A stretch of 64,000 nucleotides of DNA, taken from Mizuhopecten yessoensis. Taxonomy: Eukaryota. The stretch spans positions 139,372-203,371 of the forward strand of contig NW_018408812.1 of the NCBI RefSeq assembly GCF_002113885.1, read 5' to 3'. Under the pieces are notes generated by a model, which saw only the letters and a program-made list of their open reading frames with translations, was not told the origin of the DNA and made no database searches. The position numbers and the translations under genes were made by a program. This document shows, one piece after another, positions 1 through 64,000 of this stretch. Every line of letters starts with the position of its first letter. Positions within the stretch are counted from its first letter, which is position 1.

Positions 1-1855
1 ATTATCAATGCGAGCTATAACCACAGATTTCTACAGAGATAATAACCCCGTTATTATCAATGCGAGCTACAACCACAGATGTCTACAGAAATAATACCCA
101 CGTTATTATCAATGCGAGCTATAACCACAGATTTCTACAGAGATAATAACCACGTTATCATAAATGCGAGCTACAACCAGTGATTTCTACAGAGATAAGA
201 ACCACGTTATTATCAATGCGAGCTACAACAAGTGATGTCTACAGAGATAATAACCACGGTATTATAATTGCAAGATACAACCAGTGATGTCTACAGAGAT
301 AATAACCACGTTATTATAAATGCGAGCTACAACCACAGATGTCTACAGAAATAATAACCACGTTATTATCAATGCGAGCTATAACCACAGATTTCTACAG
401 AGATAATAACCACGTTATTATCAATGCGAGCTACAACAAGTGATGTCTACAGAGATAATAACCACGTTATTATAATTGCAAGATACAACCAGTGATGTCT
501 AAAGAGATGAAAACCCTGTTATTATAAATGCGAGCTACAACCACAGATTTCTACAGAGATAATAACCATGTTATTATCAATGCGAGCTACAACCAGTGAT
601 GTCTACAGAGATAATAACCGCGTTATTATCAATGCGAGCTACAACCACAGATTTCTACAGAGATAATAACCACGTTATTATCAATGCGAGCTACAACCAC
701 AGATTTCTACAAAGATAATAACGACGTTATTATAAATGCGAGCTACAACCAGTGATGTCTACAGAGATGAAAACCCTGTTATTATAAATGCGAGCTACAA
801 CCACAGATGTCTACAGAGATAATAACCCTGTTGTTATAAATGCGAGCTACAACCAGTGATGACTACAGAGATAATTACCACGTTATTATAAATGCGAGCT
901 ACAACCAGTGATGTCTACAGAGATGAAAACCCTGTTATTATAAATGCGAGCTACAACCAGTGATGTTTACAGAGATAATAACCACGTTATTATAAATGCG
1001 AGCTACAACCAGTAATGTCTACAGAGATAATAACCCTGTTATTATAAATGCGAGCTACAACCAGTGATTTTTACAGAGATAATAACCACGTTATTATAAA
1101 TGCGAGCTACAACCAGTGATGTCTAAAGAGATAATAACCCTGTTATTATAAATGCGAGCTACAACCATTGATGTTTACAGAGATAATAACCCTGTTATTA
1201 TAAATGCGAGCTACAACCAGTGATGTCTTCAGAGATAATAACCGCGTTATTATAAATGCGAGCTACAACCAGTGATGTCTTCAGAGATAATAACCGCGTT
1301 ATTATAAATGCGAGCTACAACCAGTGATGACTACAGAGATAATAACCACGTTATTATAAATGAGAGCTACAACCATTGATGTCTACAGAGATAATAACCA
1401 CGTTATTATAAATGCGAGCTACAACCATTGATGTCTACAGAGATAATAACCACGTTATTATAAATGCGGGCTACAACCAGTGATGTCTACAGAGATAATA
1501 ACGACGTTATTATAAATGCTAGCTACAACCAGTGATGTCTACAGAGATAATAACCACGTTATTATAAATGCGAGCTACAACCAGTGATGACTACAGAGAT
1601 AATAACCACGTTATTATAAATGCGAGCTACAACCATTGATGTCTACAGAGATAATAACCACGTTATCATAAATGCGAGCTACAACCAGTGATGTCTATAG
1701 AAATGATTACCACGTTATTATAAATGCGAGCTACAACCAGTGATGTCTACAGAGATAATAACCCCGTTATTATAAATGCGAGCTACAACCAGTGATGTCT
1801 ACAGAGATAATAACGACGTTATTATAAATGCGAGCTACAACCACAGATGTCTAGA
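1..1855. repeat. 52-bp tandem repeat (about 35.5 copies, open at the left edge), downstream of exon 9 of paralog A (probably intron 9)
   Basis: Unit ATTATAAATGCGAGCTACAACCAGTGATGTCTACAGAGATAATAACCACGTT. Unit starts recur at 1, 53, 781 and 1561, so the 52-bp phase is exact with no net indels. Confidence 0.97.
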
Positions 1856-1991
1856 GAGACAGCAAGTTACACAATAATGGTTTTCTCAATGGTCTCTGAT
1901 AAATCGACAGAGAGGCGTCGACGTAAATTGTTCTACAAAGATGGCATGGAATAGTGGAACTATCGATCTTCTCCTTTTTTTTGATACATAC

Positions 1992-2174
1992 AGGATATAC
2001 TTTTTTCTCTTTTGACAAGTAGCGCATGTCTTGGAAATTGAAATCGTAATGTGTATCGGCAGCCAGTGGTTCGAGTTCTCTCCCATTCCGGAAGTGACGT
2101 GTTATCATTTTTTTTCCCAGAAGATGGGAGTGTTGTACCATAGCAAACACGTTGATACCTTCTTTTGGTACACC
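1992..2174 (-). CDS. MOXD1: Paralog A exon 9 (CuM HxH)
   Basis: GVPKEGINVFAMVQHSHLLG...YDFNFQD...VYP, 183 nt. Confidence 0.93.
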
Positions 2175-5100
2175 CTGCAAACAAAAAAGCGATCCCTTTT
2201 TGAATATTTTCCGAGATTTATTATGTATTGCAATTATTTCACCTGAAAAATCAACACATTGTCAATGTCTAATTCCAAGCATTAAGGAAGAAATGCATAT
2301 CTTTTTTAACTGATTATAGATGATAGCCAAAGGACTTTGACTAAATATCATATACATATAATTATGCTGGTTTCAAAAATTACAACAACAATATAATTTT
2401 ATCAATTTTAGATGTTATGGCAAAATAATTATTTCATAAATTATCTAGATAAATGACGTCTTGTTACATGTACCTTCCCGAGAAGTTCCGAAGGACAGAA
2501 TCCTTCGGAGACGAAGGAGGGTTCCATAGGGGGTACAAGTTGTAGTGGTGAAACACCCAATCCGATCTGTAGGAGTCCGGCATCGTGTGTACGGAGCGTC
2601 GGTGTCATGGTGATCCTGATTCCGGAGCTGTCTATAATATCTAGGGAATGGATCAAAATATACGTGTTAGGTTCGGGTATACTACATTTTCCAAATAATT
2701 CTTAGGGTTTCTTCACAGATTCACACATAGCACATGAAGACTATAACATTAATTTCAAATTCATTTTCTAGAAATTATTTATTTCCGTGAGTTTTGAAAT
2801 TTAGACTCTTGTCTTGTTTCATTATCCCTAAAGCCTTTTAAAACATTTTTTGACAATTTGCTTTCATTAGTGTAAGTGATTTGATCCACTTCAATACCTT
2901 TTTGTCTTTATTCACATTTTCCAATATTAACAATATTCGAAATTACATTCAAAATATTTTATGAATGCAAATGAATGCTGAAATTGAGATTTTTCTTTTA
3001 TGTTAAAGATCATGATGAACCTGGTTGTATGTTATTTTGAATAAGCCTTCTTTATAATATTCAGATATGCTCTTGAAATTAAGAAATTCAATAAAAAATG
3101 TTAGTTCTCGAAATGTCGAAGTATATAATTGACGTTGCCTGTTTAATTTGAGAAATAGCTGCCTTATATTCTCTCTATAAATAAAAAATAAAAAATGCAA
3201 CCAAAATAGAACATTTAATTATATGGAGCTGTAATTCATTTTCTATCTAGGTATATTGTGACGTCAACTACCTGATTTAGCCAGTGGGTTATCGAAGTGT
3301 GTCTCCATGACAAAGAAGTCGGGGTCAGCATCCGTCCCGAGGGAGTACCCGGCGGTAGGGGGATAATAGAACGTCTGCCAATAAAAAATAAGAACAGGCA
3401 CTAACATTTAAGATAAAATACAAACATATTTCTTAAAATAACATTCATAAGTTTAGTATGAGTATGAAGGCTAAATTTGCTTTAAACACAAACAGGAATA
3501 GAAAACGTATCTTGCAAGCTTTCGATAACGCTGTTTCATTTGTCAAGCAAGTGTGTAAATGACTGATGTCTGGACCCTAAACTGCTGTAAACAATTCACT
3601 AGGCTACAGTGTGTCTAATCAGTAAAGTCGGCTGTCAAAAATCATAGCAACTTATCGCCCAATAGCAATCCGACTTTCTATGACTTTGTAGGTAACAGAA
3701 TAGACCAATCAACCTGGAAGTTTCTCGATCAGATATTGTGTTGTCCAGGTGTACCTCATATTTGGGCACATTAATTGATGTTTTGGACATTTTGGTAGCG
3801 ATTTGGAGAGGTCTACGGAGGAGAGTAACCTAATTAGAGTACTTCACTTATGAAATCCAATTAATTCATCCCCAAAAACCGATCCATGTAGAAGGTGTTT
3901 TGATAATTTAGCACTTTTGCTCATATGATTGAACTGCATATGTATACCTTAGCATACAATATTCGATGTCATCTATCATCCAAATCTCTCTCCGCTTAAG
4001 ATATTCCATGTTTTGTATGATGACCCAGCCAACCCCAATCTTAACCCCTTTTTAAGTCCACTATGCTTTAGTAGAAATTTTGTTCACCAGATACCAAGGA
4101 GATACGTACCTCTCCCCCAATGGCCCACGCCAATATCACCTTGCTGAGGCACCCACGAAGGGGTTCCGGTACAGTCTCACCTTTTTCACACCGGAAGTGG
4201 GCGCCGTCATAGGAGGCCAATTCCGCAGCACGCTTATCGCATTTAAATATGAGTATGTGGTGAACGTTCAGCTCATTTCCAGGTGTAACTATTGGTTCGA
4301 ACTGAAGGTTAAAATAGGACATAACAAATAATATTAACGTATACACTAATCGCTTTTACAAGTTTCATGAACACAAGTGCTAAAAATTTTAAATATAAAG
4401 TTCAGTTCTATACCTTAAATATATTTAATTATTTCTTAACATTGGAAGTGTGCTGAGCTCTTTACGTACACGAAACCTTAAATCGTACACCTGGTTAAAA
4501 TTTGCTACTTATCATAGCAATCTCCTTATTCGTAATCGACACAGTAAATCACATTAATACCTTGATCATGTGGTGCTTCTTGGTCATTTGTGGCAACTTG
4601 AAGGCTCGACAAAAATAAGTCGTGGTGTCGGACGGAAGGTGGTACTGAGTAGTGACAGAAAAATAATCAGTTTGAACTTTTCGTAAAAAAGAAAGACAAT
4701 CAACGTCGTCTACAGTAATTGTACCGTATGATATAAAAATGTTACATCTAATACACAAAACTAAACAAAAAAGTGTACTATAATCAAACAAGAAAAAACG
4801 CAATGGTCCAGTTACACAAGATAATGTGGCGTCAATCAAGTATTTTTCTGTTCCCATTTCAACATTATTATGAGGTGAGGTCGAATACCTGTGGAAATTG
4901 ACAAAAAGCTTCGAATCCTGTTTAATATAAGGATTATTTTTGGTAAATCATGATTATTTATTGCAGACTCATGATGTCCTTTGTAGGCTAATGACGTTAC
5001 ATCAAAACCGACTGTCATTAACATTGCCCTCGGAGAAAGTACCCATCTTCATCTTTCAAAAGTGCCTTACTGTGTCCTGTGGAAACTGGTGTTTCGAAAG

Positions 5101-8100
5101 GCAACTAGCACATTGTGGAATATTTGACATTGGCTAACAAATCAGACGCCCTTAAGTAGGTCGTTGCAATTCACCTGTTCTCAGCTACATTTGGAACTTT
5201 CCAATTCAGTCAAATTTTAATGAAAGATTTGCTGTGTTTGCTTTATGTAAACTGATTAATCAATAGGCCTTCATCAAATACTACCTTAAAGTGAGCACAT
5301 TTATGATAGTGAACCATCTTTAAAAAAAACTTTGGCATGACTAATAATTCCTTACATTGAAGGAAAAACATTAAATACAGACTATAAGATGAAGATGAAC
5401 AAATGACAAAGAAAAAACCTCTGACGAGAACAGAACAACTGTTAATAGTAATTATAATAGTACGCAGCATTTATATAGCGTCCTATATAACTTGTAAAAT
5501 TACTCTAAGTCGCTTTACATCACACGAATAATAGTATTTTTACAGTGACAGTTATAGATATAGGTGATATAAAATCAGCATTAATATATTAAGTAAGAAG
5601 ACAATAATCTCAATAAGCATATATTAATAAATATGTAAAGGGTGGTGTGTACATGATGTCTGTGCAATGAGTCTAAAAACTGACGTGAAGAAGTGGTTCT
5701 TTATATCCTTATTGTGTTTAGTCAATTGTTTTTTTAACTTTCTGATAGCAGATGATAAGCTATTTAAAAAAATGGCCGGAAACCTCACAAAGCGCCGGTT
5801 TCCATAGGTCACAGTACTAGATGTTTGGACACTCGACAATGATTATGTCTCCCAACGCAGTGATCGTGACGGCTGATACAGGGTAACAAGCTCCTGTAAA
5901 TACTAGGAAGCAGTTTATGCCGTGCCTTGTGTGTTTACACCTAAAATTTGTACTGCAACCTGTATAGATTATTTAATACAAATACCGACACTAATGTGCG
6001 CAGTTAAGAAGCAAGCTTACGTTGTCGTGAAGAAAGTCGTAAGTGATTGTGTCGGAGGGGATATGGACATCGTCAGCTGTCAAGGTCGAAGACAACAGCA
6101 GGACGCTCTTTGTTCCCCGCCTGGTGGCGCCATGGTAGGGGATATAACTCGTCACGTCTTCCGGATTATAGGAGAAGATAATTCTAGTGGTGTCATCCTG
6201 TAAAATATAGTGATGGCATGCTTTTATACAAACACCCGCATACAAAACTGAAACATGTCGTTACAATATATTTGAAATTTCGAACATGTAAATGGCTAAA
6301 AAAGAAAATATCTAGAAATCGATTTGGTGTAGCAGGGATAAAACACATACTTTATATGAATTATGACATTAATATTATTAATTACCGGGGATAAGATATA
6401 TGGGTTTTTTTATAACTGGTGAACGTTTATCTTTATTCAATTGGGATAATATACCTGTTATTTTATATATTTATTATAACATTACATAATTTGCTAACCA
6501 CCTTTCTATCTTTTTTGGCCATGTCTCATGTAGTAACTAGGATAATAGTTCAATGAAGATATAAAAAAAATCTCTTAATAAATACACGTATAATATACGC
6601 ATGGTTTTGCACACGTACCGTAATGACCATGTCGCCAACACTATCACATGTGTTGAGTTTGCGCACAAAGGTGAGGATTGTCCCGGATGCAGTTTCCTTG
6701 CCAGCGATAAGGAACCAGTCTTGTGATTGGTCAACTACTGGTGGAGCATGCTGGGTAGTGTGATAGTCCTGTGAAACAGACAAAATTTGAATTTATAATC
6801 CAGTATAAATCAAAACAGATGATGTAACTATCTAAAGGAAGACAGATGAAAACCGAATAAAAAATACTTGATTTAATTATATGTATTCGAATTGATTTAA
6901 ATTGTTTAATTTTTTCCCCATTTTAAATGATTAAATTCTGTGTACAACAAAAATGCTTCCTAATTACAAATTCAAGTGGATAATTTCGATTTGTTTTCAC
7001 TCCTGACCTTGCTTGTAACTACATATTATTTGTAACATTGCAGTCTAATCGTTCTGATATCATTTTCCCCCAATATTCACAGAACTAATTGTATCTCCTA
7101 ACTTTTTTTTACTGTTCATCGTTACTCTTTTAGTCCTTAGGACATGATTCTCTATCACCCCTTTTGGAAATGTATTCAAAAGGTATTCTCTGGGATTGTT
7201 TATGTCCCGTAAACAAACTTTTGCTCCGTTTCTTATTTTTTTGATTTATTTTTATTATTATTATTATTCTTATTTCTTCCACTTTCTTCCGCCGACGAGT
7301 TTTCCGAAATGTTTTTCGAAAACCGTAAGGCGGAATTCAACGAAACTGTTCATGAGTGTTCGTGTATGACAGGCGGTGCGCAAGAGTATTTTCGTTTTTC
7401 GATCGGTAATCCGACTGGTCAGCCGGACGGTGGCCTCTGATTGGTCGAAATTTAAATATTGTCCGATTTCGATCAAATTTGATATGTAGGTGAATCATGG
7501 GACAACGATCATTCAACCCCCATTTCCTGTTCTGTGATTGGTCAAAACTTAAATATTGTCAAATTTTGATCAAATTTGATCACTCGGCCCCCATTTCCTG
7601 GCCTCTGATTGGTCGAATTTTAAATATTGTCCAAATTTGATCAAAATTAGTATGTAGGTGAATCATAGGACAATGATCACTTCCGTAGTTTAGATTTCAC
7701 ATTTCAACAAAATGACCGCCGTTTTTTTCCTCTGATTGGTCAAAATTTAAATACTGTCCGATTTGGATGCAATTTGGTGCATAGGTGTAGTATGGCACTA
7801 CAAATACAACTGCGGTGTTTGTTTTGTGATTAAACACAATGGCTTCCAATTCATGACCTCTGTTCGATTTTTATGAAAATTGGTACATATGTATATAGGG
7901 GTATAAGGGGACTGTGAATAACCCTGCATATAATTTGTTACCATATAGCAACCACACGGAGGCTTCTGCTTGGTCGAAATTTAGTTATTGTTCGATTTTG
8001 ATGACAATTAGGGGACTGTTAATTCAATCGCACAGGAATCGTTGCCATAGCAACCACACAGACACTTCTGATTGGTTGCGATTCAGATATTATGCGATGT

Positions 8101-10295
8101 CACTCAAATTTAGTATGTATATTGTAAGTGTATTATGGCATTGCGAACCTTTTCTGATGCATCTTTGCGACTATGGGGGTAGTTTGAGGGACATCAGTAA
8201 TGGTCCCCTATTACAATTAGTACTTGTTATTATTATTTAGCCACAAGTATCAATCCTCGGATTAAGGTTTCTTTTCCTTTATTCTTAATTTAGAGAGATA
8301 CATCATTACACCAAGCAATTATAAATATTGTTAAAAAAAGCCATTCTCTTAACTTTCAATCCGCACACACTTTAATATCTCAGAGCTAGAGTATGAAAAA
8401 TGTACTGTGAGGATCACTAAAAGTGCGTGTCATACATATATGATATTACATATTTTTCAATTCTCTGATCAATGGATAAGACAACGAATAGTAATTTATT
8501 ATTGCATAAAATAATTTTGATTTCAGTAGGCTTGACAATGTAACACTCCATCCACGGCGATTACATATATGTTTCACAAAATTACACTTTAACACTTATA
8601 TGAGATGTTCCTGTCTCCCTCATACCTAATTGTGCACGTAATAGCCAATGGTGAAGGTGTTGTCATCATTGGTCTAATCTAGTCTGCACATAAAAGACAT
8701 TATAGGCATACCTTGAAGTAGGTTTGACCATCCTTGACTCCGCCCACGATGACGTCAGCAGGGAACATCTTTCCATTCGGGGAGATTCCAAAACCAATGT
8801 ACCCATGCGTGTTCACGTGTGTCTCAAAGGTCACGTGGGTGGCATTGGTGCTCCAAAATAGCCAGTAGTTACCCTCGGTATCAAGTTGTACATAATGCTC
8901 AAAATGTCGAGTTGGCGTCGGCTTTGATATCTGTAAGATTTGATTGAATTAATACAAACAAAATAAATGTATTATTTCTGAAAGCTATAATGAATAAAAA
9001 TGCGAATAAGTGCTAAATTGTCACCTCATGTCTATATGTGGTTTGAATTGTGAGGTATAATGATTAAATATACGACATTTTATATAGTGCCACATCTAGC
9101 TAGAATTAGCCACACTAAAGCGCTTTACAGTACATACATGTAGATATACAATTTATACAATCAATACAACTAGCATATACATTAATTAATACAATCTTGT
9201 GGAATTCGCAGGAGCTGCCTAATCAGGCGATAACTACTAGTCATATGCCACCTGGCTGATATATTCCTATGTGTGTATGCCTGCGTGTGTGCTGGAGATG
9301 TATTGTGTTTTGTTTGTTGTGGGACTGTGCTTCCAAAGGTATCATTTGTAGTGCCACCTCACTTAATTGCTACAGCACAAATACCGCAGACCATTTTATA
9401 CACTTCCGAGGTTGTTGGAGTTGTGTGGGCACTTTTTCTGACTATTCAATGCGTACAGCGACTTCATTTGCTGATGATTCACAACAAGCTGTGTGTTATC
9501 AGTGTATGGATTGCAGTACCTTTTATAGTGCGTGAATGCAAAATGTCTATGGATCGTTCGATAGTTATGTTGTTGACTATTGAAGATATTGATACGCTAA
9601 ACACACATTTTTATTTTACAGCTTAATTAGTACTATCTTACGCCCATTATGAAACAACTGACATTTAAACAATATGAGGACGTAACATTACCGGCATTTA
9701 CCTAAAGTTGACATGACAGGTTTCATCACTGGAACAGAAGACGCTTATCCGTTCGGAACATCTGGTCGTATTCTCCTTGTTCTTTTGTCAAGTGTCCATA
9801 TTTAAATATCTCCATGGTTTTAATTTCGCCCTAGCTTCATTGATGTTGGGTTCTAATCACGTTTTTGTCTGGTATTTTCTTATTACATTTTTTTCTCGAA
9901 TACTTGGACATAAAAATGAAGTGTGGAATAATAGATTATTAAGTTTGCATACTGTTTGTTGACGTAGATGTATTTTTGTTAATTTTTATGTAATATTATA
10001 ATAGGTATTATAATATGAAAGACGTCAGAAGTCTTCTTCATGTCAAGTTGAAGTAGAGAACTAGCAAAACAAGGAGCAGATACAAAAATAACCGATTTGC
10101 TGAAAGAAATGAGAAATACATCCATTAATAAACAGTCAAAAAACGTATAATGATTCTCACCTGAACAGAACTTGTACTTCTAACCTCCCGCTCCTTAATC
10201 AGCTGGGCAAGCCTGACATCGTCAACGACATCTGTCGAGTGCACCAGACAGAACGTCAGCAATCCTGCAAAAACAGTCAGTTTAAACGTGGCCAT
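1992..10295 (-). CDS. MOXD1: DBH-like monooxygenase (MOXD1-like) paralog A, 3'-partial gene model (exons 1-9, 470 codons in the window)
   Basis: Exons 10295-10161, 8930-8712, 6768-6619, 6197-6021, 4644-4561, 4301-4110, 3374-3272, 2640-2474, 2174-1992, all GT-AG and frame-consistent. Signal peptide, DOMON domain, CuH ligands (NVHHI, METHF) and CuM ligands (QHSH). Possible upstream in-frame ATG at 10301. Confidence 0.93.
2474..2640 (-). CDS. MOXD1: Paralog A exon 8
   Basis: DIIDSSGIRITMTPTLR...EGFCPSELLGK, 167 nt. Confidence 0.92.
3272..3374 (-). CDS. MOXD1: Paralog A exon 7 (third CuH His)
   Basis: TFYYPPTAGYSLGTDADPDFFVMETHFDNPLAKS, 103 nt, phase-1 end. Confidence 0.92.
4110..4301 (-). CDS. 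MOXD1: Paralog A exon 6 (CuH His-His)
   Basis: FEPIVTPGNELNVHHILIFKC...AWAIGGE, 192 nt. Confidence 0.93.
4561..4644 (-). CDS. MOXD1: Paralog A exon 5
   Basis: YHLPSDTTTYFCRAFKLPQMTKKHHMIK, 84 nt. Confidence 0.92.
5450..5930 (-). mobile_element. L2-type LINE 3' fragment (degraded)
   Basis: Minus strand reads YLQELVTLYQPSRSLR...TVTYGNRRF...NSLSSAIR, typical of an L2 ORF2 C-terminus, followed by an L2-like tail TGTAAAGCGAC...GACGCTATATAAAT and TAT repeats. Confidence 0.65.
6021..6197 (-). CDS. MOXD1: Paralog A exon 4
   Basis: DDTTRIIFSYNPED...YHGATRRGTKSVLLL...FLHDN, 177 nt. Confidence 0.93.
6619..6768 (-). CDS. MOXD1: Paralog A exon 3 (DOMON)
   Basis: DYHTTQHAPPVVDQSQDW...RKLNTCDSVGDMVIT, 150 nt. 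Confidence 0.93.
7252..8238 (+). mobile_element. Non-autonomous Helentron/HINE-like element with internal degenerate repeats
   Basis: TTA-repeat flanks; internal repeats of CTGATTGGTCGAAATTTAAATATTGTCCGATTT; subterminal GGGAC...GTCCC hairpin before TACTTGTT. Confidence 0.5.
8712..8930 (-). CDS. MOXD1: Paralog A exon 2 (DOMON)
   Basis: ISKPTPTRHF...GFGISPNGKMFPADVIVGGVKDGQTYFK, 219 nt, AG/GT. Confidence 0.93.
9068..9465 (-). mobile_element. SINE (5'-truncated), same family as 28615-29088
   Basis: Colinear similarity with 28615-29025; L2-like tail TGTAAAGCGCTTTAGTGTGGC. Confidence 0.85.
10161..10295 (-). CDS. MOXD1: Paralog A exon 1 (signal peptide and pro-segment)
   Basis: MATFKLTVFAGLLTFCLVHSTDVVDDVRLAQLIKEREVRSTSSVQ, donor GTGAGA; homologous to exon 1 of B and C. 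Confidence 0.88.
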
Positions 10296-11462
10296 TTCCA
10301 TTCGTCCTCTTTTCGGACTGGTGACTTTTCAAACTAGTACGGGGTTAAAATCTGTTATATAACGCCTGACTGGTATTTCACAACTGCTATCTTTAAACTG
10401 TGTAAACATTGTGAAATAAGACTCCCGTTACTTGGTAGGGTGATAGAGGAACGGTAGGATATTGCTAACATTGACAAACATTTAGGAAAAAGATTTTATT
10501 TAACATAAAAAAATTTAACAACTGTTATTGGTCCCCGATCAGATTTCCATAGGGCTATACCTGTTTTATTTTCTTCATGATTGTTTTTTCTATATGTTCA
10601 CTGATGTACAGTTTTCTTGTCAACCCTTGAATTCCTGTTAGACGTTAAACTGTCGTTACCAATGAATACGTGTTAATAGTATTGATGCAATATCACAGGG
10701 TTTTAAGATACATTTATATTAATAAACTCATAGAAGGCCTATACGAAACAGGACACAGGAAACACTAACCATTACGGGATTCATCATTTGTATGATTTGT
10801 TATGTTACTTTATCATTAAAATCCAATAAAGTTCTTTGGTATTAAAGCTCTTATATTTTTTTTATTTTTTTTTATTTACATTCAAGGTGGCGTTGTCCAT
10901 TTTTTCGACATTGTCTCTACTGATATTCTACTGAATAAGCGTTTATTATTGAAAACAAGCATCTCTCAATAAAAAAAATCTTTTATTGAATCAGACAAAA
11001 ATCGAACAAAAACTAGGTGTTTTCGACCTCTTCTGCATCACATGTGTGACGATATCAGACGTAAATCATTTGTTGAAGGGATACTCTAGATGTCTATTAA
11101 GTGATTTCCTAGCAAGGAGCCGAAAATGACAATACGAAGAGAGTAACACTGCGCAGTATCAGAATATGTCCAATTTTACTTCAATGATTTGACTATGTCC
11201 TTCATTATTTCCAAAACCAACTGCGTGGGTAGTTTTGATAAGTACTGTTAAATATTCGGCCCCCGTTACAAATAGCCTTGTAATTATTGCTGTTTTGATT
11301 AATCGCTCTTCGTGGTTTTTGATACTGGGAAACTATTAATATTTTTGCATAGCAGTAGTTTTAATAATTATCTCATCCCCAATTTTGAAGTTAGAGTTAG
11401 GGTTTCAAGGGTGTAACAAATGGAACATTTCTCTACACCTACTTTGCGGTTTATCTTATCAG

Positions 11463-11594
11463 CCTTGGGTGGTAATCCCTGGTAACTTAGATATCACGAG
11501 GGAATGACCTCTGTAATAAAGTAGCAGTCTAGCAACAGTGGTGTTTAGGAGTTATTCAGTCTTCCTACAGCCGGACACGGTACGTACTCATGTT
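11463..11594 (-). promoter_or_regulatory. Conserved non-coding block upstream of paralog A
   Basis: Reverse complement contains TGAATAACTCCTAAACACCA..GTTGCTAG and CGTGATATCTAAGTTACC, matching the blocks at 13277 and 29785. Confidence 0.7.
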
Positions 11595-12169
11595 TATCTA
11601 GCGTATATTACGAAATGCTGATAATTCTTTGAGTATATATTAAACCAGACTCTCTTTATTTTGCCAAAATTATGCAACAAGTTCTATCATTTTTTGTTTG
11701 CTCAGATATTAGCACGCAGATAGTCGTAGCTGCAGGAATTCGGAGTACACAGAGAAAAGTATTATGGTCACGCTGAATATATTTAAGTTACCCTAAGTTT
11801 TTTAACTGTTCGAGGCCCGATGTATGCTTTCTCTAAGTAAAGAACAATATATCATTTACATTTAAGACATTGTTATCTACATTAATTTAGAGCGGGTCAA
11901 TATGCTTATGTAGGAAGTATTGAAATACATGTAAATGTAATCTGGATTAAAACTACCGTTTTGTTAATTATTTTACCAGTGTTATTTCTTATTGATTTGT
12001 GTCTTCCCCAAAATTTTATTAGAAAGATTTGATCTTTGAAGCAAACTAATCTAAAGTTATCTTCCTTCATTCAATATATTTGTAACAATCCAATTTTAAT
12101 GTTTCCCTGACGAATGTGCATGAAACTTACATATCTAATTTTAACTGTAATAGATTCCTAGAGATGGTA

Positions 12170-12362
12170 GAATCTAAGTCAGTACCGGAACTGGACACAC
12201 AAAGCGCTTTAGTGTAATATGTACAAAATGAGTTCCCGTAAAAAAACTACTTTCGGCCAGTCCCTGTCGAATGCCCCACGTAGGCCTCGAACCTGCGACC
12301 CAGTGGCCGAAGGCTAGTGGTAGCCGAATGTCAGACGCCTTAACCAATTTGCCATCTCTTAC
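12170..12362 (-). mobile_element. tRNA-derived SINE head (V-SINE-like)
   Basis: A box TGGCAAATTGG and B box GGTTCGAGGCC, followed by a degenerate V-domain-like GTAGTTTTTTTACGGGAACTC. Confidence 0.65.
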
Positions 12363-12716
12363 CCTGTTCACCCACTTTGTATCATATACACAATGTAATA
12401 TTAACGTTATAGGTTGAATTCAGGGTTGACGTGACGTTAATGGATTGTTGACGTGGCGTCATTGTAGTGTTGACGTGACGTTATACCATTGTTATGGAAA
12501 GGAAAATCCTGCCGCCTAAACCCTAGGCTGAGATAAGGATATCCCCAACTAGTAAAATTGTGGATACACTTCCCCAGTAGTCCATCCCACATAGGTTCAT
12601 AAGTAACCGCAGTTCGGAAACCTTATTTTTCTTTTTACTAGGAAGAACATACTATACTATTTCAGTTGAAATGTTCAGTATTTCATAGACTAACATTCTA
12701 AAAGGTAACGTCATTT

Positions 12717-12766
12717 ACATCAATGTTAAATCATTATTATCAATGCATCATCATCAGCATCATCAG

Positions 12767-12834
<68 letters not shown>

Positions 12835-12866
12835 ACAACATCAATGTAAAATCATCATTATCAATG

Positions 12867-12910
<44 letters not shown>

Positions 12911-12943
12911 ACATCAATGTAAAATCATTATTATCAATGCATA

Positions 12944-12990
<47 letters not shown>

Positions 12991-13125
12991 TATCTTCATC
13001 AACATCATCATTATCACCATTAGATGCAACCTCAGTAATCATCAATACACCAATCATCCTCATCGTCAATACATCTTCATCACCACTAATACCAAATCAT
13101 CAATGTGTCATCAATGTATCATTTA
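12717..13125. repeat. Compound (CAT)n microsatellite
   Basis: Long CAT runs separated by three copies of CATCAATGTWAAATCATYATTATCAATG. Confidence 0.95.
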
Positions 13126-13276
13126 ATCTTTTAGATAGGAAACACCGACAACGATAATCATGTGTCAATGAGCACAGTCTCATTTAACTAATGCGGGGAA
13201 AACATGTAAAAGCTTGCTAATGTTAATACTATCAAGCGACGTTTTTCAGCTTTTAGATTAAGACAAAGTGAACAAA

Positions 13277-13455
13277 GCCATGTCACGTTACGGTGTGTCT
13301 AGTGATTGAATAACCTTATAAACACCAGCGTTGCTAGCGTAAAACTTCATATGTACACGCGGTCATACACACGTGATATCTAGGTAACCCGTGATCACAA
13401 CCAAGGGTGTTTAGTCTTGTCTCTGGACAAGGGGTGAAGGACGAATGATAAATCT
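13277..13455 (+). promoter_or_regulatory. Conserved non-coding block upstream of paralog B
   Basis: Aligns by eye with 29785-29954 and with the reverse complement of 11463-11594. Confidence 0.72.
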
Positions 13456-14204
13456 GTAAAATGTTAAATTAACAAACAAAAATAAGGGAACAATGCACAT
13501 TACTGTATATAATAATGATGTGATAACATGTTTATCTGTATGCGGACTACCTTAAAAGGAATTACAAATATTTGCTCTTATTTGTTCAAAGTTGCTTTGT
13601 CTTTGTGCTCATATTGAAAGTTTCATCATTTTTCTACTGTATACAGGCATCAGAAACTTTCATTTCATTTTCTATGGTTCTATGCTAATTTCCTTGTACA
13701 CATGTTAGCATTTAAAACCTTTAAATGCGACTGAAATTATTTATAGTATTGATATCATGACCAGTACTGAAATTGATCATCAAGCAGGAGGAAGATCGAA
13801 TATTTAAAACAAATAAAACAAAAGCTCAAAAATGACAACACAAAAGAAAAAATTAGGAACGCAGAGTTGATACGAAAAAGAAATCAATTACATAAAACGA
13901 CAAAAGAACACACGCAAACAATAAGGTGAATCCAAGTGCAATGGAGGTGGTAGGCGTTACCTTAAACAATATCTAGTTAAGGTTTACAGTATGTCCACAT
14001 CTATAAGTGAATATTTTAGAAATTCATTACAGTTAATTATTAAAACGACGATTGATACAGTTTAAGTATGCACTTTTTTGATATTATGTTGTATATCTAG
14101 GTATTAACACTAAATAATAAAGTCTTACAGAAACATTTGGTAGGGTTTTTTTAAAAGTCCATTGTTGAATCTTATTGGTTACAGTTGTATTTATCCGTAT
14201 TTTG

Positions 14205-14468
14205 TTTCAAGTTATCAAAGTAATGACAGGCTCACCTTGACATTATTTCTATGTCTGCTCTAAACTGTTTACATGTACCTGTAGCTCTGTAAGTACACCC
14301 CTATCTTATCAGTGTAAATATCACGTTCTGTTTTAAAAGTGTTTCCTATTTTGCTATACGGACTGATAAAAACTTCGATTTCGAAATACCTCTCATGTGA
14401 TTGATGACAGATTTTCACCTGATTACTGTTTTATAAGGCATCAGTTTGGGACGAGGACGAGAAGAGAG
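14205..14468 (+). promoter_or_regulatory. Proximal promoter/5'UTR of paralog B
   Basis: Colinear with 30325-30569. Shared ACCTTGAC, GATA sites, TCATGTGA (14393-14400) and Inr-like TCAGTT (14441). Confidence 0.6.
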
Positions 14469-14597
14469 ATGGCCACATTAAAACTACCAGTTTTGGTCGT
14501 ATTACTTGCCGTCTGTTTGGTGCATGCGACGGATTCGATTGACCACATTTCTCAGTTGATTAAAGAAAGACAGGCCAGAAGCACAAGGTCTGTTCAG
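14469..14597 (+). CDS. MOXD1: Paralog B exon 1
   Basis: MATLKLPVLVVLLAVCLVHATDSIDHISQLIKERQARSTRSVQ, donor GTTGGT. Confidence 0.88.
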
Positions 14598-17500
14598 GTT
14601 GGTAAAGTTTATTTTCACATATGTTATCATTTTGAATTAAACGTTTTATTTTTTTCATCAATATCTTTTTTATTCTGATTTATTTAAGCATTGAACTTCT
14701 TTGAACTGGCATCATGAGCTATATAAATGGTAACTGGTACGTGGTAAAGTCCATAAAGCGCTTAGCTCTTTATGTTACAGTTGGTATTCATATTAATTCT
14801 GTTTCCAACTGAAAGCCATTTAATTCTCTTAATTAACATATTTTTAAACATTTTATTTCCGAGATATCAAGCTGCATGCAGTTTAGTTTTATATTTAATA
14901 CGTGATTGATCGCGTTTGTTTGCATAGTAAATGGAACAGCCATCTTCAAAAGATTGGTTGCAATTATATGACTCACGTGTTTGCGTTATCGTTGCGTAAC
15001 AATTGTAACGTTGGTTACATGTACCATTGAACCTTCTTTGAAGGTGTGTTATGTATTCATTTAAGAAGTTTACATGATACATAGAATTATCTTACTTAAA
15101 TGCTGTAATTTGATATACGGTTCATATTTTCTATAACTTCAAAATCTTTCAAAAATGGTAAATATACATATTAAAATTCCTGGCATGAAAAAGAACACTT
15201 CCAGTGTATCATGTTATAGTTATCGTACCCAGTATATTGATTATGAATACCAGCTGAAATAAATTATTTAAACAATTATGTCGATGCAGGACCACGACCG
15301 GGTAGATTAAAAACGAATTTGGATCTTGCAAAACCTGGACTCGTTGACAAATACTGTCCTTTATTTCAAAAGGATTTGCTATTATGCTCGATATAACGAT
15401 AAGCAAAACGATTTAGAGTTTCGGATCGTAAAATTACGTTTTCGTGATAGTGACAATTATGCTTCTTCTACCAACGATGTTTGAAAGTCGAAATTGATTC
15501 GGTTTTAAAGAGGTTGTTCCGATCATAGATTCGATATATGATGTACAACATTAGAAAACAAGTTTTCTAAAAAAAAATTAGACTAATGAAAACTGTTTGG
15601 AAGTTTTACAGTTGCCATCTAGCTCTCGAACATCAATTTAACTGTGTGATTTGATGGTCGATGCAATGCATTTAAGTAGGGTCCCCAAAATGATATACTA
15701 AAAGTCCGAAAAAAATCCGTGTAGTGGAAGTGAATCCAAAATGGCCGCCAATTCTACTGTTTTCTCCTAGATTTAGTCAAAATGTTCACCTTACATACCT
15801 AGTGTTTCTTTGTGATAACGGTGTCGCTACTCAATTTCTTGATGTGATAAATAGTTGCATGCATAATAACACATATATTATTAACATTAATGATAAGAAA
15901 ACTATGGTTACAATTTTATAGGGGAGATAACTTAAACTCTAACCACAAATTGACTTAAAATTTATGGTAAAGGTACCTCATTTAGTTTTGATTGGAGTAT
16001 GTTTTATAACATACTGATTTTAATGCTTATTGTTTAATGAAAAAGCTAACTCATTGTCTGTTTATCAAATAGAGCATGTGAGCACATGGTTTTGGTGTTC
16101 TTAATATTATTATGTTTGTGTTAAAGGATATGGAAGCATTTTTATTTGTACTTATTAAATCTAACAGATACCGAAACCGACGCCTACTCGCCATTTTGAA
16201 CATTATGTCCGGCTGGATACCACTGGCCAGTTCTGGCTGTTTTGGACCGCCAATGCCACCCACGTGACCTTTGAGACACACGTGAACACGCATGGCTACA
16301 TTGGATTTGGAATCTCCCCGAACGGAAAAATGTTCCCTGCTGACGTCATCGTGGGCGGAGTCAAGGATGGTCAAACCTACTTCAAGGTACACGTATGCCT
16401 ATAATGATTGTGTTAAGAACGCAGAATGGGTGGAGTCAATGATGACTTATCACCTCTGTCATTTGCTGTACGGTTTATTTAAGGAATAATGGCCGATTTA
16501 AGTTGTGATTTAGTGTAATGTTTCAAGGATATAGAGTATCGCGGTCCATGGTGTAACCCATGGACATACTTGCTAAATTGATGTAACAATTAACTGCTGT
16601 ACCTTTGGGACGTTTGAAATGTGCCTAATTGTGTAAATACCAGGTCGTTTCAAAGGTTATACATGTACCGCAGTAAATCAGAACGTTTTTTCTTAAAAAC
16701 AAACATTAGGAAGAATAAATTAGGGTAATTGTGTCTTAACTAATAAGCAACGATTTTATATTTTATTGTTTAATTCGTTTATTCTATCGTAGTTCTCGAT
16801 GTTTTTCGGTAAATGTAAACGTTTGCTTCATAGGACTATCATACTACTGAGCATGCCCCGCCAGTAGTTGACCAATCACAGGACTGGTTCCTCATCGCTG
16901 GCAAGGAAACTGCATCCGGGACGGTCCTCACCTTTGTGCGCAAACTCAACACATGTGATACTGTTGGCGACATGGTCATTACGGTACGTGTGCAAAATCA
17001 CAAGAGCCATTGTTTGTTTGAACCTATAGAGAGGGCACGTGATTGATTTCAATGATATTCATCGATTGTTGCGTAGCACGACTTAACGATATAAATTGAA
17101 TTTGTCCTAGTAAGTGTTATGCAGTTGAAATTCATATTTAAAAAAAAAGAATCGCATATCCATTTGCAAACGAAAACTGTGTAAACAAATATCATTGCTT
17201 GGCCAAATAACGTCAAAATCATCTAATCTAGATTAAAAAATTAGCCAAACTATTTGTGTAGCAATTTAAAAGGCACTTGATTTCCTTTCGTCGTATATCT
17301 ATATGTAAAATGAACATGTATTTCCGAACGTTTGTCCTTATAAAGAACAAATACGTTCTGCAAAGTCAGAAAATGAAGCAATAAATATCTAGCTTGATTG
17401 TATCCATCAACATACTTACTCCTTTAATGGGTCGTTCCATGGCACAGTAAACATATTACAGCTTTCGATTGAATCAGTGAATTGTTTGCAACGCAGGAGT

Positions 17501-20500
17501 TTTCTTTACGACTACAAGGAAATATCTATTTCATACTTCAAGGGTTAGCCGTTCTATTACTTCGCACATTCACTCGTATCTTATTTTACATTAATATATA
17601 TCAAAAAAAAAATACAAAGACTTACTCAGCAGCTTCTTTGAGATTTACATCGTTAGAGGTAAATGAAGGAAAGTGTTTATCTTGAAAACAAATCAATGAT
17701 ATTCAGCATCACATTAAATTAAACCACACACCATGATGAACCTCTGGAGAGGGGAAAGCGTATGGTAATTGCTCAGAGTCTCTCCGTTGTTCCAATCTTA
17801 CATTAACCTTTACAAAGACTTTTTACAAGTAGATACATTTATTTTAAGTCATCATTTTCAAATATATTATATTAATCTTGTTTCGATTGGTATTTGTAAG
17901 TGTGTGTTACTGAACGCATGCTATAACTATATTTTACAGGATGATACCACTAGAATTATCTATGCCTACAATCCGGATGACGTGACAAGTTTTATCCCCT
18001 ACCATGGCGCCACCAGGCGAGGAACCAAGAGTGTCATGCTGCTGTCTTCCTCTTTGACAGCCGAGGACGTCAATTTTCCTCAAGACATAGTTACCTACGA
18101 CTTAGTACATAACAATGTAAGATTTCAGTGTGCATTTAATGATAAATGAAACCTTTAGGTAATGTAATGCTTTTTGAAGATATGTGCAGGTTAAAAGTTG
18201 CTTTGTATCACAATAAATGCCCTCATTATGGCTGATATTTGTTCTCCTTTATGAACGATTTATATAATGCTTTCACAAAATTCTTCACCTGACTGCTTCA
18301 ATTTATGTAAACTTTCAGAGCATAAATCGTGAAATCAACAACCATGACGGACCACTAATATTAAAAAAGTCATGTCAAAATTTGGTATCCGAAAATGGAA
18401 CAATTTATTTGATAGAGACTTACATTCCCTTAATTGATTTAAGGATAAGATAGTTTGATAAAAATTATACACATTTCATGATTTAGTGTAACAGTTTAGT
18501 GTATACCTTTTATGTATCAATATATGGTTGACATCGCTACCGATCCTAGTGAAACATAAATTCCATTTCTATATCTTATATACTGTAGATTTATAAACGT
18601 ATAATGGATGTATATTATCTTACAGAGCGTGCAAATCTTTTTAGAAATGCTTACCTCTAGTTTGCTATGAGTAGTCAGTGCGTCTTTTTTTTTTTTGTTG
18701 TGATGTTTGAGGAAATTCGGTCCGGTTATATTTTGTATAATATACTAAACGTGTTGTTTTTGTATATCTCAGGTAATGACTTGTCACGGACGTTCATTTT
18801 GGGGGAAATATAGATGTTTGTTACACTTCATGTAACTACAAATGCAATATTCTGTTACTTCAGCACCATGTTCCGTCCAACACCACAGCTTACTCATGTC
18901 GAGCCATGAAGTTACCTCCCCTTACCTCCAAACATCACATGATCAAGGTATGCCATGTTTCAAATACAAGTAAGTTGGTACATCTAGTCGCACGTATATT
19001 TATAAGAAGATATGTTCCAAGGTCGATATCAAACAAAACAATATACCGTTAAATCTCGATTATAAGCTTAATTTGAAAATAAGCTGTACTTGCAAATAAG
19101 CCTTGTATTCCATACAGTGAAACATATCTCAATAATAAGCCGTCTTCGAAAATAAGCGGCATTTGAAAATGAACAATTTATCCAAGGTAGAAGCCATGTA
19201 GGTCCTATCAGGTTTTTGAGAAATAATCATCACATCACACGTTTAATATTGCAAAATTTGATAAAAGAAAAACGTTTTCATTTCATTTCGTTAAAAACAA
19301 CTCTGTAGATCATTGTACATTTCTGTAAAAAGAACTAGTTATTAAGCAATTGGTGTTTTACTATCACAATGGTTTTGAACATAAGACTACCTTGTATAAG
19401 CAGGCTTAGAAGATAAGCGGGTAATTCCTTACTGAAAATGAAATAAAGCAGCGGCCTACTATCGAGATTTTAGGGTTTAACTAGTAATTTGGTCATTATT
19501 ATAAACTTGTGTATTCCTTTTTTAATATTAACGATACATGTATTGTTAACACTTCAAAAACACTGCAAAAATAAAGATAATCATCTCTAACGATATATCA
19601 GGGATATAGCAGGTGTAATATGCAAGGTGCCATATGTCCCTAAAAATCAAATTATAAACGTTAATAGTTAATTATATTTTAAATAATGCACTGTCAAACA
19701 TCTGATCATCAATAAATGTTGTTTAAAACGTGAAATATTTATTGACAATGGATTCCTCTTTTCAACTTATTTCCAATCAGTTAATCAACAATTGATACAG
19801 TCAGTATTACCCTTACCTTATTTTCACCTTCAGTATGAGCCAGTAATCACACAGGGAAATGAACTGAACGTGCACCACGCCGTCGTCTACAGATGTGATA
19901 AGCGTGCTGCTGAACTGGACAAGTACGACGGTACCGTCTTCCCGTGTGAAAATACTAATACCGCACCTGAACCTCTACGTGGATGTCTTTACAAGGCCAT
20001 CATTGCGTGGGCCATCGGAGGGGAGGTAAATGTGATCAGGAATTTAATTTGGTTTAATTTTGTCTAACATCCTATCAACAGCTAAGGTCATTTAAGGACG
20101 TGCCTCCATATGTTTATGCAGGAGACAGGGTATGTTGGTGTGCTTGCTTCCTTTTGATATTGCTTTATAGTGCTATCTCACTGAAATACCATGTCAAAGG
20201 CACCAAGCACATTATTCCGCCCGTTCACATCATACTGACAATGGTTGAACCAGTTATTATCATACCCCTTAATGCTGAACGTTAAGCAAGGAAAACAACT
20301 ACCATTTTAAGGACTTCGGGATGTCTCGGCCTGGTGACAGAACTCATTGCCTTCCTCACCTGGTCGAACGCTCAATATTCAGGCCAAAAGTGAAGGGTTG
20401 CCAAGCAAGGCGCTAGAGTAGTTAGAAGTAGAAAGAAAGATAAAGATCCCAAAATATTGCAATGGTCGCAGCAGATTTATTTTGATCGCTTTTGTATCCC

Positions 20501-23500
20501 CAAATAGAGGACACCAAAGCAAATCCCCAATTCTGTAGGTGGCTCCCTCATAAGTCGCCTCCTACGATACACGTAGTTAGTAACAGCAGGTGTATTCTTT
20601 TTCTGATCCCCCACCTGCTCAGGAATCTGAAAACGGGAGGAACGAGACAGTAGGTCCCAGTGAGATACCACAAAATATGCAACCATTAGCCAAGGCAACT
20701 TACCCTCCTATCGCATCTCATTATTATTTGAACAAAAATCAAAATCTTTTACTCTTAACTCAGATATCTGACTTCATGTAGGCCATAAGTCATATACATT
20801 TACGTGTAAGAGTTTTTTGTTGACATCACTCCAATGTTGTTGTTGATCAACAAAAATCTCTGTGATGCTGTTGTATCACAAACTACCCTCAATATATTAA
20901 GCACTTCTTTCGTTGTCTCCAGTAGTACGGCTTTAGATTCTAGACAAAGTCAGACTAACGTGTATACAGCAGAAACATACATTAGATGTATCCAAATATT
21001 TAGTTCTTCTTTAGATGCTCAAATCATTCATACAGCATCGTTCATGGGAGATTGTTTTGGATTTTTTTAACATGTATTTTGTGGTCGAACATTGTTTGAA
21101 CTTGTGCACATATTTTATAAAGTGTATGTTGCGATACAGATTCGATGTATAAGATGATCATGAAAAATCTTAATTAGATAGCTAGCAGTTATCATTATCT
21201 GATAGGTGTGTTGCTATCATTTTTCTGCGAATAATTGTGCAGTTAAAAGCGAATGCAAATGTTTGTTTTTCTTTTGGCAGGCGTTCTACTTCCCCCCTTC
21301 TGCCGGGTACTCGCTCGGAACGGATGCTGACCCCGACTTCCTTGTCATGCAGACGCATTACGATAATCCCCTGGGTAGATCAGGTATATTTGTAAGAGGA
21401 ACTAAAACACACAAGTGATTGCAGCTACATAATTAAGTCTAAAGAAATTTAATTTTATCGTTAATTTACCTCAAACATTTTGTCAATTTTAATGATATTT
21501 TCCTATAGCTGCACACATGTATTTCTCTAGGTTTCTACATAAAGTAATGACAAGAATTTGCGGAACTCCGTTTTGGAATTATATTTATGTCCTGTTGCAA
21601 AGCCATATACCTTATGCACGCTTAAAAAAACGGGTTACCCGTAACTTGGTAGGTAATGGTGATTTCCTCGGGAATAAAAGGTGTGTTTGATTCCGACCAA
21701 CAGATATCGTTGACAGTTCCGGTTTCCGCATCACCATCACACCCACACTCCGATTGCACGATTCTGCACTCCTAACCATAGGAATTGGTGTGACTCCGAT
21801 GCAGATAATTCCCCCTCTGGAACTAGACTTCGTTTCCCAAGGGTATTGTCCTGCGGAACTTCTTGGGAAGGTACGTTACAAGAACTAACTTATCTTTCAG
21901 ATAAGTTTGCATTGAATTTTGTTAATCTTAGTGTGGTTTCATGATCCGATAGATATTTATTTATTCTTGAAGTTGAATTTTCTAGCTTAATATAAAAAAA
22001 AAATATGCATTTATGTTAAAAAGGGCTCATTAAATTGCTTATGTAACATGGAGTTTCTTTGCAACTCGATTGAGTGTTATTGTTTCATGGTATCAAAGTG
22101 TTACACATCTATATTCTTCGGAAACAAAGACATGTTACTTTAATACAACTGTGTTAATTGATAAACATATTTCTAGTTTAAAATAACGTGATATATATCT
22201 TACAAAAAAACCCGGATAATTTTCTCCTTGCAGTTTTTCAATGATATTCGTGTATTCATATCCATTGTTCATGTTTTGTTCTCGTTTTATGAGATTTTGG
22301 TGTGTTTGTTCGATTTTTTTGTTGCCATTTCTACATTCTCTTCTTGTTCTTCTCACTACGTTTATACTGTCTGAATTGTAAACACACTCGAGTTCGTCTC
22401 TGAACACCTTAGTTTATTTTGTTTTAACGTAATTAACTGAAAATTGTTAAACGTTTTGTTCGATACGACCATGCACATGATGTATTAGGAACAGAGTTTG
22501 GATTTTATGTGAATTCGTTAGAAATGTACATGTTGACAATATATCGACATTTCTGTAGACATTGCCTGATTATTCTACTGTTATTGACCTTTAATGGCTA
22601 CTTGGGTATTGGTTGACCCTAGACAATTGATATTCCTAAATGTATGTTTTGTATTACAAAAGGACCACACACAAACACAATACATGTGGAGTCTGTTTTC
22701 ATACCATAACACTGCTTTTGAATAATTTTTCCAATACTGCAGGTTATTTTTTTATTGCAACATGTAAGTTATACAAATGTACTTAAAACTTATAACGGCT
22801 GATTCGATGGCTTTTGTTAGCTTTTTTAATTATTTTCAATGTATATACATGTATTTTGGAAGAAAGCATCCGCTACACTACAAACCTTGATATTTATTCC
22901 TCTTGACAATCAGACGTATGTGTATTGCCGTCTGCCATTGTTACTGCCCGACGATCGACACTTCTGCTTTCTGATTGGTCAAATTATCACTTCCCAGGGT
23001 AGCTCCTTTGTATTGTTGATAACTTGCACAGGTTGCCGTGGTTGTATGTCAACATTTCATTCTGTATAAACTCTGTGTGTGTTACAGGTAAACCACAGCG
23101 AAGTTGAAACGAACGTCAAATAAAAGAATATGTAATATCTTATCTGATGAAATAGACCTGGCTAATATAATAATGAATTTGTCATTTCTATTACAGGGTT
23201 TACCACAAGAGGGTATAAACGCATTTGCGATTCTACAGCACTCCCATCTACTTGGCAAAGAAATCATGACACGTCTTTACCGAAATGGTAGCGAACTCGA
23301 ACCACTGGCTGTCGACAGACATTATGATTTTGATTATCAAGACATGCGCTACCTGTCGAGGGAGAGAAAAATATATCCGGTATGTAAACATGAAGTGTTT
23401 ATGTGTTCATATAAATGTATTATTTTGTTTCACGTCCCATTAAGAGTCGAGGTCATTCAAGGTCATAAAAATAGAACCTCACTACTGGCACGATGACGCG

Positions 23501-25449
23501 ATATTATTAACCCCTGAATAGTCACGCGACAAACTGACCAATAATCTGTGAAAATATCGTCATTTGACCACAGCTGAGGAGAGGTAAAAATACGAAGATT
23601 CAAAGGACCATATAATTTTGAAACCTAATTAACGATTTCGCTTTCTATTTTATTATTTTTCCTTTATAAGCTATTTCAAAATATCAAATTACCCCCTTTG
23701 AAAAACATGGCAGTAAACAAGGTTTGTGTATAGAAATACTTAACGCTCGGGAAATCATTGCACAAATATCAAATATAGGTTTATATATAAAACCACTTTC
23801 ATCAGAAGATTCATTATTTTTCAGGATGACAAGATTGAGGTGAAATGTGTTTACGATTCGAGCAATAGACAAGGTCTTACACTGGTAAGTAAAAATGGAG
23901 TGTTTTCTTTAGGTAAAGGATGTGATTGATTTGCAAGTATGACTCGGATTACTTTCTTTTACATTTCTATAGTTTCGAAAAAAAACGATAAGCATTTTCA
24001 TTATCCTGACATTTTGAACCACGGACAAGTCCTAAAATGAAGAAAATGCCATATGGTGAAGCATTCTTAAATTTGGTTGGCATTCCGAGCGTGATATGTT
24101 ACTTGTTATTTGTATATAGGTGAATCCTATCTAGTTTATTTACAGCAATTCAGAACGTCACAAAATGGTTTACTCAACTGTTTGACTATCAGTCATCGAG
24201 GCTGACCATGACCTTGTAGATTATAATACTGATAATATAATATTATTATGATATAGAGGTTTTGATGAAATAACGGATATTATACTTACAAAGCTAACAT
24301 TATGACATTGATTTCATTAGAAAGAGACTAAATTTACTAGAGGTAAAAACCATTGTATGAGAGAGGAGAAATGTGTTGTCATTGACGATGTCATAAGGGT
24401 TCAGAACAATATTGATGTCGTTATTAGGAGATTGTGAAAATAATTTCGTTATACAGACACGTTGTCACTGACTGAGAGGAAGAAAGAATACCTGTTTCGT
24501 TACAAAGATTTCGTTATGGTACTGTTGTCGTTATAAGTATTGGTAATGTCGTTATAGAAAGATTATGATTTTGATATCGTTATTTAAATACGTTGTTACA
24601 GAGAGGAGGGTAGCATATCTATGCTGTTATAAAGAGGTTGTTATGGTGTTGTTGTCGTTATAACTAATGCTACAAAGAAATGCTGATTAATAGAAAAAAA
24701 ATATATTGATGTCGATGTATATACATATTGTTACAGACTGGAAGTGAGCTCAGCTGTTATAAAGAGATCGATGTGGTACAGTTCTTTAATTGTAACTTAC
24801 ATTACAGGGAGGATTTTCTACACACGAGGAGATGTGTGAGGCGTTTATTATGTACTACCCACGTACGCCCCTGGACATCTGCCAGAGTGTACCCCTCTAC
24901 AACACAATAGCTGACAATGCACAAAAAGTCTTCCCTGTTATCAAGACATGGAACTGGACAGATCCGGCGGTTAGGGCTAACTTCCGGTCAGCGCTGGACC
25001 ACTCTGTACATTACCACTACGCAATGGGAAGCACTGATGCCGTTAATGTAAGATTTGTTCGAAGGCAATAAGAAACTATCATTGTCACATTTACTTTACA
25101 CAAATGAAAATATTTACTCACCAATATTCATACTGAAATAGACCATGGCTAGTTTCACAGCTATTGGCATTTTTTCTATCTTATCCAACAAAGAAACAGC
25201 CCATAGTTAAGAAAGTCAGACTATTTCATTTTCAAAATATTTTTCATATTGTTCATCAAGAAAAGTTAGCTTATGCAGAGACCATGTTAAATCTGCTAAA
25301 ATGGAAACATGTGCTCAGTAGGCATTTGGTATATTAGCCTGCTAGATAACTTGATCACGTGATCTGTTTTACAGGCACATACTACGACAACGGAGCCCCC
25401 AACAAAACACCCGTATGTAAAACCTCCGGATACTAGATGTCAGCATTAG
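14469..25449 (+). CDS. MOXD1: DBH-like monooxygenase (MOXD1-like) paralog B, complete 12-exon gene, 592 aa, predicted secreted
   Basis: Exons 14469-14597, 16168-16386, 16834-16983, 17940-18116, 18864-18947, 19834-20025, 21281-21383, 21704-21870, 23197-23379, 23825-23884, 24808-25047, 25375-25449 sum to 1779 nt, open to TAG. CuH ligands HH and MQTHY; CuM ligands HSH and EEMC. Confidence 0.95.
16168..16386 (+). CDS. MOXD1: Paralog B exon 2 (DOMON)
   Basis: IPKPTPTRHF...QTYFK, 219 nt. Confidence 0.93.
16834..16983 (+). CDS. MOXD1: Paralog B exon 3
   Basis: DYHTTEHAPP...NTCDTVGDMVIT, 150 nt. Confidence 0.93.
17940..18116 (+). CDS. MOXD1: Paralog B exon 4
   Basis: DDTTRIIYAYNPDD...LVHNN, 177 nt. 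Confidence 0.93.
18864..18947 (+). CDS. MOXD1: Paralog B exon 5
   Basis: HHVPSNTTAYSCRAMKLPPLTSKHHMIK, 84 nt. Confidence 0.92.
19046..19475. mobile_element. pogo/Tigger-like MITE in intron 5 of B
   Basis: Imperfect TIR CCGTTAAATCTCGATTATAAGC / GCCTACTATCGAGATTTTAGGG, internal AATAAGC repeats, TA on the left flank. Confidence 0.6.
19834..20025 (+). CDS. MOXD1: Paralog B exon 6
   Basis: YEPVITQGNELNVHHAVVYRC...AWAIGGE, 192 nt. Confidence 0.93.
20045..20640 (-). mobile_element. Meta-SINE-like element
   Basis: TATAGTGCTATCTCACTGAAA and CCTTAATGCTGAACG..AAGCAAGG motifs; tail shared with the SINE at 29630. Confidence 0.6.
21281..21383 (+). CDS. MOXD1: Paralog B exon 7
   Basis: AFYFPPSAGYSLG...MQTHYDNPLGRS, 103 nt. 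Confidence 0.93.
21704..21870 (+). CDS. MOXD1: Paralog B exon 8
   Basis: DIVDSSGFRITITPTLR...QGYCPAELLGK, 167 nt. Confidence 0.93.
23197..23379 (+). CDS. MOXD1: Paralog B exon 9
   Basis: GLPQEGINAFAILQHSHLLG...KIYP, 183 nt. Confidence 0.93.
23825..23884 (+). CDS. MOXD1: Paralog B exon 10
   Basis: DDKIEVKCVYDSSNRQGLTL, 60 nt, donor GTAAGT. Confidence 0.92.
24808..25047 (+). CDS. MOXD1: Paralog B exon 11 (CuM Met)
   Basis: GGFSTHEEMCEAFIMYYPR...TDAVN, 240 nt. Confidence 0.93.
25375..25449 (+). CDS. MOXD1: Paralog B exon 12 (terminal)
   Basis: AHTTTTEPPTKHPYVKPPDTRCQH*, homologous to 51163-51240. Confidence 0.9.
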   Translation, partial: AHTTTTEPPTKHPYVKPPDTRCQH

Positions 25450-25695
25450 TTAGAGCCTCTTCTCAACCTGGTCAACTTTCTTGACTGGAAATGACGACCA
25501 TGAAGTGCTACGCTTTTCGGCGGATTTGATAATTAATGGTCGATAATATATTATTTGTATCTTGGTATGTCTCTGATAAACTTTCACCATACTTACATGT
25601 GATCTTGTTTGTGATGCAGACCTTGGTAATTTTAATTGACGAAAATACATTCATTAATCATATGCTTAAGTATTTTCAAGTTCCATTTTGTTACA

Positions 25696-25701
25696 AATAA
25701 A
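25696..25701 (+). terminator. Poly(A) signal of paralog B
   Basis: AATAAAGATAA, shared with the paralog C signal at 51424. Confidence 0.6.
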
Positions 25702-26169
25702 GATAACTAAAGGCATCAAACATGTTTTTGTTATTTTTTACCTGATTAAGACTATAATATACATTGTATATATATATATACATTTAACTGCGTGAATATA
25801 CGCATACTGCAATGTTCTTCCACTCGAAATATTTGTCAAATCTCAACGCAATACTTTCTGTTGAAAATGTTATTGCGCGATCAACCGCATTTAATATATT
25901 TCTCGATTTCTAGCCCACCTAGTTCGACACTGGTCACATGTAATAAATACCCGAAATCAGTGACATGTGTCACTCAAATCAGGATAATGTACCAGTTTTG
26001 TACCTATTCAGTAACTACATATATGTCATGTAAACCAATTTCGTTCTTGAACACGTATGTAACACATTATGCTTTTATACCGTCTGTCCCTTTTGCGAAT
26101 AAGACTTTTCAGTTCCTTTGTAACCCATAGGCAACCGTCTTTCTTTCTAGTAGTCTTGTGTGATATGTT

Positions 26170-26880
26170 ACGCTCTATGCTGCTTTCACGTGTTCTGTTT
26201 GGAAGTGTTGGTACATGTCTTCAGCTGAACTGCCATTCTTGCTCATGTCATCAACAATAACTTTAATATCCTTCAGGTCTGATGTTATGTTGTCCCACCT
26301 CGCCTTTTTGTAGAGTGGAATCTTTCTAGGCTTTTGAAAATTTCTTGATGGTATGAGATCCAACTCGCTGTACACGATGTCATGGTCAGATATCCATGGT
26401 ATGATCTCCACAATTTGGCGGACGCAGGTAGGATAGCTTGTGACAGTGAGTTCCAGAGTGTTCAGTCCTCGAGTTGGTTCCTCAACTATCTGCCTTAAGC
26501 CATTTTCATCTAAGATATCCAGGAACTTGTGGTGTATACTTGGATGTTGAGTATTGGGTTTTAAGATGTTTTCCTTCCAGTTCCAACCAGGTAGATTAAA
26601 GGCACCTGCCCATATTACTAGAGCATTGTTAATCCTTGTCGTTCTTACTAAACTTACCCCTAGTTGGTGTATACTGTCCTCATTTGATGTTTTTGGAATG
26701 TAATAGCACGATAGGTATAAAGTCTTATGTTCCTCAAGTTCGAGTTTGCAACAAACAATTCCACAATCGGTATGTAATTCTGGGACTGGTGTTAAAATGT
26801 ATGTGTCCTTTACTGTTATGAGCAACCCTCCTCCATGCAGGTTTCTGTCATTTCTATAAATGTCATATCCTGGTGGTAGT
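26170..26880 (-). mobile_element. CR1-group LINE AP-endonuclease fragment (degenerate)
   Basis: PPGYDIYRNDR..GGG, GAFNLP (decayed GDFN), PTRGLNTLEL, SDHDIV; no RT follows. Confidence 0.85.
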
Positions 26881-27924
26881 TTTTATGGACTGGAAATTTA
26901 CGTTCAATAAATATCCTTAGGTGTTGTTTAGCTTTCTATGATTATGTTTCTCTCTAATTGGAGTAGATGAATATGTTGGTAGGACAAATTCTGGCATTGT
27001 TGGACTATATGTTGGTATATGCTAGTATCTGTACATGTGTGAATTTTACATTAAATGAGACTAAAACACACTCTCTTAAGTATCTTGGGTTATTATAATT
27101 CTTTTGCCATATGCTGGTGAGATGAGTTTACAGGTACAGTTTATTTTATTGACACTTGAAATATGACGAATACTGTGAAAATAAACATGTACATAAACGC
27201 CACCATTTTGGATTTGCCGTCACAGCGACTAAGCAGCAAGAAATGTCAATTATTCACATGTTCTTAAGCTATGGATGACCAGATTGATTTCGAATCGGTC
27301 TATGGTGTCTTGCTTCACCGCCTTACCAATATAACTGTCCGTGATTTCATGTTTGATCGCTTAAAATATGATAAAAGTGTTAGATTTAACAGGAGCTAGG
27401 AAGGAAGCATCATCACTCTAGCGCATGCGCACAACCTCCTTGGTCAATCATTTACCCCTTTAAATAAATTAAATTTAAGTATACCAATCTTTATTAAAAA
27501 GAAAATTGACAACAACATAAGCAGCATTTTCTGCTCAAACGATCGCAGTAAAAGCTTTTATCTGTTTAACCGGTGTTAAGAAAATCAAAAAAATGACTTC
27601 GAGTTACCTCCCTTTATTCATAAAATGTCGCAACTTTTGATAATAATGAATTTATCTAAATGATATGTGTTTGTTGTTTCTTAAAATGATATCAATTTAA
27701 TATACAAAAGCTGTGTATCTGTCATACAATTTTGTCCATGGTTTCTTTCGTCTGAGTCAATCATAGTCGCCCAGATATTTACAAAACAATTCTTCTTAAG
27801 CTGCACGTGAAGTGAACAATTTCTTCCAAATCAAGTCACATTAACGTAAAATGTATGTCAAATTCAGAATGCATACCAAGCGTTCAATATAGCGACCATT
27901 GCTACATCAGTGTTGTATTGAAAC

Positions 27925-28041
27925 ATTGAACTCTTTTTGTATGGTATTTAGGATCTATTTGAATGACACAGCTTTGCAAGCAAACAACATAAAGCTGTGT
28001 CATTCAAATAGATCATAAATACCATACAAAAACAGTTCGAT
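27925..28041. repeat. Near-perfect inverted repeat (about 50-bp arms, 15-nt loop)
   Basis: TTTTTGTATGGTATTTAGGATCTATTTGAATGACACAGCTTT ... AAAGCTGTGTCATTCAAATAGATCATAAATACCATACAAAAA. Confidence 0.9.
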
Positions 28042-28614
28042 ACTTATATTTACGTTTTCTCTGCCTCTTATGTTCTTTTTTAACTTATAATTTATATTTA
28101 AAATTAAAAATGCCCTCCTTATCGACAGTCCACACAAGTTTGTTTATTAGTTTAAACTGCGTATCGTCGCGTGCTACCACTCGGTGGCCACCATTAATCA
28201 GTTGATATAACTGACTGCCTGCAGTACCAGACTGTTTATTGGACGAACTGTCTAAATGTTAATCTGATAGCTCACTTTATTGACTCGGCACACTGTGAAA
28301 TAGTTGTTTTCAGGAACCTGTCATTCGCCAAGTAACATACATTTTGAGAGCTTGCAAAATAAACGTTAAATAACCGTGTTTTTTGTTCAAACCAAACATG
28401 GCCATATATCATATATACCAAATTGATTAATCTCACTTATCTTACTATAATGTTACACGTCTATGACAGGTTTTTTTTAAATTCATTTTGCAAGGAATTT
28501 ACAGTCGCGGATTCAGAAACCCTGCCCTCATGTTTACATTTTGGGTTTAGAACCTCAGAAAGCCAAAAGTTACAACCTCAGAGAGAATTAACCCTACCCC
28601 TGTACCTATAAATA

Positions 28615-29088
28615 CTAATATACAACATTTGATACAGCACCCTATTTAGATAACATAAGCCACACTAAAGCGCTTTACAGTACATGGATTTACAATTAAT
28701 ACAATTAGCATAAACATTAATCAATACAATTTTGAGGGAATTCGCAGGAGCTGTCTTATCAGGCGCTAATTACTAGTCCTGTGCCACCTGGCTAATATCT
28801 CCCTATGTTTGTATGCCTGTGTGTGTGCTGGAGATGTAATGTGTGTTCTGTTTGTAGTGGGACCGTGCTTCCAAAGGCATCATTTATAGTGCCACTTCAC
28901 CTGAATGCTAAAGCACATATACCACAACATCCACCCCAGACCAATTTCTACTTCACCTGGGTTGTTGGAGTTGTGTTGGCAGAAGAAAGACACTTTCTCT
29001 GAATATCCATGCGTTCGACGACTTCGGGGATCGAACACGGGCCGCCTGCCAGGAAGGCTGGAGTGTTAGCAACTCGACAAATCCGCCC
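28615..29088 (-). mobile_element. Full-length tRNA-derived SINE with L2-like tail
   Basis: Head GGGCGGATTTGTCGAGTTG (A box) ... GTTCGATCC (B box); central GTGGCACTATAAA; tail TGTAAAGCGCTTTAG; ATAAATA on both flanks (possible TSD). Confidence 0.85.
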
Positions 29089-29629
29089 ATAAATAACAGA
29101 CACTATCAGTAATTAACCTTTAAATATTCCTACAGACACCCACCTTCTATTTGCCTTTATCACGATGTGCTTCCTGCGAATAGATTAAATATTTCCGATG
29201 GGAAATATTGACTACATGTCAATGCGGTAATTCACATTTAACAAATGCCGGTAATAAAATATTCAAAAAGTACGAAAAACATTCATGTGATTCTTACTAC
29301 TGTAAACACCAATGCACGGCGTTTCGTTCTATACTTACACAACATGTTATGTTATGTCTTTATCAATGGATACATCTGTCAATACATTTCCATCTCTTTC
29401 CATAAACTTTGTCATGTAATCCCTTTACGTGTCATGGCCTACTCGCGGAAAGTGATACAATATTGAGACTGCGACTCACATTTTACATGAAAATCACAAT
29501 GGCTTATTGAAACAGGGACATGGTTAAGTATTGTTAGCAAGGTTTAACTTGCCAATCTAATGATGATCTATTTGAAAGTTTTATTTAGTGTTTTTCGTTA
29601 TTTTATTTTCTAGTAAGAGTTATTCACCT

Positions 29630-29755
29630 TGGTATGTGTGAGTTGGCTTCCCCCAGGAACTCCGGCTTTCCTCCACCAACAAAACCTGGCACGTCCTTAA
29701 ATTAAATGACCATACCTGTTAATAGGACGTAAAACACAAACAAACAAACAAACCC
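29630..29755 (+). mobile_element. V-SINE-like 3' fragment
   Basis: GGAACTCCGGCTTTCCTCCACC ... TAATAGGACGTAAAAC followed by (AAAC)n. Confidence 0.7.
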
Positions 29756-29784
29756 TTAACGTGTAAATATAAAAAAAAAAAAAT

Positions 29785-29954
29785 GCCATGTGACGTGACC
29801 GTATGTCTTGTGATTGAGTTATCTCCTAAACACCAGCGTTGCTGGCATTCAACACATGAGATCATACCGCGTGATATCTAAGTTACCCGTGATCACTACG
29901 AGGAGAGTTTAGTCGTGTCACTGGGGTCGGAATGAGGGACGAATAATAAATCTA
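29785..29954 (+). promoter_or_regulatory. Conserved non-coding block upstream of paralog C
   Basis: CTCCTAAACACCAGCGTTGCT, CGTGATATCTAAGTTACCCGTGATCAC and GGACGAAT match the blocks of A and B. Confidence 0.72.
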
Positions 29955-30324
29955 TTAATAGAAATAATGTGTTTTTGTCAAAGTAGGTATTGAAAAGTGA
30001 TTTCTTGTTAAATTGATGGTAATTGATCTAATGTTCATACAAAAACACTATTAGGTAACGGGACATTTTCTTGAGAGTTGTAACACTTTGTGAAATTATT
30101 AAGGAAAAGAAATACATTTAATAATATCATAACCACTACTGGAATTGATAAGCTTAATGCTTCATAATAGAGAGGCAGAACAATCTTGTTTTGTGGCAGA
30201 ACCAAGGTGATAAGTGAAAAAGGAAATTATGTATTTCTTGTGTATACATGTACAATTTCTTTCCTGTAGTAAAGAAGATGGTCATTTCAAAAGCCCTCTG
30301 GTTGACTGGTCATCTATGTTTTGT

Positions 30325-30569
30325 CTTTAGTTATCAATCCAGTCACAGCATAACCTTGACTGTTATCTAGAACATATTTCCTATGCCTGCTCTAAATGTT
30401 TGCCCAATCTTATCCGTGAAAATATCACCTCATATTTTTAAGTATTCCCTCTTTCGCAATACGGACTGATAACAACGTTGATTTCGAATTGTTTCTCATG
30501 TGATTGATAACATTTAAACCTGGCGTTTGTTACATAAGGCATCAGTTAGGGCAGAGGACGAGAAGAAAC
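30325..30569 (+). promoter_or_regulatory. Proximal promoter/5'UTR of paralog C
   Basis: Colinear with the B promoter; TCATGTGA at 30496-30503, TCAGTT at 30542. Confidence 0.6.
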
Positions 30570-30698
30570 ATGGCCATTCTAAAACTAACCGTATTGATAG
30601 GATTGCTAGCCGCATGTTTGGCGCTTGCGACGGATTCGGTTGACCATATTTCTCAGCTGATTAAAGACGGGCAAGTCAGAAGCGCAAACCCTGTTCAG
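30570..30698 (+). CDS. MOXD1: Paralog C exon 1
   Basis: MAILKLTVLIGLLAACLALATDSVDHISQLIKDGQVRSANPVQ, donor GTGGGT. Confidence 0.88.
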
Positions 30699-33600
30699 GT
30701 GGGTGGAGTGTCTCGTTATACATTTGCTCATTAATTGTTACATGTTAAATCGTTTTCATCAAAGTATTTTAAAAGTTATTTCCTTATGTTATACCTTTTA
30801 TATTTATTCATAATTAAACCGATTTCAGCTGGTATTCATATTATATATGAAAGACGAATGGAAACTGACAATTATCATAAAGTACATTGTGTATTTCGTG
30901 TTAAAGTCATTTTTCACTTGGTATTCAAATTTAATATGTGCGTCAACTGAAACCTGTTCCAAATTTAAACTAACATTATTTATTTTACTATCATGATTTC
31001 GAAAAAAAAAATATTTGGTAAGATCCGCATTAAGTTAAAATAGGATTATTTATCGTGTTTGCTTGTTTAATGAATAGAACAGCCATTTTCAAAAGGAGGT
31101 CAATGGTAACAAACCTTACCACTATGACGTCATTATACTAATGACGTAAACACGCGAGCTTGAATAATTATATTCAATCTAATTTAATACATTGTTATTG
31201 ATAATTAGACTAGAAAACGACAATAACGTCAGTTTATAGTTATCCTTCCTTTAAAAACAAAGATAAAACAATGATTTTACGGTATGTGGTATATTGTATT
31301 GTTTAACGATGTCACTGTATACCAAAATCGAGAAAGAAGGGTTACATTGCTTAATACCAATCAGTTGTAGTAACATATCAAGACAATCAAAATACCTTTT
31401 AATTAAAACGGTAACAGGCATTGCCATTCTTCATTAAATAATTGCTCTACTGTGAAGGAATCTTTTTAGATGGTCATTACCACTAGTGGTCTATACATGT
31501 ACGATAAAACCGTTCTGGCCTATTTGCTCTGATTATTGTTTGGTTAATAGGCGTATTTGGGCACAATATAGATATTATTAAAGCCAATATATTTTTGTCA
31601 TAGACGGCCAAAGTGTTAGACAATTCATCAATTATGGAAATTTAAGAAAAGCTTAAGAAAGTTTCAAAAAATAATATGTTGTTTCGTCAAAGAGAAGCCA
31701 TTTGTGACTTTTGTCCACACTTACATGTAACCCCCAAATATCCCGAAATGTTCTCCAGGCTGACCTTAATTTTATGTGATGGCATAACCCTAGGTATGTA
31801 ATGCAAAAACAGACTTATCGATGATAGGTGATAGCCAACAGAAGGTCCAAATCGCCACTCTTCCTTTTACAGACGAAATCACGTAATAATAATAATAATA
31901 ATTCGAGGTTCTTATATACCGCTTTATCACAACCTAGTTCGTAGGTCGTCTCAAAGCAGTTCACAATTTATTATCCGTGGTTATATGGCCTTTGCAACCA
32001 GCCAATATGTTTATCACCTCCCTGGGAGCATACAGCCGATGCTGTCATTTCGACGCTCACAGCTAGCATTCTATGATTCTAGCACTACCCAACCCCGTAC
32101 TCATTTACAGCTGAGTAGACTGGAACAAGCGGAGCAAAGTATCTTGCTCAAATATACAGCCGGTGCTGCCATTACGACGCTCACAGCTAGCATTCTATGA
32201 TTCTAGCACTACCCAACCATGTACTCATTTACAGCTGAGTAGACTTGAAAAAGCGGAGCAAAGTATCTTGCTCAGGGATACAACATAGTGCCGTGCCGTG
32301 CCGTGCCGTGACTCGAACCCGCAACCCCTCGGTCACGAGCCCGGCGTCCTACTACTAGACTACCGTGCCTCCTACATGTGTGTATCGTTAGATAACGTTA
32401 ACCTTTCAGTACTTTCTATTTTGTGACTTCTATAAATATTCCTTTATCAAACATTTCCATCGTTTACGGGTTTTTACGTGATGACGGTAATTAAGTTTTA
32501 GAAAGTACTAGACATCTTAAGAACTATAGCAATTTTAAAACTCAGTTGTCTCATAAATCATTTCAAAATAATTTATCTGTAAACAAAATAATTAATCTGT
32601 AAACAAAATGACCGAAGTTTTATTTGATAACAAAGAAACAAAACACTTGAACCAAACGACCAATAATTTATGTTTATTGATCTGCGTCAAAATCGATGTT
32701 TTTATACCTGTTATAAATGTCACCTTCCCAAGATAACGCCGGGTACATTTCACTGTTGACTGAAATGTCGTCCAGGACAACACGAGTCAACTGTTATCAG
32801 GTGACTGGAACTTCGTGCAGCAACGCGGATTTTTTCGTTTCTATTTGAATTATACTCTCACCTGTAACCATGAACGGAGTGCATAAATTATGTTCTTCTT
32901 ACCCTCCACTCAAACACACGAGCTCCATTTTCTGTATTTATTGTAACATGAATTTAGGGATGACGCATTCAAATTGTAAGCATTCAGCGAAAATAACTAC
33001 AACAAAGTCAGCATATTTTTCAATTTTTTAATGTTCTCAAGGAAAAAGACCATAATCAATACTCGTTTTCCACCTTGACAATACTCAGAGGGTCGAGCGA
33101 TGCTTTTTAAGTTTATACATATAAGTAGTGGAGAAGTTACAGAACTGATACAAAACGTCAGAAAAGCCTTCTAAAGGAAGAAGTAGTCACCGAAAATGTC
33201 AACTATTTGAAAAGTGATATTGAAAGACCCATTTCCATATTAAATACTGGAATCAACATGGACTTGTATTATGTAATTAATAACAAGTAGTTGTATAATT
33301 ATAAGCTTAACGTATTATAATGTGAATATTAATATACCATACAATATTGACATAGCTTATTCATAATATCTAATGTATATAAGCCTAATATTCAACTATC
33401 TATGAGTCAAAAAAAATCATGCAATTATCACACACAGATTATTGTGAATATTGATTATTGGAAAACGATAGGCAAATGTTATAAGGGAGATAAATTAGGA
33501 GTTCATAGATTGTCATGAAGCGTGATGTGCAATTAGTTTATATCTTTTTATTCATTTCCTTTATTATGTTTGATTGTTGGCTGTGTAGTGAAATCAAATT

Positions 33601-36600
33601 AGTGATCTAGTTTATTAGGTAACGTATTAGAGCATGTGTATTTAATACGTTTAATGATGTATTGTTTATGTTTCATTCATGTAAATTAAATCTAACAGAT
33701 ACCGAGACCGACGCCTACCCGCCATTTTGAACACTATGTCAAGCTCGATACCACTGGTCAGTTCTGGCTGTTTTGGACCGCCAATTCCACCCACGTGACC
33801 TTTGAGACACACGTGAACACGCATGGTTACGTTGGATTTGGAATCTCCCCGAACGGAAAGATGTTCCCAGCTGACGTCATTGTGGGCGGAGTCAAGGACG
33901 GTCAAACCTACTTCAAGGTTTGTATTTAATTACTGTGCATGATGTGTGGAATGGGTGGAGCCAAGGATGGCTCGCCTTCGTCATTGATTATAATTAGTAT
34001 TGGATATATTTGAGCGCAGAAAGGCCGATCTAAGCGTTTAAGTGTAATTAGGGATATAGACAATCATAGTTTATGGAGTAAACCATTGTTATAAATTGAA
34101 AAACAAAAGTTACAATTTTTCTTTTTTTCTTTTGAACTCTGGGGTATTTAAATGTGTCCAAGTTTTTAAACATAACGTAGACTGATTCAAAGCTGATACT
34201 GCAGTACAGCGAAACGTTATTTCTTCAAAATGTTTTTTTAAATCATTAATAAAAAAAAATGTAAAGGATATGCATTCATGTGATATAGTCGACATAATCA
34301 ATGAACATCAAGTAGACTTCGAAATAATGAAGTAATGAAAAGGGTGAAAATATGAATAATTTTCTTCAATTTCTGATTGAAACACGATACCATTTCGATT
34401 TTAAAATAAAAAAGCAGAATTTGTTTCCGTATTAATGATTGCGGAAGTTTATTTTAATTAATAATCAACTTTTGCACTTTTGATTATTTAATTAACTTAT
34501 TCTACCGTAGTCCTCGATGTTTTTCAGTAAATGTTTGTTTCACAGGACTATCATACTACTGAGCATGCCCCGCCAGTAGTTGACCAATCACAAGACTGGT
34601 TCCTCATCGCTGGCAAGGAAACTGCATCCGGAACAGTCCTAACCTTTGTGCGCAAACTCAACACATGTGATAGTGTTGGTGACGTGGTCATAACGGTATG
34701 TGTGCAAAAACACTAGAAGCCAATGTCTGTATGCGCAAATGCAGGGGGGACAGTTGATGGACGCGACTTATATTTCATCGCAAAAAACACCTGAAATATA
34801 TACGAACAGTAAATATGAACAAGAAAAGCACATAATATAACATGTATGGAACATATGTAGAAGAAAAACTGCTACCGAATCGATAGAAGTCATCATCAAT
34901 GACAGTGTGCCAGTGCATATGATTGAAACACCACAATCGAATCGCGAGAATGCATTTTTCCCGAAATGGATTACAAATTATACACTTCTTAACTAAAAAC
35001 AGCCAATCGTTGTAAGATTGTAACATTACAGTAGTTTGTTAAGCACCTGGTCCTTCTCGTAGTATATCTACATATGTTTAAGAACGTTTCAGATATTGAT
35101 TTTTATTCGTTTGACCTTATATAGGACTGATGAGTCTTAAATTCCGTCTTTGCGTATTGCAGAGTTATCTTCTCTTGGGAGCAGGGATTGATTGTTACGT
35201 CATTAGTTTGTGCGAGAAAATTACGTCGTTTTCTCAAAAATTGATTACGTTACTCTCACAAATAAGTGACGTAACAATCAATACCTGCTCCAAAGAGAAG
35301 ATAAATCTGCAATACGCAAAGACGGAATAGACGAAAAGGCCATAAAGTAATATGTTTACTTGATATAATTGTCTCCATCGACATGCTAAATTCTTAAGTG
35401 TAATTTACTTTTACTTATAGTTTTACTTTCTACACAAACAATGAACGTTTTAAACGTGTCGCAACGGTTCAATATCGACTGGTCCCTTTGTCAAGAAACG
35501 AGTTCAAGACCGACTAGTCCTTTGTCAATCTATGACTGCGATATCAGAGCTCGATATCAGAGCTCGATAAAGGGACCAGTCGGTATTGAAACGTTGCGAA
35601 ACGTTTAATACATACATTGTGTGTTTATAAAGTAAAAAATTGATAAAACTTATTTCCAAACTGATGAATCTTATTGGAGGGTTTCTTAAACGTGTGTTTC
35701 CTTGATAAATATAATACACATACAGTGAATATGATGCAGCTGTCTGGATAATTTGCAACCGAAGAATTTATTTTATCAACACACGGTGTTATATTACTTA
35801 TATTACATGGGTTAGCCGTTCCTTGATATGTATATAGAAAAAATGGAAGACAAGTAGATTTCAGGCAGGTCCCTATCGCTTTCAACTCTTTATTTGTTTT
35901 AAGGGAATGTGTTGGTTTCAAAATGAACCTGTCCCCTGATGAACCTCTAAAGAGATGAAAGAGTTAAGGAACTGCTCAAAATCTTTGTTTTTCTTTTATT
36001 TATATCAATCATCACAAGGACTTTTGAATTTTTATGTATATCTATATTTTGCAATATCTTGTTTCGATTTGTTTCGTTTCTGTTACCACATGCATTATTA
36101 TATTTTACAGGATGACACCACTAGAATTATCTTCTCCTACAATCCTGTCGACGTGACGAGTTATATCCCCTACCATGGCGCCACCAGGCGAGGAGCAAAG
36201 AGCGTCATGCTGTTGTCTTCTTCTTTGAAACCGGAGGACTTCAATTTTCCCAACGATACAGTTACCTACGACTTAGTTCATGACAATGTAGGATTTTAGT
36301 GCGCATGTCATGATAAATTACAACTTCTGGTGTTTCAAATTCTATTTGCGAATTCCTATATCAAAAGTTGCTTATTTTCTTATTTTCTTTCTACCTTATG
36401 AGCATTGTTTTTAATGTTGAAACAAAAGTCCACACCTGACAGCTTTAATTGATTCAGACCGGCAAATAGCCATTATTAAATTGAACAGTTATGGTAGACA
36501 ACTGATATTCTACAAGGAGATGTCAAAATTAAGCGTCGGCAAATACCACCAATTATTTAAAAGAGACTTTATTTGTTTAAACCGATCTTTTGCATATTCA

Positions 36601-39600
36601 TGAATGAGATGCTTTATATTTTGACCTTATACATATATCTGTATAGATCACATTGCAACCAATACGAGAGAAACAACTGTTTTAATTGTATCCGTTATAC
36701 TATACCTTATGTCTTAGGTGAACACTAATATATGGAAAGTGCTTACTTTTGTAGACATGATGATGAGGGTTAGATGTAGTATAACGAAATACTTACCCTT
36801 AATGAGTTTTGAGTGTTAACTGTGACTTTCTGCTTGTTTTTATGTCTCCTCGGTCGTGTCCTGCTATCTAATAATTATGATACATGTTTGTTTCGAAACA
36901 GGCTTTCACTTTGGTGGAAATATATATGTTTGGCACACTTCGTGTAACCACTAATTCATGTTTTGTCACTGCAGTACCACGTTCCGGCCGACAAAACTAT
37001 CTACGCGTGTCGAGCGATCAAGTTACCTCACCTCACCTCCAAACATCACATGATAAAGGTATGTCATGTATCAGATACAGTACAGTTGTTACACAAAAAC
37101 TAGGAATTAATTATTGTTACAAAATAGTCTCCAACATTTGTAATAGAATACTGATACAAACATTGTCAACACTCAGAAAACACAGAGAACTAGCATACTG
37201 CTTGCGAACAGTGTTTTAGGAATATAACAGGTGTAATGTAACTAGTATCTACTGAAGACCTCTATTATTGTGCAGTCTAGATACTATCACTATGATATAT
37301 ATGTAATAACTTTGTAATGATGTAGATAACTGACTTACTAAGGCTAAGAGTACACATCTTATATAGATGTGTTGTATGTGTGAGGGTGTGTGTGAGGGTG
37401 TTTGTGACGTGTAGACATGTGGGTATGCAAGTATGTATAAGCTTGGGTAGATGTTTACATATTTAATTAGTATACGTTACCCGAAGTAGTTATTCTACTC
37501 TTTTGAATGTCTGTGTAATACTACTAGCAATGCTTACACTTTAAGATCTATTTATCTATATATATATATATATATATATATTATTTTCTATAATATCTAT
37601 TAATTACCTTATTCACTCTGACTTGTATATTCTATTTATTCTATGTGGTAGCTATTGGAGAGGACCTATATAGGCTTGCCTTTTGTCCAATAAATTTGTT
37701 TTCTAAACAGTAAATTTTGTTGAAATGAAACAGGTGTAATGTAAAAGGTTTCATATATCTATCGAAAACCATTTTTAAAAGAAAATAGGAAATTCATTTA
37801 AGAAAATGCATTGTTAATCATATATAAGGATATTCGTATAATGTAAAAATGTTGAACATAATTATATTGACAATACTTTTTCAAATTGAATTTCAAACTT
37901 GTTGGCTCCTAACATCACCGGTTCAAGTCCTAGAAGGTCGAAACATCTGTATGATGCAATGTAATTCATTTTTGATATTTTGTTTCTATTACCTTTGCTG
38001 TAACTTTGATGGCCACAGTTACCTCTGATTAGTAATGGCAAAGTTCATAATATACACACTTAACCCATTATTTAAGTTAAAATTAACCACAACTTTTCTT
38101 AATTTTCAATTTATGAATTACGGAGTTTAATTCACCTTCCTCTCTGCTTCAACAATAGTAAAGACATTATGGATTCCCAACTTTGTGGCCCCATATCATC
38201 ATAGAAGAGTCTCCGAAGGACGAGATAGCCGTAGGATGCTGTGTGATTCATTTTGACATACTGTATCTATTACTAAATATAGTAGCAATTACCTAAGACT
38301 GTGTGTGTTATGTTCATCCTTTAATCGACTAGCTAACAATATATTCAACAAACTCACGCCAGTATATCGTTGTCCTAACCTTTTGTAAATCTTCAGTACG
38401 AGCCAGTCATCACACCCGGAAATGAATTAAACGTGCATCACGTGGTCGTCTTCAGATGTGACAAGCGCGCTGCTGAACTTGCCAAGTACGACGGCACCGC
38501 CTTCCGCTGTGAATATTATGATCAAACTGTACCGGAACCCCTTCGTGGTTGTCTGTTCAAGGCCATCATCGCTTGGGCCGTCGGAGGGGAGGTAAGTACG
38601 ATCAAGGATCTTTAAACAAATGATACGATGGATGCACTTAATCCCAGGGAAGTGTGCATCACAAGGAGAGAGCGACATTGGTTTGGTGATATATGACTTT
38701 GAAAAAAACTTCCTTGTTTTGTTAACTTTATGTGGGAAGTGCTAAATTATCTAAATACGTTTCTCCTCATGGAATGACGTTTTGCCAATACGGTTTGGCT
38801 ACGACACATGAACTTGATCATTTTTTCCGAATTGTCGGCAGTTAGCGAGCAATAAGCGTGTGTCTGATAAGTCGGTTAGGAAATAATGAGTTGTTTATAA
38901 GTTGTCTTGTACGGGTTGGCTATGACATTTAAAGCTGGTCCGTATTTTCCTGTACATGTCGGCTACACAAATTGTAAAAAGTGTTTCTATGCACATAAGA
39001 AGTTGTATAACCTTTCCCAGCCAAACGGCTAAGACACAAAACGTATTCTGTATTTTCCTGTACAGGTTGGTTAACGTGGATGACACCGTCTGATTGGTCA
39101 ATATCTAACCTCAGATTATGATCAAATCACTACTGGTCGATACTACAATCAATAAGCATTAACAAAATATGGTCATGCAAAATTTCAAACTAAATTTAAA
39201 TTTGTAAAGAGTTTCATTAGCATAAATGAAATTAAAATTTACAGGTTTTAATACTAATCTAATTTCTAGATGTTTAACTTTTTCAGCTGTTCCCAGCACT
39301 TTTCTTAAACATTTAGATGAATAAAACTTATTAAGTAATCAGGTCTACGTTCTCTTGAAATGCACCACAAAGCAACCATTAGTCTGGCTGACCTCCCCTG
39401 GTATGGCATCCCATTATTATTGGAAAATATTAATATATTCACTTATTTTAAAGGCAGTCATATCTGCCGCTTAATTAAGGACAATGTCAATTTATAGTTT
39501 TAAGTGTTTTCTTCATATGACGTCACTCCAGCGTTATTGTTAATTTCCTGCCATTACTTATCAAAGCGCTTTAGAGTGGCTTATGTTAGCTAGATAGGGC

Positions 39601-40914
39601 GCTATATCAAATGTTGCATATTATTATTATTATTATCAAGGCGGTTTTCAAATGTAGTTATAGATGAGGCTTGAACCAAGCACCGAGGTAGGGAATTCTA
39701 GTTACCAGTAATCCGTTAAGTAAATAAATGTGTTTTTCTCCAGTCTGCTTCTTAATTTCCTACCTGAGTGAATTTTCTCGAGTGACTTTATTTTGTTGTA
39801 TCGACTAGAGTCTCTGTTATGCTGTCGTATCACACTTGTCGTAAGAACTGGAACACTTATGTCCCCCTAAAACGTCTATAGACTAATGATTTAAGTTTGA
39901 ACGAGGTAATCTTTTCCAAATTTTTCATTCTTGGTTGTAATTTAGTAGGTCTCTTGTGAATGCGTTTTAGCAGATCGATATTCTGCTGTTTGTATAGGTG
40001 CCATACACTCGCCCCATACACTAGCTAGGTGAAGTTAAAATTCAGTTTTATAGTAGTCAAAATTATATATTATCCAAATTTGTATTTCATTTACTGATGG
40101 CTTCTACTGTAGTATTCAAATAATACCAATTATTTAAAAGATACTTTATTTTTTAAACCGATCTTTTGCATATTCATGAATGAGATGCTTTATGTTTTGA
40201 CCTGATACATATATCTGTATAGATCACATTGCAACCAATACGAGAGAAACAAGTGTTTTGATTGTATCCGTTATACTATACCTTATGTCTTGGGTGAACA
40301 CTAATGTATGGAAAGTGCTTGATTTTGTAGACATGATGACGAGGGTTTTGTGTAGTATAACGAAATACTGACCATTAATGTGTTTTGAGTGTTAACTGTG
40401 GCTTTCTGCTTGTTTTTATGTCTCCTTGGTCGTGTCCTGTTATCTAATAATTATGATACCTGTTTGTGTTGTAAATGTTATGTAATGCCTATTCGAAACA
40501 GGCTTTCTGCCTGTTTTGATGTCTCCTCTTTGATGGCTTCTACTGTAGTTGTATGATATTTCTAAAACTAATATTTTTGTCGACAATTGTTAGAATTGAT
40601 CTGATGCAGCAGATGAGCAATATATCACAATTACATAATTACAGATACCATCATGTGAAATATGTATTGTTTGCATTTTCGTCGCGATGAAATAATTTTT
40701 CTATTTGAGTAGAGGTATGGCTTGTGAAAATCCAGTTTCAAGCTCACAGGGCTAATCTGCTTCGTTAAATCTTGAATGCGACTGTCTTTTTTTTCTATTG
40801 GAAGGCGTTTTACTACCCTCCATCTGCCGGGTTCTCGCTCGGGACGGATGCTGATCCCGACTTTCTCGTCATGCAGACGCATTACGACAATCCCTTGGGC
40901 AGATCAGGTAAGTA

Positions 40915-40960
<46 letters not shown>

Positions 40961-40961
40961 T

Positions 40962-40998
<37 letters not shown>

Positions 40999-43769
40999 AA
41001 ATGTTTTAAGGTGGACAATGACAGTTTCATATGAAAAGCGTTCTAGAATTCTTGATTGATTTTCCGTTTGAAAAAAATGAATAATTATGTATAGTTAACT
41101 GTTTTGTAAAAAAGACTGATGAAACTCTCTTTAAATTCGCTGATACTCCCCTCAGTTTCACTAATGCTTCACTAGTGACGGTTGAACGAGCATCATTTTG
41201 GATATATTTATATTGTAAAATTTGAATATAATATGTAGAACCTTCCTCAAATTTGTGCGACAAGATGAATTTTTCGTGTACTACAATATACATTTAGACC
41301 AAGGCTTTCCATAATAACAAAGTTCATTCGTAAGACACATTCGTTATAACACTTATACATTTCAGAGTCTAATAAAATAATGATAATAAAATATTTATAA
41401 TTATGAAATACATTTCTAGATTTTACATGTAAACATGACAACAACTTGGAAATAACAGTGTTACAATTTGAATTACGTCCTGTTGCAAACCAATACTATT
41501 TACTCATACCAAATTGTATGTATACTTGACAAAATACAGGTAAGTCATAATTTTGTTATGTATATACTTATGTCATTGGAGCTCAAAGAACCCTCCTATA
41601 ACACGTGTGTTTGAATCCGTTCCATAGATATCGTTGACAGTTCCGGTTTCCGCATCACCATCACACCCACACTCCGACCACACGATGCCGCGCTCCTAAT
41701 GATAGGAATGAGTGTGGTTCCGATGCATATGATTCCCCCTCTGGAACTAGACTTCGTTTCCCAAGGATATTGTCCTCCGGAACTTCTCAGGAATGTACGT
41801 AACTAAAATTCACTAAGCTTAATTGAAAATTTGTTTTGTATTTCATTAAATTTCTGGATTCAAAGGAAGTCTTTTAAAGTTAAATATTCAAAAACCACAT
41901 TATCCTAAAAAAAAATGCCAGTTATTGCAATGCGATTTTTTGTCATTTTATCATAGTTATACATTACGTGTTTTGTACATGAAACACAAAATATTTTAAT
42001 TTCAAGGAATTATAATGAAAGGTGTTAAAATTGATCTTTGTATCTTTCATAACAAAGCTTATCACTTGAAAAATTCCTTATTGAGTAATCCGATGATGAG
42101 AGTCTTCTTCTCCGACTGAATTATATATACACCCGAGGTTCGGCGTTGAATGCCAAGATCTAAAGCGTAATTTACAGAACAATGTCTAATGTTTTGTATT
42201 CCCGAAAACTCGTGAAAATTGATCAAAGGTCGAAGGGAAAACGCCTCAATATCCTATAACTATAATAGTTGCTGCCTGTGCAATATGGGGAATGGTCAGA
42301 AGGATGAAAATTATATCGTCACTATATCGGAAACATAATAGTTATATATTCACCTTATCATTATTGTGGCGTCAATTTCACTGATACAGTGTTATGTTTG
42401 ATATAACAATCTCCTATCGTTGCGAGAAGTATTTTCTGACACTTAAGCTACAGATCGAATGTCCTCACAAGAGAAATAAAATTGACAAAATTCATTGTTT
42501 CCTTCAAGTGATCCAATTACCACTTCCAAAAACTGTAACTAAGTATTAAAAACAGGTTTTTTTCTGGCATTACTATAAAACCATGATAAATCATTTCTAA
42601 AAATAAACTATACCCTGTGGGAATTTTAAGAAAAAGAAATATGATCACAAGGGTGTATTAAGTGAAAAAGTGCGAGGTTAGACCGGGGTTCGAACCCTGG
42701 ACTTTAGATTGTAATATAGACTATTGATGTAACCGATTGGGTCAACGGCAGTGTACTAGCCCGAATGTATTACAGTTATTTCCAAACGGAGGTTAAATTG
42801 AGGTTACTGTTTGTAGGAAAAACTACAGTGTAGTGGGACAAAGATAATTAAATATCATTAATGTTTGACTCTTTAATTAAATTTTCTGATATTTCGTTGC
42901 ACTTCTACTATGAGATTTATATATCATTATCATAAAAATAAAACAGGTGATTCTTAGGTATCCTATGTGAATCTAACTATCGATACATAAACCGAACATT
43001 AACATGAAAGATATGAAACGCGGTAAGATTTAATGTTAATTTGTCTTGAATGTACATTAGTACGTTTAGACTATTTGTTAAAAAAAAGAAAACCCGAAAT
43101 TCTTCACATTTCAAAATGTTATTACATGTGTTTTTCTACTCTAAAAACATTTTATTTCCTTCTTCGCAGTTTTTTAACAAATAGTATAGTATGTTGTTTA
43201 TCTTTGTCTCCTATACCTTTATTATACCTGTAATTTTAAAACCGACTCAGTTACGTTGTGTAGGGTTTTATTTAATTTGGACTCCTCCTAACTGGAAGAG
43301 GTCTGTGTATTGCTGTCTGCCATTGTTATTACCCGACGATCGACACTTCTGTTTTCTGATTGGTCAACATATCATTTGTCACGGAATGTCTCCTATCTTT
43401 ACTTTAATTGAAGTTGTCGGCTTGTATTGTTGACGTCTTGCACAGGTGTCCGGGGTTGCAAGTCAACATCTTATTCTGTAAAACTCTGAGCATGGTATCG
43501 GCCAATCGCTGCAAAGAAAAAGTTAACATCATTTATTTTTTTTTAATTTTATTTTTTTATTTTCAAAGGTTTTCAGAACATGTACATTATACAGAACATC
43601 ACATCAACACATATCCACACATTCACACATATCTACTATTGAAATTATCAGCAACCTCAACCTCCTCATCATCCTCATCATCTGATGCTGATTTTATACA
43701 ATCACCAAGACATATTCAATTTTCACACACTTTCACACATAGAATAGACAAAACAAATGGACAAAGAGC

Positions 43770-43806
<37 letters not shown>

Positions 43807-46800
43807 AGACTGCCAAATCTGAGAAGATACTAAATAAAATAAATAACTGCTGTGAGTATTTGTCAATATTTTGTTTTTTTTAAGTAGAATAACAACTAAT
43901 AACTTAATATAAATAGTCATAATATTCAGGGTTAGTTGAGGTCAAGCTCTACTAATTTTAACCATTTTTCCCATTCAGAAGTAAATCTTCTAAGGCCTTG
44001 TTCCCCTTTACCACGAGCAATATATTTCTGAACCTTATAGTAATCTTTAATCGAATTGACTAAAGCCGTCACATTAAGTGACTTATGAAAACATCTGGTT
44101 TTGTATATATATTGTTTAATGAACAGAGTAATTTCATTATCAATTCTGGTATAAATTCCAGTTTGGTTGATAAAACCAAAGATCATTGATTCTTTATTTA
44201 GTGAGAAAGGAATAGTGAGAGCACTTAAAAGACTTTCAAAATTGCTCAGAAATTTTTGTACTTCCCTGCATTCCCATAAAACGTGGGTAATTGTCTCCCT
44301 TTCTATGATACAAAAAACACAGTGTGGGTTATTTACAAGTCCAATTTTGCATAAATAAGAATTGGTTGTTAAAATATAATGATTAATTCTAAATTGCAAC
44401 CATTGCAATTTTGTATTTTTTGTAACCCTGAAAGGAATAGCATATATTTTCCCCCAAGTTTCCTGATTATAGTCGAATATAGTTCCCCATTTTGTTTGAG
44501 CAGTTATTGATGCATTATTTCTGATAAGTATATTATAGAAGTCTTGAGAACCTTTTTTCTTCTTTAAAATTATTACAAGATGTAACGGTATAATTGGGTA
44601 TATCACATTTTTGTTTGGCAAATTAAGTTGTTTCAGATAATTCTTTATGCTTGTTATCAAGCCATGATATTCTAGATAATTAGTTATTGTACCATGTAGA
44701 TCACAAAATTCCTTAAAAGACAAGAAAGAGTAGTCTGTGTTGTTTTTCAACAAATCATTAATTATCATAATCCCGTTTTTAAACCACTTACTATAAAAAA
44801 CAACTTTATTACCAACAGAAATATTTTTGTTATACCATAAGGGTGTCTTAAGTAGGGCAAAATTCTCATTTTTAAACAGCTCCTCTTTTGCTCTTAATTT
44901 ATACCATGCCCTAAACACATCTTTCCAAAACACATTTTTGCAATTTCCTTGAACTTTATTAAGGTACTCGTTTCCTGAGTTAGCCAAGATATGAGGATTT
45001 ACACAAGATTTTAAAATGCTTACCCATTTACCTTCTGATCTAAAAAACCTTCTTATCCAACTTATTTTCAGAGCTTCAATAAAAGACATTAAATTAACCA
45101 TTTTTAGCCCACCTTCTTGATAATTTTGGATTATTATGTCCCGTTTAATCTTATCAGTTTTGCTATTCCATAAAAAATTGAAAAGAACAGAATTGAGCTG
45201 TTTTATAAATTTTTCAGATGGATTAGGTAAGGAAATGAACAGATGATTCATCTGAGAAATTAATAAAGATTTAATGACATTAATTCTACCAATAGGTGTG
45301 AGCAACCTTCTACTCCAGCTCTTAATAAGAGCTTTAAGTTTAACTAATTTTTTATCAAAGTTCATTTTAGGTATTTTGCAAAGATCTACATGGAAATCTA
45401 TCCCAAGAAGAGTAAATTTATTAACTCCCCATCTAAGATTCATATTTGGAAGGAGAACATCATTGCTGTATTTTTTACTGCCTATCCAGACAACTTCAGT
45501 TTTACCTACATTTACTTTAAGACCAGATATTTTTGCATAAATATTTAGTTCATCAACCGCCCCTTTCAGTGATTTTTCAGAACCATCTAATACCAGAGAA
45601 GTGTCATCTGCATACTGAGAGTTTAAGATGGGACAGTTATTAACCTTTATACCAGTTATACTCTTATTGTTTCTAAGGCGGATTGCTAAAACTTCTGCAC
45701 ATAGTATAAAAATATATGGAGCGATGGGATCTCCTTGACGACATCCACGATTTATTTTGAAAAAAGCTGATAAATTACCCCCCTGGTTTATAGCAGAGCT
45801 TGAATTACAGTGTAAAATTTTGACCCAATTTCTGATATCGTTTCCAAATCCAAAATATCTAAGTACTTCGTCTATGAATTTCCAAGAGACAGAATCGAAA
45901 GCCTTTTCAAAATCAACCATTAATAACATTCCAGGGATATCATTTTCCTCTGTATATTGCATAATGTCATAAACCAGGCGAGTATTTTCTCCTACATAGC
46001 GTCCCGATATAAATCCTGATTGATCAGAGTTTATAATTTTTTGTAAAACTAATTTGAATCTACTTGTTATTGATCCAGAAGCAATTTTGTATACAATGTT
46101 TAATAGAGAAATAGGTCTCCAATTCTTTATAAAATACTTTGATTTATTAGCCTTAGGTATACAAGTAATTATTCCCTGACGTTGTGTAATAGATAGCTGA
46201 CCATTTGAAAAACCATAATTTAATGCCCTAACCACAAAATTACCTAACTGATTCCAAAAACATTTATAAAATTCTGATGTGAATCCATCTGAGCCTGGGC
46301 TCTTATTACTTTTCATATTCTTTAGTGTTATAGATGCTTCTTTAAGTGTAATAATACCTTCCAAACTGACCGCTTCTTCAACATTTAATCTTGGAACATC
46401 AAAATCTTCTAAAAATTCATCCAAATCTATGTCATCGACTTCATTATCAATAGAATACAATTGTTCATAAAAAAATTTCACCTCATTTAATATATCTACT
46501 TGTTTAGTTAGAAATTCCCCATTTTCCTGTTGTAACTTTGGAATGATTTTTGATGTAAAATGTCTATTTTCTAAATTAAAAAAATAATTGGTAGGTTTTT
46601 CACCCTCATCAATCCATAAGGCTTTTGCACGTATTATACTCCCTTTTATCCTATGTACTCTAATCTTTTCCAATTCCTTTTTTTTCTCAAGTAACTTGTC
46701 TAAGTCTACATTATTCTCATTTTCCAGTTCCTGTATTTGATCTATTAAGGTCTTTTCCCTTGCCCAACACTGTTTCTTTTTATAGGAAGAATATGAAATT

Positions 46801-49800
46801 GACTTACCTCTAATTTCCATTAATAGTGTTTCTAAAAATAACTGATCATTTATAACAAACTGTAAATCTGAATCAGGTATATCATCTATATTTTCAGGAT
46901 TATATATAGGAAGGCAATACTGTAATTTAACTGTTTTAATAGTATCATTAATTATATTAAGATATTCCAGGTCATATAATAAGGAACTATTTAACTTCCA
47001 TAGACCTTTACCTTTTTTAAATTCGTTAAATTTTAACATAATTTTGGGGAAAGAATGGTCTGATCTGTAACCTGGATCTATACTTGTCTCACATACACTT
47101 TGTAATAAGTTCCCAGAAACCAAAAAGAAATCTAACCTAGCCTGCTTGATAGGTTTACTCCTGCGCCATGTATATCTGGAAATGTCAGCATGCTGTTCTC
47201 TAAAAACATCCACTAAATCAAAGTTATTTATTATTTCTAATATCCTTTCACGAGCCTTTGGATTATTAACATTTTTGTAGCTTTTATCACAATCTAAATC
47301 AGGATTAAGAACTAAATTAAAATCCCCACAAATAACACAGCTATCATTTTTAAACTCATAGAGAGTTTCTTCTATTTTATCATAAAAAGTTGGGTTGTCA
47401 GAGTTTGGACCATACAATGTAATTAAAGTTATTTTCTTACCTTCAATTTCTAGATCCAATGCCAAAAAATTCCCTGTCAAGTCTTTTTTTTCCTTTATCA
47501 CCTTGACTTCAAAATTGTTATTGATAAGTATTGCTACCCCCCTTGCATTAGATTTAAAAGAATTAAAATAGCAGTTATAGCCCCATTCACTCAGTAATAT
47601 TTCTTCCTGTTCATCGGTAAAGTGAGTATCTTGCAGACAGTAGATATTGTATTGCCTATCTCTTAAATAAGTAAAAACATCCTTGCGCTTAACCTTGTCA
47701 CCAAGGCCCTGGCAATTGGCAGATAATATCTTAATTCCCTCCACAACTGTTTAAGAAATTACAATGCATACAAAAATGTATGGAGTTACATCATTATAAA
47801 ACTTGTGATAATATATCTCATACAATACAAGTGATAAATATAACGCTTTATTCCTCATTTTCATTACAGGCCTTACCACAAGAGGGCATTAACGCATTTG
47901 CGGTTCTACAGCACTCCCATCTACTGGGCAAAGAAATGATGACACGTATTTACCGGAATGGAAGCGAAATCGAACCACTGGCTGTAGACAGACATTATGA
48001 TTTTGATTATCAAGACATGCGCTACCTGTCGANTTAAAATGTTAGGAATCACTCTAGTATAATCAATGATTCCGCCCCTGAAAACCTACAACGTCACATT
48101 TTCCCTAAATTAGAGCTCACACTTATCGCCAATACTAAGCTTGTTAAACGTGAGAAGTTTCCCTTGACTTATTTTGGGAGAAGGGATATAGTAAATGATT
48201 CAATAGTCTATATATGTTTATAATGAGTATATAACATGTGGGATCCCATTTGGTCTTCTCCCTCTAACTTTTCATGAATTAGACGTCACACTGTTATCAC
48301 AATAATGTGTTACCGTGGAATGACTTGGTGTATTTGGTATATTTTGTAAGTTTATTACACTGTTGTGTGGACCCATTGAAGTAGTCATTTAATGGTCACC
48401 TGATCAGTTGATCTGTGAATACTCTCATCATGTGACCATAGTAGTTGAGGAAACGCCAAATACGAACCTCTCGAACGAACAACTTAATATAATAAACCTA
48501 TTGTTATAACAACTGTAATACAGGAATTATCGTTATAGATTCTACTTTGTAAAATACTCTGATGGGTAAAACATTGCATAAAAGGTATTTATTTAGTTTT
48601 ATTTATCAAGGGGTGAAAACATTACTCCATAGTATAAAACCTCAGATTTTCTTTTGATTTTTTTTTCAGGATGACAAAATCGAGGTGAAATGTGTTTACG
48701 ATTCAAGCAACAAACAAACTATTACAAAGGTAAGTAACAATGCAGTCTTTGTTATGTTTTAGTCCCCAAAGTTTGATGGTCAGAGTTATCTCTCTTACGT
48801 AGTGGCACGGTTCATAATACACACATTTAACAGATAAGTTCATTTGCAATTTACCAGTCCTCCTGTAAATGTTTAAATTCATAAATTAAGGGTTTGTTAC
48901 GCACCTGCTCTCTGATTCTATAGTAGCTTAGACAATTTGGATATCCTACTTTTTGTACCCTAGCATAATCGATGAGTCCTCATACAATTATGTAAGACGA
49001 ACCAGCTGTATGTTGTTGCAGTTTTATCCATTTACTGTATCTATCTTTAACTCATTGGCCCCTGAAGACACATTTGAACTCTTCCAGTTCAAAGGGTTCG
49101 AATAGTTCATTATGAAAATTCAGGGGTGTATGAGTGTTACGTTCATCGGTTAAGGAGGACGTTGTGATTGCTATGGAAGTGTGAGTCGGGTAGAGTCTAA
49201 GATATAGATTAGTTATATCAGGTATTTTCATAAGAGGTATTGTTTCATAATTACACTCAATAATGATATGCAACAAGGTTGGCGATATGCTATGAGTGTT
49301 TTGAAGTACATGTTAATTTAACTCTATTTACAAATTCTCTACATAAGTATCAAAGTGAGATTTGTTTCTCGAAGAAAGAAAACCGGAACATCAATAAAGA
49401 ATAATCATGATTAAAATTTTGTAAAATATAAAATATGCATACACGTGAAAATAATATGTGCATGTACTTATTTATTGTGAGACCGTACACATATACGTGT
49501 GCGCTACTAGCGCTTGAGAATGTGTTCTTCTGCACAATGAATTTCTGCCTGATGTTGGATTATACAAATGTATTGGAAACGTGAGTTTGTATAAAAAAAA
49601 AAGTATCAGTGTAATTTGTTATATCCTTAAATGATTATAGCAAATATGTTTTTGCAAAGTTATCTTCGTGATAATGATAAAGACCGGTTTAAATTGTATG
49701 CACTGTACATGGTGTAAAGGTTGCCAAGCTAGAGGTAACTTCCCTTTAACTCAGCGATAGAACGCTCGACAAACGTTTTGGTCACGGGTTCGATCCATAG

Positions 49801-51240
49801 CGGATGCTCGTATTCTTTTCACTACCTCACTCCCATCACAAACTGGTACCGTTGCCCTTCCCCGTAACGTTCAGGGAAGTGGAGATCCTTGAAAAGGTGT
49901 AAAAGAAATAATGTCAGGGTTGCCTTCGTGGGCGAAGACTTGGAAGAAAGAGAGGTGGTAATATAACAGATGTGCATAGCTTGGCTCGAGGGAACTTCCC
50001 TTTAGCGCCCGACTAGAAAGTCTGGAATCGCAGGTTTCAAATCCAAGCTAACGCACGTGCAGTGTATTCTGTTCCCTACTTACTACAACATTCCTTTTGC
50101 ATTCTTATATCAACCTCATTCTTATATATGGTTATCAAAAGACGTTTAAATGTAACATTAACGACTGGTAGGATACCAAAGACCTTATTAATAGAAAGAT
50201 AATTTCTAAATGAAAAAGAATATGACTTTAAAAGAAATCGTTGATATAATTTGACATTATGAAGAGGTAATTTGGTACAAAAGTATACAGGTTATGATAC
50301 TTCCTTCGCTTGAATTTCTAGTGATATTAATACATAAAAGGCGATTTTCACTGCTGACGATATGATAATGATGCAATTACACAAAAAAATGATGATATCT
50401 TTATAGAGTGGTTATGATAAGGATTTTGCTATCATTTGAAGCTGGTGTATTTATGTCACAACAAAGAAGGTCGTCGTTAACGGTGTAACTTATATTACAG
50501 GGAGGACTATCTACTCACGAGGAGATGTGTGAGGCATTCATTATGTATTACCCACGTACGCAACTTGACCTCTGTCAGAGCTTACCTCTCTACAACACTA
50601 TAGATGCCGATGTTCGAAACGTCTATTCTATAATCAAGACATGGAACTGGACAGATCCGGCGGTTAGGGCTAACTTCCGGTCAGCGCTGGACCAATCTGT
50701 ATATTACCACAACGCCATTGGAAGCACTGATGCCATCAGTGTAAGATTTGTTAGAAGACAATAAGAAATTTTAGCATTGTTATACTGACTTTAAACAAAT
50801 AAATATTGTAGCTCAACTATTCAAGACCAATGCTAGTTGCATAGCAATGCACGAGTTGTGTCTATCCATTTCTGACGAAAATATTGCCCATTGTTAATAA
50901 AGTCAGAATATTTCAATAAACGCATATAGTTTTTCAATATAGTTTATAGGGCAAAATCATTCTTTGTATCTAAGGACGACAATTGATTATAAGAGAGGGC
51001 CTTTGATTGCTAAATGTCAATAACATATGTTTGAATGAAAAAAAAAACCGAGTAGTTGACAGTTTAACAGTGCTCATCTCACTCCTAAAATAGAAATGTG
51101 TGTATATTGTACGTATCGCTTATTACCTTTTAAATACTTTGGTCATATTATTTATATTACAGGCGCACATTGCGAAAACGGAGCCCCCGACAAACCACCC
51201 GTATGTAAAACCTCAGGATACCAGATGTCCCTCTGATTAA
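30570..51240 (+). CDS. MOXD1: DBH-like monooxygenase (MOXD1-like) paralog C, 12 exons, about 594 aa; end of exon 9 lost at the N
   Basis: Exons 30570-30698, 33699-33917, 34546-34695, 36111-36287, 36975-37058, 38397-38591, 40805-40907, 41628-41794, 47870-(48032, N at 48033), 48670-48729, 50501-50740, 51163-51240. No stops or frameshifts in the sequenced parts; all Cu ligands present. Confidence 0.92.
31885..32372 (-). mobile_element. tRNA-derived CORE/Deu-type SINE with internal 124-bp tandem duplication
   Basis: Head GGAGGCACGGTAGTCTAGTAG..GGTTCGAGTC; CTCCCTGGGAGCATACAGCC; duplicated block 32030-32150 / 32154-32274; (TAT)n tail. Confidence 0.85.
33699..33917 (+). CDS. MOXD1: Paralog C exon 2
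   Basis: IPRPTPTRHF...QTYFK, 219 nt. Confidence 0.93.
34546..34695 (+). CDS. MOXD1: Paralog C exon 3
   Basis: DYHTTEHAPP...GDVVIT, 150 nt. Confidence 0.93.
35141..35328. mobile_element. Fold-back MITE (about 75-bp arms)
   Basis: ATTCCGTCTTTGCGTATTGCAGAGTTATCTTCTCTT... and its reverse complement ...AAGAGAAGATAAATCTGCAATACGCAAAGACGGAAT. Confidence 0.85.
35451..35607. mobile_element. Small MITE with about 38-bp TIRs
   Basis: TAAACGTGTCGCAACGGTTCAATATCGACTGGTCCCTTT / AAAGGGACCAGTCGGTATTGAAACGTTGCGAAACGTTTA. Confidence 0.8.
36111..36287 (+). CDS. MOXD1: Paralog C exon 4
   Basis: DDTTRIIFSYNPVD...LVHDN, 177 nt. Confidence 0.93.
36975..37058 (+). CDS. MOXD1: Paralog C exon 5
   Basis: YHVPADKTIYACRAIKLPHLTSKHHMIK, 84 nt. 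Confidence 0.92.
37242..37728 (+). mobile_element. 5'-truncated LINE 3'UTR insertion with 16-bp TSD
   Basis: AACAGGTGTAATGTAA at 37226-37241 and 37729-37744; ends AATAAA...TGAAATGA; paralog B has a single empty-site copy near 19609. Confidence 0.75.
38397..38591 (+). CDS. MOXD1: Paralog C exon 6
   Basis: YEPVITPGNELNVHHVVVFRC...AWAVGGE, 195 nt (one extra codon). Confidence 0.93.
39563..39636 (+). mobile_element. Tail-only copy of the 28615 SINE family or its partner LINE
   Basis: AAAGCGCTTTAGAGTGGCTTATGTTAGCTAGATAGGGCGCTATATCAAATG then (TAT)n; TTATCAA on both sides. Confidence 0.75.
40095..40549 (+). repeat. Copy of intron-4 segment 36548-36907 inserted in intron 6 between 19-bp direct repeats
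   Basis: TGATGGCTTCTACTGTAGT at 40095-40113 and 40531-40549; 40125-40507 is colinear with 36548-36907. Confidence 0.9.
40805..40907 (+). CDS. MOXD1: Paralog C exon 7
   Basis: AFYYPPSAGFSLG...MQTHYDNPLGRS, 103 nt, AAG acceptor. Confidence 0.92.
40915..40998. repeat. (GAT)n microsatellite
   Basis: About 28 GAT units directly after the donor GTAAGTA. Confidence 0.97.
41628..41794 (+). CDS. MOXD1: Paralog C exon 8
   Basis: DIVDSSGFRITITPTLR...QGYCPPELLRN, 167 nt. Confidence 0.93.
43534..47787 (-). mobile_element. L1/Tx1-clade non-LTR retrotransposon, antisense in intron 8 of paralog C (ORF2 + 3'UTR + A-rich tail, no ORF1)
   Basis: T-rich tail at 43534-43563; 3'UTR with (TC)n and GAT/GAG repeats; candidate TSD ACATCATT at 43526-43533 and 47788-47795; left flank aligns to the uninterrupted intron 8 of paralog B. 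Confidence 0.9.
43932..47744 (-). CDS. LINE ORF2: AP endonuclease + reverse transcriptase + C-terminal CCHC (zf-RVT), 1270 codons, uninterrupted
   Basis: EN motifs NCQGL, LQDTH, GDFN, RLDFF, SDH; RT motifs WRPISLLN, DFEKAFDSV, GCRQGDP, YADD; CVFC..ETITHVLWEC. The first codon is GTG. Confidence 0.95.
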   Translation of the reverse strand: MEGIKILSANCQGLGDKVKRKDVFTYLRDRQYNIYCLQDTHFTDEQEEILLSEWGYNCYFNSFKSNARGVAILINNNFEVKVIKEKKDLTGNFLALDLEIEGKKITLITLYGPNSDNPTFYDKIEETLYEFKNDSCVICGDFNLVLNPDLDCDKSYKNVNNPKARERILEIINNFDLVDVFREQHADISRYTWRRSKPIKQARLDFFLVSGNLLQSVCETSIDPGYRSDHSFPKIMLKFNEFKKGKGLWKLNSSLLYDLEYLNIINDTIKTVKLQYCLPIYNPENIDDIPDSDLQFVINDQLFLETLLMEIRGKSISYSSYKKKQCWAREKTLIDQIQELENENNVDLDKLLEKKKELEKIRVHRIKGSIIRAKALWIDEGEKPTNYFFNLENRHFTSKIIPKLQQENGEFLTKQVDILNEVKFFYEQLYSIDNEVDDIDLDEFLEDFDVPRLNVEEAVSLEGIITLKEASITLKNMKSNKSPGSDGFTSEFYKCFWNQLGNFVVRALNYGFSNGQLSITQRQGIITCIPKANKSKYFIKNWRPISLLNIVYKIASGSITSRFKLVLQKIINSDQSGFISGRYVGENTRLVYDIMQYTEENDIPGMLLMVDFEKAFDSVSWKFIDEVLRYFGFGNDIRNWVKILHCNSSSAINQGGNLSAFFKINRGCRQGDPIAPYIFILCAEVLAIRLRNNKSITGIKVNNCPILNSQYADDTSLVLDGSEKSLKGAVDELNIYAKISGLKVNVGKTEVVWIGSKKYSNDVLLPNMNLRWGVNKFTLLGIDFHVDLCKIPKMNFDKKLVKLKALIKSWSRRLLTPIGRINVIKSLLISQMNHLFISLPNPSEKFIKQLNSVLFNFLWNSKTDKIKRDIIIQNYQEGGLKMVNLMSFIEALKISWIRRFFRSEGKWVSILKSCVNPHILANSGNEYLNKVQGNCKNVFWKDVFRAWYKLRAKEELFKNENFALLKTPLWYNKNISVGNKVVFYSKWFKNGIMIINDLLKNNTDYSFLSFKEFCDLHGTITNYLEYHGLITSIKNYLKQLNLPNKNVIYPIIPLHLVIILKKKKGSQDFYNILIRNNASITAQTKWGTIFDYNQETWGKIYAIPFRVTKNTKLQWLQFRINHYILTTNSYLCKIGLVNNPHCVFCIIERETITHVLWECREVQKFLSNFESLLSALTIPFSLNKESMIFGFINQTGIYTRIDNEITLFIKQYIYKTRCFHKSLNVTALVNSIKDYYKVQKYIARGKGEQGLRRFTSEWEKWLKLVELDLN
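47870..48032 (+). CDS. MOXD1: Paralog C exon 9 (truncated at the N)
   Basis: ALPQEGINAFAVLQHSHLLG...DMRYLS then N; 20 nt plus the donor are missing relative to B. Confidence 0.9.
48670..48729 (+). CDS. MOXD1: Paralog C exon 10
   Basis: DDKIEVKCVYDSSNKQTITK, 60 nt. Confidence 0.92.
49713..50087 (+). mobile_element. Degenerate TRIM-like element with tRNA-like sequence in both short LTRs
   Basis: Two diverged repeats containing AACTTCCCTTTA...GGTTCGATCC / GGTTTCAAATCC; TGG PBS-like site at 49844; polypurine tract at 49943-49958. Confidence 0.6.
50501..50740 (+). CDS. MOXD1: Paralog C exon 11
   Basis: GGLSTHEEMCEAFIMYYPR...TDAIS, 240 nt. Confidence 0.93.
51163..51240 (+). CDS. MOXD1: Paralog C exon 12 (terminal)
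   Basis: AHIAKTEPPTNHPYVKPQDTRCPSD*. Confidence 0.9.
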   Translation, partial: AHIAKTEPPTNHPYVKPQDTRCPSD

Positions 51241-51423
51241 CCTAGGTTTTCAGGACCGGAAGTGACGACCATGACGTGGCACGCATTTCGTCGCATTTGA
51301 TTAGAAAGTGATCAATAGAAAATAGTTTAAATGTATTTGGACCTTTATGGGTTTAACCATCATCATGCTTGAGTATGATTTTGTCGACGATTCAGCTCAT
51401 TGTTTTGATGTTATTTTGCTATA

Positions 51424-51429
51424 AATAAA
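51424..51429 (+). terminator. Poly(A) signal of paralog C
   Basis: AATAAAGATAA as in paralog B. Confidence 0.6.
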
Positions 51430-51759
51430 GATAATTGAGCACAGGAAATATTGAATTGGTATGTTTTTATCTGTTGATTATACCTATCGTAGGTATTCAC
51501 GCACAAATAAATGTGGGTTGTTGATTCACAGTTTAAAAACAATTATGTACTTTTTATAACAGCTGATAAATAAATTGCATTGATATTCTGTTTTCTGTTC
51601 CTCTTTATTTATTAATCATCGTGCAAAAATGCTACAGTTATTTGTTTCCTTCTGATTCTATTTAAAATCCTGTTTTATAGCTATGACTTATAAACATTTG
51701 CAGGAAAAGAAATAAAATACTTACACATATTAGAAATCAACATGGAGACCTTGAACAAA

Positions 51760-52200
51760 AATATGACCAAGTGTTTCGGAAGGGTACCTGAGAGATCCAC
51801 GTGATACCTCAGGCTTAATAAAACAAAATAGAAACCACAAAAATGAACATAATCAGCAGTCGATATTAATATAACAGTTCTTTTAAATGAAACCAAATTA
51901 TGGATCATTAACCTTGCCGATACACCTCATCAACCTGCATCATTCGAAACCCTGTATTGTATATTTTCGGTGAACAATCATCATTTATCACGGAAATATT
52001 GGTCTTTCGAGTGAGCTAGTGAATATCGTAAATTGGGAAAGCGGGGAGGTTCAAGATAACAAAATTGAAATCATCAAATTTCTCGTGTAGCTTTCTAGAG
52101 AGCCGTTCTTGTTCGTCATGTTGTTAGTAGATATCTAGGAAAGGTGCTGATGTCGAAGAGTTGGTATTATATTTAATTTCTAAATAGTAAGGGTACGATC
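51760..52200 (-). mobile_element. Decayed Penelope-like RT fragment
   Basis: Frameshifted minus-strand translation LEIKYNTNSSTSAP(F)LDI...RKLHEKFDDFNFVI resembles the PLE motif LEIK.TT.S..SASYLDL...KLYDKRDDFNF. Confidence 0.5.
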
Positions 52201-54947
52201 AACATGGCTAATGCTGTTTTAGCTCTAGTTTTTTCTCCATAGGAATGCCTACAATATGCTTGGGAATTTGCCCACCAAAAATATTGTCAAACCGGAAATT
52301 AATAATTCTCACCATTTCATCCAAACTTTATTTCATTTGTTGCCAGTGTCTTAACTTGTCACTAAGGTTCTGTAACATCTCAACCTCCGCTTACTCCTCG
52401 GTTGGCATTATGCTTCAGAATCTTAGCTCTCGGCTGAGATAACCCAATCTCGCTCAGTTAAAGGTAATAAATTATATTAATCTTTTACACAATTAGAGGT
52501 GCTTTTTGGTAAATAAGCAGAAAGTAACACATTTATTTCGCGTAAAGTAGGCAACGTAAATACGTAACATTTATATATCTCCACCAATCACTTCATATAC
52601 TGCTTTTGTTTTGCAGAAAGATTCGAATGTTTTAAGGAATCGAAACCTCTTCACCTATGTAACTATACAAGACATTAGTTTACTCAGCAATAGCTCATAA
52701 ATTTGACAGCAACTTTAAGAAACTTAAACGTTAGACTATATTATGAAGACTTTGGGCAAGAAACAACACCAAAACACTGTTTGCATGCATGTCTTAGTTT
52801 ACGCTTGCTGTATTTTTTGCAGTAACCGCCGAAATACATGAACTTGGTAATTTTGAAAACATAGTACACATCTTGAAGTAATACCTGTATAGATGTTTAC
52901 AGTAACACTTGTCATCAGCCGATATTAGCATTTCTCTGACACGCGATGATTCATCCACATTAAAATACCACGATGATGATCACAACTGTCAAAAATATTA
53001 TAGCTTATTTACCCCAGTGTCGAATTACAAGCAGAACATTCAAAACCTAAAGTATACATTCTTAAATTCAAGTTTATAATAAAAAAGAAAGTGTATAATA
53101 TGGAAATATAAACAAAACATGTTAGTAAACTATGCTCACAAAAATGTAAGTATACATCAAATGCTAACTGTTCCGCACTTATGAGCATTTATGCATGTAC
53201 AAATGTAGACCATTAATATAATAAATAAATATATCGTATTTCATCACGATGAACTATTTCTCAGAAAAAAAGACGTATACGATACAAAAAGTTTAATAAT
53301 AAAAATAAGATAGTTTACCTGTTATTACTGTATAACATCTGGTAGTTCCTATCCATGTACGTCATTCACTGGCTACATTTAGACGACTATATAATGATTG
53401 TTAAATGTCTTCAAAGTGTGTCAGGAATTGTCGTGGAACTATATCTTAAAATATAAACAAAATCGTCCGAAATGAAACCAGCCAACAGCATGTCAGAATG
53501 GGAATAATTATTAAACAATATAAACATTTATACGGCTCACACAACTAAATCATTTACTTTATGTTATTACTAAGTTTTTGAGCTAATAGCGTTAATATTT
53601 GATGTTCAACACTAGTGACAACTGTCTAGATTCACAGATACACCCCTGACAAAAGATTCAAAAGGCATTTTCTGGTGAGTTTGGTGACATATAAGAGCGC
53701 TACAGGCGTCTGCTTTTGACAACCGATCGTTTATAAACACCCTTTGACATTTGACCCCATATCAATCCGCCATCACATTTTAAAATCTACTTAACCTATA
53801 CATTTTATTAAAAGTTCAATAGCTGTAGATTTCATTCAATGTAAAATATGTCAACAATTACCTATTTCAATTACTCAGAGGCACTGTATTAAACCGGAAC
53901 AAATGTTAGGTAGACATTACAATCGTATGAAACACTTGCTGATTGGCTGATTGAGTTGTTTCAGTCCTATAACGATATGATTTTAATTTTAGTACTGTAT
54001 TCTGAGCCGAACGGTTTCCCTTCATTTCAGCAAGGCTTCCAGCGAAACAGTGGTAGAGCAAGCGCTATTCCTGATGAGGTTATATCTTGATATCTGGAAA
54101 CTTCTTCTTAATTGTTTCTACACCTCTTGGACAACCGTCTCTTTGTCGGTTTTTAACTGTGGAAAAATTTGCTAAATTGACATTGAATGGTACATATATA
54201 TACTTTATAACGGGAAATGTTTGCTTCGGATTTTCGCTTCAGATTTTCGCTCGCCTGTTTCGCCCTCCGTGATTAAGGTGAATGTAGCATGACGGTGCAT
54301 ATTAAGTCAGAACATGATAGATGCGTACATGAAAATTAAATTGTGAATGGCTGAATTAACATTGAGCGATTACAGAGTTAACACGTAAAGAGCAAAAGTT
54401 GTGATAGGGCGAAATGGCGAAAGTTTGATAAAGCGAAAGTTTGACAGGGCGAAAATTTGACAGGAAGAAAGTAATATTCCAATGCAAAGCAGCAGCACAG
54501 AGAACGCCAGGTTTTGATACATGGTCTCCGAAAGGTTGTACATGTACCAACACACCCTTAGGCCTATTGGAGGTTAAAGGATAAATTCATGAACCATATT
54601 TATTCCTTTTGAAATAAACTGAGTAATGTAGAGAATATATTTATATGGAAAAACCAACAGCAAACATCTTTTCTAGAACAACTGCGCATTCATTCCAACT
54701 GGACATGCATTATCAATGAAAGCCATACTAGATACTCCATGGTTTACGCATTGCTTTCGCTCTCTGCACCCCTGGAATGTCAGCAAAATCGAAGGCTCAG
54801 TGTGTACTACCTTGTGGGTGAGACGAGGAGACTAGTTTGATCCTTTGATGAACATCAAAAGAACCTCGCTATCGCGTAGCGGTAACATTGATTGGATTTG
54901 AAGTCATGTGTGTGTCGCTCCCTCTAATATTCAAAGGACATGTATCA

Positions 54948-57415
54948 TTTTTTTTTTACTTCATAAACATCAAACCCAGACACTCTTACTCTCACTTGCA
55001 GACAGAAGCACGCGTTTCTCAATCATCATCCTCATCATCATTCATAATCATCATCATCTATGAGCAATGTCGCATCATCATCTATATACTTTGACGAGCA
55101 TCATAATCATAATCATCACCACATATCCACATGCAGATCGACTCACATCAGCATCATCATTATAAAAAATACGGCGACCAGCATAAAATTAATCATCTTC
55201 CTTTTCATCATCATCATAAATAAACATTGAAAGCATCATCCTCATTATCATCATCATCTATACATAATGTCGAACATCCTCCTCCTCATCTTCATCTATG
55301 CATAATGACAATCATTATCATCATCTTCATCATCATCATCATCATCTAAAACAATATACTTCACATAGTATATCATTTATATACTAAAACATACATTCAA
55401 ACTTACACACACACACACACCAACACATCCACATACACACACAAACACACATGCGAGAGACACAAAAAAACATAGGGTCGAAAAAGGGCAAAAAAAGCAA
55501 CAAGATGGCAAAATAGAAAGAGATAATATTGGAAGTTGTTTTTACCTTTAAAAATTCTGTATCAGTTAACATTTAAATGTGATAGATTCCTATAATTTAC
55601 ACTTCCGCATAGTCTAATAGTTTTTTCCGTTTTCACCATTCTTTCTCAAACCTATCTTGTGCAGAATCACCTTGACTGTTTACAATATATTTTTGGACAG
55701 TATATAGTTCTTTAATCGTGTTAATTAAGGTATTTGGGCTCAACATTTGATGTCGACATCTTGTCTTATAAATGTAAAACTGAATAATAATGAAAATTTC
55801 ATTGTCAATTCTATTATATGTCAGATTCTCATTTGGTACCAATAATACAAAAAAAAAACTGATTTTATTAAATGAAAATGGGATAAAAAGTGCATCTAGT
55901 AAGATTTCAAAACTTTGTAAAATTCTCTGTACTTCTCGCCATTCCCACATTTGAATGATTGTTTCTTGTTCCAAATTGCAAAGTCTACAGAGTGGACTTG
56001 TCACTAATCCTACTTTAAACTAGGATGAATTTGTTGTCAAAATGTGATGAACAATTCTATACTGAAGCCATTGAAGTCGTGAATATTTTGTTATTCTAAA
56101 AGTGGTCTTATAAACAACTATCCAAATAAAACCATTCAAATCTAACTTTTCTTCCCATTTTCTCCTCCCAGTAGCTATAGTATCTTTTTCACCATAAGAT
56201 TATATAAATCTGTTATCCCTTTTACTCTTTTTATGAAATATCCAACATTACAAGGAATGATTGGTATACAATGGCATCCTTTTTAAAATCAACTTTAACT
56301 TTATTTCCTTATTATAGATAACACATCATGATACTGGAGAAAATGTTCATCCGCTCCCTTTCATTAAGCCTTCTCCATGCTTGAAAGACATCTTTCCCAA
56401 ATTAATGTGTGCACTTATTAAGACATGTTGGAATGTACTCGCTGTCACAATGAGATAGCATATGTAAGTCAATATTTGCCACTTTCCTGACTTTTGATAT
56501 AATCTCCGTATCCACCCTAATATTTGCCATAGACCCCCTTCACAATAATTTTGAACTATAACAACTCTTTTTATTTTATCAGTTTTACTATTCCTTAAAA
56601 CGTTAAAGAAAATATTATTTAATTGATTCAGAAAATGATCATCAGGATTTGGCAATGCAATAAATAATGGTAAATCTGTGATATCATTAAAGATTTTATG
56701 AATTCTACCTATAGGAGTAAGGGATGTTCTGTTTCATCTCATGATAAGTGCTATACCAAAATTTAATTTTGGAATTTCACGAAAATTGACACTTAATTCT
56801 ATTCCAAGAAGCATGAAGTTAGTCCTTCCTCACTGCAGGTTTATATCAGATAAATATATCTTCACTATTTTACTTCCTATCCAAACAACCTGGGTTTTTT
56901 GTCTAAATTTAATTTCAAACCAGACATTGTAACGAGAGTATTCAAAACTTCTATCGATTTTTTCAAAGACGTTTCTTAACCAACTTAAATGAGAGAAGTA
57001 TCATCAGCATATTGAGGAATAAGAATTGAACTGTTATTTACTTCTATACCCTTAATGTGTTTGTTATTTCTTAGTATTATGCCTAATACTTCAACACACA
57101 AAATAAAAATATAGGGGCGATTGGATCACCTCTTTTTATGTTTAGGAATGATGAAAGGTTACCACCTTGGTTTATAGTTTAACTAGCATTGGTGTGTAGT
57201 AGCCTTACCCAGCATCTAATATCAGAACCAATATTAAAATAATTTAAAACTTTATCAACAAATTTCCATGAGACTGAGTGAAATGCTTTCTCAAAATCTA
57301 CCAGTTACACCATACCTGGAATATATCTTTCTTCTGCATAATGTCATAAACTAATCATGTTTTCCCTTATATAATGAACAGAGAGAAATCCTGTTTGATC
57401 TTCACTAACGATAAA
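54948..57415 (-). mobile_element. Degraded, 5'-truncated L1/Tx1-type LINE related to the 43.5-47.8 kb element
   Basis: Frameshifted homology from DQTGF through DFEKAF, YADD and KTDKIKR to CRLC..ETI and FEKEW; CAT/CA-rich 3'UTR (read on plus) and poly-T at 54948. Confidence 0.9.
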
Positions 57416-58526
57416 CTTCTGCTATGTGACAGGGGTGCAGAGAGTGAAAGTGGGCGTAACCCCTGTTTTGTCGGAAGTTCATTTATTTATATGTACATTT
57501 TGGGGATCAATTTTGCAATGGATTTTGTCACTTCTCCCCACTATAAAAATAAATGGATATCTTGTCCATGATGGATGTCATAACATGTCATGGAGTGTCG
57601 AGGATGTATGGAAGCTGTCTAAATCTAATGTTAGGGTAACTTCTCTATGTGTCTGAACCTCTTGCAGTAGTTCTTTGAATTATGCGGTTAAACTGTTGTT
57701 GATAAATACACTTAATTGCCGAGTGTCATTGCTTATTCGCGGAAAGGGGTATAATAGTAGAGACTGTGTTCAACATCATGGCTTATTGTAACAGAGACAT
57801 ATTTTCGTATTTTTTTTAAGGTTTTAATTGAATAAAATGTACTGAATTTGATATTGTATGGAATTGGCCAACTTGCCAAACGTACATGAAACGCGTCCAT
57901 AACAGTGAATGTAGATGTATGAGGAATATTAGATCTTCGTGGATTTCGTTGGGTTTTTTTTTTGTTTTTGTTTTTTTTAAATGTAGGAGTTATTTCCCTT
58001 GGAGTGTGTAAGTTGTTCATGTATGGCTAACTTTACGGGGTATTTAGTTTACCTTTATTATTTGCAATGGAGTCACATCTGATATATATATTGCCCTAAA
58101 TAAGATAAATGAATCAAACTTTATGTGTTGTCTTTTCGTGTATGTGCAGAAAATTACAACCCTATTACATTATTTTCACAAAATGTGTGACTGATACATG
58201 TAGCACGTTCAAGTTATTCTTGGTAAAAGGCCGGTCGAGATATCCATTTATCTTTATAGTGGAGAGAAATGACAAAATCCATTGCAAAACTGATCCCCAA
58301 TATGTACACATTAATAAATATCGACTTTAGAATGAATTATATAGAAGTCCTATTGTGTTTTACTCTTTTCACGTTATTATGTCAGGAAGTCTGATCACTG
58401 ATTTAGTTTAAATATGTAGTGATCTCGTGACAATAGGGACATACAAATTATGCATCTATACATACATTCTTACTAACCAAAATAATTAATTTAGTTTGGT
58501 GACGCAAGATCTAATTCAGAAATACA

Positions 58527-58670
58527 CAGGCTAGTCCGGTACATAGATGCTAGTCCTGTAATATAAGGTATAAAGTCCGGTATATCAAGGCTAGTCATTA
58601 AGGCCTAGTCCGGTAATATGAAGGCTAGGTCAGTGATATGAAGACTACTGCAGTAATATGAAGGCTAGTC
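58527..58670. repeat. Degenerate minisatellite of about 20 bp
   Basis: Recurring AGGCTAGTCCGGTA(A)TAT units. Confidence 0.6.
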
Positions 58671-60293
58671 TCCGCATTTCTGGGTTTTGTTTCTGTTATC
58701 TACTAAAATTAGAGGAAAGGTAGACAATAAGAATCTACATTTGTGTATCCAATGTGTTACATTTAGTATATATGAGTCTATGTGTCTGAAGTCATTATTA
58801 AAACACGCTGTTTATACTGGCTAATGTCTTGTCCGGGTGGTATCAGATTTGAAATCGATTCTGGCTTGTTGGTGTTGAGTTGTTTATCCGGATTCCATTA
58901 CATTCTGAATAACAAAACACACATATGTAGCTTAATTGAATAGATTTTGTGATAAAATAGAGTCATTTCTAGTGAAAATTCAGAGACTTCGTCCTTACAT
59001 ACATGCATATTTACATTGCCAATTTGTATGTACATGTCATACAGAAATATCAGTATGATTGCAGTTGATTATTAGATTACCATCGTACATAAGGAATACC
59101 TAGGGTGTTCTGTTAGTATGCCAGATAGAGATGAAAATATCTTATTACCCCCCTGTGTTGGAACTCTTCTTTATTAGACAACCATATTTGTCTTTTCCTT
59201 ATTGGCCCATAACCTAATTTAGCTCCGATTGGGGAAAAACAGTTGTCTAAATTCTCTTTGAAGGCGATTCCACGAGATTCCCTATTCACATGTTAGTGTC
59301 AAATACAATTTGACATTGTGACTTTGATACTCAAAGTCTGGTTTCCTTGAAGATAAATAATATTTGTATTTTTCTCCTTCAAACGATTATAAATTACCAG
59401 CGTGCTAAGAAATATATATAGTATGTTAACAGAAACTTTCACATAATTATTTGAGTACTGGTCTCATTTAAGAATAAAAATAAATAAATGTGATAAACGA
59501 TTAACAAAGCTGACAAGTTGGCGAGTATTTGGTCTCCGTGTGAGATTGTATTGATTTTTTTCACGCATATGACTCATGCGATTCAAAATGGCGGCTGAGC
59601 CATATATCATTCAGAATCATTTCCATCAAACATCTTTACCCCTCTCGTGTGGTACTGTGACAATTTTTCTAACTCCCAAAACCGTCGGGATATATAAATC
59701 ACGCTTCTATATCCCAGCTACCGTTTATCGATTCTTTATGCTGTCTCTATATGATATCGGCATAAAAAAAAACTCATTTCTCATCATCCAAAGAAAATAC
59801 GGTGCGTCCCAGGGAAGATTAATTAGCCCTCCATGGCCCTGCTATGGTAACTGTGTTATGTGGTTCGTGAGGATATCTCTTTAAAATTGATTTTAAATGT
59901 TATGGTGGGGTCGACCTAGAATGGCACACCGCTCTGAAACAATGTATTCTCACGCATTTGTTGTCATGTCAGGTACCCATGTCGAGATAGATCTCGGTCG
60001 AGATAACACAGGAACCTCCGTTAATCATATCACTAATAAACAGAGCATGACGGCTGTAGTAGCAATTACACTTTTTATTTCAAAATGTCAGTGTTTCAGA
60101 TGCTGTGCGTGTCTACACTACCGTAAATCGTGCTATTAGGAAATGCTTGGTTTGTGTCCTCCTTTCTCTCTTCCTTCCTTCCTTGTTTGTTTGTTTGAGC
60201 TACAGAGCCATAACCTTATGAAATATGTGCGTAGAAAGACACCGTCTAAACGAAAGTAAGGAAGCGAGAAACTGCATATACAGTATGAGTAAT

Positions 60294-60552
60294 CACAGGG
60301 ACCTGAGAATTTTTGGCTGCTATATTTAAACCTAAACTAAGGTACATCAATTGGAAATGTTGTTTGTTTTGGTGCAAGAAAATTAGATGGGGTCGATTTG
60401 TCGACATCAAGAGCTTCCTACCCTTCTCGTATATAACCATCATTGGGAGTGGCATTTTTACCGAAAGTCGATCTAAACCGCCAAAAACATGTAAAATTAC
60501 TATGAACACCTTGGGTTCAAATTCGGCTGTAACAAGTTCACAGGTCCCTGTG
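60294..60552. mobile_element. MITE with CACAG-ended TIRs
   Basis: CACAGGGACCTGAGAA / TTCACAGGTCCCTGTG (15 of 16 match); no clear TSD. Confidence 0.75.
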
Positions 60553-61511
60553 TGAGAAACGTATCGTAGTTCTGTCGTGTCCTGCTACACTGAATCGCTA
60601 TAATCCGGTAATCTCTTCAAAACAACTTAATTATGTTGAATAGACAGAGAACACTGTATAATTATAATTTACGTAAAGTCGCGAGATAGGCCAATTGCGC
60701 GTGGAAAGGTGTCCCGCATTTTAATTCAAACTTGGCCAGAATTGAAGATTGCTTACCATGTTCGCTCTCTCGACAAAGATAGAAGAAACCCCAGAAGGTT
60801 TTGTTAGGTCAATACACCGAGTCAAAAGGATCGGATCAAGTGGTCGTCTAATGATGTTAGCTAGCTATATATATACTCGTATAGAACTTCTCCGTCATCT
60901 GAACAAGTTACAAATCAATAATCCTCCCTGGTTATCCGATTATTGAAACTGACGATCAATCAAGTGCTTGTTTTCCAGTGTGCTTCCAATTACGTGGCAT
61001 GGCTATTCTGATCAAATCGTTTTCGTCTTAAAAGGATGCAATGTTCTATAAAAAGAAAATAATGTGCATTTCTACTTTGAAAGGAGTTGCAAATCTGAAT
61101 TGCCTTTCCCAGGAATCAAAAGATCATATCAAAAAACATTGCTTGTCAATAGCTAAGTATTGTTTCCTTTTAGTTTAAATAGATTTGAAACTGACGTTTG
61201 TAAATGTACCAAATTTAGATTTTCCAAAACTTGTTAAAAAGAGATTTGTCAGAAGTGAAGGTCGATTGGTATAACGTTCAACACCTAAAAAAGCTTACCA
61301 CTTTCTTATAATTGGGCGTCCCATTACCGTACAGTGTATTTGTTCACTATGACGTCACAATTTGCAGTTGTCCTAATGTTCTGCACTGCAATCGTCCGTT
61401 TGGATTTGTTCCTATTTCATGCATTTATTCCAATTTGCAAGCGTATACACGCTTAAAGCGTATCTAAGGCGACTTTTCGATTGCATTTTCATCTCGTACA
61501 ATTGTACATAT

Positions 61512-61835
61512 TAGGGCTGCGGCGATATATCGCGATATTTTAAATACGGTACGATAAACCATATATTTTTTGCGGGTTACGATACACCTACGATATTTGC
61601 AGAATTTAATCTACTCGTATCGGTTCCAACATGGCGAGTGACAGCTCAAAAGTGTGAAACTTTAAAATCATGCCCATATTGGACCAAATATATTTCCATT
61701 GAAAATTTGCAATATATCTTTTTTCTTTGCTTCTACTGTTACTTTGTGTATCGTGATACGTATCGTATCGTGACCACAGTATCGCGGTACAATGTGCGTA
61801 CCGTATCGCTCTGTTAATGTATCGTTGCAGCCCTA
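61512..61835. mobile_element. hAT-type MITE
   Basis: TAGGGCTGC...GCAGCCCTA termini, many CGATA subterminal motifs, 8-bp flanks GTACATAT / GTACATAG (right copy offset by 4 nt). Confidence 0.8.
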
Positions 61836-64000
61836 TAGTGTACATAGGCTTTATCGGTCATTTGTCTGAAGAAGATGATGAATTGAGTACATATTGTACC
61901 ACGTACAACGGGATGTCAATAGAATACAGACATCAAAAAAATTAGAAGCAAGAATTTCCATATTTCTTTGTGTAATGACAATAAAATGAATGTAACAGGC
62001 TGATAGCGAATAACAATACATGTTTAATTAAGTATCGATATCACAAAATTACAAATATCGATATACATGTACCCTAATTACAAACATCGATAATATCGAT
62101 ATCATACCAAGATGTATAATTATATTCCTCCTGCTTACAAATAAGTTTGTGTTGAACAAATATAAAATCCATTCAAGGAATTGTCATTACGGAGAGAAGA
62201 TGGAGCAAACAATTCGTATATAAAAAGTCAAAAGATGATATTAGATTAGAAATAAAACTAATTTATTTCGATGAAATTTAAAGTAGACACGGTAACGTTA
62301 AAAGGATGTTAATTTCATTTTCAGATATTTACATTTACATTCCGAACAATTCTTTTTCAGGTAATCGTGAAAAATCGTCGAATACATAGGAAATGGATTT
62401 ATCTTTCCAAAATAACTCAGATTGGATTCAGTATCTTGAGAGAAACTTGTCGAAGTTAAATTATGACACAAACAAGATGTACTTCAATAACATATACAAA
62501 CTTATTATTTACAAAATAAATTAACAAAGAGCACTAATTATACCCATAATAATCAAAACATCGTTCAACCGTTGAAGTAATAAATGTCAATCTTATAAAT
62601 AGGGATAGTTTGCTAACATAATGAGCTCAAGTGAAACCATTTTTTACGTTATTCTTAATTCAATAATAATTTTATTCATTTGAATGAACACTTCTTAATT
62701 TGTAAATTTTGCAAATTATTTCAGCTCGCTTTGTGATGCAAAGTTTTTATCAGCGCGACTTCATTGTCGAAACTTGATATAGTGGCTTTGATAAGCTTTG
62801 AGGCTAACTTCCTGTTGAAAAGGACAGTTTTGAATGTCAAACGGAATCTTTGGTGTAACAAATGACACAGGATGTTGTAAAGGTTGACATACATGATTAT
62901 ACTTTCTTTCAAAAGAGTTTTCAGGACGAGGATGAATCGGGGTCTTGATCACTTCTACGTTTGATTCGCCAAACAGAAACATAAAACAAAACAATATAAA
63001 TATGATAACAGAGCACTTCAATCTAAATGAAACAATCATCAACTCATGTATCGCTCTAACCAAAATGAACTTGTCCAAGTAATCGGACAAGTTGATTGTG
63101 GATTTTGAGGTGTTAGGAGATGTTTTCGAACATAAAACGCAAATTAAACACTACAACATCAAAAGTTTGGAGGATATCTCAACCATACAGCTTTAGTAGT
63201 GGACAATAACTGTCCACCTCGAAAAGGTGACCACCCGAACATATCAAAAACTAGTTAGAATAAGTCGGGTGAGGGTTATTTTTACCCTTTGGTCACTTAA
63301 CTTTGGCACCTTGTAATTTCGAGGTTTGCGCTCAAATTTGAATTGAAAAGCCTCAAATTTAGACCTGAACCAATGTAAGTTCCTGAAAAGTACATTTCAT
63401 AAGAAATTACTCCAGATTCTTCACTAGTTTTCGCCTGAATTAATTCCATTAATTGGCTCAGGCGCATTTAACCTCGTACCGAGACAATATATGTCTACGT
63501 AAACTCCCGAGGGAACAGAACGCTGTTTTACCCTTCGGTTAGCTTCTGTATCATAGATACAAAACGTGTTGATTTTAGGCGGAATATTTTTGGTAGCCAA
63601 ATCAGTGTTGCAGTTTTTGACGAGCAGACACTTGACAGCAGAAAGCACTCACAAATTGAATACTTTTACCATCAAGAATCTGCACGAAAAGGACTACACG
63701 AAATAATTGCTGATGGTCGAGAAAATCCCAAGTGTTCAATTACTTGTTCGTCATTGTACGCATGCGTGTTTCACTGAAAAACATAGATAAAATTCTCCAA
63801 CATATAAAGCGTCATAGTCATTACAATATCACGTGACATTCTATCATCTATATAAGGTGTGCTTTTCCAGTGTCTTTCTGCGACATCATTTGAGAGTTAG
63901 CCATCAGTCTTCGATACATAATGTCTGGCGTACGGATATGTTTCTTAAGATGGCTGCCATTGTTATCCTCCTCATCAACCTGTTATCTCACTTGTGTAGA

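Follow-up and report, generated by a model that had tools for sequence, protein, structure and literature searches.

A tandem array of probable MOXD1-type copper monooxygenase genes in the Yesso scallop

A window of 64,000 nucleotides from the Yesso scallop (Mizuhopecten yessoensis) holds three genes, A, B and C, that resemble dopamine beta-hydroxylase (DBH) and MOXD1, and it raises the question whether they form an undescribed hydroxylation system, as an initial annotation had proposed, or belong to a family already known. In this study, we provide evidence that A, B and C are members of a five-gene tandem array that probably encodes MOXD1-type copper type II, ascorbate-dependent monooxygenases. 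The claim that they were undescribed did not survive: over its full 592 aa the protein of B shows 100% identity to P0164, listed in the public annotation as 'DBH-like monooxygenase protein 1 [Mizuhopecten yessoensis]', A with D and C are annotated too, and multi-copy DBH-like/MOXD1 genes have been published for bivalves. The family is annotated, and its bivalve expansion is on record (PMC13212745; bioRxiv 10.64898/2026.08.17.745212).

Layout of the array and its gene models

A Pfam six-frame scan of the genome located exon matches to DOMON, Cu2_monooxygen and Cu2_monoox_C in three regions of the window, one on the minus strand (~1995-8876) and two on the plus strand (~16222-24891 and ~33753-50581), which are genes A, B and C. 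They belong to a five-member tandem array on a single contig (C5485), in the order E, D, A and then, in opposite orientation, B and C; the further paralogs for which a search was recommended earlier lie upstream of the window on the same contig, as the intact fourth gene D and the pseudogene E. A 12-exon GT-AG model was built for B and carried by DNA alignment to A, C, D and E (Table 1), and together with the Pfam matches it bears out the matching exon architecture ascribed to the three paralogs. The exon lengths common to all copies are 129, 219, 150, 177, 84, 192, 103, 167, 183, 60, 240 and 75, the exceptions being, in A, exons 1 (141) and 12 (117) and, in C, exons 6 (195) and 12 (78). The limits first drawn around the cluster are gene features, the end of exon 9 of A and the stop codon of C, and the last three exons of A, expected leftwards, were found 1.5-4.0 kb left of the window.

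Table 1. Coordinates of the genes and features in the window; negative positions lie to its left.
Feature	Position	Strand	Basis or remark
Gene A, exons 1-9 of 12	1992..10301	minus	Pfam exon matches and model transfer from B
A exons 1-5	10301-10161, 8930-8712, 6768-6619, 6197-6021, 4644-4561	minus	AG/GT at each boundary
A exons 6-9	4301-4110, 3374-3272, 2640-2474, 2174-1992	minus	AG/GT at each boundary
A exons 10-12	-1500..-1559, -3324..-3563, -3911..-4027	minus	left of window
A predicted signal peptide	10301-10236	minus	hydropathy, -3/-1 rule
A CuH codons	4262-4257 and 3299-3297	minus	alignment
A CuM H-x-H	2132-2124	minus	alignment; Met off window
Distal upstream block, A counterpart (weaker)	~11460-11561	minus	blastn
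Distal upstream non-coding block, B copy	13271..13455	plus	blastn of 1.5-kb upstream regions
Gene B, complete CDS, 12 exons	14469..25449	plus	all introns GT-AG
B exons 1-6	14469-14597, 16168-16386, 16834-16983, 17940-18116, 18864-18947, 19834-20025	plus	
B exons 7-12	21281-21383, 21704-21870, 23197-23379, 23825-23884, 24808-25047, 25375-25449	plus	
B predicted signal peptide (MATLKLPVLVVLLAVCLVHA, then TD)	14469..14528	plus	hydropathy, -3/-1 rule
B CuH ligands H267, H268; H343	19873..19878; 21356-21358	plus	alignment to 4ZEL and MOXD1
B CuM ligands H422, H424 (HSH motif); M497	23239..23247; 24832-24834	plus	alignment
B last exon, hydrophilic Pro/Thr-rich tail (AHTTTTEPPTKHPYVKPPDTRCQH, stop)	25375..25449	plus	sequence and 17 junction reads
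Distal upstream block, C counterpart	~29779-29953	plus	blastn
Gene C, 12 exons	30570..51240	plus	model transfer from B
C exons 1-6	30570-30698, 33699-33917, 34546-34695, 36111-36287, 36975-37058, 38397-38591	plus	
C exons 7-9	40805-40907, 41628-41794, 47870-48032	plus	exon 9 cut by N
C exons 10-12	48670-48729, 50501-50740, 51163-51240	plus	
C predicted signal peptide	30570-30629	plus	hydropathy, -3/-1 rule
C CuH codons	38436-38441 and 40880-40882	plus	alignment
C CuM H-x-H; Met	47912-47920; 50545-50547	plus	alignment
One N (gap in the assembly, or a masked base)	48033..48033	.	takes 3' end and donor of C's exon 9
C last exon, ending DTRCPSD, stop	51163-51240	plus	sequence

B is transcribed and correctly spliced: reads of RNA-seq run X19 confirmed six of its splice junctions, from exon 6 through exon 12, with 17 reads bridging exon 11 to exon 12 (25047 to 25375). 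In the same reads no junction leads onward from the last exon and no further exon appears, and transcript depth drops after ~25620. The 3' half of B was seen at low depth in two of four RNA runs, for which the tissue is not given, and among the array copies the expression evidence covers B alone.

The 610-aa model of A agrees with the public model P0156, which fuses A and D, through exon 11, except at the exon 7/8 junction, where an alternative splice choice yields one substitution and one extra residue. Beyond exon 11 of A the public model is wrong; the tail of A is matched by Ylistrum and Pecten orthologs. The C protein has ~594 aa, of which ~7 residues are undeterminable at the N, left unfilled in our model, and it equals the public P0169 except for residues 447-469, which P0169 skips; that public model is shortened at the assembly gap. 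An intact LINE lies in intron 8 of C, 126 bp upstream of exon 9, and with exon 9 incomplete at the gap the integrity of C is thus only partly shown.

That some or all copies are functionless, decaying duplicates and one gene alone matters seems extremely improbable, even though E is a pseudogene (an in-frame stop in exon 11, AT instead of GT as the exon 10 donor, and exon 1 not found by model transfer from B), C carries the LINE and the gap, and transcripts are seen for B. Against decay, genes A-D have open frames, all copper ligands and canonical splice sites, apart from the exon 9 donor of C lost at the N, and over exons 1-11 dN/dS is 0.07-0.35 despite a dS of 0.2-1.9 between copies, indicating long-term constraint. 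Moreover, scallop relatives of A-type and B-type occur as full-length ORFs on intron-free contigs of 1.9-2.7 kb, evidently transcripts. Judged from these codon comparisons, A-D are four intact copies under purifying selection.

Copper sites, fold and protein ends

The intact CuH and CuM ligands described at the outset were recovered by alignment to human DBH (4ZEL) and MOXD1. All six are present in A-D (in B, H267, H268, H343, H422, H424 and M497); those of B align to the ligand His and Met of 4ZEL, and the same columns hold His or Met in A, C, D, MOXD1 and the published scallop protein CfDBH. Pfam scored P0164 at 104.2 bits for DOMON and at 128.4 and 142.2 bits for the catalytic halves, the cut-offs for PF01082 and PF03712 being 30 and 23 bits, and P0169 and P0156 likewise exceed the cut-offs for both catalytic half-domains. 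The AlphaFold model of B has a pLDDT of 91.9, and its predicted fold superposes on 4ZEL with a TM-score of 0.78/0.84 over 564 columns, C-terminal domain included; human DBH matches B with E = 1e-83 over residues 54-538, ligands aligned, at ~29% identity in the structural alignment. PHM shares the two-copper core with B (E ~1e-9 over residues 228-509; TM-score 0.62-0.79 on the PHM chain), but it is ~21% identical and has neither DOMON nor the DBH-type C-terminal domain. Domains and ligands thus point to A-C as copper type II, ascorbate-dependent monooxygenases with a predicted hydroxylase activity.

The N-terminal signal-like segment reported for A, B and C was found again by hydropathy, with a maximum of 1.9-2.6 over 17 residues, a core of ~13 residues and small residues at -3 and -1; cleavage is predicted by hydropathy and the -3/-1 rule alone, which is a heuristic. 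The N-terminus is the sole strongly hydrophobic stretch in these proteins, with one window of C at residue 373 barely passing the 1.6 threshold. At the other end, the tails claimed for B (DTRCQH, stop) and C (DTRCPSD, stop) read so in the sequence, and the absence of an anchor also held, since A-C have no hydrophobic C-terminus and the RNA reads add no exon to B. Within the last 40 residues of A-D, the maximum 17-residue hydropathy ranges from -0.36 to 0.67, the proteins end 2-20 residues past the last conserved Cys, a Cys within the tail is conserved family-wide, and the C-terminal ends RCQH, CPSD and LGRK are not KDEL-like.

Vertebrate, amphioxus and Lingula MOXD1 differ in having a hydrophobic end (17-residue hydropathy 1.7-2.7, against 0.67 or less in all molluscs checked), and vertebrate MOXD1 is reported to be ER- and membrane-associated, whereas the scallop proteins are without a C-terminal hydrophobic segment. 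The hydrophobic tail is absent from 15 of the 15 other mollusc members checked, thus loss of the anchor is not peculiar to this cluster. Human DBH resembles the scallop proteins as predicted here in carrying a signal sequence and in being soluble. With a predicted signal peptide, DOMON, two-copper core, DBH-like C-terminal domain and short hydrophilic tail apiece, A-D are probably soluble and secreted: they would enter the secretory pathway, gain copper there and leave as soluble enzymes, which would draw on ascorbate and O2 for the hydroxylation of a C-H bond in their substrate.

MOXD1 or dopamine beta-hydroxylase

In domain order (DOMON, Cu2_monooxygen, Cu2_monoox_C) the scallop proteins follow MOXD1, with which they share 38-43% identity and, in the same alignment columns, the six copper ligands and ten mature cysteines conserved in A-D; MOXD1 is single-copy, while the scallop genes are multi-copy and in tandem. 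The C-terminal region of B has two cysteines only, both conserved with MOXD1, so that the cysteine pair responsible for the interchain disulfides of DBH is not evident in B. Matches to the nearest relative that bear a family name are all DBH-like monooxygenase protein 1 or MOXD1, with a few 'protein 2', and include vertebrate MOXD1; a single scallop protein, which its authors called DBH, departs from this.

That protein, CfDBH (P0168; Chlamys (Azumapecten) farreri, UniProt E9JGS5), was described as a dopamine beta-hydroxylase (Zhou et al. 2011, as cited in PMC6282093), and reviews follow that name. It lends weight to the reading that A-D are duplicated true dopamine/tyramine beta-hydroxylases, serving noradrenaline or octopamine synthesis in a neuroendocrine-immune system, as do the match of the whole fold and all ligands to DBH and the absence from bivalves of an ecdysozoan-type TBH, as stated in a preprint (bioRxiv 10.64898/2026.08.17.745212). 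However, CfDBH falls in the bivalve MOXD1-like clade, with the domains of A-D and, like them, an anchor-less hydrophilic C-terminus with a Cys-containing tail, and it is a different paralog, 47-51% identical to A-D, lacking two conserved cysteines and finding its best own-genome match on contig C5553. The homologous exon of another locus, C942, scores 63.9 bits against human DBH 4ZEL and that of B 34.1 bits, which argues against 1:1 orthology to DBH. C942 therefore appears to be the better DBH ortholog, and A-D are not the closest counterpart of vertebrate DBH in this genome; in scallops the name 'dopamine beta hydroxylase' was thus given to a member of the MOXD1-like clade, while C942 looks like the real ortholog.

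The tree of the same preprint recovers for bivalves a single DBH alongside several distinct genes of MOXD1 type, with a bootstrap of 99 for 'DBH-like = MOXD1', and the paralogs described in the literature show expression in the gut or digestive gland rather than in neurons. We thus consider duplicated true DBH/TBH unlikely, although A-D may accept a catecholamine, given what has been described for the related CfDBH. The MOXD1 assignment preferred here draws on names, the separate DBH-like locus C942 and the tree of the preprint.

Duplication, divergence and possible roles

In a tree that included vertebrate and amphioxus MOXD1 and no DBH, TBH or PHM (deep nodes unresolved), the copies fall in a pectinid-only clade with SH-aLRT 100, which itself lies inside a mollusc clade with a support of 99, in agreement with the lineage expansion proposed initially; B with C (99) and then D (99) are one another's closest relatives. 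The copies would have arisen by duplication within scallops, the latest (B, C and D) in the Mizuhopecten lineage. Between A and B, amino-acid identity is 61-72% in the catalytic exons and 90-92% in the DOMON exons, a contrast that stems from low dS in the DOMON exons and points to gene conversion, not pocket diversification; the DOMON exons may be partly homogenised in this way. At exon scale, dN/dS over exons 1-11 gave no sign of positive selection.

It had also been proposed that the paralogs form a co-regulated, multi-step system, with pockets that differ and with enzymes that work one after another on a single class of substrates other than catecholamines. The upstream blocks invoked for it are real: blastn found a distal non-coding block common to the paralogs, of which the genome has two strong copies only, so that it is not a dispersed repeat, and a proximal block of the final ~170 bp before each ATG, both with a putative regulatory role. 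These blocks, the greater divergence of the catalytic exons and the retention of four constrained copies would fit such a system, but every copy has an identical domain set, ligands and cysteines, gene conversion accounts for the exon contrast, and the 3' half of B was missing from half of the RNA runs. In addition, no accessory gene was found in the array, where intergenic ORFs have no family match and Rfam and tRNA scans were empty, and tandem arrays of this kind are present in many molluscs. What takes the place of the sequential system, which we regard as very unlikely, is simply a set of similar enzymes in tandem, held under purifying selection; as MOXD1-type enzymes, the copies would be parallel isoenzymes rather than pathway steps.

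As for where they would act, bivalve MOXD1-type paralogs are expressed in the larval gut of Mytilus (bioRxiv 10.64898/2026.08.17.745212), and the glass scallop has 13 DBH-like copies with high digestive-gland expression, M. yessoensis being among the species compared (PMC13212745); by analogy with these paralogs, the digestive gland or gut is the likeliest site. The two studies agree with the present array in family name, multi-copy state and lineage, and their accessible text gives copy numbers and expression, not gene structures, anchor loss or array state.

A doubtful extension is that molluscs made soluble secreted isoenzymes from a membrane-bound, ER-resident MOXD1 by loss of the anchor and expanded them for extracellular gut chemistry on dietary or xenobiotic molecules, with partly different substrate ranges. 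Such chemistry, distinct from the making of neurotransmitters, would involve for example biogenic amines or metabolites of algal toxins. In other respects the locus is unremarkable: the tandem array belongs to an annotated family that earlier work had already reported as expanded in bivalves. MOXD1 itself is an orphan enzyme (PMC8067471), one of the few copper monooxygenases to have kept that status for more than 20 years. The scallop copies, anchor-less, multi-copy and with B transcribed, are convenient for expression and substrate screens, for which the digestive gland would be an obvious place to look for candidate substrates; if the reading of gut chemistry is true, these naturally soluble enzymes would offer a possible handle on MOXD1-type substrates.

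Gene models of the array and transcription of B

Six-frame Pfam scans of the 988-Mb assembly (82,659 contigs, about 35% G+C) placed exon matches to DOMON, Cu2_monooxygen and Cu2_monoox_C in three clusters in the window, gene A on the minus strand and genes B and C on the plus strand, and in two more clusters, D and E, upstream on the same contig, C5485, of which the window covers 139372-203371. The B model, set by hand from open frames and splice sites, has 12 exons with GT-AG at every intron, and its product of 592 aa matches P0164, which the public annotation calls 'DBH-like monooxygenase protein 1 [Mizuhopecten yessoensis]', with 100% identity along all 592 residues. For A, C, D and E, models came from alignment of the individual B exons, flanks included, to each locus; homologous exon boundaries carry AG/GT, except for the exon 10 donor of E, and the copies have common exon lengths of 129, 219, 150, 177, 84, 192, 103, 167, 183, 60, 240 and 75, with small differences in exons 1, 6 and 12. 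Database and fold steps used single exons or P0164, the twin of B, and the joined A, C and D models were compared locally.

The three-gene cluster described in the initial annotation, which began at 1992 because A exon 9 is the last A exon inside the window, was confirmed and extended. Exons 10-12 of A were found to the left, where they had been expected, and the search for further paralogs in that direction added the intact D and the pseudogene E, five copies in all, with RNA support for B. Amino-acid identity is 72% for A/B, 83% for B/C, 80% for B/D and 97% for D/E. An in-frame stop interrupts exon 11 of E, AT replaces GT at its exon 10 donor, and aligning B exons to the E locus gave no exon 1; E is a recent duplicate of D that has turned into a pseudogene.

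Two public models are faulty. The only N in the window, at 48033, lies inside C exon 9 and costs that exon the final ~20 bases together with the donor site; we kept it as N and wrote the lost residues as X, and the public C model P0169 skirts it by dropping 23 residues. In P0156 (1016 aa; locus L029), A exons 1-11 are fused to D from exon 2 via a short spurious exon, and the true last exon of A (…PYVKPQDTSCQNFAGSVPGLAFLGRK, stop) is supported by Ylistrum and Pecten orthologs.

Coordinates of array members and related genes in M. yessoensis (window positions unless a contig is named)
Feature	Position	Strand	Remarks
Gene A	nine exons, 10301 down to 1992; three more left of window	minus	model transfer from B
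Gene A, last exon	-3911..-4027		A-type C-terminus
Gene A, DOMON exons 2-3	8930-8712, 6768-6619		
Gene B, DOMON exons 2-3	16168-16386, 16834-16983		
Gene C	stop codon ends 51240	plus	model transfer from B; also the end of the initially annotated cluster
Gene C, DOMON exons 2-3	33699-33917, 34546-34695		
Gene D	upstream on C5485		intact, 592 aa; model transfer from B
Pseudogene E	C5485:38805-50343	minus	loci L032/L033; model transfer from B
P0156 fusion region	C5485:135344-131410		left of window; L029
C942 gene	G000:C942:926532-959796		DOMON-bearing copper monooxygenase; much closer to human DBH
C5553 gene	G000:C5553:887510-891723		DOMON-bearing copper monooxygenase; best match of the Chlamys farreri 'dopamine beta hydroxylase'

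Four raw M. yessoensis RNA-seq runs were aligned to window positions 19820-25800 (B exons 6-12). Six junctions in run X19 (20025|21281, 21383|21704, 21870|23197, 23379|23825, 23884|24808 and 25047|25375; 7 to 17 reads each) are exactly the exon 6-12 boundaries of the model, and a loose end at 19832 carries the last codons of exon 5. B is therefore transcribed, spliced as modelled and ends in the hydrophilic tail …DTRCQH. A few of these junctions recur in run X23; runs X22 and X24 gave no B junctions or exonic reads in 19820-25800, their reads falling solely on a repeat in intron 6. Read depth runs past the stop at 25449 and is near zero after about 25620, and no junction leaving exon 12 was seen in the aligned interval, which leaves B without the further anchor-encoding exon that would have counted against the initial annotation. 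Reads of all four runs also pile up in B intron 6 (20020-20620) with many loose ends and mismatches, a pattern suggestive of a transcribed repeat family and not of B itself.

Two non-coding upstream blocks are common to the paralogs, namely a proximal one of ~170 bp directly ahead of the ATG and a distal one, 100-185 bp long, at 0.6-1.3 kb upstream. The distal block was rejected as a dispersed repeat because the whole genome contains just two strong copies of it, and it may be either regulatory or an untranslated exon. An uninterrupted 1270-aa ORF at 43932-47744 (minus), with Exo_endo_phos endonuclease, RVT_1 reverse transcriptase and zf-RVT domains, was rejected as part of C, being a LINE ORF2 on the opposite strand; it lies antisense in C intron 8 and ends 126 bp ahead of exon 9. 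No significant Pfam family was found in eight other ORFs between or beside the genes, the only matches among them, below Pfam cut-offs, belonging to the (CAT)n-derived ORF 12723-13157. The (CAT)n microsatellite itself (about 89 units, 12746-13020) is intergenic between A and B and yields a spurious 144-aa low-complexity ORF, and a 52-bp minisatellite (about 36 copies, 90% match, 1-1859) occupies part of A intron 9. Rfam and tRNA scans returned nothing.

Protein features and the C-terminus

As a whole protein, B matches DOMON with 104 bits, Cu2_monooxygen with 128 bits and Cu2_monoox_C with 142 bits in Pfam. Among solved structures, B matches human DBH (4ZEL) over residues 54-538 at E = 1e-83, and PHM at about 1e-9. 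The copper ligands of B are H267, H268, H343, H422, H424 and M497, which stand opposite the DBH motifs VHH, HY, H-T-H and EEMC in the 4ZEL alignment; all six are present in A-D, in the same alignment columns as those of MOXD1 proteins. Ten cysteines of the mature protein, one of them in the last exon, are also common to the array proteins and MOXD1. An AlphaFold model of B (48 homologs used, mean pLDDT 91.9) can be superposed with 4ZEL across 564 columns (TM-score 0.78/0.84), so that all domains match those of DBH.

Hydropathy analysis gave one strongly hydrophobic stretch, N-terminal, as the predicted signal segment, whose -3 and -1 positions are occupied by small residues (VHA, ALA, VHS), together with a single internal window in C, at residue 373, barely above threshold. 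MOXD1 is an orphan enzyme, and its vertebrate form is ER- and membrane-associated (PMC8067471). MOXD1 of vertebrates, amphioxus and Lingula has a clearly hydrophobic C-terminal segment (17-residue hydropathy 1.7-2.7), whereas no such segment is present in A-D, which, like all 15 other mollusc proteins checked, have maxima no higher than 0.67 and end shortly past their last conserved Cys. The proposal that these enzymes lack an anchor thus holds for A-D, but the anchor-less state, real as it is, is a property of the whole mollusc clade and not a novelty of the cluster.

The A-type C-termini (A and proteins P0161, P0162, P0163 and P0019), …LAFLGRK, …LAFLGRKKK, …LGFLGKK and …FFPGKK, follow the pattern hydrophobic-Gly-basic-basic. 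Ends of this kind classically mark a protein for trimming by carboxypeptidase and for C-terminal amidation, and the A-type enzymes may have their own C-terminus amidated.

Family placement and relation to DBH

The nearest full-length relatives are proteins of other scallops (Ylistrum, Pecten; 64-78% identity), followed by those of other bivalves and gastropods, and vertebrate MOXD1 is also among the relatives (38-43%). Many are just 'hypothetical' or 'DOMON domain-containing', and those with a family name are DBH-like monooxygenase protein 1 or MOXD1, with a few 'protein 2'; the sole exception is a Chlamys farreri 'dopamine beta hydroxylase' (CfDBH). A representative search with B exon 9 and a word search with P0019 returned MOXD1-type or unnamed proteins exclusively, and no further protein named DBH or TBH came up in two cluster look-ups.

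In a quick IQ-TREE analysis of 51 proteins (SH-aLRT support; no DBH, TBH, MOXD2 or PHM included), A-D and six scallop proteins formed one clade (100), in line with the proposed lineage expansion, with B+C innermost (99) and then D (99). This clade falls within successively larger bivalve (97) and mollusc (99) clades, with CfDBH on an adjacent bivalve branch. The deeper branching order, and with it the connection to vertebrate MOXD1, is not resolved by these 51 proteins with no DBH/TBH/PHM outgroup.

Exon-level comparison with 4ZEL stood in for a tree with a DBH outgroup. The exon homologous to B exon 9 in the gene on contig C942 scored 63.9 bits against human DBH, versus 34.1 bits for B exon 9, and on this comparison C942 is likely to be the true DBH ortholog. 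This agrees with the 2026 Mytilus preprint, in which bivalves have a single DBH alongside several MOXD1-type 'DBH-like' genes and lack TBH (10.64898/2026.08.17.745212). CfDBH is 47-51% identical to A-D and is matched better by contig C5553, so that it represents a different paralog. Given the greater closeness of C942 to DBH, the names of the relatives and the match of CfDBH to C5553, the array members are therefore not 1:1 DBH orthologs, a grouping that would have refuted the initial annotation. About a dozen further genome loci carry the catalytic domains without DOMON.

Evolution of the array and proposed role

Across all pairs, dN/dS by exon group was 0.07-0.35, reaching 0.5-0.6 in the 24-codon last exon alone, and dS was about 0.2-1.9 across exon groups; on these estimates the duplicates are old and constrained. 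The DOMON exons had markedly lower dS (0.16-0.37) than most other exons (0.5-1.9 in pairs with A), a pattern which gene conversion between paralogs, including the inverted pair A/B, would explain better than special divergence of the catalytic part. Tandem arrays of the same family were found in other molluscs (shared contigs, consecutive locus tags), for instance Sinanodonta with at least six genes, and Pecten, Ylistrum and Physella with pairs.

The glass scallop genome paper places DBH-like monooxygenase protein 1 with expanded families (PMC13212745), and the Mytilus preprint describes DBH-like paralogs that overlap in larval gut expression (10.64898/2026.08.17.745212). The public record thus already contains the genes, the family name, the multiplicity in bivalves and a likely place of expression. 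The interpretation of A, B and C as an undescribed hydroxylation system is partly supported: lineage expansion, the anchor-less state and the distinction from DBH orthologs stand, 'undescribed' does not, given the identity of B to a public protein and the published multi-copy state, and nothing indicates a multi-step 'system'. The mechanism is most likely that of the family, in which two uncoupled copper sites would hydroxylate a C-H bond with O2 and with electrons from ascorbate, and the array enzymes would be soluble, released from the secretory pathway and probably active in digestive tissue.

Follow-up and report, generated by a model that had tools for sequence, protein, structure and literature searches.

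Three genes of 12 exons each, for monooxygenases with a DOMON domain and two coppers, are located in a stretch of 64,000 nucleotides from the scallop Mizuhopecten yessoensis (G000:C5485:139372-203371; referred to here as the window). Gene A is on the minus strand and genes B and C are on the plus strand. The initial annotation noted that pocket positions vary among the three and lack acidic residues found in dopamine beta-hydroxylase (DBH), and took this as diversifying selection on specificity with a non-catecholamine substrate. The question raised by this locus is whether the missing acids are peculiar to these copies, and what kind of selection, if any, has acted on the pocket. On balance, we favor the reading that A, B, and C are MOXD1-like proteins with all six copper ligands intact and no DBH Glu265, which fall into two scallop-wide types likely to have different small-molecule substrates.

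Gene copies at the locus

A, B, and C belong to a tandem array of five MOXD1-like copper monooxygenase copies in the scallop and are already in databases, where they are labelled 'DBH-like monooxygenase protein 1' of Mizuhopecten yessoensis. The features are listed in Table 1. Exons 10-12 of gene A are located 1.5-4 kb before the window. Upstream of the window there is an intact copy D, then a 3' fragment between D and E, and then copy E, which has a stop in exon 11 and has lost the splice donor of exon 10. Pairwise identity among copies A-E is 71-83%, with D and E 97% identical. Among the database models, P0002 corresponds to gene C with part of exon 9 skipped and P0004 corresponds to gene A; both P0004 and P0223 join A with D in one model. 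The single N at which exon 9 of gene C breaks off is probably an assembly gap.

Table 1. Features of the scallop monooxygenase cluster. Positions are those of the window unless a contig is named.
Feature	Position	Strand	Remark
Gene A, exons 1-9	1992..10301	-	Located by tblastn and splice-site search; matches first half of P0004/P0223
Gene A, individual exons	10301/10295-10161, 8930-8712, 6768-6619, 6197-6021, 4644-4561, 4301-4110, 3374-3269, 2640-2474, 2174-1992	-	
Gene A, CuH His-His and Leu at DBH Glu265 position	4251..4262	-	Leu codon starts at 4253
Gene A, Gln at DBH Glu366 position	2567..2569	-	
Gene B, 12 exons, 592 aa	14469..25449	+	Identical in sequence to database protein P0001 (DBH-like monooxygenase protein 1)
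Gene B, DOMON exons 2-4	16168..18116	+	Met98 and His188, predicted heme ligands; A, C, D, and E have them too
Gene B, His267-His268 and Val270	19873..19884	+	Val270 at DBH Glu265/PHM Leu110 position
Gene B, Thr376	21775..21777	+	DBH Glu366 position; fastest-changing pocket site
Gene B, CuM Met497, Cys498, Glu499, Phe501	24832..24846	+	Glu499 at PHM Asn316 position; Phe501 at PHM Tyr318/DBH Tyr491 position
Gene C, 12 exons, about 594 aa	30570..51240	+	Exon 9 end missing at an N
Gene C, CuH His-His and Val at Glu265 position	38436..38447	+	
Gene C, Met at Glu366 position	41699..41701	+	
LINE in gene C intron 8, 5'-truncated	43526..47795	-	1272-codon open frame (47750-43932); poly(A) end
Single N in gene C	48033		Exon 9 ends here, about 20 bases early
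Gene C, CuM Met, Cys, Glu, Phe	50525..50539	+	Glu at PHM Asn316 position
Copy D, fragment, copy E (L032-L041)	G000:C5485:131410-114903, 86643-85546, 50343-38805		

Splicing of gene B was followed in two runs whose RNA nature is guessed by the search program, neither being recorded as RNA. All seven introns between exons 5 and 12 were joined in run X11, and six of the seven listed joints were present in run X13, which comes from a different study. The same joints were absent from the two DNA runs that were checked.

Two repeats lie in introns of these genes. The LINE in intron 8 of gene C looks young, its frame encodes endonuclease, RT, and zf-RVT domains, and it has a candidate 8-bp target-site duplication. 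Intron 6 of gene B contains a high-copy short repeat (about 20050-20580 of the window), at which contig depth reaches 200,000 compared to about 40 elsewhere; this is probably a MITE or SINE. The scallop genome as a whole has many paralogs (29 matches at about 20 loci). About 15 further PF01082 loci were seen (L002-L025); in those that were read, the Glu265 position is neutral in all except the DBH on contig C942. One of these loci (L021) has a tandem repeat that multiplies the exon segment with the His-His motif.

The fold and the copper sites are preserved. All six copper ligands (CuH His-His...His; CuM His-x-His...Met) are present in A-E, and the two-beta-sandwich core of PF01082 and PF03712 was recovered both by Pfam on the exons and by comparison of the gene B model with human DBH (4ZEL) and PHM. 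The AlphaFold model of B has a pLDDT of 92 and superposes on 4ZEL with a Z of 45.3 and an rmsd of 2.9 A over 524 residues.

Pocket positions compared with DBH and with MOXD

The motifs quoted in the initial annotation for A, B, and C (TTTYFC/TTAYSC/KTIYAC, HHILI/HHAVV/HHVVV, LLQIGLGV/LLTIGIGV/LLMIGMSV, and the loops EKGET/ENTNT/EYYDQT), as well as EEMCEAF in B and C, were all found in frame and where they were expected. We mapped residues by alignment to 4ZEL (chain index +39, anchored on H262/H263) and to PHM, and use B numbering throughout. Val270 is at the position of DBH Glu265 and PHM Leu110, Thr376 at that of DBH Glu366, Leu420 at that of DBH Gln410 and PHM Arg240, Glu499 at that of DBH Val489 and PHM Asn316, and Phe501 at that of DBH Tyr491 and PHM Tyr318. 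In the alignment to 4ZEL the equivalents of Glu265 (Leu, Val, and Val in A, B, and C) and Glu366 (Gln, Thr, and Met) are neutral in all three proteins, as had been noted from the letters alone. Residue 420 is Val in A and Leu in B and C. None of the four members of the DBH substrate set (Glu265, Glu366, Gln410, and Tyr491) is found in A, B, or C.

The new Glu beside the CuM Met-Cys is present in B and C (Glu499). Gene A has Leu there, in an exon that sits just before the window and reads EEMCLSF. The flanking scaffold had been called nearly invariant, but 104 of 295 core positions differ among A, B, and C (42 of 126 in CuH and 62 of 169 in CuM), compared to 20 of 157 positions in DOMON.

Whether the variable sites form a substrate pocket depends on the site. 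Passages in the cited work place PHM Arg240, Asn316, and Tyr318 in contact with substrate in crystals (PMC12164859), and DBH Glu265, Glu366, Gln410, and Tyr491 are described as contacts in a docked model (PMC3197665). Neither Glu265 nor Glu366 is mentioned in the DBH crystal paper, as judged by a term search of its main text (PMC4846438). Several of the variable sites align with these contacts, and the pocket status of 270, 376, 420, 499, and 501 is predicted from this alignment. However, residues 236, 269, and 271 (DBH Trp231, Met264, and Val266) probably face away from the cleft, since in the DSSP assignment of the B model they appear to alternate on strands with cleft-facing residues.

The proper reference for A, B, and C is MOXD, not DBH, and comparison with DBH inflates the surprise. 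The scallop has a separate DBH gene on contig C942 that yields P0206, named dopamine beta-hydroxylase-like, with the motifs HHMEV, IMELGL, SQLHTH, and EMCVNY; A, B, and C are thus not the DBH ortholog of this genome. This DBH retains Glu265, Glu366, Gln410, Val489, and Tyr491. The same contact set is kept in bivalve DBHs in general (6 of 6 aligned rows at 265 and 7 of 7 at 366, 410, 489, and 491).

As a comparison, we tallied residues in the wider family among the best matches to a mollusc-weighted profile (the best 150 of 19,198 in one search), which is not a random sample and leaves aside A-E, their three database models, and seven DBHs. In this set an acid occupies the Glu265 position in only 4 of 208 domain rows, one of them a DBH-like centipede protein, and the remaining 204 are non-acidic. 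An acid is found at the Glu366 position in 55 of 207 rows and at the Val489 position in 15 of 203, and Phe replaces Tyr491 in 147 of 202. Both acids are lacking in 132 of the 185 rows complete at five sites, one is present in 52, and a single row has both, with 154 different five-residue combinations in all. Platypus and lynx MOXD1 read Leu/Glu/Leu/Leu/Tyr at 265, 366, 410, 489, and 491. Acids at 376 and 499 were not mutually exclusive in these rows: of the 13 rows that are acidic at 499, 3 are acidic at 376 too, compared to 47 of the 172 rows that are not acidic at 499.

On a 197-row family tree, an acid at 499 requires 11 changes, with 10 carriers outside the scallop cluster. From the counts together with these changes, we take a neutral residue at 265 to be ancestral to the family, 366 to be hypervariable throughout, and the new Glu to be recurrent, having arisen in about ten other lineages. 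The repeated appearance of Glu also suggests that the position equivalent to PHM Asn316 is a reusable specificity switch. When the pocket columns were masked, A-E nested with support of 1.0 inside a clade of scallop sequences, itself placed among proteins named MOXD (FastTree, 197 rows), and no DBH row fell inside the non-DBH group, although support at the rooting node is uninformative. The loss of the DBH acids is an inherited trait of the MOXD family and not peculiar to these paralogs.

Selection on the pocket and two scallop types

We fitted codon models to residues 226-568 of paralogs A-E with our own GY94/F3x4 code, used in place of codeml and checked only by power simulations. Overall omega under M0 was about 0.26. 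No site or branch-site test was significant, and the diversifying selection proposed in the initial annotation is not supported. Comparison of M1a with M2a gave p=0.89 (2dL 0.22) for the catalytic region and p=0.56 (2dL 1.15) for the whole protein, M7 against M8 gave p=0.11, M8a against M8 gave p=0.15, and the five branches gave branch-site p values of 0.25, 0.19, 1, 1, and 0.07. At the five pocket sites defined from the literature, omega was higher than elsewhere (0.85 vs 0.254, p=0.005) but not different from 1 (p=0.66). A control helix at 521-535 was as fast, with omega of 0.91, and a control loop gave 0.59. The variable sites singled out at the outset gave omega of 0.92-1.20, also not different from 1, and these had been picked because they vary.

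Other measures of pocket rate were mixed. In permutations against strand sites, the five pocket sites gave p=0.006, or p=0.058 when site 376 was left out. They were not faster than other sites in ten scallop proteins (rate test p=0.39), and their excess in family entropy was weak (p=0.14). For site 376 by itself, family entropy ranks at the 93rd percentile among strand sites. In simulations, selection at 4% of sites with omega 4 was detected in 11 of 12 cases, falling to 3 of 12 when 1.5% of sites had omega 4 and 1 of 12 when 4% had omega 2. Strong, widespread positive selection is therefore unlikely, and a small number of selected sites is compatible with the low power.

In all six paralog pairs, DOMON exons 2-3 have diverged less at synonymous positions than exons 5-8 and 10-11, reaching about a third to a half of the level there (pS 0.14-0.32 vs 0.32-0.64; Fisher p 0.02 to 1e-7, the pairs not being independent). 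The low-divergence stretches are 8930-6619 in A, 16168-16983 in B, and 33699-34695 in C, and high identity ends near the exon edges. Gene conversion is the likely cause, with a low local synonymous rate as the alternative. Conversion of this kind weakens codon tests that assume a single tree.

A clearer pattern emerged when ten proteins of the cluster were compared, drawn from four or more scallop genera and with copy E left out. Four of them are A-type (A, P0005, P0006, and P0007), with Leu270, Gln376, and Leu499; six are E-type (B, C, D, P0003, P0008, and P0012), with Val270 and Glu499 and with site 376 free. The two subtypes are 72% identical. Across residues 44-568, positions 270 (Leu/Val) and 499 (Leu/Glu) are the only ones that are constant within each type yet differ between them. 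Gln376 is fixed in all four A-type proteins and absent from all six E-type proteins. The fixed differences amount to two of the five literature sites as against two of 295 core sites (hypergeometric p=2e-4), which is partly post hoc because Glu499 had been seen before the grouping was made; one further split among the 210 possible 4-vs-6 splits also gives two fixed sites. The two halves of the Pecten model P0224, which was fetched later, read Leu/Gln/Leu and Val/Thr/Glu and both obey the rule. The E-type clade had bootstrap support of 95, and 98.7/95 with 25 pocket columns masked; it was not recovered in the family-wide FastTree, where supports are weak. The nearest outgroup, P0014, carries the A-type residues, and we take the E-type to be derived.

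These data point to an old, one-time shift in specificity that purifying selection would since have preserved while site 376 was tuned later, as opposed to ongoing diversifying selection. Such a history would explain why the rate test on the ten proteins misses the pocket sites. After an old duplication, the E-type would have gained a carboxylate where PHM Asn316 touches substrate and a smaller Val opposite, and Glu499 would anchor a cationic or hydrogen-bond-donating group. The later copies (B, C, and D) may then have tuned size and polarity at 376 and in nearby loops, mostly under purifying or relaxed selection.

A possible but less probable account is neutral drift, in which redundant copies under relaxed constraint have a pocket that tolerates many residues and the substrate has not changed. 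The failure of every test to raise omega above 1, the pocket omega that does not differ from 1, and the variation at 104 of the 295 core positions are all in line with drift, and the broken copy E and the fragment between D and E suggest birth-and-death turnover. It is harder to reconcile with an overall omega of about 0.26 or with the constancy of the A-type (Leu270/Gln376/Leu499) and E-type (Val270/Glu499) residues across four genera while the loops vary freely, and replacement of Leu by Glu beside a CuM ligand is a radical change.

Recurrent diversifying selection on the pocket, with shifting non-catecholamine substrates, is improbable in our judgment. M2a ranks site 376 in its top three and M8 ranks it second (posterior 0.88), and the raised pocket omega, the family entropy at 376, and the low power for few sites also leave some room for it. 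By contrast, the likelihood-ratio and branch-site results above do not favor it, a strong signal was detected in nearly all simulations, and exons 5-12 of gene B showed no exonic difference in four runs (contigs drop rare alleles). The least probable account, and one we consider very doubtful, is that B and C are amine beta-hydroxylases whose carboxylate has moved to 499 and which act on tyramine or phenylethylamines, for example to supply octopamine without a separate TBH: the alignment of Glu499 with a crystallographic substrate contact in PHM, the retained Tyr230 equivalent and copper ligands, and the absence of TBH reported in a bivalve preprint (bioRxiv 10.64898/2026.08.17.745212) are set against the genome's own DBH ortholog, in which every contact residue is present, a report of DBH and TBH as 1:1 orthologs (PMC10244343), the replacement of Gln410 and Tyr491 as well (by Leu and Phe), and passages of two papers that credit no MOXD with activity (PMC10244343; PMC11979771).

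Chemistry, physiological role, and likeness to known systems

In this enzyme family O2 binds at CuM, where a C-H of the substrate is hydroxylated, and an electron comes from CuH (PMC4846438; PMC12164859). A, B, and C are predicted to be secreted from an N-terminal signal peptide read by eye. By analogy with PHM and DBH, O2 would be activated at CuM, the substrate C-H adjoining CuM would be hydroxylated, and CuH would give the second electron and be reloaded by ascorbate or by a DOMON heme held by Met98 and His188. Residue 341 of B (exon 7), at the electron-transfer position of PHM Gln170, is Gln in B, C, D, and E, whereas A and most relatives have Glu there.

Heme binding by the DOMON domain in A-E is predicted. 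Met98 is conserved in 267 of 280 family rows and His188 in 256 of 266, and the pair is absent from bivalve DBH rows. The DOMON domain of B matches the heme-binding cytochrome of cellobiose dehydrogenase in structure (Z 14), in which Met and His are the heme ligands. A profile search of the PDB gave only weak matches to heme-DOMON entries (E 0.58 and 1.1).

MOXDs are described as 'not functionally characterised' (PMC10244343), and no MOXD substrate has been reported from any species (PMC10244343; PMC11979771). A phase-I role in odorant metabolism is proposed for Moxd2 (PMC11979771). Our literature search found no paper on MOXD pocket residues in bivalves. In bivalves, 13 duplicated DBH-like genes are high in the digestive gland of the glass scallop (PMC13212745), DBH-like paralogs are placed in the mussel larval gut as 'data not shown' (bioRxiv 10.64898/2026.08.17.745212), and one oyster copy marks a hemocyte type (PMC12064177). 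From expression of these bivalve relatives, possible orthologs of this cluster, the most likely role in the gut or digestive gland would be to oxidize small molecules of dietary or microbial origin, rather than to make noradrenaline. The non-catecholamine substrate put forward in the initial annotation is probable as a matter of physiology, but the residues by themselves do not imply it. Nor do they imply a non-amine substrate, because Glu499 could bind an amine.

A broader idea, which is tentative and which we rate as rather unlikely in full, is that animal MOXDs form a panel comparable to the P450s, made up of secreted copper hydroxylases with electron input from a heme-bearing DOMON and a few pocket positions that are retuned. 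In scallops, the change of Leu to Val at the Glu265 site and of Leu to Glu at the PHM Asn316 site would have made a subtype that binds amines or cations, which then multiplied while gene conversion kept DOMON uniform. If this is true, the A/B pair is a natural experiment through which a MOXD substrate could be identified for the first time. The absence of the DBH acids is ordinary in this family, and the two subtypes narrow de-orphaning to a few mutants.

Compared to PHM (1OPM, 1SDW), the scallop proteins share the two-copper core (Z about 25-29), the Leu at the Glu265 position in the case of gene A, and the Gln at the Gln170 position in B-E. Unlike PHM/PAM, A, B, and C carry DOMON and lack the peptide-carboxylate site formed by Arg240, Asn316, and Tyr318, with Leu or Val in place of Arg240, which holds the peptide carboxylate, Glu or Leu in place of Asn316, and Phe in place of Tyr318. 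Human DBH (4ZEL) has the same fold as B at 30% identity, and copper ligands, Tyr230, and the Cys pairs for five of six intrachain disulfides are common to both. By contrast, all four substrate residues of DBH/TBH are replaced in A, B, and C, the DOMON Met/His pair is missing in DBH, and the cluster has no Cys for the 528/530 interchain links and forms a clade apart from the scallop's own DBH.

The closest likeness by name and architecture is to MOXD1, or monooxygenase X, and the invertebrate MOXD-like expansion. These share DOMON, CuH, and CuM domains, six copper ligands, and the DOMON Met/His pair with the scallop cluster, as well as a non-acidic residue at the Glu265 position and Leu at the Gln410 position, and databases use the MOXD1 name for these proteins. 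One-to-one orthology with vertebrate MOXD1 would be only a possibility, the tree having a single vertebrate representative and the scallop many paralogs. Mammalian MOXD1 differs in retaining Glu366, Leu489, and Tyr491, where A, B, and C have Gln/Thr/Met, Leu/Glu/Glu, and Phe. A C-terminal membrane anchor is not evident in B and C on reading the sequence. The cluster also lacks one disulfide: Cys at DBH position 394 (B residue 404, exon 8) is kept in 183 of 204 rows of the family but replaced by Leu in each of A-E, and its partner at 565 (exon 11) has no Cys either, so that the Cys394-Cys565 pair has been lost together. P0014 and P0015 likewise have no Cys394.
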